Shown: positions 1-64,000, counted from the first letter of the stretch. The stretch is 64,000 bases of DNA from a virus (IMGVR_UViG_3300028591_000119:1-64000), one strand, 5' to 3'. Translations and numbers: made by a program. Notes: generated by a model not told the origin, from the sequence alone.

Positions 1-106
1 CTAGTTATTATAATTACATCTCTTTATATAATAATAATGGAATAACTCCATTTGATATTAATAAGAATGATAAATATATAGATATAAAAAGTAAAGGTAT
101 AACACC
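1..106 (+). repeat. 106-bp exact direct repeat, copy 1 (copy 2 at 13872-13977)
   Basis: Base-by-base identity from CTAGTTATTATAATT to GGTATAACACC; may extend upstream beyond the window. Confidence 0.97.
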
Positions 107-119
107 ATTTGACTTGTAA
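1..119 (+). CDS. 3' end of a gene truncated by the window edge; paralog of the nuclease at 12809-14005 (ends ...SYYNYISLYNNNGITPFDINKNDKYIDIKSKGITPFDL*)
   Basis: Frame 3 is open to TAA at 117-119. Bases 1-106 are identical to 13872-13977. A terminator hairpin follows. Confidence 0.85.
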   Translation, partial: SYYNYISLYNNNGITPFDINKNDKYIDIKSKGITPFDL

Positions 120-130
120 GACCTGTAAAA

Positions 131-162
131 ATTATTCTCTCCCTAAACAGGGAGAGAATAAT
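131..162. terminator. bidirectional intrinsic terminator
   Basis: ATTATTCTCTCCCT-AAAC-AGGGAGAGAATAAT between convergent genes. Confidence 0.85.
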
Positions 163-164
163 AA

Positions 165-1091
165 TCATTTATCTTCTTCATCTAATATTCGTATAAATTT
201 TTTAGTATTTCGTATTCTATATTTAAAATTATTAATAATTACCCTTATACCTTGTTTACTAATACCACCATATTTACGTCCTAAATCCGCATATGTTATA
301 TTTGTAGTAGCATATTCTTCAAATATTTTGTAATCGCGATAAATATTTTTTACATTTTTCCATCGCTTCAACACAGCATTTCGAATATCTTCTATTACAA
401 ATTTAGCATCGATAAGTTTATATATTTCTTCACTATATTTATCAGCTAACGTATCTAATACAGTCATTTTGTTTTCATCATTTATATAATCATCTAGTGA
501 TATAATGTCTATACCTGCTACATAACAAAGAAACGAATTTCTTTTACATCCATAAATATTGTTAAATGACTCATCAGACATATCGAAAATATAATCGATA
601 TCTCGATTCTCAATAGTCAATGATTTCAAAATCGATTTATATTTATTAATCAATGTACTATGCTGTATACCTAGACTATTATACGTGTCCTCAATATATG
701 TGCGTATACGAAATCTATAATCGTTTATCAAATATGTATATATTGAACAGTTATATAGTTTAGCGTCATATTTATCTAAAGCAAACCACATACATTCTAA
801 CGCAAATTGAAGATATTCATTATATTCTACGTTCTTATATAATACTCTATATCTATCCCAATATGAATGTTGAGCAATATAAACAGCATACCAAACCAGA
901 TTATCAAATATTTTTTGTTTATTTGCTTGTATCCGTGATTGATTAGATAATAAACTATCTAATTCATTATTCGTTAATATCGGTTTATATGTGGTACTTT
1001 TTTTATCATATAGATATGACGTGTTTAATATTGTGTCTTTTAGATATCTTACATCAATTTTACTTTCGTATTTTAGATATCTTTCATTCAT
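165..1091 (-). CDS. sigma70-family RNA polymerase sigma factor-like protein
   Basis: Region-2-like EYLQFALECMWFALDKYD...YTY, a region-3-like ISLDDYINDENKMTVLDTLAD, and a C-terminal region-4 HTH TYADLGRKYGGISKQGIRVI. Confidence 0.75.
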   Translation of the reverse strand: MNERYLKYESKIDVRYLKDTILNTSYLYDKKSTTYKPILTNNELDSLLSNQSRIQANKQKIFDNLVWYAVYIAQHSYWDRYRVLYKNVEYNEYLQFALECMWFALDKYDAKLYNCSIYTYLINDYRFRIRTYIEDTYNSLGIQHSTLINKYKSILKSLTIENRDIDYIFDMSDESFNNIYGCKRNSFLCYVAGIDIISLDDYINDENKMTVLDTLADKYSEEIYKLIDAKFVIEDIRNAVLKRWKNVKNIYRDYKIFEEYATTNITYADLGRKYGGISKQGIRVIINNFKYRIRNTKKFIRILDEEDK

Positions 1092-1093
1092 AA

Positions 1094-1816
1094 TTACTTC
1101 TTTCCGATAAGATAGTCAATATATCGATTCAAAACAATCAGCTTGTTTTTATCATCCATTTGGACATATTCTTCAGTCGTACGAGGATCAGTTGCAAACG
1201 CTTTCTTAGCTTCTTCATTGAGGATATATTTCTCTATACATAACTCTCTGAATTTAGGAAGATTTTCAATCCAATTACAGAATGTTCCCCAGTCTTCTTT
1301 AAGTTTATGATGATGTCTTTGTATCCAGATAGTTTTTAGTTGAAGATAATTGGTTGTTACAGTTTCCCATAATTCAAAACCTGCTGGTAAATTTGATCTA
1401 AGTTTAATAAAATTTTCATAACTCTTATCTTCAAGATATTTGTTAAGAAGTTCTCTTATCTGCTTTTTAGATTCTTCTGTAACATATTTGTTATATGGGT
1501 CATGTGAATCATCGTCAAGCATTTTAGATAATGAATGCATTGTGCTTTGACTCATGATGATATCCATAAAATGATATCTTTGGAATTCAGGTGTCCAATA
1601 CTGTGGATATTTAATATCGAATTGTACTACAATACCTTTAAGATATGCATCATGTGATTGATGTTCGTCAAGGTTATTACCTAACATTTTAGCCACTGCT
1701 AATTGTTTTTCAGATACAGGTTTAGTAGTATCAATTTCACCTACGCTGTATGAATTTGAAATTGCATTTATTGCTCTATCTAATCCGAGCATTTCTGTGT
1801 TAGTTATGCAAATCAT
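1094..1816 (-). CDS. ThyX-like (FAD-dependent thymidylate synthase fold) phage protein
   Basis: Motifs H.AYLKGI.VQFDI..P.YW..EFQRYH...SQSTMH, LPAGF and TNYLQLKTIW.QR..HKL.EDW..FC.WI..LP are typical of the divergent phage ThyX-like family. GGAGG RBS. Confidence 0.7.
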   Translation of the reverse strand: MICITNTEMLGLDRAINAISNSYSVGEIDTTKPVSEKQLAVAKMLGNNLDEHQSHDAYLKGIVVQFDIKYPQYWTPEFQRYHFMDIIMSQSTMHSLSKMLDDDSHDPYNKYVTEESKKQIRELLNKYLEDKSYENFIKLRSNLPAGFELWETVTTNYLQLKTIWIQRHHHKLKEDWGTFCNWIENLPKFRELCIEKYILNEEAKKAFATDPRTTEEYVQMDDKNKLIVLNRYIDYLIGKK

Positions 1817-1888
1817 CTTTTTCCTCCATTATATTTGCAAGTTTTACAATATCATTATACATTAAATAAGTTTCTTTTAAAATAAAAA

Positions 1889-1916
1889 GATACACAGGAT
1901 TTCTCCTGTGTATCTA
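1889..1916 (-). terminator. intrinsic terminator
   Basis: AGATACACAGGA-TTTC-TCCTGTGTATCT hairpin followed by a U tract on the minus strand. Confidence 0.8.
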
Positions 1917-1925
1917 TCTTCAATA

Positions 1926-2651
1926 TTAATTAGGTACGGCTACTATTCCATAGAATAATTCAGTGTTATCAGAATCGGCTTTATTTATCGCTTTAAAGAA
2001 CTCGTCTTTAGGATAATATACATCGTTACCATCAATACCTATAGGTTTATAATTTTTAAGTGGATTACCGTAACTATCATCTATTATAATATGTGTAACG
2101 TTTTTAAAATTAGCATTATCTATCAAAAAACTAATATTGTCCCCTGAGAAATAAATATCTTTATCAATATTTTCTAACTCAGCTTTAAAACCTACAATAC
2201 ATATAGCGTGACTAAGACCGGCAAATTTACCACTTGTTACTACGCCTCTTCCACGTTGTATTTCTTCTATGATAGCTAATTTAGACATATTATAATTTAA
2301 TTTAACACATTCGTAACCCACCCATCTATTGAAACAATATACCTCAACTTCCCAAAGTTCTCGAATGTCACCACCTTTCTTTAAGTAATTTCTTACCCAT
2401 AAAGTTTTACAATAATTGTCAACCCATTCTTTAACCTCAGGACTATTGTGCATATACCAATCGAATCCATCTCCAGGTTGTTCAAAACCACCAGTTTTTT
2501 CTTTACTTGTAGGAAGAGTTAGGTTTAAAACTCCTTTAGCTAAATTAATTAAAGAAGTTGGGAAACATGTTATGAATGGATCTCGTTCATTATTAATCTG
2601 TTTGTAATATTTGTCTTTAATAGAGTTATTATGAATGTAAATACTTTTCAT
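1926..2651 (-). CDS. C39-like (papain-fold) cysteine peptidase
   Basis: YYKQ.NN....TCFPTS (Q and catalytic C), SHAICIVG (H) and IIDDSYG (D). Start moved to ATG 2651 because a GAGGAG RBS precedes it and the longer ORF overlaps the upstream gene. Confidence 0.7.
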   Translation of the reverse strand: MKSIYIHNNSIKDKYYKQINNERDPFITCFPTSLINLAKGVLNLTLPTSKEKTGGFEQPGDGFDWYMHNSPEVKEWVDNYCKTLWVRNYLKKGGDIRELWEVEVYCFNRWVGYECVKLNYNMSKLAIIEEIQRGRGVVTSGKFAGLSHAICIVGFKAELENIDKDIYFSGDNISFLIDNANFKNVTHIIIDDSYGNPLKNYKPIGIDGNDVYYPKDEFFKAINKADSDNTELFYGIVAVPN

Positions 2652-2688
2652 ATTACTTTCTCCTCTGATACAATTATCAGTACCAGTA

Positions 2689-5600
2689 CTATTGACCTCT
2701 GTCCTTCTTATAATCTTCAGTAATGTATTTATAATAAGCTTCAGTAATTCCATCATATCGTTTCTTTCCTGTCTTATCAGTAGATACAAATATCTCTTTT
2801 TTATATTTATCAGCCAATTCTTTTTGAGAAGAAATTGCTGTGGCTGTAAGACTCTCTATATCTGTATCATTATGTTGATTAAATAAATCAGATGGTACAA
2901 TATCTTCTTTTCTACCTTTATAAACCGGTGTATTATCTGTATCACTCAAAGGCTGAACTTCGGATCTATCCAATTTTATAGTCCAAGTTTCATCTGAATT
3001 ATCTTTATCAGACCAATATTCATCCATATATTCTTTAGTTAAAAGAATTTCTTCATCATTATTTCTTCTAGTCCAACCTATATAAGATTTATAGTTATTT
3101 TTATTGATTGTTATAGGTTGATATTCGAATATATCTTCTAAACTATCTGGATTTAATAATTTAGGATTATCTCTTCTGAATAAAGTTATATCTATTTTAG
3201 GAGATCGAATATCAGGTAAAGTATATTGTCCTTTACCGTCATAATTGAACAAATATAAAATACTACTAGTATTATCTTTAACTTTCCACACCCAATCACC
3301 ATCAATGGATTCAGGTAATACTGGTATTATTAATCCTGATTCAGATTCCACATATTTTACTTCTCCAGGATTTTTATAAGTATGCATGATTGTGTATTTT
3401 TCTTTCATATTAATCAATGTTTTTCTTATAGTTTCCGGATCATTTATATTTATATCGTCGGATGTATTATTTTCAATATATGGATCGATATTATTATATG
3501 TTGTTCCAATAGAAGAAGTATCAACGTTTTGATCGGTTAAAGATGATACAAATTCATAAGAGAACTGATTATCTTTAATAGATGGGATTCCTTCAGAATC
3601 ATACACTATTTCGAAATCATATATTCGTATTATTCCATGATTGTGGAAGAGAACATATAATGAACCGCTAATAGTGAATGATATACCCATCAATGGGTTA
3701 TTTGTTTCATTAGGCCATATGTCTATATTATCTTTATTAAATATAATAGTTTCGTTTATATATATAGCATTATTTTTTGCTTCAAATAATGATCCTTTAT
3801 ATAAGCATTTCAAGAAAAATACGAGATTTGATAATGTTTCGAATCCGATACCAGCAAAAAATTTAATTTTACTTATATCAGTTAATTCTACAAATATCTT
3901 ATATTCATTAAAATTTCTATCAGTATAATATATTCGTTTAATTGTACCATCGCTATTTTTAGTTAAAACGAAAAATGTATCAATTTCTTGAATATAAGTC
4001 ACACCTAAAGCGATTTGTTTATCTACATCCAAATCTCTTGTTTTAATATTATTACTATATAAACCGAAACCAAATTCATTGATTTTGAGTACACGATTAT
4101 CTCTCAACACAAATGTTGTATAGAAAATTAAATCTAATATGTGTATATCTATTCCTTTAAGAGGAACTAATCCATATAATACATTGTAAGCATCTTTATC
4201 CATCCAATCAGCATACAACGACACGTCATCGGATACTGAAAATCTAGGTAATCTTTTAACAGGTTCATCCGTACAATCTATACTCTTATGATATCCCATA
4301 AATATATAATCTTTTTTACTAGGTTTATCCAATACTACACCGCGATTGAATGACGCTGTTATAGGATAACTTCCGCGATGAATACCTGAAAAAGGTAATT
4401 CCATTTTATCATAATACGATATCTTATAAGTTATTTCCTCAAATACTGGATATAATACCTCGAATTCTTTATTTACGGTTGTTGAAAGAGAAGTTATTAC
4501 GTCACCTATTAAATTAGGATTATTTTTCCATCCAACAAAATTGTATCCTGATTTGCTAGCAGTTAATAATTCTGTTTTAGAATTTTCATAATGTATATCT
4601 GATTCATCTAAATCGTTGAGTTGTATTCCGTTCGTAAAATATGAGATACGATATTCCGAATCTAAAGTTTCTACCATTTCTATAAGATATCTTCTTAAGA
4701 CATCATTAGAGTCGGTTACTTCGATTTCATAAGGTTGATCAGGAGAAAGAACTATAGTGGTATTATTACTATCTAATAATGGAGAATTAGCCCCAGATGA
4801 AACACTCAATTTAATGACATAAGAATCATCATCGGTTCTTTCATTATCTTTGATTGGGAAGAATACTTTATTATTAATATTATCTATTGTTCCAAAAATA
4901 TCGGTTTCAAGAGTAGGATTATCTACTTTACGTAATGTAGCTGATAGGATATAATTTTCTATTTTAGACCATATAGCATATAATGTGATATTCCTATCGA
5001 TAAATCTTTCATCAAAGTTAAACATTTCAGATCCATTTATATTTTCAGACCAACCTATAAATAAATATTGTTTTGTTTCATCCACAGGATCAATAGGTCT
5101 ATATGCTGATGCTGATGTTAATGGTTTGATTTTATCGAATTCTTTAATATTTGAAGAACCGATTTCTTGTAAATCAAACGTTATTTTAAAGAATGTATCG
5201 TGATTGAATTCATTATATAAATTTTTTATTTCATTAATATATGAACTTAAAGAATCTATATAGTATGCTATTTTTTCATCAGGCACATTAGACATGTATG
5301 CGTCGTCTATTAACTTTGATTCACCGTATAAACACTTTAATGCTTGTATAGAATACTTGATTGAATAATTACGTATCAAATATTTTGCTATCAAGTATTT
5401 TTTAATATTGATTTTATCTTCATCAGAGATTTTTTCATATTCTTCAGATTTATCTGTATATAACATAAATAAATTTTTTATATTATATACACCATTATTG
5501 TTAATTCGTTTTAGATCAAATGTTTCTATTAACTTGAATTCAGGTCTTTTTTCAAACAATTTACTACATAAATTCTGTATATCGGCGGCAGATAAATTAG

Positions 5601-7362
5601 TAATATTGATAACTTCAAAATTTGAACTCTTAATATCATTTGTTATAAATACTGAAATAGTATCAGGTATATTATCGAATATGTTATCCAGTTCATCTGA
5701 TATTTCTTCTTGTGTAACGCTAGAGTCAATGTAACTATCTGATTCTGTTGTGATATCGATGTTGGTTTCACCGTTGTTATTACCATTATTATTACTTCCA
5801 CTACCACTATCGTTGTTATCACCGTTATCGTTATTACCATTACCATTATTACTTCCACTACCACTATTGTTATTATTACCGTTATCGTTATTACCACTAC
5901 CATTATTACTATTATTAGAACCGCCATTGCTATTATTTGAAGTTGATTTATCAGGATTCGTTCCTATAAAATCTCCAACTGATGTATCGTTCTTTTTAGC
6001 AAATAACGTGTTATTTACAGAATATATTTCCTCAATAGTGAAGAGTGCACGCAAATCTTGTAACAACGACAACATGTTTGCAATTCCACCGGCAACAATT
6101 CCTTCACCATTACTATCGCCATTAGTATCGAATACATATTTAAAATCGTTATACAATTTACTGTTTTTCAATGAGTTGATCATCTCAGAGTTAGCTTTAC
6201 TCAATATATCAACATTTTTATATTCCAATCGTTTATGTAGTTTCTCGTTCACTAAACGTTTACTTGAAGGTATTTCATCTGAATGTGCCATGTAGATATA
6301 GATTTTCTTAAAATAAGAATTTCGTATATCAATATATTCTTTTATTTTAGTTATATTAGTTGCATCGAAATTTAAACCACACCCAGGATCTTTCCAACTT
6401 TTTTCAAAATTGGTTTTATTTTCTCCATTATCAAATTCTGATAATTCTATTTTAGGAGCGATCACGTCTATATCAGAAGTAGTGATCATATATCTGTTAT
6501 TCATCTCTTCATCATTGTCGCCAAAATATGAAAAATCTTTTAGAATTAAAGGAAATTCGTTTATAAATTCTATAAATCGTTCATCTGTAAAATTATCAAA
6601 ACTATAAACTAGTACATTTTTAAAAATTTCAATAATCCAGTTTTTATAAACGAATGCTATTTCTTCATTATCTGTGGCCGCACCTTGAGATAAATCAGTA
6701 TATTTCTTGTATAATATTTTACAAATATATTTAGGAACTTTATAACAACCTCGTTGAGCAGAATAAATTGCTCGTTTCCACATAGTATTAGTGTAATCGT
6801 ATTGAGTATTGTTGTATTGGTCTAGATATTCTAGATTTTTAGGTAAATCTGATTCCAGACAAACTTTGAGTAATTTATTTTGATAATTTGGATTTGAACC
6901 TGTATATCGTAATGGTTTTACAATACTATTTAAAATTACTTGATCATAAACCGAATCGTCTTTAAGTAATGAAACTACACCTAGAACAGCCGCACCAGTC
7001 AAATCTCCTAATGCACTATCCACCCATGACATTCCAATATTGATAATGTCAGATGCCCAACTATCGAATAGTCCAGATTTTAAACCAAATTTATCAGCTA
7101 AAGCTTTTAATAATTTATTATCTCCTAATCCTAATTTATTTAATAAAGAATCGAGATTAAAACCGTCTAAAGTGTTGTTTATGTAACCTTTAAATGCGTC
7201 TAATCCACCAGTCACATTATTCATAAGACCAGTTAAACTACTTAACGCTCCGGTCAACCATCCTCCTTTACCAGAATCAGATAATAATTTATTAAATAAA
7301 TCTACTGAGGATGTTAAGGATTTTCCTTTGTCTATATAATTATTTAAAACATTAGTAGCCAT
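2689..7362 (-). CDS. large (1557 aa) virion/tail-associated protein with Listeria-Bacteroides (InlB B-type) repeats and an Asn/Gly/Ser-rich linker
   Basis: Repeats YLFIGWSE...NITLYAIW, SKSGYNFVGWK...LYPVF and PSKKDYIFMGY...VSLYADW. Late-type promoter GACATCATAATG and AGGAG RBS upstream. Confidence 0.65.
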   Translation of the reverse strand: MATNVLNNYIDKGKSLTSSVDLFNKLLSDSGKGGWLTGALSSLTGLMNNVTGGLDAFKGYINNTLDGFNLDSLLNKLGLGDNKLLKALADKFGLKSGLFDSWASDIINIGMSWVDSALGDLTGAAVLGVVSLLKDDSVYDQVILNSIVKPLRYTGSNPNYQNKLLKVCLESDLPKNLEYLDQYNNTQYDYTNTMWKRAIYSAQRGCYKVPKYICKILYKKYTDLSQGAATDNEEIAFVYKNWIIEIFKNVLVYSFDNFTDERFIEFINEFPLILKDFSYFGDNDEEMNNRYMITTSDIDVIAPKIELSEFDNGENKTNFEKSWKDPGCGLNFDATNITKIKEYIDIRNSYFKKIYIYMAHSDEIPSSKRLVNEKLHKRLEYKNVDILSKANSEMINSLKNSKLYNDFKYVFDTNGDSNGEGIVAGGIANMLSLLQDLRALFTIEEIYSVNNTLFAKKNDTSVGDFIGTNPDKSTSNNSNGGSNNSNNGSGNNDNGNNNNSGSGSNNGNGNNDNGDNNDSGSGSNNNGNNNGETNIDITTESDSYIDSSVTQEEISDELDNIFDNIPDTISVFITNDIKSSNFEVINITNLSAADIQNLCSKLFEKRPEFKLIETFDLKRINNNGVYNIKNLFMLYTDKSEEYEKISDEDKINIKKYLIAKYLIRNYSIKYSIQALKCLYGESKLIDDAYMSNVPDEKIAYYIDSLSSYINEIKNLYNEFNHDTFFKITFDLQEIGSSNIKEFDKIKPLTSASAYRPIDPVDETKQYLFIGWSENINGSEMFNFDERFIDRNITLYAIWSKIENYILSATLRKVDNPTLETDIFGTIDNINNKVFFPIKDNERTDDDSYVIKLSVSSGANSPLLDSNNTTIVLSPDQPYEIEVTDSNDVLRRYLIEMVETLDSEYRISYFTNGIQLNDLDESDIHYENSKTELLTASKSGYNFVGWKNNPNLIGDVITSLSTTVNKEFEVLYPVFEEITYKISYYDKMELPFSGIHRGSYPITASFNRGVVLDKPSKKDYIFMGYHKSIDCTDEPVKRLPRFSVSDDVSLYADWMDKDAYNVLYGLVPLKGIDIHILDLIFYTTFVLRDNRVLKINEFGFGLYSNNIKTRDLDVDKQIALGVTYIQEIDTFFVLTKNSDGTIKRIYYTDRNFNEYKIFVELTDISKIKFFAGIGFETLSNLVFFLKCLYKGSLFEAKNNAIYINETIIFNKDNIDIWPNETNNPLMGISFTISGSLYVLFHNHGIIRIYDFEIVYDSEGIPSIKDNQFSYEFVSSLTDQNVDTSSIGTTYNNIDPYIENNTSDDININDPETIRKTLINMKEKYTIMHTYKNPGEVKYVESESGLIIPVLPESIDGDWVWKVKDNTSSILYLFNYDGKGQYTLPDIRSPKIDITLFRRDNPKLLNPDSLEDIFEYQPITINKNNYKSYIGWTRRNNDEEILLTKEYMDEYWSDKDNSDETWTIKLDRSEVQPLSDTDNTPVYKGRKEDIVPSDLFNQHNDTDIESLTATAISSQKELADKYKKEIFVSTDKTGKKRYDGITEAYYKYITEDYKKDRGQ
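5770..5940 (-). repeat. low-complexity imperfect tandem repeat encoding an N/G/S/D linker
   Basis: Repeated CCATTATTACTTCCACTACCACTAT and ACCGTTATCGTTATTACC units on the + strand. Confidence 0.85.
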
Positions 7363-7391
7363 AAAATCAATCTCCTGTTTGAGATTTTCGT

Positions 7392-7403
7392 CATTATGAT
7401 GTC
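7392..7403 (-). promoter_or_regulatory. late-type promoter motif GACATCATAATG
   Basis: Identical 12-mer upstream of three large structural genes (also 29060-29071 and 33178-33189). Confidence 0.7.
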
Positions 7404-7428
7404 AAAAAATAAAAAATAACCCAAAATA

Positions 7429-7449
7429 GAGGACGCTAATAGCGTCCTC
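7429..7449 (-). terminator. intrinsic terminator
   Basis: GAGGACGCT-AAT-AGCGTCCTC hairpin just past the CYTH gene stop. Confidence 0.75.
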
Positions 7450-7459
7450 CAAATAATTT

Positions 7460-8140
7460 CTACATTTTAAGAATATCTTTCCAAAGTCTATTGTCTTTAT
7501 CTGCTGGATTTAATCCGAAATATTTAACAATTTCTTCAAGAGCTTTAGTTGCTTCTTCAGTAGTTATAGTTAATAAATTATTGTCTTTAAGAACATATTC
7601 TATTTCGAAATAATACAAATCATTTACATTATCAAAATCAACCACAATTTCACCGAATGCAGGTTTGAATGTCAAACAACGTTTAATCTTATTGAAATAT
7701 CTGTATCCTAAAGCATCGAAACATTTAGATACTACGTCACATTGTTCTTTAGAAATTTTCTCTTCAAATTCAGAATTACTTTCGCCCTTTTCAGTAACTT
7801 TACGGTGTTTATATGTGATGTAGATATCGTTTTCTGATTCGGGATCTTCCCACTTTTCAATTTCACCAGCATCAAACATTTTGTGTGTAGGATAAAAGAA
7901 CCAATTCTTAACATCACATTCTTTATCTGGACTAAAATATTCAATCATTTTATCAGATACAACGTTAGTTGATCTTATTCGGATGATTTCGTGGTTTTTA
8001 GCATTTGAATCATCAATAGAATTCCAATAACGATCTGTTTTAATTTTTAAAACATAAGAATATTCTTGAAATATCTTATCGATGACTTCTTCAGCTTTTT
8101 CCTTGCTCATAGGAATTTTGAATTCAATTTCTTTACTCAT
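7460..8140 (-). CDS. CYTH (triphosphate tunnel / class IV adenylate cyclase-like) domain protein
   Basis: N-terminal EIEFK (ExExK), D.YW, IRIR, ITYK, NSEFE, KIKR, VDFD.V and YFEIE motifs. Start at ATG 8140 with an AAGGAG RBS. Confidence 0.8.
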   Translation of the reverse strand: MSKEIEFKIPMSKEKAEEVIDKIFQEYSYVLKIKTDRYWNSIDDSNAKNHEIIRIRSTNVVSDKMIEYFSPDKECDVKNWFFYPTHKMFDAGEIEKWEDPESENDIYITYKHRKVTEKGESNSEFEEKISKEQCDVVSKCFDALGYRYFNKIKRCLTFKPAFGEIVVDFDNVNDLYYFEIEYVLKDNNLLTITTEEATKALEEIVKYFGLNPADKDNRLWKDILKM

Positions 8141-8172
8141 GTATTTTCTCCTTTTAGATGGATCGGTCACTG

Positions 8173-8967
8173 TTATTTATCTTCTTCAATCAATTTAGTA
8201 ATTCTGCCACATAATTTTGAATTATTATGTATATCTTTAATTTCGTCTTTATTATCATAAATACATATTTTATATATGTATTCTATTTGATCATCATTCA
8301 GATCTGAAGTATATTTAATTGCTTTATCGGTTTTTATACGTATTTGATAATATTTGTCATCTTTCAATGTATAAAATTCTATATCGTTGGAATTAAAAGA
8401 TTCGTTAACTATTGCTATGCGTTTATTGAATTTATTAGATTTATTATATTGTAAATACGTGTCAAATGTCGACAACATATTATGCTTAAACTCTTCTTTA
8501 TTTTGTATTTCAACTAGATTATTGTAATATTGATCAATATTACTATTATATTTCTTTTTAAATTCTTCTATGTATTTACGTATATTTTTTAATTGTTCAA
8601 AATATTTTATTACGTATATAATAAAATCGTTAGTACAAGAAGCTAAATTCGTGTCATTTTTGATAAATAGACCTCTTCCAATACACGTAGTAATTTGAAG
8701 CCATGCTAATTTTTTACTATTGTATACTGGAATATATCTGGATTTATCTAAATTAAATATATTATATATGAACATATCATAACATTTTTCAAATCGTGTA
8801 ACATCTACAATATCATCAAATTCTAATATGAATTCATTGATCTTAACAATTATGTTATTATAATCGTCGATAAATTTATTTGTATCGATATTATCGATAT
8901 GTTTTTCCCCTCGACCATTATTAGTGTTCCAAATACTGTTAATTTTATCTGTAATTTTACTGCACAT
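8173..8967 (-). CDS. hypothetical protein
   Basis: 264-aa ORF with an AAGGAG RBS, co-oriented with the CYTH gene. Confidence 0.8.
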   Translation of the reverse strand: MCSKITDKINSIWNTNNGRGEKHIDNIDTNKFIDDYNNIIVKINEFILEFDDIVDVTRFEKCYDMFIYNIFNLDKSRYIPVYNSKKLAWLQITTCIGRGLFIKNDTNLASCTNDFIIYVIKYFEQLKNIRKYIEEFKKKYNSNIDQYYNNLVEIQNKEEFKHNMLSTFDTYLQYNKSNKFNKRIAIVNESFNSNDIEFYTLKDDKYYQIRIKTDKAIKYTSDLNDDQIEYIYKICIYDNKDEIKDIHNNSKLCGRITKLIEEDK

Positions 8968-9095
8968 AATTTATCTCCTTTATGAACATGTTTCCTATAA
9001 TATAAATATATATTTGATGTAAAGATAAAATTATATATTTTATAAATAATATAACAATAAAATGAAAAAATAATGAATGGGTAAAGGAGGATATT

Positions 9096-10052
9096 ATGCG
9101 TTCATTTAATAAAGCGATAATGATAATGATAGTGTTATTGGTCTTTTTCAACTGTAGAATATTCGCGTATACTAATAACGATTTATTATCCGATGAGTTT
9201 AGATGGGATAGAAATATTAGTATATTTTTACCTGTTGCTAATGAAGAACTATTAGAACAAGACATTGTGAACTTAGTAAAAAGATATGTTCCAGAAAAAT
9301 ACGTAGATTGTTTCTTATATTATACTTATGATGAAGATAAATCAACTAGATTCGATTTACGTTCAAGAATTCTTTCAACGGGTTGGGTAGAAACTGAGTG
9401 GAAAAACGTTGTCAGTAAAATTAATACTAACGGAACTCGTGATTATGGATATCTTCAATTAAATTCTGGTAATATTAAAAATGCTTGGTTTATGGAAAAA
9501 TATGGACCAAAAAATACAGATGAATATATTAGAGATATTTCAGATAAAACCGAACTCTATCTTATAGTATGTATTAATTATTATAAATCCTTATATACAT
9601 TATATGGTGGAGACGACGCGTTTTATGCATATAATTGTGGTGAACCTCGATATCTAAAAAACAGAATTCCCGCAAGCACAATCGCATATAGGAATAAAAT
9701 CTTAAAGAAACTCAGAAATATCGAAGAAGAAATTGAAGATATTCGTGCTAAACGAATAGATGAAACCAATCAAATGATGCGAGAGTTATATATGAATATT
9801 CAGATGTCGAAATTAAATAAATTAATGCAAGAATATGCTATAAACTATATTTCTCGTGTTAATTTGAAATTGAATGATACGTTATTTATAAACGACGAAG
9901 ATGATATGGATAAGATAATTGAAGAGCTTAAAAGTTATCCAATAAGTGAAGAAAATCTAAATTATAGATATGTGGGAATATATAAAAGAAACACAGGAGC
10001 TATTGCCCCCGTGTTTAAAAATATTAGTACTGGAAAAGTATTATATTGTTAA
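9096..10052 (+). CDS. lytic transglycosylase (SLT/lysozyme-like) with N-terminal signal/anchor
   Basis: Catalytic VET, N.NGTRDYGYLQLNS and AFYAYNCG motifs; hydrophobic N-terminus; AAGGAGG RBS. Confidence 0.8.
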   Translation: MRSFNKAIMIMIVLLVFFNCRIFAYTNNDLLSDEFRWDRNISIFLPVANEELLEQDIVNLVKRYVPEKYVDCFLYYTYDEDKSTRFDLRSRILSTGWVETEWKNVVSKINTNGTRDYGYLQLNSGNIKNAWFMEKYGPKNTDEYIRDISDKTELYLIVCINYYKSLYTLYGGDDAFYAYNCGEPRYLKNRIPASTIAYRNKILKKLRNIEEEIEDIRAKRIDETNQMMRELYMNIQMSKLNKLMQEYAINYISRVNLKLNDTLFINDEDDMDKIIEELKSYPISEENLNYRYVGIYKRNTGAIAPVFKNISTGKVLYC

Positions 10053-10706
10053 ACTTTCCACATTTCTTAAAACATAGTGATCTTCCCTAGATAGTTTTAA
10101 GGCGTATGAAGACAGTACAACTAATCTGGAAATACTGTCTTTATACGCTTCGATACCTATAGATTGTTTATCAGTATTGATTCTTGGAATATCTGAACGA
10201 TTAATTACGTTGAAAGGTTTTATTTTTTTATTTTGTTGCATAAGATATGCTAATAAATCTTTCAATGTATTTTCTTGAAACACATTAAACGAACCATTAG
10301 GTTCATTTATTTCTAAACAAATCGATTCAATAGATTTATCTGGGGTATTACTTAAATCTTTAACATTGATTTCATGTAGCGGACAGTATTCTGGTAAGTA
10401 TTTACTCATCTTACTTGAATATAATTTAAATATACTGGAATGTCCTGCCTTGTTATTCGGTGTGATGTGGTATATATTACCCATAGATGTAATAATCCAG
10501 TTATAATATGTACCGAATTTGTTAAAATGTTGAACTTCTCGTATCAGATAATCTTTAATTCTAGAATCATCATTAACAAACGTTTGTCCATGTGTATTAA
10601 ACATTTTCGCATCTAATGATATTACTCTGGTGTTCCCATCCATTTCGGATGGGAATATTTCATTTTCATTTTCATAACTAATTTGTGTATAACATATTTC
10701 TTTCAT
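10041..10706 (-). CDS. degenerate N-acetylmuramoyl-L-alanine amidase (amidase_2-like fold)
   Basis: YNWII...GNIY, AGH, SICLE and Q..TL.DLLAYL.....I...NVINR pattern; the expected Zn-binding His residues are not evident. Confidence 0.45.
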   Translation of the reverse strand: MKEICYTQISYENENEIFPSEMDGNTRVISLDAKMFNTHGQTFVNDDSRIKDYLIREVQHFNKFGTYYNWIITSMGNIYHITPNNKAGHSSIFKLYSSKMSKYLPEYCPLHEINVKDLSNTPDKSIESICLEINEPNGSFNVFQENTLKDLLAYLMQQNKKIKPFNVINRSDIPRINTDKQSIGIEAYKDSISRLVVLSSYALKLSREDHYVLRNVESLTI

Positions 10707-10725
10707 TTTTTTATTCCACCCATTT

Positions 10726-12732
10726 TTATAATATTGCATCTTCTAAAGGAGATTCTATTTGTTTTCCACCATTGCGTAATCTAGCAACCATACTCACCAA
10801 ATTATTTCTAGCATCACCAGACGTTAAAGATGACCATACTGAAGAATATTTTGGTAATAAACGTATATTAATCATTTTCCATGCCTTATGATCGATCTTA
10901 GGATTATCTTTAATTTTATATCTAAACGGTCTAGTTAGATCTGATGAATCTCGACATATTTCAGACACGATCAATTCAATAGATCTTTGAGAGAGATTTG
11001 ATAAACTTACACCATTATATGCAGAAGCTTCGGTCCAGTATTTAGCTAATTCTTCATAGTTTAATATGTTAGGAAAATATCCCAAAGTGAATATGTTCAA
11101 TACTGTATTTGCTACATTAGAATCAACGATGATATTTTTATTCTTAATGAATAAATCACCTGTTTTAAATGAAACTAAAACATATTTATCACTTTTATCT
11201 TCTTCAATATTGTGTCTAATATCGTTGATAGATGATGGACAGGTTAAAATTTTACCAATATGTTTAAAGAAGAGATGTTTAGGAGTATCTTTTTCAATAT
11301 CTTCTTCAGTCTCATAGATTTTTATCTCAAATAAACCGAAAATATTAACGTCTTTACCAACAATTTCAGCAATGCTATGATCAATGAATTCTTCTGGGAA
11401 TTCGAATTCAGCTTTGGCACATTTTAGGATAATAGATCCGTCTTTAGTTTCTTCAAAATATTTATCGATTTCTTTATCGTCCATCTTGGTAATGTTTTTA
11501 TAATCAAGATTATAGAGACAAGAACGCCAATTAATAACTGTGGTTTTAACTGTAGAGTCATGGAATGCCTTAAGAGATTTATTCAAGAATGTACTTGTAA
11601 GTTTCTGACTAGCAAATCCTACATTGCTTAATCCCATTCGTTGATACAAACCACCTACACATTTCCAGCAAAAACATCCATTATCAGTCATACAATATAA
11701 TGGAGATCTATATTCAACGTGTTTTCCTATAAAAGAATTCAATATATCAGGTGTTACACAGATAAATTCATCAGGATTATTTTCATCTCTTACATATGCC
11801 CATTTTATAGTTTCCAGATTTTTTTCAGTAACATCTATTCCGATAGTCATTTGACTACCACAATCGTCTTCTACAACACGTTGACCTTGAAAAGCTTGAA
11901 CGAATTCTTTAGTTTTAGCTCCACCTTTTTGAGTATTAACGGCGCGGTTATATGCACCAAATACAGCTTGGTTAGCATACAGATAGTTTTCTTCAGGAGA
12001 TATACCTTCACTAAAACTATTAGTACTTATTTTGTATTTACCGGTGGTGATATCTAGAATAGGACCTACTTCTAGAAACATATTTTTAAATACGTTATCG
12101 AACTTTGGTTTTCCACCTTTAGCATAAATCAACCATCCTGGTTCATTGTGATCGATAAACCATTTTTTAGCAAATGCTAGTATAGGTTTTTCAACATTAT
12201 TGATATATTTAGCAGTATCGCCTGCTAATATTACGTCTCTGTTAGCATCAATTAATTCTTGAAGTTTATTTCTGATTTCTGGTGGTAAAACCATGAGGTT
12301 GTCACTACTTCCAGGAACTAATATTTCTGTGAAGTTATTTAACCAAATTATACGTGTTTGAAATTTTCCAAACTCGGCGCCAGTAATTCTTCCCATTAAA
12401 ACTTCATCACAGAGATAATTTTGAAGTTTCTCAAAATCATCGTTTCGCATAGTCTTATTAATGTATTCTACTTTATCACCGAATGCCGCAGCAATAACTA
12501 CAAGATTAAAAATATATCTTCCAACAGTGGTTTCAGTATCGAATTTTATATTTGGAAGAGTTCCTTTAGGTACAGTAATTTTGTCCGTAGGAAAAAACAT
12601 TGGGGGTTGTACATCCATTTTACCATTAGGCAAAGGATGAACTGATTTGTTAAAAAGTCTATAGATATCGGTCATTAGGATTTTATCAGGTCTTAACGAG
12701 AATAAATATGATATTTTGCTTTCTTCTGTCAT
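10726..12732 (-). CDS. phage multisubunit RNA polymerase beta-prime subunit, C-terminal fragment (virion RNAP type)
   Basis: TTVGRYIFN, NSFSEGISPEE, bridge-helix RAVNTQKGG, EDDCGS, RSPLYC...CWKC.G (Zn site) and trigger-loop LKAFH. No NADFDGD, so the gene is split. Confidence 0.88.
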   Translation of the reverse strand: MTEESKISYLFSLRPDKILMTDIYRLFNKSVHPLPNGKMDVQPPMFFPTDKITVPKGTLPNIKFDTETTVGRYIFNLVVIAAAFGDKVEYINKTMRNDDFEKLQNYLCDEVLMGRITGAEFGKFQTRIIWLNNFTEILVPGSSDNLMVLPPEIRNKLQELIDANRDVILAGDTAKYINNVEKPILAFAKKWFIDHNEPGWLIYAKGGKPKFDNVFKNMFLEVGPILDITTGKYKISTNSFSEGISPEENYLYANQAVFGAYNRAVNTQKGGAKTKEFVQAFQGQRVVEDDCGSQMTIGIDVTEKNLETIKWAYVRDENNPDEFICVTPDILNSFIGKHVEYRSPLYCMTDNGCFCWKCVGGLYQRMGLSNVGFASQKLTSTFLNKSLKAFHDSTVKTTVINWRSCLYNLDYKNITKMDDKEIDKYFEETKDGSIILKCAKAEFEFPEEFIDHSIAEIVGKDVNIFGLFEIKIYETEEDIEKDTPKHLFFKHIGKILTCPSSINDIRHNIEEDKSDKYVLVSFKTGDLFIKNKNIIVDSNVANTVLNIFTLGYFPNILNYEELAKYWTEASAYNGVSLSNLSQRSIELIVSEICRDSSDLTRPFRYKIKDNPKIDHKAWKMINIRLLPKYSSVWSSLTSGDARNNLVSMVARLRNGGKQIESPLEDAIL

Positions 12733-12756
12733 ATTTTGACTCCAATTATTATTTTA

Positions 12757-12770
12757 AACATTAAAATGTT
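12757..12770. promoter_or_regulatory. quasi-palindromic late-type promoter motif between divergent genes
   Basis: AACATTAAAATGTT reads AACATTAAAATG on + and AACATTTTAATG on -. Confidence 0.55.
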
Positions 12771-12808
12771 TTTTCTCTTATATATTTTATATTGGTAGGT
12801 TTTAAATT

Positions 12809-14005
12809 ATGAAAATGATATCGACTATTAAAGAATTGAAAAATATAAAATCTCGTGAAAGTTTTTCTTATATTTGTCGTAAATGTGGAAAAATCACAGT
12901 CGTAAAAACGTCTTATAAACCATGTATGTTAAAAAGATATTCGACTTTTGAATGTCCGTCATGTTATAAGTATCGTGAAAGATATATAGAAAATAATATA
13001 CCGCTTATCGATGCAAATAGTATTTCTAAGATTGATAAATTGAAACAAAATACGCCTTTCAAAATCAAATGCTCATCTTGTGGAAGAATATATACTATAC
13101 ATTCGTTTAGACATTATAGAATACCAGAATATAAACGTTTATTGTGTCGTAAATGTTCATGCAAAATAGTAGCAAATAAAGAATCGACTATAACTAATAG
13201 ATTTAAAACTAATCTTAAAAGATACGGTGTAAAATCCGTGAGTCAAGCACCAAAAATTAAAGATAAAATCAAATCTGTTAAATTAAAAAGATACGGTGAT
13301 CCATATTATACTAATAGGAAAAAAGCTTTTGAAACATTAAATACAAAATACGGTATAAATAATCCTAATAAAGTTGATCCATTTAAATCAGTTATGTCTA
13401 GACTTGATAAATATGGGTCGGTTGTCCCGAATTATAAATATAATTATTATGGTATATATTTTGATTCTTCATGGGAATTAGCAGTTTGGATATATTATAT
13501 AGATAATAATATTCCTATTATTAGAAATTCATGTACTTTTAATTATACTGATATGTATAATAGAATTCATTATTATCAACCTGATTTCATTATTAATAGT
13601 AATTATGTAGAAGTGAAAGGTCCTCAATTCTGGAATAATGGTAATATGATATATCCATATAATAAAAAGAAAGTTAATGGTGGTGTATGGATACCATTAA
13701 CTAAAGAAGAAAAAGAATTCATGGATGATCTTTATGAAAGAAAACACCAATGCGGTTTATCTAATAATGTATTATTCTTAACTAATAAAGATATATTACC
13801 TTATTTAGAATATTGTAATAATAAATATCCTAATTGGAATATATTATTTAGAAAAGATAATATATTTAATCCTAGTTATTATAATTACATCTCTTTATAT
13901 AATAATAATGGAATAACTCCATTTGATATTAATAAGAATGATAAATATATAGATATAAAAAGTAAAGGTATAACACCTTATGATATTAAACAATATAATG
14001 ATTGA
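12809..14005 (+). CDS. free-standing PD-(D/E)XK endonuclease with Zn ribbons, (K/R)YG repeats and C-terminal tandem GITPFD tail
   Basis: Four CxxC pairs, KRYG repeats, FDSSWE, YQPDF...VEVKG; ends GITPFDINKNDKYIDIKSKGITPYDI. Confidence 0.8.
   Translation: MKMISTIKELKNIKSRESFSYICRKCGKITVVKTSYKPCMLKRYSTFECPSCYKYRERYIENNIPLIDANSISKIDKLKQNTPFKIKCSSCGRIYTIHSFRHYRIPEYKRLLCRKCSCKIVANKESTITNRFKTNLKRYGVKSVSQAPKIKDKIKSVKLKRYGDPYYTNRKKAFETLNTKYGINNPNKVDPFKSVMSRLDKYGSVVPNYKYNYYGIYFDSSWELAVWIYYIDNNIPIIRNSCTFNYTDMYNRIHYYQPDFIINSNYVEVKGPQFWNNGNMIYPYNKKKVNGGVWIPLTKEEKEFMDDLYERKHQCGLSNNVLFLTNKDILPYLEYCNNKYPNWNILFRKDNIFNPSYYNYISLYNNNGITPFDINKNDKYIDIKSKGITPYDIKQYND
13872..13977 (+). repeat. 106-bp exact direct repeat, copy 2
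   Basis: Identical to 1-106; 13931-13984 also matches the reverse complement of 21150-21203 at 51/54. Confidence 0.97.
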
Positions 14006-14018
14006 TAATGGAGGCAAT

Positions 14019-14597
14019 ATGAAATTATATTTTAAACAAAAATCATTATTTGCGTGGATAGTGTATAATATTTTACGTTTTATACCTATTATATTATTTT
14101 CTTGGATATTTTATATAGTTTACTATTTTAAATATCTTAAAAAGAAAGAAAACGGAGAATATTCTGTTTTATTAAATCGGTGGCTTGAAGCGTGCAAAGA
14201 TGAAAACTCTTTAGTAAAATATTTTAGTGATCAATATAATTATAAATATGATTTAGTTGGTGGATTTATGGATCACGATTCTGGACTACATGAATGGTTA
14301 ATAGGAAATGGTGATTGTGATGATATGGCATTATACTCTAAAAAGGCATTGAAAAAATTAGGTTATGAATCCTATAGAATAGGTATCATGTGGTTTCCTA
14401 AACATAAATTACCAATATTACATTTTGATTGTTTAACTGTTGAACGAGACGATAACGGAAACGTAATTAAAGCCAGACTATTTAATTATGGAAACGAAAT
14501 ATCTTCTACTTCAATAGAAGAAACATTATACACTCTTACAGGTAGATATACAAATGATAGAAATACTAAAACTAAAGTTTGTGTATGTTTACACTAA
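14019..14597 (+). CDS. membrane-anchored transglutaminase-like cysteine protease
   Basis: N-terminal TM segment, GDCDDMA catalytic motif and a downstream H. GGAGG RBS before ATG 14019. Confidence 0.65.
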   Translation: MKLYFKQKSLFAWIVYNILRFIPIILFSWIFYIVYYFKYLKKKENGEYSVLLNRWLEACKDENSLVKYFSDQYNYKYDLVGGFMDHDSGLHEWLIGNGDCDDMALYSKKALKKLGYESYRIGIMWFPKHKLPILHFDCLTVERDDNGNVIKARLFNYGNEISSTSIEETLYTLTGRYTNDRNTKTKVCVCLH

Positions 14598-14663
14598 TGA
14601 GAAGGGGGCGTAATATTATGAAGAAAACTATCATTCTTTTCGTACAAGTTTAAATTATTACAA

Positions 14664-14698
14664 AAAAGAAAACCGCCTTACATTGGCGGTTTTCTTTT
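14664..14698. terminator. bidirectional intrinsic terminator
   Basis: AAAAGAAAACCGCC-TTACATT-GGCGGTTTTCTTTT. Confidence 0.85.
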
Positions 14699-14716
14699 TA
14701 AGGTTTAAAGACGAGA

Positions 14717-15328
14717 TTACAATGACATCATCTTACTAGCCATCATATCAGCAGTATGAAGAAGTAACACTTCTGGATATTTTTCGCACATTTTTCCGAA
14801 GTTTATAGTTTCTTCATTGTTAGCATTAAATGCTCCCATGTGATATGCAACAGCAAATTCCCAAGCTTCACTACTTAATTGTACGCCACATTTCATGATA
14901 CGACGCAATGATTCGGAACCATGAGGAAGACCAAGGTTGTCTTTATAAAAGTATTTGTTGTCTTTATCGTTGAAGCCGTAAGAACCAACTTTACAAAGAT
15001 CATGGAATATACACGCGATAGGATCAACGTGGTATACTTTAAATACCGGAGCCAAATCCTTTGCACATAAATACACTGCTACCGAATGTTCAAATAAACC
15101 GCCTGGGTAAGCACCATGATATTTAGCAGAAGCAGGGCTAGATAAAAATTCAGGATATTTCATCAAGATAGTTTTAATATCCTCACGATCTTTATCTGTG
15201 AACATCCGTATAACGCGCTCATCAGTACCGTCTTCTTTATGATAACTGATATCTGAGATATCGCCTCGCTCTTTGATATCGTTACCGAAACTACGAATTG
15301 CCTCAATTTCATTTGTCCATTTTGTCAT
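14717..15328 (-). CDS. HD-domain phosphohydrolase (YhaM-like HD family)
   Basis: PASAKYHGAYPGGLFEHS, FHDLCK, HG.ES, YHMG and HTADM. Confidence 0.88.
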   Translation of the reverse strand: MTKWTNEIEAIRSFGNDIKERGDISDISYHKEDGTDERVIRMFTDKDREDIKTILMKYPEFLSSPASAKYHGAYPGGLFEHSVAVYLCAKDLAPVFKVYHVDPIACIFHDLCKVGSYGFNDKDNKYFYKDNLGLPHGSESLRRIMKCGVQLSSEAWEFAVAYHMGAFNANNEETINFGKMCEKYPEVLLLHTADMMASKMMSL

Positions 15329-15329
15329 A

Positions 15330-15632
15330 TTATTTTTCTCCTAATGTTTCTTTTCCACCTAAAATCATAATGTGATTAGTAACTTCCTTAGGTTGATTAT
15401 CACTAGTAATCATTAATCTGACACAATGTTCATGCTTTTCTCCATCATCATCGATAACAACCAAATCGCCTTCTTCGTTTATAGGTAACTTAGTGTGTTC
15501 ATCGATATCTTGTGTATTGACGACGATTTCATTGTTAATGAACCCAGGAATTCCCACTAATGCTTCGCATAGAAAATCATGCAATTTTAACGCTTTTTCT
15601 TTTGAAGCGTTTTCAAAAACTAAAGTTAACAT
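15330..15632 (-). CDS. hypothetical protein
   Basis: TAAGGAG RBS and TATATATTTT early-type motif upstream. Confidence 0.8.
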   Translation of the reverse strand: MLTLVFENASKEKALKLHDFLCEALVGIPGFINNEIVVNTQDIDEHTKLPINEEGDLVVIDDDGEKHEHCVRLMITSDNQPKEVTNHIMILGGKETLGEK

Positions 15633-15688
15633 ATTTTATCTCCTTATATGTATTCTATGACTAAAATATATAAATAAACCTATATTTT

Positions 15689-15700
15689 GACATAATTATG
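15689..15700 (+). promoter_or_regulatory. late-type promoter motif GACATAATTATG
   Basis: Matches RACAT-N5-TG upstream of a structural gene. Confidence 0.6.
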
Positions 15701-15734
15701 AATTTGAATTTTAACTATAAATAAGAGGTTAAGT

Positions 15735-17222
15735 ATGGCATATTTTAAGAGCGGAAATACGAGTGTAACGCCATCTAACAATAATACAACTATACGACAT
15801 GGAGATGGGGCAGCACTAATTAAACCGCATGAAGTCGAACAACGTATAGGTAACGCCGTAATACAAGATAAATTAGATGTAAAAAATACACCGTTAAGCA
15901 GATTAACTTCTATAACTACATCGGTTATCTATTATGCACACGACACTTCAGATAGAAATGATTATATTACTAATACGGGAAATATCAGTTCTGTATCTGT
16001 AAATAAAGAAGCTTTAAATAAAATCAAAGATTTTGTTATTATTTGTCAAGATGCGCTCAATGTTTCACTTGAAAAGAATGAAAATAAAAATTCTTTAATG
16101 GGTGAAGCAAGTGCTAAAATTTTACCTAAAACTATAAAGCCACTTATAAATGATCATTTCGTAATGCAAACTCTTGATAAGAGAAATCTTTATCGAGTAA
16201 CAGATGTTAATAAAACATCTATAGAAAACGATAGTGCATATGAAATAACTTATCAATTAGTAGAAGAAAACGCTAGTCACAATACTACACTTTTAAGTGA
16301 ACTTGAAAAGAATGTAGTGGCTACATTCCGATTCGTTTATTCTCACGTTGGTACAGAATTTAGAACACTTTTCAGAGAAGATGAATATAGTGCACTCGCT
16401 ACATTGGAACAAATGTATGGAGATATAGCTAGCGCATATGTTGAAAATTTTTACAATAAAGATAAAAATACATTTATTTTACCATACGATTGTACAACTA
16501 TTAAAGATGAATACGGTTCATCTTTAGCAGAATCTCGACTGATGGAAAAAAGATATTATTCGGTTAATCTTGAAAATGAAGAAATGGAACCGCCTAGATT
16601 GAATAATTCTGACGTATGGTACGGTTCATTAATGTACGATAGAATGCTTATCGAATTTATCACAAGAACATCGTTGTTCACTAATGTAGATAGGCATACT
16701 TACTATATCAGTAAATTACAAGAAGATTTAGAAAGATGGTATAGTAAAACTATATTCTATGCATTGGAACACCAATCTGTAGGTAAATTGACTTTTAAAT
16801 ACCATTTACCTTCTCCTATAACTAGAATAACTGTAGCCTCAACTATGAATTTGTATGGTTTAGTTAGTTTGGAACCTTTACCTGGATACGTAGATGGTTG
16901 TCTTTCCTTATATCCTAAATGTCTCATTAAATATCTTTATTGGGAAGGATGTAAAGATAGAAGTATCAAAGACGTTACATTGAATACATATTCTTCTATA
17001 GTAGATTTCATATGTGAAATTATAGGTTTATATGTAAATAAAAGAGAAGATGCTTTATTGAGTAGATTACTTTTACTTAATGAGCATTTCAGTGAATTCT
17101 CGGAAATAGGTATAAGAGATCAGAATGAATTCTATCTATTCCCATTACTAGCATTTGTTATAAGAAAAATGATGGATCGTTTAAGCGATGCTAATTTCGG
17201 TTTATCAATGAATGCTGTTTAA
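15735..17222 (+). CDS. jumbo-phage virion structural protein (probable neck/head-completion type)
   Basis: The GEASAKILPKTIKPLINDHF...LYRVTDV pattern is recalled from conserved phiKZ/AR9-like structural proteins; late-type promoter. Confidence 0.5.
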   Translation: MAYFKSGNTSVTPSNNNTTIRHGDGAALIKPHEVEQRIGNAVIQDKLDVKNTPLSRLTSITTSVIYYAHDTSDRNDYITNTGNISSVSVNKEALNKIKDFVIICQDALNVSLEKNENKNSLMGEASAKILPKTIKPLINDHFVMQTLDKRNLYRVTDVNKTSIENDSAYEITYQLVEENASHNTTLLSELEKNVVATFRFVYSHVGTEFRTLFREDEYSALATLEQMYGDIASAYVENFYNKDKNTFILPYDCTTIKDEYGSSLAESRLMEKRYYSVNLENEEMEPPRLNNSDVWYGSLMYDRMLIEFITRTSLFTNVDRHTYYISKLQEDLERWYSKTIFYALEHQSVGKLTFKYHLPSPITRITVASTMNLYGLVSLEPLPGYVDGCLSLYPKCLIKYLYWEGCKDRSIKDVTLNTYSSIVDFICEIIGLYVNKREDALLSRLLLLNEHFSEFSEIGIRDQNEFYLFPLLAFVIRKMMDRLSDANFGLSMNAV

Positions 17223-17236
17223 CGAAATTTATAAAA

Positions 17237-17268
17237 AATAAAACAGACACGAAAGTGTCTGTTTTATT
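17237..17268. terminator. bidirectional intrinsic terminator
   Basis: AATAAAACAGACAC-GAAA-GTGTCTGTTTTATT with a GNRA loop. Confidence 0.88.
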
Positions 17269-17287
17269 TATTTGTCAGAAGCTGAAA

Positions 17288-17998
17288 CTAGTTCTTGTTT
17301 TTGATAATGTTTCCGATTGGCTCAGAATATTCATCATCAATGTGTTTCTGCAGTTTTTCATCCTTCTTTTTATTAGAAGTTTTCTTTTTCTTCTCTTCAA
17401 CAGCAGGCTTTGGTTCAGCTTCAATAGGTTCAGCGGATTCTTCAACTTCAGAAATAATATCACTGCTACCATCTACAATAGCTTCAGAGATTTCTTCCTT
17501 ACGTTTTCCCCATTTTCCATCCCACTTTGTAAGTGCGAATCGGAACGTGATAGATACGATTTCTCCACTCTTAGTGTAACCATATCTATCGATGGCGAAC
17601 TTATGAGCCGCCATCGCGTCAGTGTAGAGTTGGTGCAGCATTGGTGAAAATTCTTTAGAATTTTCATATGACAACATACTTACCATGTACTTTAGTACAC
17701 GGCTCAACTCTGGATTTTTCACAGCGTATCCGTCTTCGAGACGAATCGTTACTAATTTGATTACAGAGATATCTTCTCTGTCGTCCATTGGAGTTTCAAT
17801 CTTCTTCACAGAAGCTTTCTTCCATGGGAAGTTATTGATTAATACCTTGCAAGTATGAGATGCCATCTCCATACATGCCCCGTACTTTGAAAGTCCATTT
17901 TTATATCCTGCCTCTTCAGGATATTCGCAATTTTCCCCCAATTCAGAGAATAGCATTTTGCTGAAATTAATTTTTTGGTTTTCTCTTTGTTCACCCAT
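17288..17998 (-). CDS. hypothetical protein with acidic/Lys-rich disordered C-terminus
   Basis: AAGGAG RBS, TATATATTTT motif upstream and terminator downstream. Confidence 0.8.
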   Translation of the reverse strand: MGEQRENQKINFSKMLFSELGENCEYPEEAGYKNGLSKYGACMEMASHTCKVLINNFPWKKASVKKIETPMDDREDISVIKLVTIRLEDGYAVKNPELSRVLKYMVSMLSYENSKEFSPMLHQLYTDAMAAHKFAIDRYGYTKSGEIVSITFRFALTKWDGKWGKRKEEISEAIVDGSSDIISEVEESAEPIEAEPKPAVEEKKKKTSNKKKDEKLQKHIDDEYSEPIGNIIKNKN

Positions 17999-18192
17999 AA
18001 TTTTATCTCCTTTGTAGAACTTTTATTTTTTTATCTTTATTCTACATAAATAAAATATATAAAGAAAAACGCATTTGATAAAAAATAACCCTTACTCACA
18101 CTTTTGTGTTTTCAGGAATTATTTCTACAATTTAGTGATTGTATTGAATCCTATCATTTGACCATATATAAATAGTATTAAAAATAAAATAA

Positions 18193-18216
18193 AAAAGAGA
18201 CCCGAAGGTCTCTTTT
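18193..18216 (-). terminator. intrinsic terminator
   Basis: AAAAGAGACC-CGAA-GGTCTCTTTT; the loop reads TTCG on the minus strand. Confidence 0.85.
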
Positions 18217-18226
18217 CATACTCTAC

Positions 18227-18385
18227 CTACGCTGTTCTTTTCATCTGTTTAAGAACTGCTTCAAATTGTCTCTTGAGACGTTCTTCTTCAGATATTGAGA
18301 TGGCATCTTTTTTAACCATCTCCTGACAACGTTTGATCTTAACAGCTTCACTGAGCTGTTTATTATAAGTATTATACATATTCAT
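18227..18385 (-). CDS. 52-aa small protein missing from the ORF track (MNMYNTYNKQLSEAVKIKRCQEMVKKDAISISEEERLKRQFEAVLKQMKRTA)
   Basis: GAGGAG RBS, its own ACGTTTATATTAT motif, a 5' hairpin and a terminator. Confidence 0.8.
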   Translation of the reverse strand: MNMYNTYNKQLSEAVKIKRCQEMVKKDAISISEEERLKRQFEAVLKQMKRTA

Positions 18386-18424
18386 ATTCAATCTCCTCGT
18401 ATACACATTTTAGTATATACTTTA

Positions 18425-18451
18425 TTTTATTCACTAATATAATATAAACGT
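18425..18451 (-). promoter_or_regulatory. early-type promoter cassette (inverted repeat of 19223-19249)
   Basis: ACGTTTATATTATATTAGTGAATAAAA, 26/27 identical to 19223-19249. Confidence 0.7.
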
Positions 18452-18491
18452 GAGATGACATAATAAATGAAATTATATAGGAGGTTTTAAA

Positions 18492-19160
18492 ATGATATCT
18501 GAAATAGAAATTAAATCTATGTTATCTCAACGTAGAATATTGGGTATTCTATGTATTTTATTGGCACCTTGTTCATTATTATTTGGTTTAATCGGAGCAA
18601 AATATAATGAACCGTACTGGTACACTTCTATATCAAGTACATATTATGCAAATTCTAAAATTATAATGATCGGTTTATTGTTTGCTACGTCCGTTTTCTT
18701 TTTCTCATATAAAGGATATGATATAAAAGACAGAATATGTTCTTTAATTGAAGCTATCAGTGCTATGGGAATTATAATTTTTCCAAATGGAGATACTCGA
18801 ATGAAAGAAGTTACAGGTTTATTCTGTTTACCTCTACATATCAGTGCAATAATTCATAATACATGTGCCGCTATATTATTCATAACATTTGGTATTAATA
18901 TCTTATGTTTATTTACTATAGGCGATAAAACTAATCCTAAAAAACGCCAACGTAATATGGTTTATTATATTTGCGGTATATTGATTTTTTTAGGAATTTT
19001 ATCTCAATTTTTTTATATCGTATTTTTATTTAAATATAACAACCATAGTGTTATAACTATGATTAATGAATTCGTAATGTTAGTAGCGTTCGGATTTGCT
19101 TATTTAGTTAAATCCGAGTCTATATTTTCATTAAATGATATTTCCTCTAAGGTTTCATAG
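18492..19160 (+). CDS. polytopic membrane protein, DUF998-like
   Basis: About 6 TM helices; RR.LG.L, SIS..YY, YKGYD..D and H...A.LFF motifs. Confidence 0.6.
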   Translation: MISEIEIKSMLSQRRILGILCILLAPCSLLFGLIGAKYNEPYWYTSISSTYYANSKIIMIGLLFATSVFFFSYKGYDIKDRICSLIEAISAMGIIIFPNGDTRMKEVTGLFCLPLHISAIIHNTCAAILFITFGINILCLFTIGDKTNPKKRQRNMVYYICGILIFLGILSQFFYIVFLFKYNNHSVITMINEFVMLVAFGFAYLVKSESIFSLNDISSKVS

Positions 19161-19173
19161 TCATTTTAATAAT

Positions 19174-19205
19174 AAATCCTGCCTAAAAAGGCAGGATTTT
19201 TTTTT
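19174..19205 (+). terminator. intrinsic terminator
   Basis: AAATCCTGCCT-AAAA-AGGCAGGATTT plus a long T tract. Confidence 0.88.
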
Positions 19206-19221
19206 ATTTTATATGGGTTTC

Positions 19222-19249
19222 GACGTTCATATTATATTAGTGAATAAAA
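19222..19249 (+). promoter_or_regulatory. early-type promoter cassette GACGTTCATATTAT
   Basis: 14-mer identical to 31385-31398; inverted copy at 18425-18451. Confidence 0.7.
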
Positions 19250-19292
19250 GTATATACTATAATACTATAAAGTGTATATACAAGGAGAAACT

Positions 19293-19523
19293 ATGATTAT
19301 TACTATATTTACTACAGATGCTATCTCTGATGCATCTTCTAAAAAATTACAATCGATGTTAAACGGTACAGGTTTAGTGTACTGTGACATTAGCGCACAC
19401 ATGTGTGCATTACGTTCAGAATACGTAATGGATCCTTCAAAAGCAAAATATGCTTCTGAAAGCGTAAAGTCATTAGATGACTATATTGCAATGTTGGAGG
19501 AATTCAATGCTGTTGCTGCATAA
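19293..19523 (+). CDS. 76-aa hypothetical early-type protein
   Basis: AAGGAG RBS before ATG 19293, with its own promoter motif and terminator. Confidence 0.8.
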   Translation: MIITIFTTDAISDASSKKLQSMLNGTGLVYCDISAHMCALRSEYVMDPSKAKYASESVKSLDDYIAMLEEFNAVAA

Positions 19524-19529
19524 AAGAGA

Positions 19530-19567
19530 AAAAAATAAACTCGGGACAAACCCGAGTTTATTTTTTA
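19530..19567 (+). terminator. intrinsic terminator
   Basis: AAAAATAAACTCGGG-ACAAA-CCCGAGTTTATTTTT. Confidence 0.88.
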
Positions 19568-19632
19568 TTTTTCTTTTAAAATGTATATTAATAAATTATG
19601 AAAAACTTTAAAAATGAAAAAGGAAATATAGA

Positions 19633-21114
19633 ATGAAAATAGATATAGATTTTGAAGACGATTATTCTTATTTAGAAGATACTATATATTTTGAATCTGT
19701 TTTAGGATTAAAAAACCGACCTAAGAAACCCGATGTGTTCAACAGCATCTCTATAAATACACCATATTATTTTGATTTAAAAGCTAAAAAAGAATATTTT
19801 ATCGAATATGAAAATAAACATAAAAATCTACTTAAATCGTTCGATGATAAAGATTTACTAGAAAATTTTAATTTTATGAAATTTGGTTATGATAAACCGT
19901 TTTTGTATTTTTATGATAATAGAGAATTTAACAATGCTCTCGAATTAGAATTATATATTTATGCAGTTGATAAGAATCTCGATATAGAAAGATGTCCTGG
20001 TTTCTATGATGATAAAAACTACAGTATGATTTATCCTGATTTTAAATTAGGGGATAGATTAATATATATTGTATACCCATTTGAAGACATAAATCATAGA
20101 AATAAAGTAAAAGATAAATATCCTAATTGTGAATTTTGGACTGAGAAAGATTTTGAGGAAATAAGTCAGCATATATATGATAATTACAGTGACGATTATT
20201 TACCGTTGTTTTATAAAGATGTTCCATTTCCCTGGCCAAACGCTGATCTTAAAGACACTAGTCCTATGGGATTGGTAAGACATTTTCATAAATCTATAAT
20301 GGAAGGTCGTCATAAAGACGAACCAAATATTCTCGAATTATGGAACAATAAAGAAATATTTAAACAGCTCGCTTTAAATCGCCTATTTTATGTTGGTGAA
20401 TGCAATGTTGATAGAATGCGTCAAGGTTATAATATCACTAAGATAGCTACAAAGATTTCTGTTTTTAAAAATACTACGGCAATCGAATTAATCAAAACTT
20501 ACCTGTATGATGCTAAAGAAATTTTTGACCTATTTTCAGGATTCTCAGGCCGTATGCTTGGCGCGATTCAATGTGGAAAACCATACATAGGTAGAGACAT
20601 AAATGCTAAACATATTGAAGAATCAAAACAAATACTTTCTTGGTGGAAAGCAAACCGAGATCCAAACGTGCAAGTGGATCTAAAAGTCGCTGATGCAACT
20701 AAAGAATTTGGTGTTTATGATTGTCTTCTGACTTGTTCACCATATGCAACAATAGATCGTAGAGGTAATAGAAAAAATATAGAAGATTGGAATAATAAAG
20801 ATCAACTTGCCCTTACTTGCGATGAATGGATAGATATTTGTTTGTTACGATATAAATGTCGAAAGTATGTGTTTGTTGTAGATGATACTGTTGTGAAATA
20901 TCGTCCGTATGTAGTAAGTTCTATAGGTAATCATGGTCATATGGGTAGGAACACAGAATATGTAGTTTATTTGAATTTTACTAATTATTCTCTTCCTATG
21001 TATAACCAAAATAAAGGTAAAGGTCTTACTCCATTTGACATCGATAAAACCAAACAATATCAAGATATTGGTAAAGGCGTAACTCCATTTGATATTCCTC
21101 AATTAATTAAATAA
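19633..21114 (+). CDS. amino (N4-C/N6-A) DNA methyltransferase fused to an N-terminal degenerate PD-(D/E)XK nuclease domain; C-terminal tandem GxTPFD tail
   Basis: Motif I IFDLFSGFSGRMLGA...YIGRDIN and motif IV-like LTCSPY. The N-terminal F...LELELYIYA.D....YPDF..G..IYIV lacks the ExK. Ends KGLTPFDIDKTKQYQDIGKGVTPFDI. Confidence 0.75.
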   Translation: MKIDIDFEDDYSYLEDTIYFESVLGLKNRPKKPDVFNSISINTPYYFDLKAKKEYFIEYENKHKNLLKSFDDKDLLENFNFMKFGYDKPFLYFYDNREFNNALELELYIYAVDKNLDIERCPGFYDDKNYSMIYPDFKLGDRLIYIVYPFEDINHRNKVKDKYPNCEFWTEKDFEEISQHIYDNYSDDYLPLFYKDVPFPWPNADLKDTSPMGLVRHFHKSIMEGRHKDEPNILELWNNKEIFKQLALNRLFYVGECNVDRMRQGYNITKIATKISVFKNTTAIELIKTYLYDAKEIFDLFSGFSGRMLGAIQCGKPYIGRDINAKHIEESKQILSWWKANRDPNVQVDLKVADATKEFGVYDCLLTCSPYATIDRRGNRKNIEDWNNKDQLALTCDEWIDICLLRYKCRKYVFVVDDTVVKYRPYVVSSIGNHGHMGRNTEYVVYLNFTNYSLPMYNQNKGKGLTPFDIDKTKQYQDIGKGVTPFDIPQLIK

Positions 21115-21115
21115 T

Positions 21116-21143
21116 AAGAACTCTCCATTTGGAGAGTTCTTTT
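21116..21143. terminator. bidirectional terminator shared by the convergent methyltransferase and nuclease genes
   Basis: AAGAACTCTCC-ATTT-GGAGAGTTCTT. Confidence 0.88.
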
Positions 21144-22646
21144 TTACAAATCATAAGGTGTTATTCCTTTACTTTTTATATCTACATATTTATCATTTTT
21201 ATTATCGTATGGCATTATACCGTGTCTTGAGAACACTGGCATTGTATAATAAGGATACATGTTAGTATATGGTCTAATAATAGGAATAAATCCATTAGGA
21301 TATAAGTATGTGGGATTCATTGGATTATCAACATAAAACAAATTCATGTATTCTTTTCCATAAATATACTCGACATATTTAACGTATGGTAAACATTTCT
21401 CAGAAAACCAAAATTCCACACCGTTTTCTTTTTCAATACGATGCTTAATTTTATCTTTTAAAATATTCCTACTATTAAATTTTGACGACTTGTCATATAA
21501 ATGATCACCTTTTATCTCTATTATTTTACCATTGTAATAAAAATCTGGATAAACCGCATGTATTTTGTCATTATACATATATTCATATTTTACAGGCTCT
21601 CGTAAAATATATTCATTATGATCTTTAGCATATATCCATATTGCTAATTCCCATTTAGAATCAAAACGTATACCATAATAATTTATCTTAGATACTATAG
21701 GATGATCACACCCAGTATTCTTATACATGGTTTCTTTAGCTTTATTTCGCACGTCATTATTACTGAGAGGAGTTTTGAACCCGTATTTGACTAAATTAGT
21801 ATTCTCTACGCGCTCTCTTAATATAGGCGATTCCATGGTCGTCTTCGCTCCATATCTATTTTTCATAACAGTTTGCATTTGTTGTAATATACGTGCATCT
21901 TGTATAGGTCGTTTTACACCTAATTTAGCCATAGTCGATTCATTTATTTTATACACTACCTCAGGAGATTCACACGCGTTATCTTTACCATACCGTTGTT
22001 GACATGTAACGTGGCGTTTTTCTAAATTATTAAAATGAGCGTCACCATAACGTTCTAATTTGGTGTTTTCTGCCTTACTCAAATTATTATATTTTTTATC
22101 ACCATAACGTTCTAATTTAGTTTGTTTATTTTTAGACACGTTGTTATAATTCTCATTACCGTAACGTTTTAATTTAGTTTGTTTAGATTTAAGGTTGATT
22201 ATCTGTTTTTCTTCATCAGTTTTTTTATGTCGTTTAGTATAATATATGTCTCTCAATTCATCCTCGGTTTTATTTTTCCAAGTTAACATCGTTTTGTTTT
22301 TTATTTCGACATTTTTCATAGGATTATCTGTTCCATATCTTTCAATAAATATTGCTTTCTTTAGACATGGTACACATAAAAACTTAGAAAGATTATTTAT
22401 TTTACTTGTACGAAATGAATTTAAACTGAAATAGATGTTTCCGCATTGTTTACATCTAAAATATACACATGCGTTTCCTTTTAAAGACCTGAGATCTTCA
22501 ATATTTTCAACTGCATTTATTTTAATAGTTTTAAGTTTTTCAATTATTTGTTCTTTGGATAAATGCCACGCGTCGCCGTATGCGCTTTTATTAGCTAATA
22601 TATGGTTTGCGATAGCATTATAAATATCGTCGGTTATTTCTTTCAT
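21144..22646 (-). CDS. free-standing PD-(D/E)XK endonuclease with Zn ribbon, many (E/K)RYG repeats and C-terminal GITPYD tail
   Basis: CKQC/CVPC, tandem 19-aa K.TKLERYG...NN repeats, FDSKWE and VYPDF...IEIKG; ends GIMPYDNKNDKYVDIKSKGITPYDL. Confidence 0.82.
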   Translation of the reverse strand: MKEITDDIYNAIANHILANKSAYGDAWHLSKEQIIEKLKTIKINAVENIEDLRSLKGNACVYFRCKQCGNIYFSLNSFRTSKINNLSKFLCVPCLKKAIFIERYGTDNPMKNVEIKNKTMLTWKNKTEDELRDIYYTKRHKKTDEEKQIINLKSKQTKLKRYGNENYNNVSKNKQTKLERYGDKKYNNLSKAENTKLERYGDAHFNNLEKRHVTCQQRYGKDNACESPEVVYKINESTMAKLGVKRPIQDARILQQMQTVMKNRYGAKTTMESPILRERVENTNLVKYGFKTPLSNNDVRNKAKETMYKNTGCDHPIVSKINYYGIRFDSKWELAIWIYAKDHNEYILREPVKYEYMYNDKIHAVYPDFYYNGKIIEIKGDHLYDKSSKFNSRNILKDKIKHRIEKENGVEFWFSEKCLPYVKYVEYIYGKEYMNLFYVDNPMNPTYLYPNGFIPIIRPYTNMYPYYTMPVFSRHGIMPYDNKNDKYVDIKSKGITPYDL

Positions 22647-22697
22647 AATATTTTATTGTTCCTCACAACTTTAAAAATATCATATGTCATCTATAAA

Positions 22698-22725
22698 ATG
22701 AATCCTGCTTTTTTGCAGGATTCAT
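22698..22725 (-). terminator. intrinsic terminator
   Basis: ATGAATCCTGC-TTTTTT-GCAGGATTCAT downstream of the RNAP beta fragment. Confidence 0.8.
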
Positions 22726-22732
22726 AGATATT

Positions 22733-23473
22733 TTAATCCACAGGTAATAAATATGATAATTTATCTTTACCGAACGATACTCTTAATCCAGCACCTATGC
22801 AGAACACTCTAAGTGTTTCTAAAGATTGTTTATCTTTAGTTCTAATAGGAATGCTATTGATATCAAAATCGCCTGTTTCAGCAATTTGGTCGAGCATTTT
22901 CTTTTTAGAGATAGGATCATCTGCTCGTGGTCCGAGAAGTTCTTTAATTTTATCCTGTTGGTTAGATGTACATAACGCAGCTGTCTGCATATTACTGAAT
23001 GTTGAACTTTTACTTGATCCAGTTACTTGTCCTGTAAGTAAATTTACGTGATCACGGTCAGATGAATAATCTGCTTTCTTAGACAAAAGCTGCTGTAAAG
23101 GTCTCACAGTTTCATACAATACTGGAACAGGAGAATTTGATATTGGTGGATGTTCTTTATCAACTGATTTATATGGATAAGCAACATATTCTGTCATAGG
23201 AATTTTATATTTATCCATTACTTTTTTAAGTTTGTTCATATTTGGACATTTTTTCTTATCACTCATGTTCATTTCATAGAACAAATTAAACCATTCTTCA
23301 TTTCGGAGTCTGTCCATGAATTTATCAAATTCTTTATCAGATAATGTGGCAAAATATTTTTTATATTGGTTTGCGTTGAATCCGTCTTTAGTTCCCTCTA
23401 AATCGTCCATCAATTCACAAATCATCTGTTCGGCTTTCATTCTATTTACTTTATTTTTAGGATTATCACTCAT
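22733..23473 (-). CDS. phage multisubunit RNA polymerase beta subunit, C-terminal fragment (virion RNAP type)
   Basis: R.KAE..I...D......N...YK..F..LSD.EF N-terminus, then P.PV.Y..VR.LQQ...KK, LTGQVTG.SK, ELLGPRADD and SLETL..F..GAGL. This corresponds to the beta C-terminal (TQQP...ELLT.KSDD...ES...L) region in phiKZ/AR9-like phages. Confidence 0.72.
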   Translation of the reverse strand: MSDNPKNKVNRMKAEQMICELMDDLEGTKDGFNANQYKKYFATLSDKEFDKFMDRLRNEEWFNLFYEMNMSDKKKCPNMNKLKKVMDKYKIPMTEYVAYPYKSVDKEHPPISNSPVPVLYETVRPLQQLLSKKADYSSDRDHVNLLTGQVTGSSKSSTFSNMQTAALCTSNQQDKIKELLGPRADDPISKKKMLDQIAETGDFDINSIPIRTKDKQSLETLRVFCIGAGLRVSFGKDKLSYLLPVD

Positions 23474-23507
23474 ATTAATGAAATCTCCTTTTTATAATTA
23501 TTGTTTA

Positions 23508-23519
23508 CATAAAAATGTT
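23508..23519 (-). promoter_or_regulatory. late-type promoter motif AACATTTTTATG
   Basis: Matches RACAT-N5-TG upstream of the RNAP beta fragment. Confidence 0.6.
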
Positions 23520-23609
23520 TTTATGTATTTTTTATGATATAATTCATTTTCTTCTATATAATGATAAACTTTTAAAGGATTATATATCATCTAATGTAAG
23601 GAGAAAATC

Positions 23610-24812
23610 ATGTTAATCAAATCTTTTACAAAAGAATTAGAAGATATTGATGATATCAAAAATATCACAAATAAAAATCGATATATATTCATCTATAAAT
23701 ATGATGCCCCTCATCCGTGCACTTGTCAAAGTCCTTTTGGTTATTTTAATGGGATGGATGATTGGTACGATATATATCTCATCAATGATAGTGTAGTTAA
23801 AGGAATAGATTATCTTATTCCTAAAGGGGTTACTCTATGGAATAGAAATACATATAGGGGATATGCTAAAGGTATAATTAATCCTGATGGAAGTTTTAAT
23901 AAGAATGCTATAATAACTTTTACAAACGGCTCATTCCTTAATAGAGTAAAGCCTAGAATAAATGAAGATACGCCATATGAAATATATAGTAGCGATATAA
24001 TCGCATGTTGTGGTTCTCCTGGTGGAACAGTGTATGAAGATGAATTAATGAGTACATTACAAACGGAAGTTATTCAACCTTTTCCTAGATTTTATAACAT
24101 TGAAGATCAGGCTAGACTTAAATCTAAAAATGACAAAATATCTGTTGGTGATTTTACTTATGATTATACGGAATGTCCAGTTTATACTCTAAGAGAATTG
24201 ACAGATAAATACACCAAAGTAGCTAAAATAGATATTCCATCAAATCATAATTTGATCGATTTATCAATCGTTGATGATCCTACTGAAGAAATATCATTAG
24301 ATCCGTGGATTAAATTAAATAACGGTGTAAAAATAGATGGAACAATGATAAAAAATGCTATAACTAAATTATATCTTATAATTTATGACGCGGTTTATAA
24401 ATCTATATTTTCATCAGTAGATGTCATAGTCGATATAGAATCAGGAATATTCAATGTCATTCCTAAATGTTTGAAATTTTCAAGTGTTACTAAAAATGAA
24501 ATCAATTATAATATTGCTAAAATAAGTAATATTATTTCTGAAGAAATGGATAACTTCAGTGAATTGATAGAGGACGTTCCAGATGCAATATTTATAAACA
24601 ATCTGTCACCTAATAGAATAACTTTTAATATTGGAAATTATGATTCTACTATTAAATTATCAAATATATATCATATGATTGGAGTCAATGAAAAGACTAA
24701 ACGACCTGAATGTATACATGCTATGGATAGAATCTCAGCAAGCGACAGCGACGAAATGTCTAGAGTATATGCTTCAGGATTAGGTTTTGCTGGAGGAAAT
24801 TATGTTAATTAG
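23610..24812 (+). CDS. hypothetical protein, member 1 of a tandem paralog trio
   Basis: TAAGGAG RBS; shares motifs with the next two ORFs. Confidence 0.8.
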   Translation: MLIKSFTKELEDIDDIKNITNKNRYIFIYKYDAPHPCTCQSPFGYFNGMDDWYDIYLINDSVVKGIDYLIPKGVTLWNRNTYRGYAKGIINPDGSFNKNAIITFTNGSFLNRVKPRINEDTPYEIYSSDIIACCGSPGGTVYEDELMSTLQTEVIQPFPRFYNIEDQARLKSKNDKISVGDFTYDYTECPVYTLRELTDKYTKVAKIDIPSNHNLIDLSIVDDPTEEISLDPWIKLNNGVKIDGTMIKNAITKLYLIIYDAVYKSIFSSVDVIVDIESGIFNVIPKCLKFSSVTKNEINYNIAKISNIISEEMDNFSELIEDVPDAIFINNLSPNRITFNIGNYDSTIKLSNIYHMIGVNEKTKRPECIHAMDRISASDSDEMSRVYASGLGFAGGNYVN

Positions 24813-25962
24813 AAATTTTGGTAAAGTAGACGTAAATGATACTAAACCGTTTAACTCATTAGGATTAATGGGAGTTAAACGAAACATTTACGTATTTGTT
24901 ACCAGAGCAGAATATGACATGAAAAATTTCACACATTGTAAGATATGTATAGATAATAATGTGGTTTATGACGGTAACCATAATTTATCCCAACCTGTGA
25001 GAATTCCTGGGAGTCATATCATAAGAAATGCTACTTATTTCGGAGATCTATATACTTATGAACCTGGGAATATTCGAAGTGAATCAGCATTCTTTGTGTT
25101 GGATAATGTAACTACTACTGAGAAACTAGTGATTCCAAATAGCGGTGAATTTGGTGAAACAGTATCGTTCAGTCCAAGTATTTGGAGTAAACGCTTTTAT
25201 CAAATGGAAGAGTGTGATTATGCCGATTTCATGGGTATAAGCGGTTGTGGTAATGAAATTATCAGTATATCTCCTGAATATTACACTGATTTTGATATGA
25301 ACGCTAGAACTGGCGATTTTACAGATTTGATGTATGATACAGTTAATAAAATTCCTATGAAGAAATTAATAGACAGTAATACGACTATTATCTTCATGGA
25401 CATATTGAAATATGATACCATCAGATTAAATGAAATGCACCAAATAGTTAAGATGGAAAATAACTGTGAACGAGGATTTGAATTTTCTAATTCATTGAAA
25501 TCTTCGTTTAATAGTTTTATTGGAAATAACACTACATTCATATACGACAGCGATGCATTAGGATACGGTAAGTCAGGCTTTAATGTTCGTGGTGGAAATA
25601 TTGCGTTTGGTAAATATTATACTAAAGATTATTTATCTAACAATTTGAAAGGAACATTGAATCGATTTGAACAAGAATGTAAAGATATTGAACAAATAGC
25701 TGGACACGTAAGAATATTATATAATCCATCTATCATTGGTGATAAATTTAAAATCACATTCAAAGATCACAAAGTTTCGCCTATAACTGTTCCTTCACAG
25801 ATTGAAAACAATGGACTTATAAAGACCAATATTTCAAATACTGCTCCATTATCTGCAATAGACAACGGATATGCGATAGATTCTATGATGAGAGATATTC
25901 TAAGTCTTGAATATCAAGCTCAACAAGAATCTTTTCAAGAAGAAATGTTTAATAGAGACTAG
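24802..25962 (+). CDS. hypothetical protein, member 2 of a tandem paralog trio
   Basis: GGAGG RBS before ATG 24802 (MLIRNFG..., compare MLIKSFT... of member 1). Confidence 0.8.
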   Translation: MLIRNFGKVDVNDTKPFNSLGLMGVKRNIYVFVTRAEYDMKNFTHCKICIDNNVVYDGNHNLSQPVRIPGSHIIRNATYFGDLYTYEPGNIRSESAFFVLDNVTTTEKLVIPNSGEFGETVSFSPSIWSKRFYQMEECDYADFMGISGCGNEIISISPEYYTDFDMNARTGDFTDLMYDTVNKIPMKKLIDSNTTIIFMDILKYDTIRLNEMHQIVKMENNCERGFEFSNSLKSSFNSFIGNNTTFIYDSDALGYGKSGFNVRGGNIAFGKYYTKDYLSNNLKGTLNRFEQECKDIEQIAGHVRILYNPSIIGDKFKITFKDHKVSPITVPSQIENNGLIKTNISNTAPLSAIDNGYAIDSMMRDILSLEYQAQQESFQEEMFNRD

Positions 25963-26021
25963 ACAAAATATAATTCTAAAATAATGGAAACATTATTTTA
26001 GAATTATTTTATGGAGAAAAT

Positions 26022-26984
26022 ATGTTATTAATGCCTAAGAGAATCCAAGATAACGATATCTTGAAGTTTTCTCCTAATATTATAACTGACAAAAAGATTG
26101 CCATATCTTCTGATCACAATGCGAGATTAGAAGAACTAATTGTTGATAGTAAAAATAAAACAATTACAAAGAATAGTTTTACTGGTTATCTCTTAACCGA
26201 TAACAATATCGAAATTTGTAATAAAATGCAAGTGGTTTCAGATATGAAGACCGGTGAAACAATATCATATAATCTATCATCACTTATGCCATCGTATGAT
26301 AATAATTACAACATGTCCCAAAATATAGGATTTTTTTATAGTGATAAAGATTTAAATCTTAAATCCTATGATTTACATTCATACGATAAACGATATGTAA
26401 ATGATTTAATTGGAGATTCTAAATATATAACGGATTTTGATTATATCAATGCTGCTATATATGGTGTGGAAAATCTTTTACAAGTAGATTATGGCGATTT
26501 AGTTAGCGTGTTGGAAATGTTTTTTACACAATGGTCTTTCAATATTCCATTTGTGTCTAATATCATTATAGATACTGAACGTTGTAGTTTCAACACGCCG
26601 AGATTCACATATTTCCAAAAGATTGTTTCTGAGGAAACTGCTATGAATCTATATGCGACATTTGCTAAGGAACTGTCGTCGTTATGTGAGTTTATGTTCG
26701 ATCTATTTAATAATGTGTACAAAAGAAAATTCAGAATACTGATTCATCATACTCCATTTGTAACAGTAATTAAAATCAAAGATACTAATAATAAAGAGAT
26801 ATCTTTAGATTTTAACGTATCGGCAAGTGATCATTTAAAAGCAATGGTTAATAATACTGTTTCATGTAAATGGTACTGTAATAACGATGCTTTAAATGTT
26901 ATAACTGATAAAACCCGCAATAGAGATATAACATTTGATGTGTTAGATACAATAGATTATATAAATTCAAACGATATATTTTAA
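26022..26984 (+). CDS. hypothetical protein, probable member 3 of the paralog trio
   Basis: GGAG RBS; KNSFTGY, GD..YITDFDY and IIIDTERCSFNT motifs. Confidence 0.75.
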   Translation: MLLMPKRIQDNDILKFSPNIITDKKIAISSDHNARLEELIVDSKNKTITKNSFTGYLLTDNNIEICNKMQVVSDMKTGETISYNLSSLMPSYDNNYNMSQNIGFFYSDKDLNLKSYDLHSYDKRYVNDLIGDSKYITDFDYINAAIYGVENLLQVDYGDLVSVLEMFFTQWSFNIPFVSNIIIDTERCSFNTPRFTYFQKIVSEETAMNLYATFAKELSSLCEFMFDLFNNVYKRKFRILIHHTPFVTVIKIKDTNNKEISLDFNVSASDHLKAMVNNTVSCKWYCNNDALNVITDKTRNRDITFDVLDTIDYINSNDIF

Positions 26985-27025
26985 ATTTAGATATTATAAA
27001 AATAGAATAAGTAAAGGAGACAAAC

Positions 27026-28279
27026 ATGGAAGCTTCTAAAATATTCTTTGATATGATTAATGAATATGCTGCTCCTATTCTTGAAGCAGCAGGATATCAT
27101 TTTTCACCTCAAGGATTTATTGAGGATTACAATGGTAATAAATTATTTTACCAAAATCCAAAATATGTGGATGGAACAAACGATCCACAAAATCCACCAT
27201 TCGTCTATCCAGTAATTCCGATAGATGAACGTTCATATCTCAATATAAAAGCAACCCCTGAGTATGAATTATTTAATCCGTTCCAGAACTTTCGACATGC
27301 TTGTATCGTTCTGATAAAATTAAAGAAAGTTCTTATACCATTCTTTATAAGTAAAGAAGCATTTGAAGAAACAGAAGAAGACGAAATCGATGAAAAATTT
27401 GATGACTGTTTCCAAGTGTATAACAGACGCGATAATGCAGGAAATTATGAAGTAGGTATTGTATGTACTGAAAATCCTAATGAGCCTGTGGAAATAATCA
27501 AATACTCTTCTGAAGAATTAACTAAGAGTGTTTGGTCGCTTTGTGTGTTGATTTACACTAATTTCTGCGCAACTAAACCATGGAAAGTGTATAAAAATAT
27601 TGACCGTGGTTGGAATAAAACTCAGAAACTTTGTGAGGAATGGAACAAAGCAAGAATGCAACTTTTGCAAAACGTAAAAGTTGAACAAGAAAATCGATTG
27701 AATCCTGATATGGAAGATTTATCACAAGGCATTAATATCGGTGAAGATACTAATGACTTTGATATTCTTAAGGATATGTCGATGAAGTATGTTGATATTG
27801 GTGACGGAACCGATTTAAATAATCAGGGTCTTCAAGATTATTTAACAAACATGTTCCCACAGTCTCAATTAACTCCATATGAAGAACCAGTTTCATATGA
27901 TGAATCTGCTGAACTAAACATTTCACCTGAAGTAGTTGTTCCTAGTGAACAAGTTCCTTCATTTGAAGCAATGGATAAAGTAGAAACTGAAAATGAAAAG
28001 GCTATTCTAAAATCAAAAATGGAAGTTGAGAAGGAAATAGAACCTGAAACAAGACGTTCTATATTCAAATGTGGTGGAGGAGATGCTAATGAACCATACA
28101 AAGTACAAACTAATAGCATGTATGGCAACGTGATGAATCCTATGGGAATGATGAATCCTATTGGAATGATGGGTATGAATCCTATGATGATGCAAAGAAT
28201 GAACAACCTTCCTGGCACAAATATTGATGAAATGAACTTATGTTCAGGTCATGTTGATCCGTTCGCTGCATATAGGTAA
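27026..28279 (+). CDS. hypothetical protein with acidic region and Met/Asn/Pro/Gly-rich C-terminal repeats
   Basis: AAGGAG RBS; MNPMGMMNPIGMMGMNPMMMQRM. Confidence 0.82.
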   Translation: MEASKIFFDMINEYAAPILEAAGYHFSPQGFIEDYNGNKLFYQNPKYVDGTNDPQNPPFVYPVIPIDERSYLNIKATPEYELFNPFQNFRHACIVLIKLKKVLIPFFISKEAFEETEEDEIDEKFDDCFQVYNRRDNAGNYEVGIVCTENPNEPVEIIKYSSEELTKSVWSLCVLIYTNFCATKPWKVYKNIDRGWNKTQKLCEEWNKARMQLLQNVKVEQENRLNPDMEDLSQGINIGEDTNDFDILKDMSMKYVDIGDGTDLNNQGLQDYLTNMFPQSQLTPYEEPVSYDESAELNISPEVVVPSEQVPSFEAMDKVETENEKAILKSKMEVEKEIEPETRRSIFKCGGGDANEPYKVQTNSMYGNVMNPMGMMNPIGMMGMNPMMMQRMNNLPGTNIDEMNLCSGHVDPFAAYR

Positions 28280-28300
28280 TAGAAATAAGGAGAAGGAAAT

Positions 28301-29005
28301 ATGAAAAATGCAAAAGATGTCATTTTCAATTGGAGAATCAATAATGATATTGATTTCTCTAAAGGTATTAGACGGATTTATGAATTATGTAAATCTATAA
28401 ATATTGATACTTTTAATACTATATACGCAAAATCTATATGTGCTATGATTGTGTATAATATGATATTGTACGCGAAGAAACAATCAGGAATAGTAGGAAA
28501 TATATGTATTTATCCTGATCCAGCTACGAAAAAACAACTGAATGATTTGATACTTGGTTGTAATGAACATAACGATTATGAAACAAAAATAATATACGGC
28601 GTTAATAATGGTACCAAATCTCCGTTCTTTAAGATATTATTCTCTTCATCTGATGTTGATAAATGTGTAGAAATGTCATTTATGATATATGACCTACGTA
28701 TCTTTGATTGTATCAACACTAGAATGAAGACAACAGAAGATTTTTATAACATCGTCTGTGATAATTGTGCATTCGATAATGTCATTACACATCAAAATTC
28801 TAACACTGAGGTCGTTATTGCAACCCCTGAAGAAGAAAAGCGTTATCTTAAACGCAAAGTATTCCGTGAAACCGTGGACGATATCGCATATGGAGCATTC
28901 GTTGGTACATGTACGATAGCCATAGCTTCATTAGGTATTTTTATGATAAAAGGTCTTGTGGATATGTTTAAAGGTGAAGGTGTAGCACCAGCAGATATCG
29001 TATAA
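28301..29005 (+). CDS. hypothetical protein with C-terminal TM helix
   Basis: RBS present; hydrophobic segment IAYGAFVGTCTIAIASLGIFMI. Confidence 0.78.
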   Translation: MKNAKDVIFNWRINNDIDFSKGIRRIYELCKSINIDTFNTIYAKSICAMIVYNMILYAKKQSGIVGNICIYPDPATKKQLNDLILGCNEHNDYETKIIYGVNNGTKSPFFKILFSSSDVDKCVEMSFMIYDLRIFDCINTRMKTTEDFYNIVCDNCAFDNVITHQNSNTEVVIATPEEEKRYLKRKVFRETVDDIAYGAFVGTCTIAIASLGIFMIKGLVDMFKGEGVAPADIV

Positions 29006-29015
29006 TGATTCTTCT

Positions 29016-29049
29016 AAAAATAAAGCGGATTTTATTCCGCTTTATTTTT
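29016..29049 (+). terminator. intrinsic terminator
   Basis: AAAAATAAAGCGGA-TTTTAT-TCCGCTTTATTTTT. Confidence 0.85.
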
Positions 29050-29059
29050 TATTATTTTT

Positions 29060-29071
29060 GACATCATAATG
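29060..29071 (+). promoter_or_regulatory. late-type promoter motif GACATCATAATG
   Basis: Identical to the copies at 7392 (-) and 33178 (+). Confidence 0.7.
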
Positions 29072-29096
29072 AAATTTGAAAAATAAGGTGATTAAA

Positions 29097-31331
29097 ATGA
29101 TATACACTATGTCAAATATATTATCGTCTATGTATAAAAACGATGTTTTGAACGATATTCTTCTATCAGATAATGCTAGAAAAGAATATTCTAAAATACT
29201 TTACAACTATAAATTAGGTAATCGTAATATATCATTTGATGAACAACTTCAGTCTAAATGGTTAGAAGTTATTGAAAAATATAAGAAGTTTAAATATATT
29301 GAAGATGACAATATTTTAACTTCCGATATTCTACATAGTAAAGAATTCAAAGATTTCCTCGTTGATAAATGTGATGTTTTCTCGAAAAACAGTAAGCGTA
29401 GATTTATCTGGACGTTAACTGACATGTACGAATACACTTACAAAGATTTATCAGCAAGATTGATATTTATTCTTAATAAAATGAATATCATGTTTAAAGA
29501 GATATTTGAAAAAGACGTGTCTGATAAATCTCAATCACCATCGTGGTTCGATAATAATACATTTGTCGAATTAAAACCTATTACCGATGAAATTTTAAAA
29601 TATTTCGAATGTTTTGATGAGTTATATCGTGGTCGTACTGATTACAACGACGTTTTGGATTCATCTAATTTGGGTGAGTATTTTAAAATCATCACATTTG
29701 AGTATATTCCGTCAAACAACACAATAAACAAAATACCGTTCAGTTCAGAATATCGTACTGATATAGATAATAAAGTATATGATCCTATAGACAGATTTGT
29801 AGATTTAGCTATCAATTATAAAGATTCTATGTTTAAAGAAAACGAATCGGATAATAGTGTCATAACTGAATCTTTAACTATTTTCCACCATATGGAGAAC
29901 GATACTAAATATAGAAATAGTAAACTTCACGACATATTATTAAAAATTTTAATAATATATTATGGTATTAAGGAAATAGTAAGAGAAAATAAACTTATAA
30001 ACCTAGAATTCATATGTAATTATTTCGAACATTGTATAGACAATATTGAATTTGAAGCTGATGAATCTGATCCTAGCAAAGTTTCATTGTTAGAATACGG
30101 CGTAGATTTTAAGAAATTCGATAAATTCATGAACGATAAATCGGTAGAAGCAATGGATTCAGGAATGGATTTCGGCGCAAGTCAATTGAAACGAAACGTA
30201 TATCAATCTAACAATTTAGCAATAAATAAAATTGATGAAAAATATAACAAGAAATTCTCAAAACTTAAAAATATTTGGACAGAAATACACGACATTAAAC
30301 CTTCTAAATTGAAAACAAAAATCAATTCAGTATACTTCAAAAAATGGTATGGTAGAATTCCAAGCATGTTCACTAGATATGGTAGTGAAGCTACTGTTAC
30401 TGAAAATAGAATGCGAGGAGATCCTACATTAATACTTGCTAACTCTGCACCAAAATATGTTGCTAATATTGTTACTGATACAAATAAGTTATTCCAAAAC
30501 ATTATCGATATGTCTAAACGAATTGCATCAGTTAGTGATGTACAAGGAAAAATTAATATCGTCAAATCGTGGTGTACTACCTATAAAATCGAGGATATCA
30601 CTGATCCTAAGTCTATTGAAAAGAGCATTGTTAATGAAATTACTCTTAGAATAGCTAAATGTATATTTCAGAATAATGATGTTTATGGTTATTCTGCTGA
30701 AGGTATAGTAGAAAACGGTAAATTTCCATCGGCTAATCATATAGTGACATCATTGTTTATTGAGAATTCTAACGAAGAGCCACAACAACAATCGGTTGCG
30801 GATATATTTAGTAAACCGGAAAGTATTACTGTATATGCTCATCCTAATAAGTTAGCTACATTTGATGAATTGTTTAAAAAGACATCAAATGCTATCGTAC
30901 AGAACTTTAATCAAAAATTAATTAATAGCGTTCATGAAAATCTTGAAACTAATTTTAGAAATTATTCTAACTCATTAAGACGTAAGAGCGATCAGATTGA
31001 TGGTGGTGAAGCAAATGATGCTGAAAACAATAAAAAGATAGCTAAAGCTATTGAAAATGGTATTGTTACAGGTTTAGATCTGGCTATAGATCAGAAAGCA
31101 AGATGTATGCAATGTGTTGGTGCAATGTATGATATGCTTGTGAAAGTACAAAAATTAGCTAAGTTATGTGTAGCAGCATTACATGAAGCTGAAGTTAGAC
31201 ACTCGGATAATCGTATGAATACTGGTGTCAATGATAAGCTTAGAAATGCAACTAATACAAGACTTGATAAAATTAATCAACAAAATAACGCTGAAAAATA
31301 CAAAGATATTAAACCTGGAAACTATGTATAG
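29097..31331 (+). CDS. probable internal head (inner-body) protein
   Basis: Late-type promoter; a central SVEA site followed by a helical domain (KLKNIW..I); close to the prohead protease gene. Start moved to ATG 29097 (AAGGTG RBS). Confidence 0.45.
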   Translation: MIYTMSNILSSMYKNDVLNDILLSDNARKEYSKILYNYKLGNRNISFDEQLQSKWLEVIEKYKKFKYIEDDNILTSDILHSKEFKDFLVDKCDVFSKNSKRRFIWTLTDMYEYTYKDLSARLIFILNKMNIMFKEIFEKDVSDKSQSPSWFDNNTFVELKPITDEILKYFECFDELYRGRTDYNDVLDSSNLGEYFKIITFEYIPSNNTINKIPFSSEYRTDIDNKVYDPIDRFVDLAINYKDSMFKENESDNSVITESLTIFHHMENDTKYRNSKLHDILLKILIIYYGIKEIVRENKLINLEFICNYFEHCIDNIEFEADESDPSKVSLLEYGVDFKKFDKFMNDKSVEAMDSGMDFGASQLKRNVYQSNNLAINKIDEKYNKKFSKLKNIWTEIHDIKPSKLKTKINSVYFKKWYGRIPSMFTRYGSEATVTENRMRGDPTLILANSAPKYVANIVTDTNKLFQNIIDMSKRIASVSDVQGKINIVKSWCTTYKIEDITDPKSIEKSIVNEITLRIAKCIFQNNDVYGYSAEGIVENGKFPSANHIVTSLFIENSNEEPQQQSVADIFSKPESITVYAHPNKLATFDELFKKTSNAIVQNFNQKLINSVHENLETNFRNYSNSLRRKSDQIDGGEANDAENNKKIAKAIENGIVTGLDLAIDQKARCMQCVGAMYDMLVKVQKLAKLCVAALHEAEVRHSDNRMNTGVNDKLRNATNTRLDKINQQNNAEKYKDIKPGNYV

Positions 31332-31335
31332 GACA

Positions 31336-31365
31336 TTTGAACTCTCCTTAATTGGAGAGTTCAAA
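31336..31365 (+). terminator. intrinsic terminator
   Basis: TTTGAACTCTCC-TTAATT-GGAGAGTTCAAA. Confidence 0.82.
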
Positions 31366-31384
31366 TTTATTTAATAATATGATA

Positions 31385-31398
31385 GACGTTCATATTAT
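31385..31398 (+). promoter_or_regulatory. early-type promoter motif GACGTTCATATTAT
   Basis: Identical to 19222-19235; followed by the hairpin GTACTTATC...GATAAAGTAC and AGGAGG. Confidence 0.7.
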
Positions 31399-31469
31399 TA
31401 TTATGTATAAATGCTTAAGGGTACTTATCTTGCTTAAAGGATAAAGTACTTTTTGTAGGAGGTGGTTAT

Positions 31470-31748
31470 ATGAAAATGAACCAGACCACTAAAGAAAATT
31501 TGATCGCTGGCACGATCGGTGTTGTTGCTACATGTGCTACTTATCTCGGATTGGCTTTCGGGGCAAGAGAACAAGGTATGAGCATTGCGACACCTCACAT
31601 TACTCCTTCTAATGAAGGTGCTAGTGTGGTTGCTGGCATAGCCAGTCTTGGGGTAGGCTTATCCTTTGCGTCTACTGCAAAGGTGTTGATGAAAGGGAAA
31701 AGACTAGGAATTTGGAATAAGAAGGAAGAATCATCTTCTAATTCTTAG
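31470..31748 (+). CDS. small two-TM membrane protein
   Basis: Two Gly/Ala-rich hydrophobic segments; AGGAGG RBS; own promoter motif and terminator. Confidence 0.75.
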   Translation: MKMNQTTKENLIAGTIGVVATCATYLGLAFGAREQGMSIATPHITPSNEGASVVAGIASLGVGLSFASTAKVLMKGKRLGIWNKKEESSSNS

Positions 31749-31756
31749 GAGAAATA

Positions 31757-31787
31757 AATAAGCTGCTGGGAGAACCAGCAGCTTATT
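31757..31787. terminator. bidirectional intrinsic terminator
   Basis: AATAAGCTGCTGG-GAGAA-CCAGCAGCTTATT. Confidence 0.88.
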
Positions 31788-31792
31788 ATTTT

Positions 31793-32704
31793 TTATTTCA
31801 TTTTTAGTACATCCGATAAGATGTATGAATTTAATGGAATAGTTGCGTTAATACCTTCAGCAGTACAAAGTTTTACTTTTTTATCCTTAGTAATCATTAC
31901 TTTAGTACTATCATAATCTATTCCAAAAATATCAGATATAATTCTACCAGATTCTTCACTCTTTAACATTTCTTTAATTGTTTTTTCTGGATTAGAGAAT
32001 TCAGCAATGAATATACCTGAACTTTCTGTAGATGAAACTCCGCGTTTCAAATCAATTTTTTCAGCCTGATATTCTCCATCTTTAATCAATCTACATGGTG
32101 GTAACCCGCATGTGGTAACTAAATCTGCTGGAGTAATAGGGTACATCTTATATTTTTTCACGTAAACCTTTCTACCATTCTGTTCTTTAACCACATAGTT
32201 AGGAGTAGAAATACGACAAGAAGCACCATAGTTACAACCGTACATCTTAATATTAGGATGTACAATAGATGTACCAAGAGGAGCACAAAGACCAACTTTA
32301 CCTGAGAAATGATCGCCTTTATCTTCAAGAGATAAAATATTCCAAGCATATCTTGTTGGTTCGATAAACATGAATCGCGATAGTTCAGCTTCTGCTGGTG
32401 GATGTTCAAGTTCACCGTACATTGTACGGTTTCTAATATTTTCTTGTATCCAAGTACTTTCCATGAAGGAACGTTTAGTATCATCAGCAGGATAGAAATT
32501 GTTATTTCTAGACAACATATCAAAATACATGAAATCAATATACCAAATTAAACCATCATCTGATACTATATTTTTCTCGGTAAAAGGAACAATTGATTCA
32601 CATGATACAATAATTGGTTTATTAAAATCTAATAATTCAAATTTTTTAGATTCTGAAGAAAACCACTCAAAAGGAGCAGATTTCTTATCTCTATATCCTG
32701 GCAT
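31793..32704 (-). CDS. prohead (head maturation) protease, T4 gp21 / phiKZ gp175-like
   Basis: SRNNNFYP, MYGELEHP (catalytic His), GASCR (catalytic Ser) and TPADLV (Asp); STES/SEES possible self-cleavage sites near the C-terminus. Confidence 0.82.
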   Translation of the reverse strand: MPGYRDKKSAPFEWFSSESKKFELLDFNKPIIVSCESIVPFTEKNIVSDDGLIWYIDFMYFDMLSRNNNFYPADDTKRSFMESTWIQENIRNRTMYGELEHPPAEAELSRFMFIEPTRYAWNILSLEDKGDHFSGKVGLCAPLGTSIVHPNIKMYGCNYGASCRISTPNYVVKEQNGRKVYVKKYKMYPITPADLVTTCGLPPCRLIKDGEYQAEKIDLKRGVSSTESSGIFIAEFSNPEKTIKEMLKSEESGRIISDIFGIDYDSTKVMITKDKKVKLCTAEGINATIPLNSYILSDVLKMK

Positions 32705-32735
32705 ATAAAAGCCTCCAATTAACCTGATTTTTAAT

Positions 32736-32747
32736 CATTATAATGTT
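32736..32747 (-). promoter_or_regulatory. late-type promoter motif AACATTATAATG
   Basis: Upstream of the prohead protease gene. Confidence 0.65.
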
Positions 32748-32817
32748 TTTATTTAAATCAACGTATATAACACATATATTATAAATATGGAGGAAAGGAA
32801 ATACTATTAAATTCAAA

Positions 32818-32853
32818 AAAAAAATAACCGCGTCTAATACGGTTATTTTTTTT
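32818..32853. terminator. bidirectional intrinsic terminator
   Basis: AAAAAAATAACCG-CGTCTAATA-CGGTTATTTTTTT. Confidence 0.75.
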
Positions 32854-32891
32854 AATTTCAGAAACGCGATAATGCTTTAATTTGGGGGGTT

Positions 32892-33122
32892 TTATTTTAG
32901 AATTTCTAAAACCTTGTAGTAATTATCTATTCCATGAATAAATAATTTTACAAGTTTACGTTTTCCGAAAAACCTAGGAACAGCCAATACAGTATCTCCA
33001 TCAAGGTCTATACCGGTTTCTTTCCAATCCTTACAACCATCGTTCTGATAAATAACGTTTATAAACTTTTTAAATCTAAATTTTATAAATTTTAAATTGT
33101 AATTTTTTTCTTTTTTGTTCAT
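32892..33122 (-). CDS. 76-aa basic protein containing GIDLDGDTVLAVP
   Basis: GGAGG RBS before ATG 33122; TATATATT motif upstream. Confidence 0.7.
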   Translation of the reverse strand: MNKKEKNYNLKFIKFRFKKFINVIYQNDGCKDWKETGIDLDGDTVLAVPRFFGKRKLVKLFIHGIDNYYKVLEILK

Positions 33123-33177
33123 TTTATACCTCCATTTATACAATATATAAAATAAAACTCTTACATTTTAATTTTTT

Positions 33178-33189
33178 GACATCATAATG
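33178..33189 (+). promoter_or_regulatory. late-type promoter motif GACATCATAATG
   Basis: Third identical copy. Confidence 0.7.
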
Positions 33190-33223
33190 TATTAACATTA
33201 AAAGCAATGTTTTGGAGGAAAAT

Positions 33224-36200
33224 ATGCCCGAAACAAAGAAATATGTATCAATTCCTACTATAGATAACTGCAATTTGCCTACTTCTTTAATAAGAAAGTG
33301 TAAAGAAACGTATCGTAAATACGGTAAATATAAACTGTATGATGTTTTAAATGCAGATTTAAATAGTAAAATTAAATACAATACTGAAGAAAGAGATAGA
33401 TTTAAAAAGCTTGAACTAACAAAACGCTATCTTTATTTATACCGAAAAGCTATGGCTGAGACCATGGGGTTCGTATATAATGATGATAATCAACTTTCTT
33501 TATTAGATGAAGAAATTAAGGAATTCGATGATACCAATAAATGTCCATATTGTGGACAACCCTTACATAAATTATCTCAGATAGGTTTAATGAAGGGATT
33601 TCCTAAATCACACTTTAACGATGTATTTAAGAAATATGAACATCTTGTATTATTCAATAGATATCCTGAAAAACACTCTATAACTGTATCTCTAAAACAA
33701 TATCTTGATGATATTAAATTGCCTATACAGATAGGATATGAATTTGCATATTGGTCTATGACTTCTGAAAAACCTGTAGATATATCTACTCAACGAGTTT
33801 TAGATGATAATATTACTGATGTTTTAGATGATGAAACATATGCAATGTTATCAGAAGAAGATAAACGTAATCGTGTTAAATTACGTTCAGATTTAAGTAT
33901 TCTTAACTTTATTGATATGAATCCTGAGTCTGCTGATTATGGAAAATTATCTATATATGCAATTTATAAAAGTAATTCTGATAATGTTTTAATGCCAATT
34001 GTTAAAAAATATAATATCACATTAAACGATATATATTCATTATATTCCGAAAACATGATGGATAATAAACGATATAAAGACGCATTTGATTTTTTAAATC
34101 ACAAATCGGATTATTATGAATTCGGATATTTTGCTATCGATACAGATAAAAGTGTTTTAAAGGTGATTGATAAAGATAAAGACGTTAATGTTTCTGTAAA
34201 AGAATATCTTTATGAAAATTCTCATCTTGCTAATAAAGAAATCAGCTTAGATATAGTTTCAATATTCACGGCTAAACCTAAAATAAATAATGCTAATTAT
34301 GTTGATTTTGGAAAAAATATACGTCAATTAGCTATAGAAGTTTTAACCGAACCATATTTAATAGATACTGTTAGCAGCACAGATGCTGATGGTAATGTCA
34401 AAGTTGAAGAAGTAGGTAAATATACCTTCTTTCAATGGTCTATGGATGATGAAGCTTCAATATTTATTCTTGAAGATGATAGAAGTTTGGCTAAATTACA
34501 TGAAATAGATTCTATTATAGATAATAATAAAATAGAATTATATGCTTTATTTAAATACAATGTAGTAGTTGGAACAATGGCTTACGATGACGATTGTTAT
34601 TCTTCTGTATATAGACAATATAAAGGAATAGATAAAGCATATGATAAGAAAGTTTTTAATGAGTATCATTCTTCTATATATACAGGCGATAAAGCAAATA
34701 TCACTGAAAAACAGTATTCGTTATTACCAGATGAAGAAAAAGCTAAATATAAATTACAACGTTCGTTAGTTAGTTATAGAGGATATCCTAATGTAGCAGG
34801 TTCGGTTAATTCATATATTAAAGACGGTTTATTGAGAATAGTACGATGTGAATCTGATAATTCTGAGAATATAGATTCAGATGGTCAAGTTCAATATAAT
34901 AAATATAAAAAATATCAACCATATTCTCATATAAATAATGAACCTACTGGTGTATGTTTAACGTATTCTACTCCTGGTGATTTTGAAATCTGGTATAATC
35001 TTAATCGCGAATTATGGTACAGATATCTTAACGAATATGGTAAATCTAAAGTAAAAACTAAATGGTTAAATTCTAGTGATTTAAACGAAGAACCTAGAGA
35101 CAGTAAACCTGAGGACGATGATTCAAATTTATGGATTGAATATGTTTGTTCTAAGAAAATCGGTGTAACTGAATACATATCTCTTACAGATGAAAATAAA
35201 CTCAATTGTGAAATAAATAAAATATATTATGAACATGAATGGATAGATGTAACTGATAAATATATTCAAGAAGTATTTAACTGTCATTCTATAAAAGAAT
35301 ACAATAATAAAATTGGTATAAAAGATAGATCTTATGGTGTAGATACTCGTTCATTTGCCGATATAACCAATGAAACATATCGCATATATAAATATTGGTT
35401 AGATAATGATACGAATATCGATAAAACTGAAATAGATTTTGGAAAAGATTATGATATTATTTTAACTTCTAAATTTTTAAGAAATATAAATGATGATGGT
35501 AATTATTGGCTATATCCTATAAATGAATCTAATAGATTATCTTTCTTAAATCTATTAAATTCTGCTACACCGGAAAACAGTTCGGATCTATATTATAGAT
35601 ACGATAAATATATTTTCTTTAAAGATGATATAGTTGATAATCCATTAGAATATACTAGATTACGTCCTACTGATAGCACTGGTTCAGATAGATTAAAATA
35701 TACCCTAGAAAATGTATGGAAATGTTGTAGTTTTGAAAATGGGGATATATTGATTTATAGAAACCATGAATGGCTTAAAAATGAATCCGGTAATTATGTA
35801 GAAGATAATCCAAAAATAACCGTATCTAATCTTCCGATAGAACTACAACAAGCAGCATTTAAATACGGAGTATCAACATCATTCAATATTATAAATGATA
35901 TTGATAAATTAACTAATGAATATTTATTACGATATTCGGATATCATAATATCTGGTCCAGGTATAGATGAAGTAGAATACTATGATAGCTCAGATAAAGA
36001 AACTACTATCCCTGAGACAATAGTGAAAATACGTTATTCGAATATTAGAGAAAGTAAAAATACTTTAAATATTCAAAGAGAATATAAACGTCGAACTGAT
36101 TCTAATGGTGAAAGCGAACGTATTGATAATAGTGGTAGAGGCACACAAGTATATGCTTTAATCGATAAAGATATTATAGGTATAGATAAATATCTTGAAT

Positions 36201-39200
36201 TATCCCAAAAAACCGAAAATATTCAGAGCGTAAACGACAATGGTCAAACGATATTCACCCCAGTAAAAATTTATCCTGAATTAGAGGGTAAAACTCGAGT
36301 TGAACTTTGGATTTATTGGAATGATATAGTTGATATGATCACTGAAACTGGTATAGTAGAAACAGCTAACGGTCCAATAACCGTATTTGACAAAATTAAA
36401 CCACCTGAAAATAATCCTATAATTTACAGATTAGAAACCGATGATGAATTCACTTCAAGGGTAAATTATGCTACCGATAGTACAAATGATTTAGAAAACA
36501 ATCAAATTGATCCTAAATATAAATTTGAATATTATGGTAAAAGTATAGAAGACGACACACTAATAGTGTGGAGAGAAGAAAATAAAATGGATTTCTATAC
36601 TTCGTGGTATGCACAAGCGGATGTTGATATGTTGAATTCTTCAGGAGAACGAATCATATCTATTAGTGGTGGTTATCCTGATAAAAAAGGAAATTTTGTA
36701 CCTATTACGGAAACTTCTAGTAATTTAAGAAATACGACTATCAAATCCATTTCATATTCAGATGATGCGCTTTCTATTTTAGATGATCCTAATTCAGAAA
36801 CTTTACAACAAGAAAACGAACAGGAACAAGACACGCACGTGTGGTGGAACCAATATGGTAAATATTTAACTGGATCTGAGAAAAATAATTATATTGTGAA
36901 TGTCGGTATCAATTTTTCAGGTTGGGTATGGACAGGTTGGGATAATGTAGCGTTTTATGATAATGGTAAAGATAAATCCCTCAATATCGATGAATGTGTT
37001 TTAGGAAACGGCGGTTTAATTGAAGCATATCCATTTAATGATTTTGAAAATTATAAAAGTATGGGGTATCAAAGGGTAATATTTCCTAAAGAATACAATA
37101 AAACTTATGCTACTAAAATCGCTAAAGTATCTGGAAAAAATAAACTAGTAAATATAGCTGATTCTAATACTAAAGAACCTATTCGTTTACTTAGATTCTG
37201 TAATAATCAAGAATGTGAATTATTTAAGAAACGTTTAGATAAGTCTAAATGGTCATTCCAGAATTATGGTTCATATTTCTTATTAAATACTCCAGACAAT
37301 CAAGCTCATCCAGGTTTATCATTAGATGAAGCTATGCCGAATATAAACATTGACGGTTCAATGCCATCTAAAGACAAATATAAAACTGAAACTTCTCAAA
37401 TTAGATTTTTAAATTCTGAATTTGATTCACCTGATGCGACTGCTGCATTTGGTAGACGCGATGGAACTTCTGAACTAAGAAATAAAGAAGTCGTTATAGA
37501 TCCTGATAATGGTTCAGAAACATATCTATTACAAGGTTTCAGTTTAGACGTTTATCCATGGCATTATAAAAATCGTAAAGGCGATGATGATGATCGAGAT
37601 ATTAATACGCATAGTGGAAAAATTATAAAATATCTCATGCATTCTGTGGGCGGAAATGCTACTCCTAACGATTTAAGATTCGAATTCGAATATAAATATG
37701 CTACTGACGAATTTTCTATAAGTAAAATGAGTTCGTATACTAGTGATTATAATGTTTATAAAATTAAAGAACAATTGGATGCTTTAAAACAAATATCACA
37801 TGATAAATCAATAATTCCTCTTAGAGATAGACCTATTAAAGAATTCCAAGAGCAATATAAAGAAGTATTATTTAATACTTTTGAAAATACTTTAATACAA
37901 TTAAATAATTCTGAATCACCATATTCATTATTCAATAAAGAAGAATTATTAATAATGAATAGTATACTTACAGATTTATTTACGTTCAATAAAAATAATC
38001 CTAATTCTACTAATTTTATAGATTTCAAACTTGAAATAATTTCTCTAATGAATGAAATGATGGATTATGAATATTATAGAAGAAATTATTGGGATGAAAA
38101 TAAACAAAATAGCGAATATTTATTGAACAAAGAAATATTTGATAAGATACTAAATATATACGACCATAAAGAAGAAATAATAAATGGTGGAGAAATTGTA
38201 GCAGATGAAACTACGTTTAAAAATTTCTTTAAAGAACAAATCAAATATAAGACTATAAAATTAGACAATATCAATAGAAATATTTACGACAATAAACCTA
38301 TCAAACGAATGATAGTTAAACGAACATATAATGCATTAGTCGATACTACGTTATCAGAAATTATCCAATCATATGGAAATGTACCTGAATATTCAGACGC
38401 AACTGATGAAAACGGTAATCGTCTTGATAAGTTTGTTGGATGGGCTAAAAACGATATCGCTTCAGTTTATTGGAATCTTGCCGGTAATGAAGCTAACTAT
38501 CCTGTTGATAAAAATAAATCTATTGATTTGTATCTTGTGTATGATTTTGAAACCATTAAACTTACTAAAAATTTCTTAAATCTTGTTGAAGTATTTGAAT
38601 CTGTCAATAACAGTACTGTATATCTAAAATTTGATTTGGAAGAAGATGTAGGTACGATGTGGTATAGAGGTAAAGATGCTATTAAAGAAGAAATAAAAGA
38701 AAAATTAGCAGATTTACATGAACGAATCGCATTACCATCAGAATTCATGTGCTGTTTATTCAATTTTATATCTGCTCCAAAACGATATAATATTTATGCA
38801 GATGAAAATGGTAATATAAGTAGTTTATTCGTACCTTCAGGGTTAATAACTTCTCCAGATAAGCCTATAGGTTTATCTATAGCTAGAAAATCTAATGGAA
38901 ATAAATATAATAATGCGATAATAACTAAACCATGGAAATTAGCTAAAAATAATTCCAATAATCAGAACGTAAAAGAACAATATTATTTATTATACAATGA
39001 TAGTGAAATATTAGCATATTCATTTTTCAATAATGGTTGGATAACAGATATTTATGGTGAAGAACTCGCTAAAAAGAAATTTCCATTAATGAAATTTTCA
39101 GAAAATCCAATAAAATATGTTTTCCCTGAATCTAAACTATTAAAGATTATACCTGTTAGTACAAAAGAACATGAATCGGTACTTGTATTGATATATGATA

Positions 39201-40879
39201 AAGGTATAGGTTTAGTAGACGTATCTACCGGTTGGATAACAGATAACACGTCTGTAATAAGTTGTTTTAAATTATTTGGTTCAAATGACGTAAATATAAC
39301 TGATTGTATTTTAAATAAATTCAATCCTAATAAAGAGTCTTTAATAATCTTATCATCAGATCGTCAGATTGCTTCATATGATATAGATAACAATATTATA
39401 TATTCGTCAAATAGCGAATTACCTAATGCACCATTATTATTGGGAAGCAACACTAATATAGTTACCAATTTACAATCTCGTAGATTGAGTAGCAGCAGAA
39501 TATCTTCAGAAGTAGAAATAAACTCAGGTAATTTAGATGGATATTTACCTAATCATGTAGGTTTAACTATTGCTATTAAGGAATTAACTCCTTCCAATTA
39601 TGATGGTGATCCTTGGGTATTAAATAATGATGTTGAACCTAGTTTAAATCTACCTCAAACATTAACAGATTCACAATATGCCGGTATGAAAGACATCGAT
39701 AAAGAAAAATATCATATCCATCCTAAGTTAACAGTAAGATACGCCATGAATTCGCAACACGGATTCGATGCGGAACACGATGAAACACTGGATTGGACAT
39801 ATCGATCTTTATATATAGATGAATTCACTCAACATACTGAAGGAACATTTGAAATACTATATAATGGTGAAGTTATTTCTACTGAAACGTATTTTAATAC
39901 TTTATCAGATGAATTTAGACGTAAATGTAAAATCTATAAGCTAGAAACAATAAATTATACATTCGTAAGATTTACATTCAGTAGTAGAACAGGTACAGGT
40001 ATATATGATAGTGAATTAGATAGACGTATGACTAAACCTGTAACTCTTTATGCTTTCTACTATAAAACAGGCGAAACTGTTGATGAATATTATGGATATA
40101 AAATACTTCAAACTGAACATATAGTTAATGGTGAAGATACTATATATTCCGACGATTTCAATGAATACATTAAAGAGAATATTGTAAATAAGAACGATAA
40201 GTTTAATACTAACGTTGTTCCTGGGTGGAAAACAAATAATCCTCAATCTCAATACAAGAATAATGTAGTTAGCAGTATTCCAATTTTAACCAATATAACT
40301 AAAATATTCCCTATAAATGGATATGATGATGCTAATGAAAATAGATATATCTATCAATACATTATAAGTGATGGGGTTAAATCTCAGTTAATTCAATATT
40401 ATAACAATACATTATATATAATGGGTGAATATGATTACAACGATGGAAATGAATTAGTTGCTGTAAAATCATTACACAATGAAAACGAAACATATTTGAT
40501 TTATAAAAATCAAAGATTAGTAGTTTTACAAACTTACGAATATGTACCATCAGAGTATTCTATAGGTTTAAACAATAAAATAAAACTCATTGCTTCAACA
40601 GATGATCCCGAATCAGAAAACACATTAACGTATCTTACTGATGATAATAGAGTCGTAAATATTACATTTGCAATAAACAGATATAATAATACATCATCTA
40701 TATTTATCGGTAAAGATTTATCTAAATTCTACAAAGATAAAAATAACGTTAATATTATTAGTATGATAAACACAAATATAGAACAAACTGATAAATTTAA
40801 GTTTATACCAAACTATATGCGTTGGAGATACTATGAAGGAAATGATAAAAATAAACATTCACTCTCTCAAATAAATTAA
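33224..40879 (+). CDS. giant (~2550 aa) virion/tail-associated protein with degenerate InlB B-repeat-like segments
   Basis: GGAGG RBS before ATG 33224; segments GYEFAYWS...IYAIY, YTFFQWS...LYALF, KFVGWA...IDLYLVY and PVTLYAFY; late-type promoter. Confidence 0.6.
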   Translation: MPETKKYVSIPTIDNCNLPTSLIRKCKETYRKYGKYKLYDVLNADLNSKIKYNTEERDRFKKLELTKRYLYLYRKAMAETMGFVYNDDNQLSLLDEEIKEFDDTNKCPYCGQPLHKLSQIGLMKGFPKSHFNDVFKKYEHLVLFNRYPEKHSITVSLKQYLDDIKLPIQIGYEFAYWSMTSEKPVDISTQRVLDDNITDVLDDETYAMLSEEDKRNRVKLRSDLSILNFIDMNPESADYGKLSIYAIYKSNSDNVLMPIVKKYNITLNDIYSLYSENMMDNKRYKDAFDFLNHKSDYYEFGYFAIDTDKSVLKVIDKDKDVNVSVKEYLYENSHLANKEISLDIVSIFTAKPKINNANYVDFGKNIRQLAIEVLTEPYLIDTVSSTDADGNVKVEEVGKYTFFQWSMDDEASIFILEDDRSLAKLHEIDSIIDNNKIELYALFKYNVVVGTMAYDDDCYSSVYRQYKGIDKAYDKKVFNEYHSSIYTGDKANITEKQYSLLPDEEKAKYKLQRSLVSYRGYPNVAGSVNSYIKDGLLRIVRCESDNSENIDSDGQVQYNKYKKYQPYSHINNEPTGVCLTYSTPGDFEIWYNLNRELWYRYLNEYGKSKVKTKWLNSSDLNEEPRDSKPEDDDSNLWIEYVCSKKIGVTEYISLTDENKLNCEINKIYYEHEWIDVTDKYIQEVFNCHSIKEYNNKIGIKDRSYGVDTRSFADITNETYRIYKYWLDNDTNIDKTEIDFGKDYDIILTSKFLRNINDDGNYWLYPINESNRLSFLNLLNSATPENSSDLYYRYDKYIFFKDDIVDNPLEYTRLRPTDSTGSDRLKYTLENVWKCCSFENGDILIYRNHEWLKNESGNYVEDNPKITVSNLPIELQQAAFKYGVSTSFNIINDIDKLTNEYLLRYSDIIISGPGIDEVEYYDSSDKETTIPETIVKIRYSNIRESKNTLNIQREYKRRTDSNGESERIDNSGRGTQVYALIDKDIIGIDKYLELSQKTENIQSVNDNGQTIFTPVKIYPELEGKTRVELWIYWNDIVDMITETGIVETANGPITVFDKIKPPENNPIIYRLETDDEFTSRVNYATDSTNDLENNQIDPKYKFEYYGKSIEDDTLIVWREENKMDFYTSWYAQADVDMLNSSGERIISISGGYPDKKGNFVPITETSSNLRNTTIKSISYSDDALSILDDPNSETLQQENEQEQDTHVWWNQYGKYLTGSEKNNYIVNVGINFSGWVWTGWDNVAFYDNGKDKSLNIDECVLGNGGLIEAYPFNDFENYKSMGYQRVIFPKEYNKTYATKIAKVSGKNKLVNIADSNTKEPIRLLRFCNNQECELFKKRLDKSKWSFQNYGSYFLLNTPDNQAHPGLSLDEAMPNINIDGSMPSKDKYKTETSQIRFLNSEFDSPDATAAFGRRDGTSELRNKEVVIDPDNGSETYLLQGFSLDVYPWHYKNRKGDDDDRDINTHSGKIIKYLMHSVGGNATPNDLRFEFEYKYATDEFSISKMSSYTSDYNVYKIKEQLDALKQISHDKSIIPLRDRPIKEFQEQYKEVLFNTFENTLIQLNNSESPYSLFNKEELLIMNSILTDLFTFNKNNPNSTNFIDFKLEIISLMNEMMDYEYYRRNYWDENKQNSEYLLNKEIFDKILNIYDHKEEIINGGEIVADETTFKNFFKEQIKYKTIKLDNINRNIYDNKPIKRMIVKRTYNALVDTTLSEIIQSYGNVPEYSDATDENGNRLDKFVGWAKNDIASVYWNLAGNEANYPVDKNKSIDLYLVYDFETIKLTKNFLNLVEVFESVNNSTVYLKFDLEEDVGTMWYRGKDAIKEEIKEKLADLHERIALPSEFMCCLFNFISAPKRYNIYADENGNISSLFVPSGLITSPDKPIGLSIARKSNGNKYNNAIITKPWKLAKNNSNNQNVKEQYYLLYNDSEILAYSFFNNGWITDIYGEELAKKKFPLMKFSENPIKYVFPESKLLKIIPVSTKEHESVLVLIYDKGIGLVDVSTGWITDNTSVISCFKLFGSNDVNITDCILNKFNPNKESLIILSSDRQIASYDIDNNIIYSSNSELPNAPLLLGSNTNIVTNLQSRRLSSSRISSEVEINSGNLDGYLPNHVGLTIAIKELTPSNYDGDPWVLNNDVEPSLNLPQTLTDSQYAGMKDIDKEKYHIHPKLTVRYAMNSQHGFDAEHDETLDWTYRSLYIDEFTQHTEGTFEILYNGEVISTETYFNTLSDEFRRKCKIYKLETINYTFVRFTFSSRTGTGIYDSELDRRMTKPVTLYAFYYKTGETVDEYYGYKILQTEHIVNGEDTIYSDDFNEYIKENIVNKNDKFNTNVVPGWKTNNPQSQYKNNVVSSIPILTNITKIFPINGYDDANENRYIYQYIISDGVKSQLIQYYNNTLYIMGEYDYNDGNELVAVKSLHNENETYLIYKNQRLVVLQTYEYVPSEYSIGLNNKIKLIASTDDPESENTLTYLTDDNRVVNITFAINRYNNTSSIFIGKDLSKFYKDKNNVNIISMINTNIEQTDKFKFIPNYMRWRYYEGNDKNKHSLSQIN

Positions 40880-40886
40880 AAAAAGA

Positions 40887-40911
40887 AGACTCGGAGCATT
40901 GCTCCGAGTCT
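40887..40911. terminator. bidirectional intrinsic terminator
   Basis: AGACTCGGAGC-ATT-GCTCCGAGTCT. Confidence 0.88.
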
Positions 40912-40939
40912 CTTTATTATTAAATAAAAACTTAGTGAC

Positions 40940-41848
40940 TTATAGTGAAGACTTTAATCCGTGGCTTCTCAATGAAGATGAGCCTAAAGATGACGCAGAA
41001 GTATTACTTGTGGATGAAGAATATAGTGAAGACGTTCTATTCTTATTAATATTTAATAGACTTAATCTGCTACGTAAATTAGTTAACAACTTAGTCTGTA
41101 ATAATTTGCTTTCCTCAGGACTAGATGCCCTAAGATTAGTTAGATTTCTACTTTCCTCAAGTAATTGATTTTTTATCTTTTGTTTTTCACTTCCACTGTT
41201 CCATACTTTAGAGTTTTTACGTCGGTTTAACGCTCTATGTCTTAAATCTCGATCTTCTACTTCTTTCATTTTTTCATCTTGCGTAGAAAGTTCGTCAACC
41301 ATAGATTTATAATCCATATCACTCGAATCACAGAGCATATCGAGAACGTCTCTATAGAACAAACGGTGTTTATCCATATACATTATTGCATGATAAAGAT
41401 TTTCATCTATACCTAATAACAATGTAGGGTTTCTCACCTTAGGAGCATTCTTTAAAGAATATTTACTATAATAATTACTAGGAAGCTTTATCAATGCATT
41501 TCTTCTATTATAAGCATAGTTAAATGTAAACATAAACCTAGGATTATTATTAAATACACGTACATCATAATCTCGTATATTTTCATGTGTTTTCCATGCA
41601 CTATTTGGCGGAGTTAATTCGAATACTACATCATAAAATACCACATCCTCAGGGTATTTTTTATTTTCTTTAGAAGGAATATTGAAATAAATATAATATG
41701 TATCTTTAACTTTAGTCGCCGAAACTTCTATAGTACTTTCAACGAAATTTTTATATTTTTCCTTCAATTGTTCAACTAACGTTCTAAAACTTATCGCAGC
41801 AAATCCTGAACCAAATGGTGTAGAAATATCGTTAATTTTAATTGACAT
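40940..41848 (-). CDS. conserved jumbo-phage hypothetical protein with Ser-rich basic tail
   Basis: IPS.E....FYDVV.E...VF.N.P.F.FTF.Y pattern recalled from AR9-like phages; GAGG RBS. Confidence 0.7.
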   Translation of the reverse strand: MSIKINDISTPFGSGFAAISFRTLVEQLKEKYKNFVESTIEVSATKVKDTYYIYFNIPSKENKKYPEDVVFYDVVFELTPPNSAWKTHENIRDYDVRVFNNNPRFMFTFNYAYNRRNALIKLPSNYYSKYSLKNAPKVRNPTLLLGIDENLYHAIMYMDKHRLFYRDVLDMLCDSSDMDYKSMVDELSTQDEKMKEVEDRDLRHRALNRRKNSKVWNSGSEKQKIKNQLLEESRNLTNLRASSPEESKLLQTKLLTNLRSRLSLLNINKNRTSSLYSSSTSNTSASSLGSSSLRSHGLKSSL

Positions 41849-41871
41849 ATTATACCTCTATCAATTCAATG

Positions 41872-42117
41872 TTAACCATATTGGTATTCATCTCTATACA
41901 TCAATATAGCAGTATTGATAATATCAAGAACACGCGTCCTAGCATCTCTAGTTAATACTCCCCCATATTTTCTAAAACACGCTTTGGCTATAGGATGTTC
42001 ACTTAATTTTTCATGATTTGACATGATATCATTGATAAACTCTGTTTCTTTGAGTTTTCTATCATTTTCTATGATATTATCATTAGCTTCTTCAAATATT
42101 TCGTTAGGTAATGGCAT
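41872..42117 (-). CDS. hypothetical protein (81 aa)
   Basis: AAGGAG RBS; AACATTAAATTG motif at 42149-42160. Confidence 0.78.
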   Translation of the reverse strand: MPLPNEIFEEANDNIIENDRKLKETEFINDIMSNHEKLSEHPIAKACFRKYGGVLTRDARTRVLDIINTAILMYRDEYQYG

Positions 42118-42259
42118 ATTTTTCTCCTTTATAATAAGTTTATTTATACAATTTAATGTTTTTCAAAATATAATATTCTATTAAAATAATATATTATAAC
42201 AATGAAAACAATAAAATATTAGCATTCTTAAAACTTAGTAATGTTAAAGGAGAATTATT

Positions 42260-43330
42260 ATGCAAGAAGACGACCTGAATATTCTTCAAAGAATAACAGC
42301 AAAAAATAAAGTCCGTTATGATGAACTTGATGTAAATATTAAAGACAAAATAGTTGGTACAAATTGTTATGTATTAATTGATTTTATGTCTTTATTTACA
42401 AATGTACAATCTTTCAAAGAAGGTTTAATTGACGATAAAGATTTTGATATGCACGTTGCTATAGAATGTTTGAATATATATGCTCATTATAAACATTATT
42501 TTCAGACACGCGATGCCAATCACGTTATTTTAATAGGATTCGTTAAAGATAAATACTTCTATGAAAAGAATAAAAATATTATGGATATGTTGTACGAATT
42601 TTCGAAATTCTTTCCAAACATATACACTATTCCGAATATAATAAATAAAGGATTGAATACTCATATTGTAGAAAATGTTATAATTAATATGAGAGGAGCT
42701 TTCAATTCAAGTCAAGCAAAGCAATCTGCGATATTTTTAATGTCATCAAATTCATCAGATAGACAATTGTTATTTGCTTTTCCTACTAAAACCGCTTATA
42801 CCATATTTAAAGGATATGGTTTTGGACCAACCACATTTATAAGTAAAGAAGATATTTTACTAAAAATAATGAAAAAACAAGAATATTTAGATAATTTTAA
42901 TCATAAAGCCGAATTAGAATATCTTAATGTTTTATTAGGAAAATTCTTCAACACCGTGAAATTTAAAAATCCTAGATTCGATAAAGCCACGATAAATTAT
43001 AAACATACTAGAATACAAGATAAAATAGATATACTGAATGATTTTGTTGAAAAAACATATAATCCTTCCTTAACAGATAATATGTGTTTACAATTTATGA
43101 AATATTTATTAAATATCGGTGATGTTGATGATGATGGATTTAGTAAACTTTCAGAATATGAACAATTCTATGATTATAGATTCCAAAATTCTTCAAGAAT
43201 AGATGAAATAACTGTACCATTGTTTAGACAATGGAAACAGAAAATAAAAGATTATTCTATCTCAAGAGAATCTGAAAATTATAAATTATTAGTATCACAT
43301 ATGATGTATACTAATTGGTTATTAACATAA
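42260..43330 (+). CDS. conserved jumbo-phage protein, possible PIN / T4 RNase H-like 5'-nuclease fold
   Basis: N-terminal VLIDF.SL, N..AHY.HYF and a later I.LMSS...D.QL pattern; catalytic acidic residues appear incomplete. Confidence 0.4.
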   Translation: MQEDDLNILQRITAKNKVRYDELDVNIKDKIVGTNCYVLIDFMSLFTNVQSFKEGLIDDKDFDMHVAIECLNIYAHYKHYFQTRDANHVILIGFVKDKYFYEKNKNIMDMLYEFSKFFPNIYTIPNIINKGLNTHIVENVIINMRGAFNSSQAKQSAIFLMSSNSSDRQLLFAFPTKTAYTIFKGYGFGPTTFISKEDILLKIMKKQEYLDNFNHKAELEYLNVLLGKFFNTVKFKNPRFDKATINYKHTRIQDKIDILNDFVEKTYNPSLTDNMCLQFMKYLLNIGDVDDDGFSKLSEYEQFYDYRFQNSSRIDEITVPLFRQWKQKIKDYSISRESENYKLLVSHMMYTNWLLT

Positions 43331-43340
43331 AGGTAAAAAT

Positions 43341-44804
43341 ATGAGTGCACAAGAAGAAATCCCAGATATAAAAGATGAGAATAAACAATTTTATTTATAT
43401 AAGTGGTACTTTGAGTTTTATGATGCGGACAATGAAAAAAATAAAATATTCCCAGATAAAGTTATAAAAATAGTAAAACATTCTCCGTATAAACAAAAAG
43501 TACTACCTATACTAACTGCGACTATGCGTTTCACTAATATTGATTTAGTGAAACTAAAAAATATACAAAAAAGATGTTTATGTACGATTACATGTAAAAG
43601 TTTAATTATGTCACCAAATGATTCATCCGATGAAACTGTTGCATCAGGTCATTCATATACATTAAGTGATTCTAAAATAGAATTTTCTTCTACATTTGAA
43701 CCAGTCTTTGATAAAAACACTTTTAAAAGTAAATTTAATGATGATGAAACTGTTGAAAATGAAGAAAATAAAGAAGTTAATGATACTGATAATACACCTG
43801 ATTCGCCAACACAAGTAGTTTATATTACTTTCTTTAATTTAAGTGCTCAAAAAGCTATCAAAAATCTATACAATATCGTAATAGAAGAAGGAGCAACTGT
43901 TGGAACAGTGCTGGAATGGATTTGTTCAGAAACAGGATTGAAATATATAATAGATAAACCTGCTAACCAAAATGAACAACCTGAAATTATAATTCCTCCA
44001 TTATCACTTGTACCTGCTATAAATTACATGCAAGAAATGTTTGGCGTATATGAAAACGGATTACAAACGTTTATCGATCTTTATGATAAAGATAATATCA
44101 TTTATGTTTTAGATAAATTCAACATTGAACATGATAGAAAACATGGTGATACGCCACTAACACATGTATACTATTTAGATATCGATAAAACTGGTCCTAA
44201 CAGTATGATTAGATCTGAAAACGATGATAAAGAAGGAATGTATATAGGTATACCATTGATGAGATTTTCAAATGATGAGGTAATGAAAGGAGAATTATTA
44301 GGAAATAATTTTATATTTTCATCTTTTGAACAAAGTATTGACGCAGTTTCGTTCGATACAGATAATAAAGTTGTTTCTGGCACTGAAAAAGAAGTTGCAA
44401 CTGTAATGAAACGAAATACCGAAACACATAAATCCAGTGGTGAAAAGACCGTATGTGATTACGATGAACTAAACAATTTATTGAATATGGCGAGTCAATT
44501 TAACGCTATAGAATCATACGCTGAACGAATACATATGATTTTACAGAATGTAAAGATAGATGATTTTGCTGTGAATAAAATCATTGAAATGCATTTTCAA
44601 AATACCACAAAAAATTTGCAATTAGGTGGAAAATATTATTTAAATGACGTTGAATACACGTTCGATTTATTACCTAGTGCAAATACAGTATTTAAAATAG
44701 ATAGTAATTTTACTGAAGAAACTGATTTAGGATATACACCAGCAGTAACTAGTTGTAGATGTACTGTAGATATATCTAGAAGAAACCCATCTAAAAAGGC
44801 TTAA
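43341..44804 (+). CDS. probable baseplate hub / tail structural protein
   Basis: Y...VLP.L...., IDKPAN......IIIPP.S...AI.Y.Q..FGVY..G and GKYYL..V.Y.F layout typical of gp27-like hub proteins. Confidence 0.5.
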   Translation: MSAQEEIPDIKDENKQFYLYKWYFEFYDADNEKNKIFPDKVIKIVKHSPYKQKVLPILTATMRFTNIDLVKLKNIQKRCLCTITCKSLIMSPNDSSDETVASGHSYTLSDSKIEFSSTFEPVFDKNTFKSKFNDDETVENEENKEVNDTDNTPDSPTQVVYITFFNLSAQKAIKNLYNIVIEEGATVGTVLEWICSETGLKYIIDKPANQNEQPEIIIPPLSLVPAINYMQEMFGVYENGLQTFIDLYDKDNIIYVLDKFNIEHDRKHGDTPLTHVYYLDIDKTGPNSMIRSENDDKEGMYIGIPLMRFSNDEVMKGELLGNNFIFSSFEQSIDAVSFDTDNKVVSGTEKEVATVMKRNTETHKSSGEKTVCDYDELNNLLNMASQFNAIESYAERIHMILQNVKIDDFAVNKIIEMHFQNTTKNLQLGGKYYLNDVEYTFDLLPSANTVFKIDSNFTEETDLGYTPAVTSCRCTVDISRRNPSKKA

Positions 44805-44818
44805 TTTTAAATAGTTAA

Positions 44819-45233
44819 CATCTATATGACCTTGATTTTATATGGTAAAACGAGGTAGTAGATGGGCACCTGCTAGATAATCTTTACAAATCAAATAAAG
44901 ATCGGTAAAATGTATTAAATAGAATAAATTTATACGTCCTCTCCTTATATATACTTTTTAAGTTTTTTTTCAAATGAAAACCCTTCTTTTTTGTTTGTTT
45001 TTTATTAAAATAATGAAAACTGAGCTGCTAATATAAACTTCTTCAACTTCACAAATCCATGTCATGAATAGAATTATATTGTTTTTGTCATTAAATATCT
45101 CCAAAAATACGATACTTTTGATTTGAAGGATTATTAAACAACTGTCTATGTCCACCGATATAACGTCGTTATATCAATGGTGGGCATTATTAATAAATAG
45201 AACAGGAGGGTTTTCCCTCCTGTTCTATTTATT
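44819..45233 (+). ncRNA. candidate structured non-coding RNA or long 3' UTR
   Basis: About 430 bp without a credible ORF; two long hairpins with G-U pairs on the + strand (44819-44864, 45148-45187); late-type motif at 44817-44828; ends at a terminator. Confidence 0.4.
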
Positions 45234-45234
45234 A
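45191..45234. terminator. bidirectional intrinsic terminator
   Basis: TAATAAATAGAACAGGAGGG-TTTT-CCCTCCTGTTCTATTTATTA. Confidence 0.9.
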
Positions 45235-47517
45235 ATAATAAGAAGATGGAGGAGTAGTTTTAAACGGATTAGTTGCTACACCAAATTTCTTTGTTGTATC
45301 CGAAATAACTTTTCCTAATGGACCTCCACCCACTACTTTTATCATAAGATTGGTTCTACCTACTGTTCCATCATTTCCATCACCAAAACCAAATACATCG
45401 TATGAACGTAATGTGTTGTTTAAATCTTTAAGTTTATGATTAAAGATATTCATCAAGTTCGCCCTTTCTATAAAATCTATACCAGCTAAATTAGCAATGA
45501 AATTATTCATCCCCATATTACCTGCTTTTGAAATCGAATTAATACCACCATCCAAACCAGCAGCAACATCAGGTAACATGTCTTTAATAGAAATCGATAT
45601 CGAAGTTGTTCTGAAAAATCCTTCAACTGTTCTATCGTTATTATCTTCACCTCTGTTTATAGAGAAAGATGTGATCATTCCCATAGGAACAGAAAATAAA
45701 CCTTTGCAGAACACTTTCACATAGAACGGATTAGTATAACTTTGTATACCTATTTTTCTAGGAGCAGCTAAACATGTGAAAAAACTTATTGGAACATATT
45801 CGTTTTCATATATAGATAATCTATGACCATACGGTGTTCTTAGTTTCATTGAGATAGAATATGATTTATCATAAGTTGAGTCCGACCATACATCAGGTAA
45901 AATGAATCTACCTAAACCTGAGGCGACCATGCCTGCTTCTGATGATAATCCGATTTCAGCTAATCCTTGTTTCACGACATTCGATGCACTATTTAACACG
46001 GATCCTTTCACGTTATCAATAATTGCTGTTGGATCACCCATGTTAATATCGGCTACTGGATCGCCAACAATGCTCGTTAATCGTGTTTGATTAGCTTCAT
46101 TGAATTGATTATTATATTGGTCTTTTACAGGATGTGCCATAGTAGAGTTTGAAAATGATTCTGATGAAGTAGCACCTTTATCAATAGCCACAGGAATAGT
46201 TAAATCAGCATAATCCCATCCTGAAATTTTATTTCTTTCATCAATATCAGGTTCTTGATAAGATTTATCTGAACGTGTAGATATTTTTTTATGCCTAAAT
46301 TGGGGTAACATTCGTAACGCTGACAATATTCCTTTGAAATCACACTCATCGTCTAATGCGCCTAGATATCCGTTTCTTATTTCTACAGAAGTACCGTCTG
46401 GTGTTATATCATATGTAGTTTTATTGGTACTATCTCTAGCTAGTGGGTTATCTGCATTTCCTTTATCACCAAACGCATCTTTAGCAGAATCGTATTTCAG
46501 TGATTTATCAAAATCAACAAAATCAGTATTGAAAGCATTGCTATCATTGCCAAATGAAACTAAACCCATCCACATTGCAAGTTCGGCTACCATCTCATTT
46601 ACAAATTTTATATATTTGCTAAACTCAGGTGTCCATTTATACCAAGTAGCAGTATCAAGAACAATTTTTGATCCAAAAGATAATACAGATTTAGCAACTG
46701 CTGAGGTTTTAGATGCTAACCATTTCATAGGTCCACCTTCACCCCTTAAATATTCCTGATATCTTGCACTTTGCTGATTTATAAAACCACTTGCTAATTT
46801 TATACCTGACGTATTAACTTTTACAGTCCCAGGTTGAAAATACACTATAGGCATATTGTAATCGTATATTTCCTCAGAATATAAACGTCCTATTTGAGGT
46901 CTACGAAAATCACTACGTACATCATCGATTTCATTGAATTGGAATGACGGGTTTATGACATTAGCTTCACCCATTCTAAGACCATGTGATTTTTTAGCAT
47001 ATTCTTTATAACTTTCTATTTCAGAAATGTAATTACCGAATCTATGATTCATGTTGTTTTCGAACATAGCTTTTATGTATGTTGAGTCTTCTAAACCATT
47101 GTTTTCATAATCATCCCAATTATAAACGTTTTTATCTTTAGACTTACTTTTACTTTTAGCTGTTACATTTTTCATAATATTCGTCAGAATATTATCTGAT
47201 GATAAATTTGGTGAACCTAATTGTAATATATCAAAAGAATTAACTTTCTCTTGGGACATAGCATCTAACATCCTCTCGGACATATGTCTTCCTAAATCCC
47301 TAAGAGTAAGTTTTCTACCTTTTGAAAACGGTGCACCTAATTCAGTCAAATATACTCGTCCGTTATCTAAATTATAATCCAATCTTGATCTTACATCTAC
47401 TTCTTCATTTTTACCATCAAAAACGCTATCTATTAATTGATTATTAGTAGATAGCGATGATGGATTTGTTGAAGGATTTCCGATGTATTGTTCTTTCATA
47501 TACATCATCTCAGACAT
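45232..47517 (-). CDS. virion structural protein (baseplate / tail-tube-initiator-like)
   Basis: FQF...DD.R...GR.Y.E.I, SESFSNST, LPDVWSDS.Y..SY....KL.TPYG and Y.NPF.V......MG.I.S.SI.RG motifs recalled from phiKZ/AR9-like baseplate proteins; adjacent to the tape measure. Confidence 0.62.
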   Translation of the reverse strand: MSEMMYMKEQYIGNPSTNPSSLSTNNQLIDSVFDGKNEEVDVRSRLDYNLDNGRVYLTELGAPFSKGRKLTLRDLGRHMSERMLDAMSQEKVNSFDILQLGSPNLSSDNILTNIMKNVTAKSKSKSKDKNVYNWDDYENNGLEDSTYIKAMFENNMNHRFGNYISEIESYKEYAKKSHGLRMGEANVINPSFQFNEIDDVRSDFRRPQIGRLYSEEIYDYNMPIVYFQPGTVKVNTSGIKLASGFINQQSARYQEYLRGEGGPMKWLASKTSAVAKSVLSFGSKIVLDTATWYKWTPEFSKYIKFVNEMVAELAMWMGLVSFGNDSNAFNTDFVDFDKSLKYDSAKDAFGDKGNADNPLARDSTNKTTYDITPDGTSVEIRNGYLGALDDECDFKGILSALRMLPQFRHKKISTRSDKSYQEPDIDERNKISGWDYADLTIPVAIDKGATSSESFSNSTMAHPVKDQYNNQFNEANQTRLTSIVGDPVADINMGDPTAIIDNVKGSVLNSASNVVKQGLAEIGLSSEAGMVASGLGRFILPDVWSDSTYDKSYSISMKLRTPYGHRLSIYENEYVPISFFTCLAAPRKIGIQSYTNPFYVKVFCKGLFSVPMGMITSFSINRGEDNNDRTVEGFFRTTSISISIKDMLPDVAAGLDGGINSISKAGNMGMNNFIANLAGIDFIERANLMNIFNHKLKDLNNTLRSYDVFGFGDGNDGTVGRTNLMIKVVGGGPLGKVISDTTKKFGVATNPFKTTPPSSYY

Positions 47518-47534
47518 AATTTAACCTTCCTTCA

Positions 47535-50500
47535 TTATATACCTGATGCATTTCGATACGCACCGTCTATCAAATCGGACGAAACATCATCGATTTGTTC
47601 TTTATATTTACCTTTATTATTAATTTTATTTATTAACAAAGGATCACTCATCATTGTACTTAAAACTTTCATAAGATTTTCAAAGAAATCTTCTGACACT
47701 TTATTATGTCTTGTTTGTTCTTGATATATCTTACTTTGAAGTTCAAGAGCTTTATTGAGTATTATTAAGGTATCTCTATCATTTGTAACCATTGGACTTT
47801 CTGATAATCTGACTGGATGTCTAGCTGTCGTTCCTTTTACAGATTCTTCATATTCATAATGCTTGATCTTATTGAATAACGCAGTTTGTTGTTTCTTATT
47901 TAAAACCATTTCACCCGGATTTAAACGTGTCAATGTTTTATCGCCGAAATCCTTTAAATGGTTGATAGGTTTAACATATCCAATCTTTTCATCAGTTCCA
48001 AGCCGTTGAACTATACCACCATTAGCAAATCTTTGTTGAGCATCTTTATCCTCAAAATGAGGTAGATCTTGATGATTAGTCCAATTTCCTCCCCATTCAA
48101 TTCCTTTTCTTTTAGCGATTTCTCCAAGAGAAGCAACCGACGATTTATCTAATTTATTCAAATTGAAATCTACGGCATTTCCTTCAAGATGATTAGAATT
48201 TAAAGTCCATGTATTCTTAGAATTATCACCACCCCAGAATTTAAGACCGCCGAATCCTGCTAATTTTAGGATATCATCCGCCATTTTATCAGAAGCACGT
48301 CCTTTAGAGAAATATGCGAATTGTGTGAATGGGTTGCGTTTTGTTTCATTTATCGGTAAATCTTTTGGCCATTCATCTTCGGACATCATATCTTTGAGTT
48401 TACGTCTAAATGAATTGTTTAAAATAGAAATATCTTTACTTTGTCTTCCAACAATCTTATCATTTATTTTACTGAAAACAACCTTGATCGCTTTCATATC
48501 GTTAGAATCGAACATTGATTGAGCTTCAGCTTCAAGTGTTTTATATGTTTTAGGATCAGTAAAATATCGCACAGCTTCTGATGGATTTTTTATCTCAGCA
48601 AACGTAGGATATTTTTCTTCAAAACTACCATCTTTAGATTTTTTATCATATTTTGTTTGTTTCTTAACAGAAGTTTTTTCAGATTTCTCATCACGTTCAT
48701 CCATATTGAAATCTGTTTTAAAATCTTCATACTGATCATCTGTTAAACCTAATTTTTTAGCATAACGTTTATCTTCCGATGATTTAGTGTGGAAGAAATC
48801 ATACATCTTATCAGAGAATGATTTGTTAGAATGCTCTACTAATTTACCAGCATCAACACCATATTTATTAGCTCTATCTTTAATCTTATCTTGATTCTTC
48901 TTCCATTCATCCATCTCATCATCTGATGCAACTTCTCTATAAATCATTTGTATAAGTTCATCATCTGGTAAGAATGCTGACATTGTAGCAAGCGAAGCCG
49001 AAACAATCATTCCTGCTCCACCTGGAATAAATGAAGGAAGTCCAATAATAATAGATTTTATAGCTTCATATAAACCTGATACTGATTTCATTTTTCCTGA
49101 TACAGTATTCTTAGAAACTTTAAATATTCGTCCAGCGTTATTGTATCCTGAAATAAATGATACAATTGCATCTGTTACTAATATTCCTGCTTGAATTATT
49201 GTTCCGATTCCAGGGAATGCACCTGCTGCATTTTTCAATCCAGCTTTTGTGGTAGTTTTAGCAGCATTTTCCGCAGCACCCTTAGCTATCTTATCAGATA
49301 ATTTAGGAGCAATTTTTTGTAATGCTTTAGCTGCTCCTGGCCATCTTTTCTTTAAATTTTTAGCCAATCCGAAGAATGCTTTAGAGAACATTTCTTTCAG
49401 TTGCATAGCGAAATCTTTTCCGCCTTCTTTGACAGCAGTCTTAGCAATGTTCGCTACAGTTTTTGCTCCACCTTTAGTTGCAGCAGCTGTAACACCAGCA
49501 TCTATTGTAGATTTTACAAATCTAGTCTTTAATGCATGGTTAACATTGTCTGTTGTTCTATCTAAGAATTTCTGAACTTTGCCTTTCTTTTTACCACTAG
49601 CAGTATAATCGGTATGTGTTTCTTTAGTAAATAGGCCAGTAACACCGTCTTCTTTAACCCTACTAATCTTATTTTTTATACCATTTATTCCACCAGTTAT
49701 AACACCAACTGATCCTATTACTGCTCCAATAGTAGTTAATATTTTACCTGCTTTCTTAGCAAAATCTCCAAAACCAGATTTATCACTACTTCCACCTTTA
49801 TCTTTTTTAGCAGCATCAGTAGCGTTTTGTTTAAGATTAGCAAGATTTATGGCTAAAATACCTGACAATAATGCCGCAGTATGATCACCTGTTCTCTTAG
49901 CAACATCTTTCATTTGCTGTTTTATTTCAGTGAAATCGGTTTTCTTAGCAACTTTTTCAGCTTTTTCAGTTTTAGCTTTAGTTAATTTATCGAATAACGT
50001 AGAAAAACCTATAAGGATTTTATTTTTAGCAGGACGTTTTAATTTGTCTCTACCTTCTTTAGTTTTTATATCTTCAACAATAGATTCACCATTTTTAACA
50101 ACATTATCTACTGCTCTTTTAGTTTTTGTCTTAATTTTATTTTTAGTAGAAACTACTTTATCTTTAGCAGTATGTTTTAATTTGTCTCTACCTTCTTTAG
50201 TTTTTATATCTTCAACGATAGATTCGCCATTTTTAACAACATTATCTACTGCTCTTTTAGTTCCAGACAATAATGCTGCAGTATGATCACCTTTCTTAGC
50301 GACTCTTTCAGTTTTTGTATTAATTTTATTTTTAGTAGAAACTACTTTATCTTTAGCTTTCTTAGTTTTTCTAGTTTTTACTTCATACATGTTATCAATT
50401 TCGTCAGTCGATGGTCCGTCTTCTATACCAAAGAATCTATTCCATCTTTGTTTACGTAATAATCTAGCTTCTTCTTTCAATTTATTTTTTGAAAGACCTG

Positions 50501-53500
50501 CTTCACTTTCTGCACCAGAATAATCTGGTGTGCTAAAACCAAAGAATTGACCTATTTTACCAAATCCACCTTTCATCTTGTTGAATCCACGTTGTAAGAA
50601 ATTCTGATTCTCAGGTTTTTCTCGTGATGCTTTAGTATCTGCTTTTACATCTTTACATAATCGTTTAAACTCTTTAGAACGTCTTATAGCATTAGCTTGA
50701 GCTGCCTTACCATTATTTTCCCATCTACTAAGAATAGCTTCCATAGCCATATGTATTGATTCTGGATTAGATAAATCTAATTCTGGGTCTTTCTTAGTTC
50801 TATTACTATTAATAAGCATAACTAATGTAGGATATCTAGATCTATTACGAGCAGATTTACTTGATGTATTTTTCTTCATCTCATCAAGATTTAATTCACT
50901 GACAGCTATACCTTTCTTAAGAACAGCTTTCTGAAGATTAATATATGCTTTAGATTGACGAATGACATCATATGTTTTTCTATTCTTCTTTTTACTTCCC
51001 CAAGCATCGAGCATAGAATAAATCATTGCTGGGTCTTTCTCATATTCTATTTCTTCATGACCATTAGCTTTAAGGAAATCTATAAAGAATCTATATTTGA
51101 AATGTCTAAGGCGATTTACGCCTTTCTTAACATTATTAATTTTATCTTCAATCTCTTGAACAATCCATCCTTTACCAGAACGCATTGTTTCACTGAGACG
51201 TTTATATTCTTTAGTGTTCATGATAGCGTCTTTAACTCGTCTTTGTTCTTTAGTTTTAGTACTTAACGAGTTAATTGTAGCATAAAGCATGTATTTATCC
51301 ATACCATACACATTAGTTTTTAATTCCCCAGGACCCTTATTTCCATTCAATGTTTGGTCAAGTAATCCTACAAGATTTCTATACATAAATGTACGATGGA
51401 TCATTAATTGTGCTCCATGAACAGTTTTTGTAAATTTTTGAGCTATATCTTTTCCTAAATCTTGAATTTTCTCTTTTATACTTGGTTTATAAGCTCTAGC
51501 TTCGAGCTCTTTAAATTCAGGATGTGATCTTAACTGATTTCCAAGTCTACCTTTAGTTGCCATAACAAGAGCATAAAGATCTCGCGGTTTCATAGTAGGA
51601 GCATCTATATGACCTTGTTGTAACAATGCTCCTCGTATAGTAGTGAATTGTCTACCAATTTTACTTCCTATAGTTCTGCCTAATAAAGCTCCACCGCCAG
51701 CTCCTGCTGCTGCTCCTAATGGACCGCCAAATATCAATCCACCAAGACCACCTATTCCTGCGCCAAGTTTAGTACCAAGACTTCTACCATTTCCACCAAC
51801 ATCTATAGTCTTAAGACCATTGGATTTAGCTTTGTTTACTTCACCCTTTATAACACCAAAACCATTTTTAAGTAAAGTACCTATTGCTCCGCCTGTTCCT
51901 TTTAAACGACTAAATCCTTCCTTCCAATCACCTGATCCAAATGCTTCGGCAGCTGATTTTCCTTGGTGATATACTTCTGCTCCATCCATAAGAGCTTTAG
52001 CGCCTAATTTCATATAAGTTTTCTTAAGTTCTTTCTTAGTACTATTCCATTTCTTTTTAAGTTTAGGATGGGAATTTAATTCTTTTTTGAATACAGCTTC
52101 TACTTTTTCAATTGGTGTTTCTGTAGAGCCATCATCTTTTATACCTGTAAGTTTTAGCATCCTGTCTAAAATAGATGCTTCTTCGTCATCAATATTTTCA
52201 GATATATCAGATTTTATCTTAGGAGTATCGTTAACTGCATCAGACGTTAAAGAACTATTTTTTCTATTCTTAACTTTACTCTTGAGTTCTTTAACTTTAT
52301 CTATATCAGCTTTTACTCCTGATACTACTAAATTTCCAGCAGCTCCTACACCAAAAGCGATTGCTAATACAGGTGTTCCAACAATTATACGTATACCTGT
52401 ATTTATAGCTTTTGCTGCAGTTTTAGCTCCTCGTAAACCTTTATCTATAACGGCTTTAAATTTAATGTATCTAGGAAGACCTTTATCTATTATGATTGAA
52501 GAATCATAATTATCAATTGTCTTTTTGAATTTAGGATCATTTTTATGCTGATTTACAGTTTCTTCTACAATCGTAGCTGATTCGAGATAAGCATCTTCTA
52601 ACGATAATTCTGGCTGTTCTTGTCGTATTAATTCGGCACCTGCTATAGTTATCATTATAGCTTGTTCATCTACACTAGTTTTATCTACTTTATTTTTGGT
52701 AGAAACCACTTTATCTTTAGCAGCTTGTTTTAATGATGTTCTACCCTCTTTAGTTTTCATAGCTTCAGCAACGAGTTCGGCACCTGCTACCGCATCAGAA
52801 TTAATTGTTTCTGCTATATTTTTCATTCGTGTTCCAATATTAATTTTTTCATTCTTATCGATATCTCGTACACGAATTATATATTTATTAGATATGTCGG
52901 ATGCTAAAGAACCCAATTGGTTTAAGATTTTATTTATTTTTGAATCTTCAGACTTAGCCTTACTTCCGTCTACATCAGATTTCAATATTTTTATTTTGTT
53001 TTCACTAGATTTAATAAGACTATCAATTAAACTCAATTGTTTATTATAAAAAGCAATTTTAGTTTTATCAGATTTCTTTTCAGAACCAGTTAATTCTTTT
53101 ATATTATCTTCTAGTGTAGCTTTTCTTTCTCTAAACGATTTTAAAGCATTTTCAGTATTCTGTAAATCAATAGCGGAATATGATTGTGTACCAAAAAGGC
53201 TACTTCCATCAGATTCACCTAGTCCAAATAATTTACTATATAATGTCGAAGTTGTATCTATAGCAGCATTTGCTCCTCTATTGATAATATTATCATTAGC
53301 AAATTTAGATGAACCTGATAGTGGATTTACGTAAGACAGCCAGTTATATTGCATAAGTCGTTGTTCACGATTGAATTTAACTCGTTCAGCATATAACTTA
53401 GCTCTTTCTGACATCTGTTTGCTCATAAAGTCTTTTTCATATCTTTCACTCTTTAGTCTAGCGCCAGATGCTTCTTTATCCATCACTTTGATAGCACTTC

Positions 53501-55904
53501 TAAGTTTTAACAGCGATTGAGGTAATTCTTTACCTTGATCATAAACTGGAATACCTGTAAGCAATAATCTGAATATTTTGTTTAATCCGTCAGGTACATT
53601 AGTTATACCGCCACCAACACCAATTCCACTAAGAGAACCAAATCCGGAAACACTAACAGAAGGACCATTTTTATTAGATAAAGCTTGAGAGGTTTGTTCA
53701 GCTTTATAAATTTCCATCTGTCTAGCAAGGATGTTTCCTTGTTTTTGAAGTCTCAATCTATTACTTCTAGGATTATTCTTCTCGTCTGTTGTAAGCAAGT
53801 AATCTCTATCTGTTGTAAGAGAACGTTTTAATTCAGCGACGTGTGATTCCAAACCAGATTCATATAAAGCATTTTCTCCACCATTCTTCAAATATTCGTC
53901 ATTGATACGATTTAAATTAGTTTGAAGATTCATGGAAACATTTCTCATAGCACCATTATAACGAGATCTTTCTTTATCGTTCATGTTACTGTACGCGTAT
54001 AAGAATGCTCTTACTGCTAAATCTTTGTATTCTTCATCTATACCTGCTGTTAAATCCTGTTGATATCGCTTATCGTATTGAGCCATCTGAGGATCAAACA
54101 TAATATTATTTTTAATTATATTCTTTTGTATAATATCCACAAATTTAGATGAATCAAAAGATAACTGACCATTTTCATCTTGTTTAGAATATCCTTTTGC
54201 TATTAATGCTCGTTTTTCTTCATTACTGATTTTAAAATCACTATTAATTTTATCAACCATGGCACCTTTGAATGTTGACGTATCAGCATTTTCATATGCC
54301 ATATTACGTTTCATTTCCATTTCTTTCATAGTAGATTTAACTGTTTTAAATCCACCAGATTTATAATCGTAATGAAGTTCGTCTTTTCCAGATATAGCAG
54401 CCAGTTGTTTGGCTAACAACGTAGGAATTACAACGTTAAGAGTTCTATCAGATTTAGAAGTCCAACCTACTACCGCATCAGGATCTTTTAACCCTGTATT
54501 GGCTAACACCGAAACCGTATTTGTTCTTGCCCCGAATAACTTACCTACCATTCTAGAACCAGAGGTAGCTCCATATCTAGACAACATATTCATTCGTCCA
54601 GTTAAGAGACCGCCAAAATTACTCAATAATTCATTGAAATCGAGCATTTTATTTCTAGTATTTTTTGATAAGAAAACTGATGCTAATCCTTTAGTCAACG
54701 TATTCATCGGATCAAACAATTTCATTCCAGTTTCATTACCCATACTCATCATATCAGTCATCATAGGTGTCATCATGAGAGTAGATAACAGAGGATTTCC
54801 TGCTGCTATATCACCGAAATTTTTCTTTATATTTTCCCAATAAGCTTTTCCATCTAAACCTATCGGATTATTTGCTATTTTAGAACCCAATGATTGTTTA
54901 GCTTCTTCACGTTTATATGTAGAAACAACCATCATTGTATCTTTTAATTCTTTCAAACTAGTCAAAGTATCTTGTTGAGCTGCTAATAGTTTTCCTTGAA
55001 ATTCCATCTGTGCAGTTACATTAGTTGAAAGAATATTATTATTGAATTCGACTATACTATTTACACCTTTAAGAAGTTGATTTTGATAACCAAATAATTT
55101 ACCAAAATTCTTTTCTTGAGCAGTATAATTTCTAGCCCAAATTTCTTCTTGTTTCTTAAGGATACTTGAACCCACATTAGATGTAGTTGACGAAATTAAT
55201 TCGTCTCCTAATCTCATTTGAGACATTGCTCCTGAAGAACCACTTGAAGAAGTTTTTCTTCTAGGTGCATGTACATTAGTAGTTTTATTTTTAAGTTGTC
55301 TCTGTCTAGCAGAGACATTAACTGTTTTAGTTCTACCTTTCTTTACTCCACCAAAAGGTTCAACTGATAATGTATCTGGTTCAGTTACTGACATATATGT
55401 ATCAGAATTTCCACCAGAATCCATGCCTCCAAAATCAAAATCGCCGAAATCCAAATCGTCTAAGCCTAACGACTCAACCATTTGTTCATCAGCAGACATG
55501 TAAAATTTACCAGTCTTTAATCTTTCTTTTATATCTTTTAATTCTTTAGAACCTTTCGATTTTAAATCATTTAATGTGTCTTTAAATGAAGCTCCATTAG
55601 AGTGAGATTTTGCAAAACTCAATAATCCACCTAATTCTTTCTTAGCATCTTCTTTAGCTGCAGCTACTGTATCTTTGAAAGAATTTGAAACTTCTTTAGC
55701 GTTCGGAATATATTGATCCGTAACATCAAATGCCAAATTTTTGGTAGACTTAAGAACGTTCTTAGTAAAAGAAGTAAGTTTAGCTCGTACTTCTTTCGAG
55801 TCCGAAGCTTTTCCACCAATCTGTGCTCCATCAGATATGACATTGTCATTTAATGGATAAAATTGGTCACTCGAACTATTGCTTGATTTTAGTCTAATAG
55901 GCAT
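47535..55904 (-). CDS. tape-measure-like tail protein with C-terminal M15 (VanY / L-Ala-D-Glu-type) peptidoglycan peptidase
   Basis: About 2790 aa, Lys/Ala/Gly-rich and helical, with a glycine-zipper segment; SNHLEGNAVD and EWGGNW....DLPHFE (M15); FANGGIV...LNPGEMVL tape-measure C-terminal motif. Start may be GTG 55913. Confidence 0.78.
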   Translation of the reverse strand: MPIRLKSSNSSSDQFYPLNDNVISDGAQIGGKASDSKEVRAKLTSFTKNVLKSTKNLAFDVTDQYIPNAKEVSNSFKDTVAAAKEDAKKELGGLLSFAKSHSNGASFKDTLNDLKSKGSKELKDIKERLKTGKFYMSADEQMVESLGLDDLDFGDFDFGGMDSGGNSDTYMSVTEPDTLSVEPFGGVKKGRTKTVNVSARQRQLKNKTTNVHAPRRKTSSSGSSGAMSQMRLGDELISSTTSNVGSSILKKQEEIWARNYTAQEKNFGKLFGYQNQLLKGVNSIVEFNNNILSTNVTAQMEFQGKLLAAQQDTLTSLKELKDTMMVVSTYKREEAKQSLGSKIANNPIGLDGKAYWENIKKNFGDIAAGNPLLSTLMMTPMMTDMMSMGNETGMKLFDPMNTLTKGLASVFLSKNTRNKMLDFNELLSNFGGLLTGRMNMLSRYGATSGSRMVGKLFGARTNTVSVLANTGLKDPDAVVGWTSKSDRTLNVVIPTLLAKQLAAISGKDELHYDYKSGGFKTVKSTMKEMEMKRNMAYENADTSTFKGAMVDKINSDFKISNEEKRALIAKGYSKQDENGQLSFDSSKFVDIIQKNIIKNNIMFDPQMAQYDKRYQQDLTAGIDEEYKDLAVRAFLYAYSNMNDKERSRYNGAMRNVSMNLQTNLNRINDEYLKNGGENALYESGLESHVAELKRSLTTDRDYLLTTDEKNNPRSNRLRLQKQGNILARQMEIYKAEQTSQALSNKNGPSVSVSGFGSLSGIGVGGGITNVPDGLNKIFRLLLTGIPVYDQGKELPQSLLKLRSAIKVMDKEASGARLKSERYEKDFMSKQMSERAKLYAERVKFNREQRLMQYNWLSYVNPLSGSSKFANDNIINRGANAAIDTTSTLYSKLFGLGESDGSSLFGTQSYSAIDLQNTENALKSFRERKATLEDNIKELTGSEKKSDKTKIAFYNKQLSLIDSLIKSSENKIKILKSDVDGSKAKSEDSKINKILNQLGSLASDISNKYIIRVRDIDKNEKINIGTRMKNIAETINSDAVAGAELVAEAMKTKEGRTSLKQAAKDKVVSTKNKVDKTSVDEQAIMITIAGAELIRQEQPELSLEDAYLESATIVEETVNQHKNDPKFKKTIDNYDSSIIIDKGLPRYIKFKAVIDKGLRGAKTAAKAINTGIRIIVGTPVLAIAFGVGAAGNLVVSGVKADIDKVKELKSKVKNRKNSSLTSDAVNDTPKIKSDISENIDDEEASILDRMLKLTGIKDDGSTETPIEKVEAVFKKELNSHPKLKKKWNSTKKELKKTYMKLGAKALMDGAEVYHQGKSAAEAFGSGDWKEGFSRLKGTGGAIGTLLKNGFGVIKGEVNKAKSNGLKTIDVGGNGRSLGTKLGAGIGGLGGLIFGGPLGAAAGAGGGALLGRTIGSKIGRQFTTIRGALLQQGHIDAPTMKPRDLYALVMATKGRLGNQLRSHPEFKELEARAYKPSIKEKIQDLGKDIAQKFTKTVHGAQLMIHRTFMYRNLVGLLDQTLNGNKGPGELKTNVYGMDKYMLYATINSLSTKTKEQRRVKDAIMNTKEYKRLSETMRSGKGWIVQEIEDKINNVKKGVNRLRHFKYRFFIDFLKANGHEEIEYEKDPAMIYSMLDAWGSKKKNRKTYDVIRQSKAYINLQKAVLKKGIAVSELNLDEMKKNTSSKSARNRSRYPTLVMLINSNRTKKDPELDLSNPESIHMAMEAILSRWENNGKAAQANAIRRSKEFKRLCKDVKADTKASREKPENQNFLQRGFNKMKGGFGKIGQFFGFSTPDYSGAESEAGLSKNKLKEEARLLRKQRWNRFFGIEDGPSTDEIDNMYEVKTRKTKKAKDKVVSTKNKINTKTERVAKKGDHTAALLSGTKRAVDNVVKNGESIVEDIKTKEGRDKLKHTAKDKVVSTKNKIKTKTKRAVDNVVKNGESIVEDIKTKEGRDKLKRPAKNKILIGFSTLFDKLTKAKTEKAEKVAKKTDFTEIKQQMKDVAKRTGDHTAALLSGILAINLANLKQNATDAAKKDKGGSSDKSGFGDFAKKAGKILTTIGAVIGSVGVITGGINGIKNKISRVKEDGVTGLFTKETHTDYTASGKKKGKVQKFLDRTTDNVNHALKTRFVKSTIDAGVTAAATKGGAKTVANIAKTAVKEGGKDFAMQLKEMFSKAFFGLAKNLKKRWPGAAKALQKIAPKLSDKIAKGAAENAAKTTTKAGLKNAAGAFPGIGTIIQAGILVTDAIVSFISGYNNAGRIFKVSKNTVSGKMKSVSGLYEAIKSIIIGLPSFIPGGAGMIVSASLATMSAFLPDDELIQMIYREVASDDEMDEWKKNQDKIKDRANKYGVDAGKLVEHSNKSFSDKMYDFFHTKSSEDKRYAKKLGLTDDQYEDFKTDFNMDERDEKSEKTSVKKQTKYDKKSKDGSFEEKYPTFAEIKNPSEAVRYFTDPKTYKTLEAEAQSMFDSNDMKAIKVVFSKINDKIVGRQSKDISILNNSFRRKLKDMMSEDEWPKDLPINETKRNPFTQFAYFSKGRASDKMADDILKLAGFGGLKFWGGDNSKNTWTLNSNHLEGNAVDFNLNKLDKSSVASLGEIAKRKGIEWGGNWTNHQDLPHFEDKDAQQRFANGGIVQRLGTDEKIGYVKPINHLKDFGDKTLTRLNPGEMVLNKKQQTALFNKIKHYEYEESVKGTTARHPVRLSESPMVTNDRDTLIILNKALELQSKIYQEQTRHNKVSEDFFENLMKVLSTMMSDPLLINKINNKGKYKEQIDDVSSDLIDGAYRNASGI
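50036..50262. repeat. intragenic duplication (89 bp x2, 138-bp period, 2 mismatches) in the tape measure gene
   Basis: 50036-50124 vs 50174-50262; both encode TKRAVDNVVKNGESIVEDIKTKEGRDKLK. Confidence 0.92.
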
Positions 55905-55952
55905 TTTAACCACTTCCTATATAGGGATTTTATTACTTTTTATAATTAGGCC

Positions 55953-55964
55953 TATAAGAATGTT
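55953..55964 (-). promoter_or_regulatory. late-type promoter variant AACATTCTTATA
   Basis: Upstream of the tape measure gene; a divergent partner AACATTTAAATG lies at 56006-56017 (+). Confidence 0.5.
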
Positions 55965-56042
55965 TTCGCTTTCAAAATGTATAAAACATTATATTTTCTA
56001 TTAAAAACATTTAAATGAAATTATTATTTTGAGGTTAATATT

Positions 56043-56654
56043 ATGAATATTTCAGATATTATAAACGATGATGAACCTAAAAAAGAATCATTGCACGATA
56101 GAAGATGGCGAGAAATGAAAAAAGAATCTAGCGACAGATCTTTTAGAATAGCTAGAGAAGCAGCAGTTGCTTCATTACCTAAAAAAGATAATCTTCATGG
56201 TGATTCTAAAGGTAAAGAATTGAAGTTTAAGCCACTAGTATATTATACTGCTCAGGATGCTTTACAATATTGTATGAAAGATTTTGAAGATCAAGCATCT
56301 AAGAATATTGATATAATTAAAGCTACTAGAGAAACTAAAGGTCAAAAACTTACAACTAAATCAGATTTAAAAATGGTTATTGGTAATTTCCATGAAGGTA
56401 AGCGCATGATTAAAACTGGTATATTTGTGCCAGTATATATGTATGTGTTCATTAAGGAATGGTGTGGTTCAATTTGTATATTTGAAATCGCTGAATCAGA
56501 TTACGGTACAGGTAAAATGAAACGACGTGGATATACAGTTGAAAAAGTTAGCGTAGTTTATTATCAATCTAATGGTGTAGGTATGGGAAAAGAACAAATT
56601 CTTAAACAATCTATAACTAATTTCAATCATCATCCTGATAAAGATAAAAAATAA
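56043..56654 (+). CDS. hypothetical protein
   Basis: GAGG RBS; late-type motif at 56006-56017. Confidence 0.8.
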   Translation: MNISDIINDDEPKKESLHDRRWREMKKESSDRSFRIAREAAVASLPKKDNLHGDSKGKELKFKPLVYYTAQDALQYCMKDFEDQASKNIDIIKATRETKGQKLTTKSDLKMVIGNFHEGKRMIKTGIFVPVYMYVFIKEWCGSICIFEIAESDYGTGKMKRRGYTVEKVSVVYYQSNGVGMGKEQILKQSITNFNHHPDKDKK

Positions 56655-56722
56655 ATTTATTGATATATTATTTTACTAGACCTGATTGGTCTAGTAAAAT
56701 AATTTTTAAGGAGAAAATAAAT

Positions 56723-57118
56723 ATGCCAACAACATACCCTATTGTCGACAACTCTAAAAAGGAAGAAGAAGAAACTAATAAATGTATCGCTGTTGAATTT
56801 ATGAAATTCATGATACATGCTTCTCAAGATAAATATCCTGATAGTGCAAATAATGCTGAGAAGTTAGTTATAGATATAAATCTTCCATTCAAAGACGTGA
56901 TGAATAATATATATTATTGGTTTGAAAAGAATCGTCCTTCTATCGAAATTGAACAACCTGATAAATTAATTCAACATGCTATAACTTTTGAAACCGAAGG
57001 AGCATTTTATTTCAAAGATGGATCAGAATTAATACTTCCAGAAATAATTCTTAAACAACCTACTCCTAAAGAAATTGCTAGAAGAAAAAGAGCTATGAAA
57101 AAGAATGATAAAAAATAA
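56723..57118 (+). CDS. hypothetical protein
   Basis: TAAGGAG RBS before ATG 56723; upstream hairpin TTTTACTAGACC-TGATT-GGTCTAGTAAAA. Confidence 0.78.
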   Translation: MPTTYPIVDNSKKEEEETNKCIAVEFMKFMIHASQDKYPDSANNAEKLVIDINLPFKDVMNNIYYWFEKNRPSIEIEQPDKLIQHAITFETEGAFYFKDGSELILPEIILKQPTPKEIARRKRAMKKNDKK

Positions 57119-57131
57119 ATAACAAATAAAG

Positions 57132-57162
57132 AAAAGAAACTCGGAAATTCCGAGTTTCTTTT
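57132..57162. terminator. bidirectional intrinsic terminator
   Basis: AAAAGAAACTCGGA-AAT-TCCGAGTTTCTTTT. Confidence 0.88.
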
Positions 57163-57166
57163 TATT

Positions 57167-58147
57167 TTACTGATTATTTGTTGAAGTAGTAGCGTTTTTA
57201 GCACTAGCTTTTAATGACATACCTATACCAGTAAGTAACAGGTTAATCAATGATGTTCCGCATGAAGCTAATTTAGAAAGACTTTTACCAACAAAAGTAT
57301 ATCCTTTCTTTATATTAGTAGCATCTGCATCACGTATTGTATCAGAAGTCATAAGTATTTTATCTAACTCACGAATACATTCATCTATATCAGCTTTAGC
57401 TTTATTTAAATTAACTGTAATTGGATCTGATTTAGTTTTTACACCATTTAAAAAATCAATAATAGATTGCTTATTGTTAAATTTTAAAAATTTTAAAAGT
57501 TGAATCTGTGGACTGCCATTATCATTAGTAGACATGATATCTTCTGAAAACATTCTATTAAAAGGATTCGCGGTGTTCATTTTCTCTATAGTATCATCTA
57601 TAACAGCACCCATATCGCGTTTGTTAAAATCGACGTCTGCTTTGGCTACTTTGAGAGTAGCCATGCAACCTTTTAATAAATCAAATGAACTCGAAAACAA
57701 TTTACCAAGATCTTTAAATGCTATAGGTCTTATAGAATTAAGCCAACTTAGTTTATTTACACTAATCGAGATATCGAAATCGATATCTTTTTCATCCATA
57801 TTGTTTACTTTATTCAACAACATGTTTGCTCTAGTTATCATTGCACCATTAGCAAAAAAATCAGCGATGAATTTACCAATTTTTATAAAGAATTCTTTAA
57901 TTTTTTTCCATACTGCTTTAGCAGCATTAGCTATTTTCTCTCCTACACCTTCAGTACTTTTATAACCAAAAGATTCTACAGCTTTTACATCACTCATGAT
58001 ATCACATAGTTTAATCATTTTAGATATATCTTCAGATTCTTTAGAAAGCATTATAGATTGTTTTTCTAAATTATCTAAAGCAAGATTACCAGAAGTAACA
58101 GGAGAATTTTCTACACTAATAGTTACACCATTTACTTTAATTTGCAT
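57167..58147 (-). CDS. internal head protein (phiKZ inner-body-like) with MQIKVNGVTISVEN leader
   Basis: Propeptide with SVE/SKE/AVE/STE sites followed by the amphipathic helix GVGEKIANAAKAVWKKIKEFFIKIGKFIADFF. Confidence 0.7.
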   Translation of the reverse strand: MQIKVNGVTISVENSPVTSGNLALDNLEKQSIMLSKESEDISKMIKLCDIMSDVKAVESFGYKSTEGVGEKIANAAKAVWKKIKEFFIKIGKFIADFFANGAMITRANMLLNKVNNMDEKDIDFDISISVNKLSWLNSIRPIAFKDLGKLFSSSFDLLKGCMATLKVAKADVDFNKRDMGAVIDDTIEKMNTANPFNRMFSEDIMSTNDNGSPQIQLLKFLKFNNKQSIIDFLNGVKTKSDPITVNLNKAKADIDECIRELDKILMTSDTIRDADATNIKKGYTFVGKSLSKLASCGTSLINLLLTGIGMSLKASAKNATTSTNNQ

Positions 58148-58160
58148 AATCTATTTTCCT
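58106..58160. repeat. 55-bp direct repeat (1 mismatch) covering RBS and first 14 codons, copy 1
   Basis: Matches 58845-58899. Confidence 0.93.
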
Positions 58161-58208
58161 CTTATTAAAAACATTATAATTTTTATACTATCATAAAAAC
58201 AGTTAGTT

Positions 58209-58237
58209 ATCGGGTCTAGAAAAAACTAGACCCGATA
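58209..58237 (-). terminator. terminator-like hairpin
   Basis: TATCGGGTCTAG-AAAAAA-CTAGACCCGATA. Confidence 0.7.
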
Positions 58238-58259
58238 CTTCTTTATCACGAATTAAAGA

Positions 58260-58886
58260 TTAAAGATCATTACCATCGATAAATACAGAATTTTCACCAT
58301 CAGAAATCAACGAGAAACATGATTCTGCTGTAGAAAGATTTTTATCACGTCCTTTAAGATAACATCGACCGATTTTAACAGGTGTTATACTTGAACCAGA
58401 ACCTTTAAATCCGTTAACAAGCACCAACTGTTGATTAGCTAAACCTGAAAGATCACTTGTGTTTCTCACAAAACGCATTTTCATAAGACCGATAACAACG
58501 CCGTCTTTTTCAATAACACGAAGATTGTTTGCTGGGATTTTAGATGTTTTATCACCTACTTCCATAGCATTAAACCACCAGTGTCCTGCACCAGAAACGA
58601 ATTTTCCTTTACTAGAATTGATCCATGATTTTACTTCTTCAAGAGAAGGAGAGTCATTTCCTACTTTTGCTTTAACTTTTGAAACGATACTGTCTGTCAT
58701 ATCTTTTACAGATTCAAATGTTCCAAGAGAAGTTATTTTATTGATAATAGTAGTCCAAACACTAGATGCACCAGCAGTTGCAACCAAATTAGTACCACGA
58801 GTAATAGAGCCAACAACATTAGCTTCTTGTGACTTCACTGAACCATTTTCTACACTAATAGTTACACCATTTACTTTAATTTGCAT
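58260..58886 (-). CDS. probable internal head protein with the same MQIKVNGVTISVEN leader and an unrelated body
   Basis: Identical leader with an SQE site; C-terminal STAES. Confidence 0.6.
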   Translation of the reverse strand: MQIKVNGVTISVENGSVKSQEANVVGSITRGTNLVATAGASSVWTTIINKITSLGTFESVKDMTDSIVSKVKAKVGNDSPSLEEVKSWINSSKGKFVSGAGHWWFNAMEVGDKTSKIPANNLRVIEKDGVVIGLMKMRFVRNTSDLSGLANQQLVLVNGFKGSGSSITPVKIGRCYLKGRDKNLSTAESCFSLISDGENSVFIDGNDL

Positions 58887-58899
58887 AATTTATTTTCCT
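58845..58899. repeat. 55-bp direct repeat, copy 2
   Basis: Matches 58106-58160. Confidence 0.93.
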
Positions 58900-58918
58900 T
58901 AATCAAGTAAAAGTATTT

Positions 58919-58953
58919 ATACTCTCCTCTCCTTGATTAAAAGAGGAGAGTAT
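58919..58953 (-). terminator. terminator-like hairpin
   Basis: ATACTCTCCTCT...AGAGGAGAGTAT. Confidence 0.7.
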
Positions 58954-58973
58954 ATTATATGTATCGGTTGATA

Positions 58974-61223
58974 TTAAAAACCGACCATATTCATAAATTT
59001 ATTAAGATTATCGTTTTCATTATATGAATCAAATAAACCGAATGCTTCAGCTGTTTTATAAACAGTTGTCATCAATCTTGATTTCCATTCAATGTTTTTC
59101 TTTTCTTCATTAGATAATGAAACTCCGTTAATCCCATCTTCACAACCATGAGCCATGATAGATTCTTTACTCATTGTTATGATAAATTTCTCATATGGAG
59201 TAGGAACAACATCTGTAACGTCTTCCTGGTTAGTAATTGCTTTGATAATAGTCATTTCGTCATCGTTGAGTTCACGACACCAAAGCTTTTCAAACTTATC
59301 CTTAACACGTTTAACTACAGTTTCATTGATTTCAATGTTACTCTTATCACCAATATTTTCTTCCCAAACTTTAATCTTATAGTCCGTTATGAAATTAGGT
59401 GAAATTGCTTTCTGGAAATTCATCTTACTGAGATCAATAATACCATATGCTTCTTTCTTAACATTTTCATCATTATAATTAAGCATGTTATGATAGAATA
59501 CATTTTCACGACTTTCAAGATCGTTAACTATTGTTGTATCAGGATTATCTTTTCTATCACAGTATTGACGCAATTGAACTATATCAAATGCGTTAGAATA
59601 TACATTTTCTTTCGATGTATATGGTCTAACTGTAGGTGATACGTGTTTACGATGATAAACGAATCTTTCGATAATGTTTCTAGCAATAGCGAAAGTATTT
59701 TCGTTTGCACGAATAAGTCCTTGCGGAGTTAATCCGATATCATTCAATGTCTTAGTATACATATCTGCGTTAGATAAAGATTCAGCAATAACTGCTCCAT
59801 ATCTATTTATCTTTTCATTGATAATGCTCTGAGATTCCTCAGATATACCGTGTGCCTGTTTAGTAGCAAGTTTTAATCCGTCTAAACGAATTTTCATTTC
59901 AGCTTTAACGTCACCTACTGCATTTACACATTCTGAAGACAACGTATTAACATCTGGAAGTTCCATAGCTTCAAATGTTCTAGGATGTAAAGGAATACGT
60001 TTTTCAGATAAACTTCTAGCATTGTAGAGATTAAGATTTTCTTTACCAAGATTAGCGCCATTGATATTGATAGTAATTCCACCAGAATTGCTATTGTTGT
60101 TTCCTGGAGCTCCAGAGTCAGTTGTTCCTCCTTCGCCAGAATCCATACCCATATCGTCTGTAGCACCCATATCATCTGTTCCAGTGCCATCGTCTAATCC
60201 ATCGGTACCATCATCTGTACCCATATCAGAAGTATCGTCACCTGTATCTTCTATTCCAGTATCATCAGTTGTTACATCTTCGGCATTTTCGCCTACTTCA
60301 GAAGAATCAATTTGACCGCCAGCACCATTGTCTTTTCCAACATCACCGTTATCAACAATACCGTCATCTCCACCTATAGATGGATCTGCTGGAGCATCAG
60401 TATTTTCATCTGTACTCGTATCATTGTCACCAGTGAATGTTTGGTCTGAACCAAGACCATCGTCTGTATCGTATAATTGTTCATCGTCCTGATTTTCATC
60501 AGTATTTCCAGCTAATCCATCGTCACTAGTATCTGCTAATGTATCTTCAGGATTAATTCCAGTTCCATCATCCGTTCCGTTTTCATCTGGTGGATTATCA
60601 GGATCTTGATACTGATCATCAGGAGGAGCTATTTCATTCTTGTAATCTATTATTTCTTGTGTAGTACCTTCAACTAATTCATTTTTAGCTTCAGTTTCTT
60701 CAATAGCATCTTTAACGTCGTTCTTGATGCGTTCGATAACATCATCCACAGCTTCAATAGACATAAGATATTTCATATCTTGTGTAAAACGTTTAGAAAT
60801 ATCCTGATTCTCAAAAGATTTAGTATCCGCAAAAGCATTTTCACATGCTATATTTAAAGACACGTGATCCTGATTTACTTTACCTAATCTAATTCGATTG
60901 ATCAACTTCTGCTGTCTATAATCAGACTCTAAAGATACTGACTCAGAAATACTATTAACCATAGAAGTAAATAGATTACCTGTATCAAATTGTCCAACGT
61001 GACCGAACGAATCAACCATATTCTTAGATATATCACTCAATACAGTCGTGAATTTATCTTTAAATTCTGGATTATCTATCTTTTCACGTTCACCTTCTTT
61101 TAAAGGAATAGACTTTGTGACTATATTTCTGAAACAGTCATTTATCAAATTCTCTTTAAAAGCTTTTTCGAAAGCAGTTTTAGTTGCTTCTATTTTAGAT
61201 ATACTGTTGGCGTTTAAATCCAT
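58974..61223 (-). CDS. probable head scaffolding / inner-body protein with long acidic D/G/T-rich linker
   Basis: Many candidate cleavage sites (SLE, ACE, SFE, SIE, GKE, AME, SEE, SKE, GCE); ~200-aa acidic disordered linker; late-type motif AACATTATTATG at 61256-61267. Confidence 0.5.
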   Translation of the reverse strand: MDLNANSISKIEATKTAFEKAFKENLINDCFRNIVTKSIPLKEGEREKIDNPEFKDKFTTVLSDISKNMVDSFGHVGQFDTGNLFTSMVNSISESVSLESDYRQQKLINRIRLGKVNQDHVSLNIACENAFADTKSFENQDISKRFTQDMKYLMSIEAVDDVIERIKNDVKDAIEETEAKNELVEGTTQEIIDYKNEIAPPDDQYQDPDNPPDENGTDDGTGINPEDTLADTSDDGLAGNTDENQDDEQLYDTDDGLGSDQTFTGDNDTSTDENTDAPADPSIGGDDGIVDNGDVGKDNGAGGQIDSSEVGENAEDVTTDDTGIEDTGDDTSDMGTDDGTDGLDDGTGTDDMGATDDMGMDSGEGGTTDSGAPGNNNSNSGGITININGANLGKENLNLYNARSLSEKRIPLHPRTFEAMELPDVNTLSSECVNAVGDVKAEMKIRLDGLKLATKQAHGISEESQSIINEKINRYGAVIAESLSNADMYTKTLNDIGLTPQGLIRANENTFAIARNIIERFVYHRKHVSPTVRPYTSKENVYSNAFDIVQLRQYCDRKDNPDTTIVNDLESRENVFYHNMLNYNDENVKKEAYGIIDLSKMNFQKAISPNFITDYKIKVWEENIGDKSNIEINETVVKRVKDKFEKLWCRELNDDEMTIIKAITNQEDVTDVVPTPYEKFIITMSKESIMAHGCEDGINGVSLSNEEKKNIEWKSRLMTTVYKTAEAFGLFDSYNENDNLNKFMNMVGF

Positions 61224-61286
61224 ATTAAACTCCTATTAATTGTATAAATTTTAATCATAATAATGTTTTATTAGGAAAAAAATAAA

Positions 61287-61318
61287 AAATAACTAGGAGA
61301 CTGTTCTCCCAGTTATTT
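61287..61318 (-). terminator. intrinsic terminator
   Basis: AAATAACTAGGAGA-CTGT-TCTCCCAGTTATTT followed by a T tract on the minus strand. Confidence 0.75.
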
Positions 61319-61320
61319 AT

Positions 61321-61512
61321 CTAACAATGAACAACAGTACCGGGTTTTATACCATCTTTTTCATTCTGCTTTAACAAATTTAAAGCAGTCTCAAATGTTG
61401 AACCTTGTTCAACTGCCAATTTAGCTGCTTCTGCTACCTGTTGTTTTGTAAATTTCTTCCGAATTTTTTTCGGAAGTTTATCATATAAGTCCATAAATTT
61501 CTTATCTGTCAT
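61321..61512 (-). CDS. hypothetical protein (63 aa)
   Basis: AGGAGG RBS and a downstream terminator. Confidence 0.75.
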   Translation of the reverse strand: MTDKKFMDLYDKLPKKIRKKFTKQQVAEAAKLAVEQGSTFETALNLLKQNEKDGIKPGTVVHC

Positions 61513-61568
61513 ATATAGACCTCCTATCAGTAGTATAATATAAACATGAAATATTGATTATATTAAAT

Positions 61569-63503
61569 TTACATATCGATTTTGCCACTGATTGATTGAT
61601 CGAATTGTATATTGTTTCTAGCATAATCTTTAAGTTTATTGGTGACGTTATTAAAATTAACAAAATTTGACAACGGAAGCTTACCGTCTAATTTTATTTC
61701 TTCATCAGTTTCAATATAAACACAGTTATCAGATACTTGTTTGTGCATTATCTTTGATAATACACCATTATGTTCAGGATCGGCATATATACCAACATTT
61801 CGTAGTTTTGAAGGATCTATCTTATAAATATATAATTTTTCACCACCTAAAAGTTGAGTTAGTATATTTTCAGAATCAATACTATCGATGCCTATTTTAT
61901 TAACGAATCGTTTAAAAAACATCTTATTATAGATCCTTATAAATTCATATATTCCTTCATCAGATATAGGGAATCCATTTTTCATAGCTGGATATTTGGC
62001 TGCATATATTCTGAGTTTATTTCCTTTGGTTATAATGCTCTGACCTAAATCACCTTGACCTCCCATTCCTTCACTATTACCTATAGTAGGGCTTATCTCT
62101 GTTAGATTACTTGAATATGATGTGTGATACAATGTTTGTATATTACTCATATCTATTTTCTTTCTATTATCAACTACTATCTGACAAGTTATAAAGATAT
62201 CGCCGTTTCCTTCATATCCTGCTGAGAAATTATACATTGTCAATGCGGTATTGTTATTTATTTTACCTGTAAACATTTTGAGTTTATTACTTTTCTTCAT
62301 AAAGATATCTAAGAATTCACCATACAAAGTATTCATATCTCTATTCGTTACAGTCGATTTATTACCAGCATTAAAGTATGATATTAATTTATCAACTATT
62401 TCTCTCAAGCGTTTATATTCGTCATCTGTAAAAGTGTTTTTACTTAACAATACTTTACGTAAATCTATACAATATGTATCAAGATAACGTTTAACTGATA
62501 CTCCTTTAACATACTCACCAACGCCAGCATCATCACCCAATATTCGAACATCGGCTTCTACGATTCTCGTAAGTTCAACGTATATTCTCACAATAGAACT
62601 AATATATCCTGTAACCAATGATGAATATAAACCTATTATCTTTTGTTGATGTTTCATGATATTAGTTTCTCTATCAACAACGCCATTATTTAATTCTGAT
62701 ATACATTTATCAAGTTTTCCGCCAATATCGTTTCCTAATTTAGATATTTGATCTAATTGTTTTATTCCTTTAAAATTCGAAATACATAATTTCACGTTAG
62801 TGTAAGTATTGCTATCGGTTGCTTCAACAAACAATTTTTGTTTCATAGCTTGTAAACTAGATATATATTCGCGCACATCTGATTCATTTAATCCGTCAGA
62901 TATAGCTTTAGTTATTAATTCACTAGACGTCTGTATATAATTTAAATTATTTTCTATATTAGCACAATTCGGTACACTCTTAATTCCCTCAAATACAGCA
63001 TATTGATTAATATTTCCAATATCTATAACAGATTGAATTACCTTTCCATTACCTAATAAATATCGTACACCTATATTAGTCTTCGACGACGGATTTATTA
63101 AATCATTTTTTATATTATCCGAATTCTGTTTGATAAAATTGTTGAATTTATTATTCTTTTGGTTTATCACATCAGGCGAAACATTTTCATCTATTTGTAT
63201 ATCTTTAATTTGATGTTTGTTAAACAATATTCCAAATATACGCTTGATAAATCCAATGAATTTATTAAATGCTCTCACAACTGCATCTTTTAATCGTTTA
63301 AAAAAATCAATTATTTTTTGTATAAAAGTCTTTTGATTATTTTGTTCATCAACGACTGATTCGGCACTCAATGTCATTGCTTCTTGTTGTATAATATTAA
63401 GCGCTTCTTGTGATTTATTGTAATCCATAACATGATCTATCAGTTCTTTCTTATCGTTTTTTATTTCAATAGTTGTACCTTTGACAGATATTTTTACATT
63501 CAT
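61569..63503 (-). CDS. internal head protein with C-terminal ADP-ribosyltransferase-like domain
   Basis: Leader MNVKISVKGTTIEIKN, SQE/SAE sites and amphipathic FIQKIIDFFKRLKD...FIKRIF; C-terminal LYHTS....LTEISP...RIYAA...YIYKID...VYIET. Confidence 0.5.
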   Translation of the reverse strand: MNVKISVKGTTIEIKNDKKELIDHVMDYNKSQEALNIIQQEAMTLSAESVVDEQNNQKTFIQKIIDFFKRLKDAVVRAFNKFIGFIKRIFGILFNKHQIKDIQIDENVSPDVINQKNNKFNNFIKQNSDNIKNDLINPSSKTNIGVRYLLGNGKVIQSVIDIGNINQYAVFEGIKSVPNCANIENNLNYIQTSSELITKAISDGLNESDVREYISSLQAMKQKLFVEATDSNTYTNVKLCISNFKGIKQLDQISKLGNDIGGKLDKCISELNNGVVDRETNIMKHQQKIIGLYSSLVTGYISSIVRIYVELTRIVEADVRILGDDAGVGEYVKGVSVKRYLDTYCIDLRKVLLSKNTFTDDEYKRLREIVDKLISYFNAGNKSTVTNRDMNTLYGEFLDIFMKKSNKLKMFTGKINNNTALTMYNFSAGYEGNGDIFITCQIVVDNRKKIDMSNIQTLYHTSYSSNLTEISPTIGNSEGMGGQGDLGQSIITKGNKLRIYAAKYPAMKNGFPISDEGIYEFIRIYNKMFFKRFVNKIGIDSIDSENILTQLLGGEKLYIYKIDPSKLRNVGIYADPEHNGVLSKIMHKQVSDNCVYIETDEEIKLDGKLPLSNFVNFNNVTNKLKDYARNNIQFDQSISGKIDM

Positions 63504-63524
63504 ATTTTTCCTCGTAGTTTTTGA

Positions 63525-63562
63525 AATTACCCCCCCCCGATATGATGGGGAGAGGGATAAAT
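63525..63562 (-). terminator. terminator-like hairpin
   Basis: Poly-C / G-rich imperfect stem directly after the stop codon at 63563. Confidence 0.5.
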
Positions 63563-64000
63563 TTATAATACCATTATAGAAATATTAGGTACAAATTTAA
63601 CATCATTATTTGTCAAATCCGAATTAGTTTCATCTATTACATTCTGAATACAAAGATATTCATTATCTATATTTTCTTCTAATGAATCTTCTTTATATAT
63701 AGTTTGACATTCTGTAGATTCGTAATTATTCAAACCATAATATTCAAAATATAATATAGATGGAACGTTTTGTTTAATATTATCTAGCATAGCATTAATG
63801 TTAAATTCTAGGGATTTATTATCTGTTTGTATATTCTTAACATAATCAATTATCTCTGTCTTAATTGTTTCTATCAAGAATTCGGTGTTCTTCTCAGTAA
63901 TATTATCTTCAAATTTTACACCTAATCTCAAACTGATAGCTAATGAATCAAGATATTGTTTCTCATAGGTTTTATTATTTTGAAAATAATAATATTTACT
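63563..64000 (-). CDS. 3' part of a structural (baseplate-wedge-like) gene entering from beyond the window
   Basis: The frame is open to the window edge (SKYYYFQNNKTYEKQYLDSLAISLRLGVKF...), so the TTG start in the ORF track is not the real start; I..IK..I..Y...YFEY.G.N.Y....Q.I pattern. Confidence 0.5.
   Translation of the reverse strand, partial: SKYYYFQNNKTYEKQYLDSLAISLRLGVKFEDNITEKNTEFLIETIKTEIIDYVKNIQTDNKSLEFNINAMLDNIKQNVPSILYFEYYGLNNYESTECQTIYKEDSLEENIDNEYLCIQNVIDETNSDLTNNDVKFVPNISIMVL

Follow-up and report, generated by a model that had tools for sequence, protein, structure and literature searches.

A tandem C-terminal peptide on the replicative helicase and mobile endonucleases of a jumbo phage suggests a borrowed docking tail

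Results

The window, by which we mean the whole 64,000-nucleotide stretch of viral DNA that was analysed (IMGVR_UViG_3300028591_000119:1-64000), contains four open reading frames that end in two copies of the motif G[ILVM][TM]P[FY]D with a period of 18-19 residues, exactly where and with the peptides that the first-pass annotation had reported. One to six residues separate the end of the second copy from the stop codon. The first frame (1..119, plus strand, stop codon at 117-119) is the 3' end of a homing-endonuclease paralogue that the contig start cuts off, with tag copies at 39-56 and 96-113. Its 5' part is found at the left end of contig G001, where an open frame of 449 aa or more ends some 20 codons before window base 1 would be reached. 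Both contigs break inside tag-bearing repeats. The other frames encode a 398-aa free-standing homing-endonuclease-like protein (P0001, 12809..14005, plus strand, tag copies at 13910-13927 and 13967-13984), a 493-aa protein that combines a degenerate nuclease with a probable DNA methyltransferase (P0002, 19633..21114, plus strand, tag copies at 21022-21039 and 21076-21093), and a 500-aa homing-endonuclease-like protein (P0003, 21144..22646, minus strand, tag copies at 21204-21221 and 21150-21167). The P0003 gene is convergent with that of P0002, and the same convergent pair is present in G002.

In all six frames of the 122-kb genome the motif occurs 10 times, against zero occurrences in each of 30 mononucleotide shuffles, and every one of these matches is a member of a C-terminal tandem pair. 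The earlier claim that no other open reading frame in the window carries the tag holds, but it does not extend to the genome, where a DnaB-like replicative helicase (104313-106217, minus strand) is a fifth carrier. The tails follow the pattern G-h-T-P-[FY]-D ... Y ... G-h-T-P-[FY]-D, with an invariant Tyr in the spacer, and the tag consensus is G[ILVM][TS]P[FY][DN], without Gln or paired aromatics. Met, Ser or Asn takes the place of the tag Thr in some otherwise intact tails. Overall the tail is not acidic, and the motifs themselves hold no conserved basic residues.

Synonymous codon variation, which had been put forward as a sign of selection on the peptide, was confirmed in 12 tails from three contigs, in which the invariant Gly is encoded by GGA, GGT or GGC, the Thr by ACT, ACA or ACG, and the Pro by CCA, CCG or CCT. 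Together with the diverged DNA of the methyltransferase and helicase tails, this supports selection at the level of the peptide. The four window tails should however not be counted as four independent events, since three of them are near-identical in DNA. The stretch 13872-13977 is identical to 1-106, and the spacer and second tag copy of the 500-aa gene are near-identical to both, with 51 of 54 nucleotides in common; among the tails of this genome, only those of the methyltransferase and the helicase differ at the DNA level. This near-identity suggests that the endonuclease paralogues have recently been duplicated or have undergone gene conversion, and the apparent conservation among the nucleases is thus in part recent copying.

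P0001 is built from Zn-ribbons, RYG repeats (DUF7487), a PD-(D/E)XK nuclease domain, an NPSY segment and the tandem tag. It matches Pfam DUF7487 (PF24308) with 34.5 bits (cut-off 27) and the 'homing endonuclease' family phrog_3339 with an E-value of 1.8e-4, while P0003 reaches 83.6 bits and 4e-10 against the same two models and also matches phrog_12131, likewise a 'homing endonuclease'. Both proteins are members of DUF7487/phrog_3339; P0002 matches neither. The catalytic residues D259, E268 and K270 are invariant across 22 aligned sequences, and the best Foldseek rows are PD-(D/E)XK enzymes (TnsA, Bax1, AbaSI, I-Ssp6803I and RecU), although all with E-values above 0.08. Nucleases of the P0001/P0003 type belong to a free-standing homing-endonuclease family whose paralogues are dispersed and lie between structural genes. 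In other phages, homologues from the same families end behind the nuclease-associated helices and lack both the NPSY segment and the tail.

P0002 found no family in Pfam or NCBIfam and no PDB sequence match. Its candidate motif I, FSGFSGR, is invariant in the alignment with its homologues, and motif IV reads CSPY or CPPY; the homologue P0076 matches N6_N4_Mtase (PF01555) at an E-value of 5e-4 and 20.4 bits, which is below the cut-off of 26.7, and the homologue profile reaches M.MboIIA at an E-value of only 0.12. P0002 is thus no more than a probable DNA methyltransferase. A homologue in G002 that is 71% identical has kept the tag, and the P0002 tail and the nuclease tails are encoded by different DNA. 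The first-pass annotation described the tag as following a nuclease domain in two proteins and a methyltransferase domain in a third. The two nucleases stand and the methyltransferase is probable, but P0002 is no unrelated carrier: its N-terminal nuclease domain, in which the ExK is replaced, indicates that it derives from the same endonuclease scaffold.

The helicase outside the window matches Pfam divDNAB (PF20307) with 113.8 bits (cut-off 26; E-value 1e-32) and phrog_3213 with an E-value of 3e-30, and its C-terminus reads ...GMTPFDYDKRERYAPVSEVGITPFDLAM. Full-length homologues of the helicase were compared (50 sequences, 41-97% identity), and 46 of them keep an xTPF[DN]-type motif within the last 14 residues; in the helicase alignment P629 is invariant and F630 is more than 90% conserved, while the linker of about 90 aa ahead of the tail has no consensus. 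A few homologues end exactly in ...LPF, Phe being rarely the last residue. More distant divDNAB helicases (at most 30% identity) have other short tails, such as ...LFDFSS..., ...LEFSALF and ...VDEAF, several of which are acidic with an aromatic at or near the end. Among the carriers, the replicative helicase has kept the tail most constantly and over the greatest depth.

A profile of the tail alone retrieved 36 protein clusters (E-value at or below 1e-3) among 1.84 billion representatives, with the tail ending no more than 10 aa from the C-terminus in 29 of them. Most are DUF7487/PD-(D/E)XK homing endonucleases; further carriers are nuclease-methyltransferase fusions, a multi-HTH protein (P0075) and a family of acidic proteins of about 160 aa. 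Among the individual carriers, P0076 is a DUF7487 protein with the sub-threshold methyltransferase match given above, and P0078 is a DUF7487 protein for which the Pfam scan gave no nuclease match. In the acidic proteins 14-17 residues follow the second tag copy, and a free C-terminus is therefore not essential. These proteins are syntenic with a putative Mre11/SbcD-like metallophosphoesterase in two phages, and in G001 one lies two genes from an exonuclease-bearing DNA polymerase subunit. Furthermore, a single internal copy (NKG[IV]TPFDV.K..KY) is found in an RNA polymerase beta-like subunit, conserved between two such subunits (71% identical) inside a locally variable stretch. The other core DNA enzymes that were checked, namely both polymerase subunits, ligase, topoisomerase and primase, lack the tag.

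AlphaFold2 models of P0001 give a pLDDT above 90 at residues ~210-355 and below 50 in the tail (residues 360-398), and in the helicase the pLDDT is below 50 at residues 526-634, beside a well-folded core. Even with family alignments the tail obtained no confident structure and was placed on neither the helicase nor the nuclease core. Other folds carry the tag, and some nuclease homologues (P0096, P0097 and the L101 nuclease) as well as some nuclease-methyltransferase fusions (P0093 and P0094) do without it. That the tag would be portable and not part of the nuclease fold is thereby borne out: according to these models it is a portable linear motif, predicted to be disordered.

Discussion

We lean towards the explanation that the tail is a helicase-type putative docking motif which mobile endonucleases have co-opted, with one common partner for all carriers; a single docking partner would also be the most economical reading. 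On the DnaB-like helicase of this jumbo-phage lineage, possibly its first owner, the tail is old and constant and hangs from the unconserved linker of about 90 residues. The same tail sits on the small acidic protein near the Mre11/SbcD-like and DNA-polymerase genes, with one copy in a loop of the RNA polymerase beta-like subunit. Free-standing PD-(D/E)XK homing endonucleases and their methyltransferase-fused derivatives would have acquired this helicase-type tail, which may anchor them to a hub that the other carriers also use on the DNA-handling machinery of the phage, be it the replisome or the recombination-repair apparatus, and cutting, along with methylation where present, would take place where phage DNA is copied and repaired. 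The proposal of a coordinated phage-encoded nuclease/modification system is not supported, as the nucleases are scattered homing-endonuclease paralogues and the steadiest owner of the tail is a replicative helicase; selfish endonucleases that borrow the tail from a core phage DNA enzyme would seem a better picture. Virion loading, which had also been suggested, is unlikely with a helicase among the carriers. In the literature we came across the peptide in no relevant context, and we found no report of homing endonucleases with a tail common to a replicative helicase.

Replisome hubs that are read by short terminal peptides, such as clamps, the SSB tip and the T7 tails, organise DNA metabolism, and we know of no hub of this kind in phiKZ/AR9-type jumbo phages. 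The tag matches none of the published clamp-binding, PIP, SSB-tip or acidic-tail consensuses, and yet resemblances exist. The tail of the T7 gp4 helicase-primase binds T7 DNA polymerase (PMC8472574), and the acidic C-terminus of the T7 SSB gp2.5 does so too. Like gp4 and gp2.5, the phage system has an extreme C-terminal tail, predicted to be disordered and with a key conserved aromatic, on a hexameric DnaB/RecA-type replicative helicase, and the same kind of tail on a second, small acidic protein; the distant divDNAB helicases, with their acidic tails and an aromatic at or near the end, are T7-like as well. In contrast to T7, the tag is not acidic, consists of two defined motif copies in tandem that flank an invariant Tyr, and also occurs on homing endonucleases and methyltransferase fusions, which have no T7 counterpart.

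Clamp-binding peptides on polymerases, nucleases, methyltransferases, helicases and RNA polymerase factors all converge on one hub. The motifs of the T4 gp45 clients gp43, gp33 and gp55, the QL[SD]LF motif of bacteria and the PIP box (Qxx[ILM]xx[FY][FY]) resemble the tag in being short hydrophobic-aromatic terminal peptides on many unrelated DNA enzymes, and the I-x-x-F spacing of ITPF is reminiscent of the PIP core. However, the tag has no Gln and no second aromatic, and the phage polymerase subunits do not carry it. A clamp-binding motif proper was rejected, as the tag conforms to none of QL[SD]LF, Qxx[ILM]xx[FY][FY] and (S/T)LDFL[FY]. No match to DNA_pol3_beta_2 was found in G000, and none to DNA_PPF or PCNA_N in G000 and G001, although divergent clamps, among them the clamp domain of phiKZ Rhc (PMC13648687), would escape these models. 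Pfam models likewise retrieved no SSB or RNase H-clamp gene from G000 or G001. With the SSB tip (...DDDIPF) the tag shares [IL]-P-F at or near the C-terminus after a disordered linker, but in SSB the tip belongs to the hub and its clients provide the pockets, whereas here it is the clients that bear the motif. Nor is the tail acidic, and usually D/N plus 0-6 residues follow the Phe. As an SSB tip the tag was also rejected, because the carriers are not SSBs, G000 has no SSB Pfam match and Phe is rarely the last residue. IS transposases carry beta-sliding-clamp binding motifs (PMC4549789), and they offer the parallel of selfish mobile-element enzymes with an acquired replisome docking peptide, docking being putative for the phage tag. 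In their case, however, enzymes of insertion sequences use the clamp of the host as hub, while here phage homing endonucleases are involved, with the phage's own helicase tail apparently as the template.

More tentatively, one hub protein of phage or host might read the tandem TPFD and gather the helicase, the RNA polymerase subunit, the acidic adaptor and all the endonucleases and methyltransferases at replicating phage DNA, in a hub network of a kind not seen before in jumbo phages. Such an arrangement would be the viral counterpart of the PCNA/PIP-box tool-belt; alternatively, the tag would serve as a linear entry signal into a replication compartment. Selfish endonucleases would copy the peptide to gain admission. 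The replisome of phiKZ/AR9-type jumbo phages is only now being worked out (PMC13648687), and the tag provides a bait of about 30 residues with which a missing hub could be sought in an uncultured giant gut phage lineage. Furthermore, it points to a way of linking free-standing homing endonucleases to replication and repair, a link on which homing depends, and, being portable, the peptide is a candidate recruitment handle.

That the tail is a compartment address, a linear signal which brings DNA-acting proteins to a nucleus-like shell or condensate or keeps them there, and which would give mobile endonucleases a portable entry ticket, we consider unlikely. The phage falls in the phiKZ/AR9-type jumbo supergroup (divDNAB, divDNApol, a split B-family polymerase and pieces of a multisubunit RNA polymerase), all carriers are DNA-acting, the RNA polymerase subunit included, and sorting signals are often disordered and terminal, as this tag is predicted to be. 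However, phmmer searches with phiKZ proteins, a weak test, found no chimallin or PicA homologue, and AR9 and PBS1, the nearest helicase relatives among cultured phages, are to our knowledge not nucleus formers. We know of no linear import signal in chimalliviruses, and one would expect such an address on the polymerase subunits, ligase, topoisomerase and primase as well, none of which has the tag. Slightly less probable still is a self-contained mini-module of about 30 residues that would bind DNA or drive oligomerisation, tail to tail or tail to core, with no separate hub. AlphaFold2 neither structured the tail confidently nor docked it on either core, the motifs have no conserved basic residues, and homologous nucleases of the same fold work without the tail; nevertheless, all carriers bind DNA, most are oligomeric (a hexameric helicase, and PD-(D/E)XK enzymes that are usually dimers or tetramers), and the invariant spacer Tyr besides the two motifs hints at a defined small structure.

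A regulatory tag would account for the exposed, disordered C-terminal position and for the invariant T-P and Asp: a degron, or a modification site such as the Thr of TP, could time potentially harmful DNA enzymes, and the tag is indeed present on nucleases able to damage the phage's own DNA. We regard this as quite improbable, given that some tails that are otherwise intact have Met, Ser or Asn instead of the Thr, that conservation is highest at the aromatic and the Pro, as it is in binding motifs, that an essential helicase makes an odd degron client, and that no conserved kinase or protease was seen adjacent to it. The least plausible alternative places the selection in the DNA, the 3' ends being alike as recombination or homing substrates of endonuclease genes with the peptide as a by-product. 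The identity of 1-106 and 13872-13977, the 51 of 54 nucleotides common to the 500-aa gene and the contig breaks in such repeats would fit it. Conversely, the peptide has been preserved in the helicase and methyltransferase tails although the codons differ, the terminal motif persists in helicase homologues down to 41% identity, and a protein-level profile recovers highly diverged tails; the spectrum of synonymous codons already largely refutes a cassette at the DNA level.

Occurrence of the tandem tail

A six-frame scan of G000, a single contig of 122,278 bp and 30% G+C whose first 64 kb form the window, returned ten matches to G[ILVM][TM]P[FY]D, against none in each of 30 shuffles. The ten matches form five tandem pairs with a period of 18-19 residues, and a stop codon follows 1-6 residues after each pair. 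Four of these pairs are the C-terminal peptides that the first-pass annotation had described, recovered exactly at 39-119, 13910-14005, 21022-21114 and 21144-21221; the fifth lies outside the window, within genome 104313-106217 (- strand; L001:4313-6217). Positions 1-106 of the window are identical DNA to 13872-13977, and the 500-aa endonuclease P0003 differs from them by only a few bases in its spacer and second copy, which makes the tails at 1-119, of the 398-aa endonuclease P0001 and of P0003 recent copies of each other. The methyltransferase and helicase tails encode the same residues with different codons, and a set of 12 tails from three contigs shows three codons for each of the invariant residues Gly, Thr and Pro. 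This synonymous variation indicates selection at the level of the peptide, and on this point the annotation's reading holds. The P0001 residues past the second copy (KQYND) are encoded within an overlap with a downstream 205-aa ORF (13980-14597, +), whose start lies 26 nt before the P0001 stop codon; this overlap may explain why the P0001 tail is longer than its twin at 1-119.

The window opens with the last 119 bases of an endonuclease gene, and the 5' part of that gene forms the left end of a second contig, G001 (IMGVR_UViG_3300028591_000086, also Ga0247611_10000064; 195,466 bp, 29% G+C). The right ends of G000 and G001 overlap in inverted orientation within a repetitive Cys-ladder gene, and both assemblies break in repeats, namely this gene and the endonuclease paralogue (window 1-119 and genome 119775-122278; G001 1-367 and 194500-195466). 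The two contigs have almost no proteins in common. Furthermore, the longest contig on record is 258,455 bp both for P0003 and for P0095, whose sequence matches a G001 nuclease at 100% identity. From the end overlaps and this shared record, G000 and G001 are most likely complementary pieces of one phage type of ~317 kb. Their combined proteome holds nine full carriers of the tail: six nucleases, one of which is split across the contig ends, a methyltransferase fusion, a helicase and a small acidic protein. A tenth, partial carrier is an RNA polymerase beta-like subunit with an internal copy. G001 also encodes the two halves of a split B-family polymerase of the phiKZ type, together with an NAD ligase and an Mre11/SbcD-like protein, all without the tag.

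Endonuclease and probable methyltransferase carriers

P0001 (12809-14005, +) and P0003 (21144-22646, -) belong to Pfam DUF7487 and also match PHROG 'homing endonuclease' families. An alignment of 22 sequences gives the order of their parts as one or more Zn-ribbons, RYG repeats that vary in number, a PD-(D/E)XK nuclease domain with invariant D259, E268 and K270, helices finishing in an NPxNPSY segment, a variable linker and the tail. A Foldseek search with the nuclease model returned PD-(D/E)XK entries at weak scores only. The 493-aa P0002 (19633-21114, +) begins with a degenerate copy of this nuclease domain that has lost its ExK, and therefore derives from the endonuclease scaffold instead of being a carrier in its own right. 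It continues with an invariant FSGFSGR and a CSPY or CPPY motif before the tail, and these motifs, together with sub-threshold matches, suggest that its second domain is probably a DNA methyltransferase.

The endonuclease genes are dispersed among structural genes, with neighbours including a 1,557-aa protein with Listeria-Bacteroides repeats (2689-7362, -; likely a fibre or adhesin), a CYTH-domain protein (7460-8170, -) and a head-tail joining protein (15735-17222, +). Such scatter is the usual placement of free-standing homing endonucleases. Another phage contig, G002, carries a convergent tagged pair of a dead-nuclease/methyltransferase (L003:1342-3024, +) and an active nuclease (L003:3648-4865, -), which corresponds to the pair at 19633-21114 and 21144-22646 of the window, the methyltransferases being 71% identical. 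A conserved convergent pair of this kind fits a mobile, restriction-modification-like cassette. Our literature search turned up neither the peptide nor DUF7487, and did not place the motif in any relevant context.

We searched 1.84 billion representative proteins with a 40-position profile built from the tail alone. At E <= 1e-3 it gave 36 matches, of which 29 extend to within 10 residues of the C-terminus. Four matches (P0067, P0084, P0085 and P0087) were set aside as unrelated repeat proteins. DUF7487 nucleases make up the majority of the remainder, which also includes DUF7487 proteins with a sub-threshold methyltransferase match (P0076) or with no nuclease match in the Pfam scan (P0078), a 675-aa multi-HTH protein without DUF7487 (P0075), and the ~160-aa acidic proteins described below. 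Homologues without the tail were found as well, both among nucleases (P0096, P0097 and one at locus L101) and among fusions (P0093 and P0094).

The replicative helicase as an independent carrier

The fifth tandem pair of G000 terminates a 634-aa DnaB-like replicative helicase (Pfam divDNAB, E 1e-32; phrog_3213), a carrier independent of the endonucleases whose gene adjoins a primase gene. We collected 53 homologues with 41-97% identity to the query, 50 of them full length. Within the last 14 residues, 46 of these 50 contain [TSN]P[FY][DN] or LPF, and 33 show xP[FY] at least twice over their final 60 residues. In the helicase alignment P629 is invariant and F630 more than 90% conserved, and residues ~527-600 are without consensus. 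The tail variants include TPFD and TPFN clades, with the TPFN helicases (for example P0031, P0042 and P0043) encoded on contigs outside IMG/VR.

Distant divDNAB helicases (<= 30% identity), taken from IMG/VR loci L022-L064, end in a variety of other ways (...LFDFSS/ST..., ...IFEFAC..., ...LEFSALF, ...LNSMF, ...VDEAF). Several of these tails are acidic with an aromatic residue at or near the end, and thereby recall the tail of T7 gp4, which contacts T7 DNA polymerase (PMC8472574). Given these varied short tails, a lineage-specific C-terminal docking tail looks general to the helicase family; it may be a trait of divDNAB helicases that has yet to be described, and TPFD looks to be the version used by this clade. 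In G004, a complete 250-kb phage whose helicase ends in ...DLFDFSS..., no other ORF carried that tail beyond chance, and the tail profile had no match in G007, a phage whose nuclease homologue has no tail. On this evidence, tail sharing seems particular to the TPFD lineage.

The small acidic protein and the RNA polymerase copy

The small acidic carrier belongs to a family of ~160 aa, with members on G001 (120223-120699, -; L075:223-699; pI 4.05) and at L104:3369-3863 (+), and with P0077 and L118 as further ones. Over the last ~50 residues these proteins are similar to the helicase tail and to the hydrophobic helix that precedes it; beyond the tail itself the chain runs on for 14-17 residues. 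An Atlas look-up of the 158-aa protein returned nothing. In two phages the gene adjoins one whose 367-369-aa product is grouped by the Atlas with Mre11/SbcD-like metallophosphoesterases; on G001 it is also two genes away from the polymerase subunit that bears the exonuclease.

The internal copy, ENKGITPFDVKKGDKY, came from scanning the combined proteome locally, and belongs to a 781-aa RNA polymerase beta-like subunit with an Rpb2 domain 6 (G001 172305-174650, +; L077:12305-14650). A 71% identical homologue (L103:301-2625, +) retains NKGVTPFDVAKKEKY, with varying flanks. The copy conforms to NKG[IV]TPFDV.K..KY and falls at residues ~563-581, in a locally variable stretch.

Predicted structure, candidate partners and a proposed docking role

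AlphaFold2 models from the family alignments place the helicase core (~20-525) at a pLDDT of mostly 75-94 per ten-residue block and the nuclease domain (residues 210-355) above 90. Both tails fall below 50, and neither is docked on its core. With tails predicted to be disordered and nuclease homologues that do without one, an integral role in the nuclease fold is rejected, and the motif is not found at random positions either; these are two of the outcomes that the first-pass annotation had named as counting against its proposal.

What would such a tail bind? Family models for beta clamp and SSB had no match in G000, those for RNase H, T4 gp45 and PCNA had none in G000 or G001, and phmmer searches with phiKZ chimallin and PicA gave nothing credible. 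Most neighbours of the helicase and small tail protein genes are without a Pfam or PHROG match. Co-folding the tail alignment with the 609-aa exonuclease-bearing polymerase subunit and a 302-aa neighbour scored 0.00 ('no answer'), which speaks neither for nor against binding. Since phiKZ-like phages use highly diverged accessory replisome proteins (PMC13648687), a hub that is invisible to sequence searches is plausible.

We lean, by a modest degree, towards the tail being a partner-docking motif. In the most economical reading it would be a short linear motif on a flexible tether, with avidity potentially supplied by the doubling of the motif in each chain and, for the helicase, by its assembly from six chains. 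The helicase would appear to be the ancestral owner, as the tail is kept across the helicase clade and nuclease homologues outside the clade are without it. Homing endonucleases rely on the break they make being repaired by replication-coupled recombination. Tethered to the helicase's hub, the endonucleases and cognate methyltransferase could cut and protect at replicating DNA. A precedent for the tethering principle is provided by IS transposases, which carry beta-clamp binding motifs (PMC4549789). The tag may be seen as kin of the terminal docking tails of replisome proteins, but with an unusual client list. The portable docking peptide proposed in the first-pass annotation survives in its general form, with the tail on helicase, nucleases and acidic proteins, and partner binding as a proposal. 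The coordinated nuclease/modification system it envisaged is not supported; the carriers are selfish paralogues and core DNA enzymes with the tail as their sole common feature.

A second portable peptide was encountered at the opposite terminus. Four otherwise unrelated proteins begin with MK[IL]TISQEG[TSI]SPI[ST]I[ST]VPDN, sharing 75% identity over 24-40 residues and no similarity beyond. Two are encoded on G000 outside the window, at genome 96157-96750 (-; L020:12157-12750) and 116695-117165 (-; L021:4695-5165), and two on G001, at 126279-127049 (-) and 111234-112046 (+). This shared N-terminus could serve as a leader for targeting or processing.
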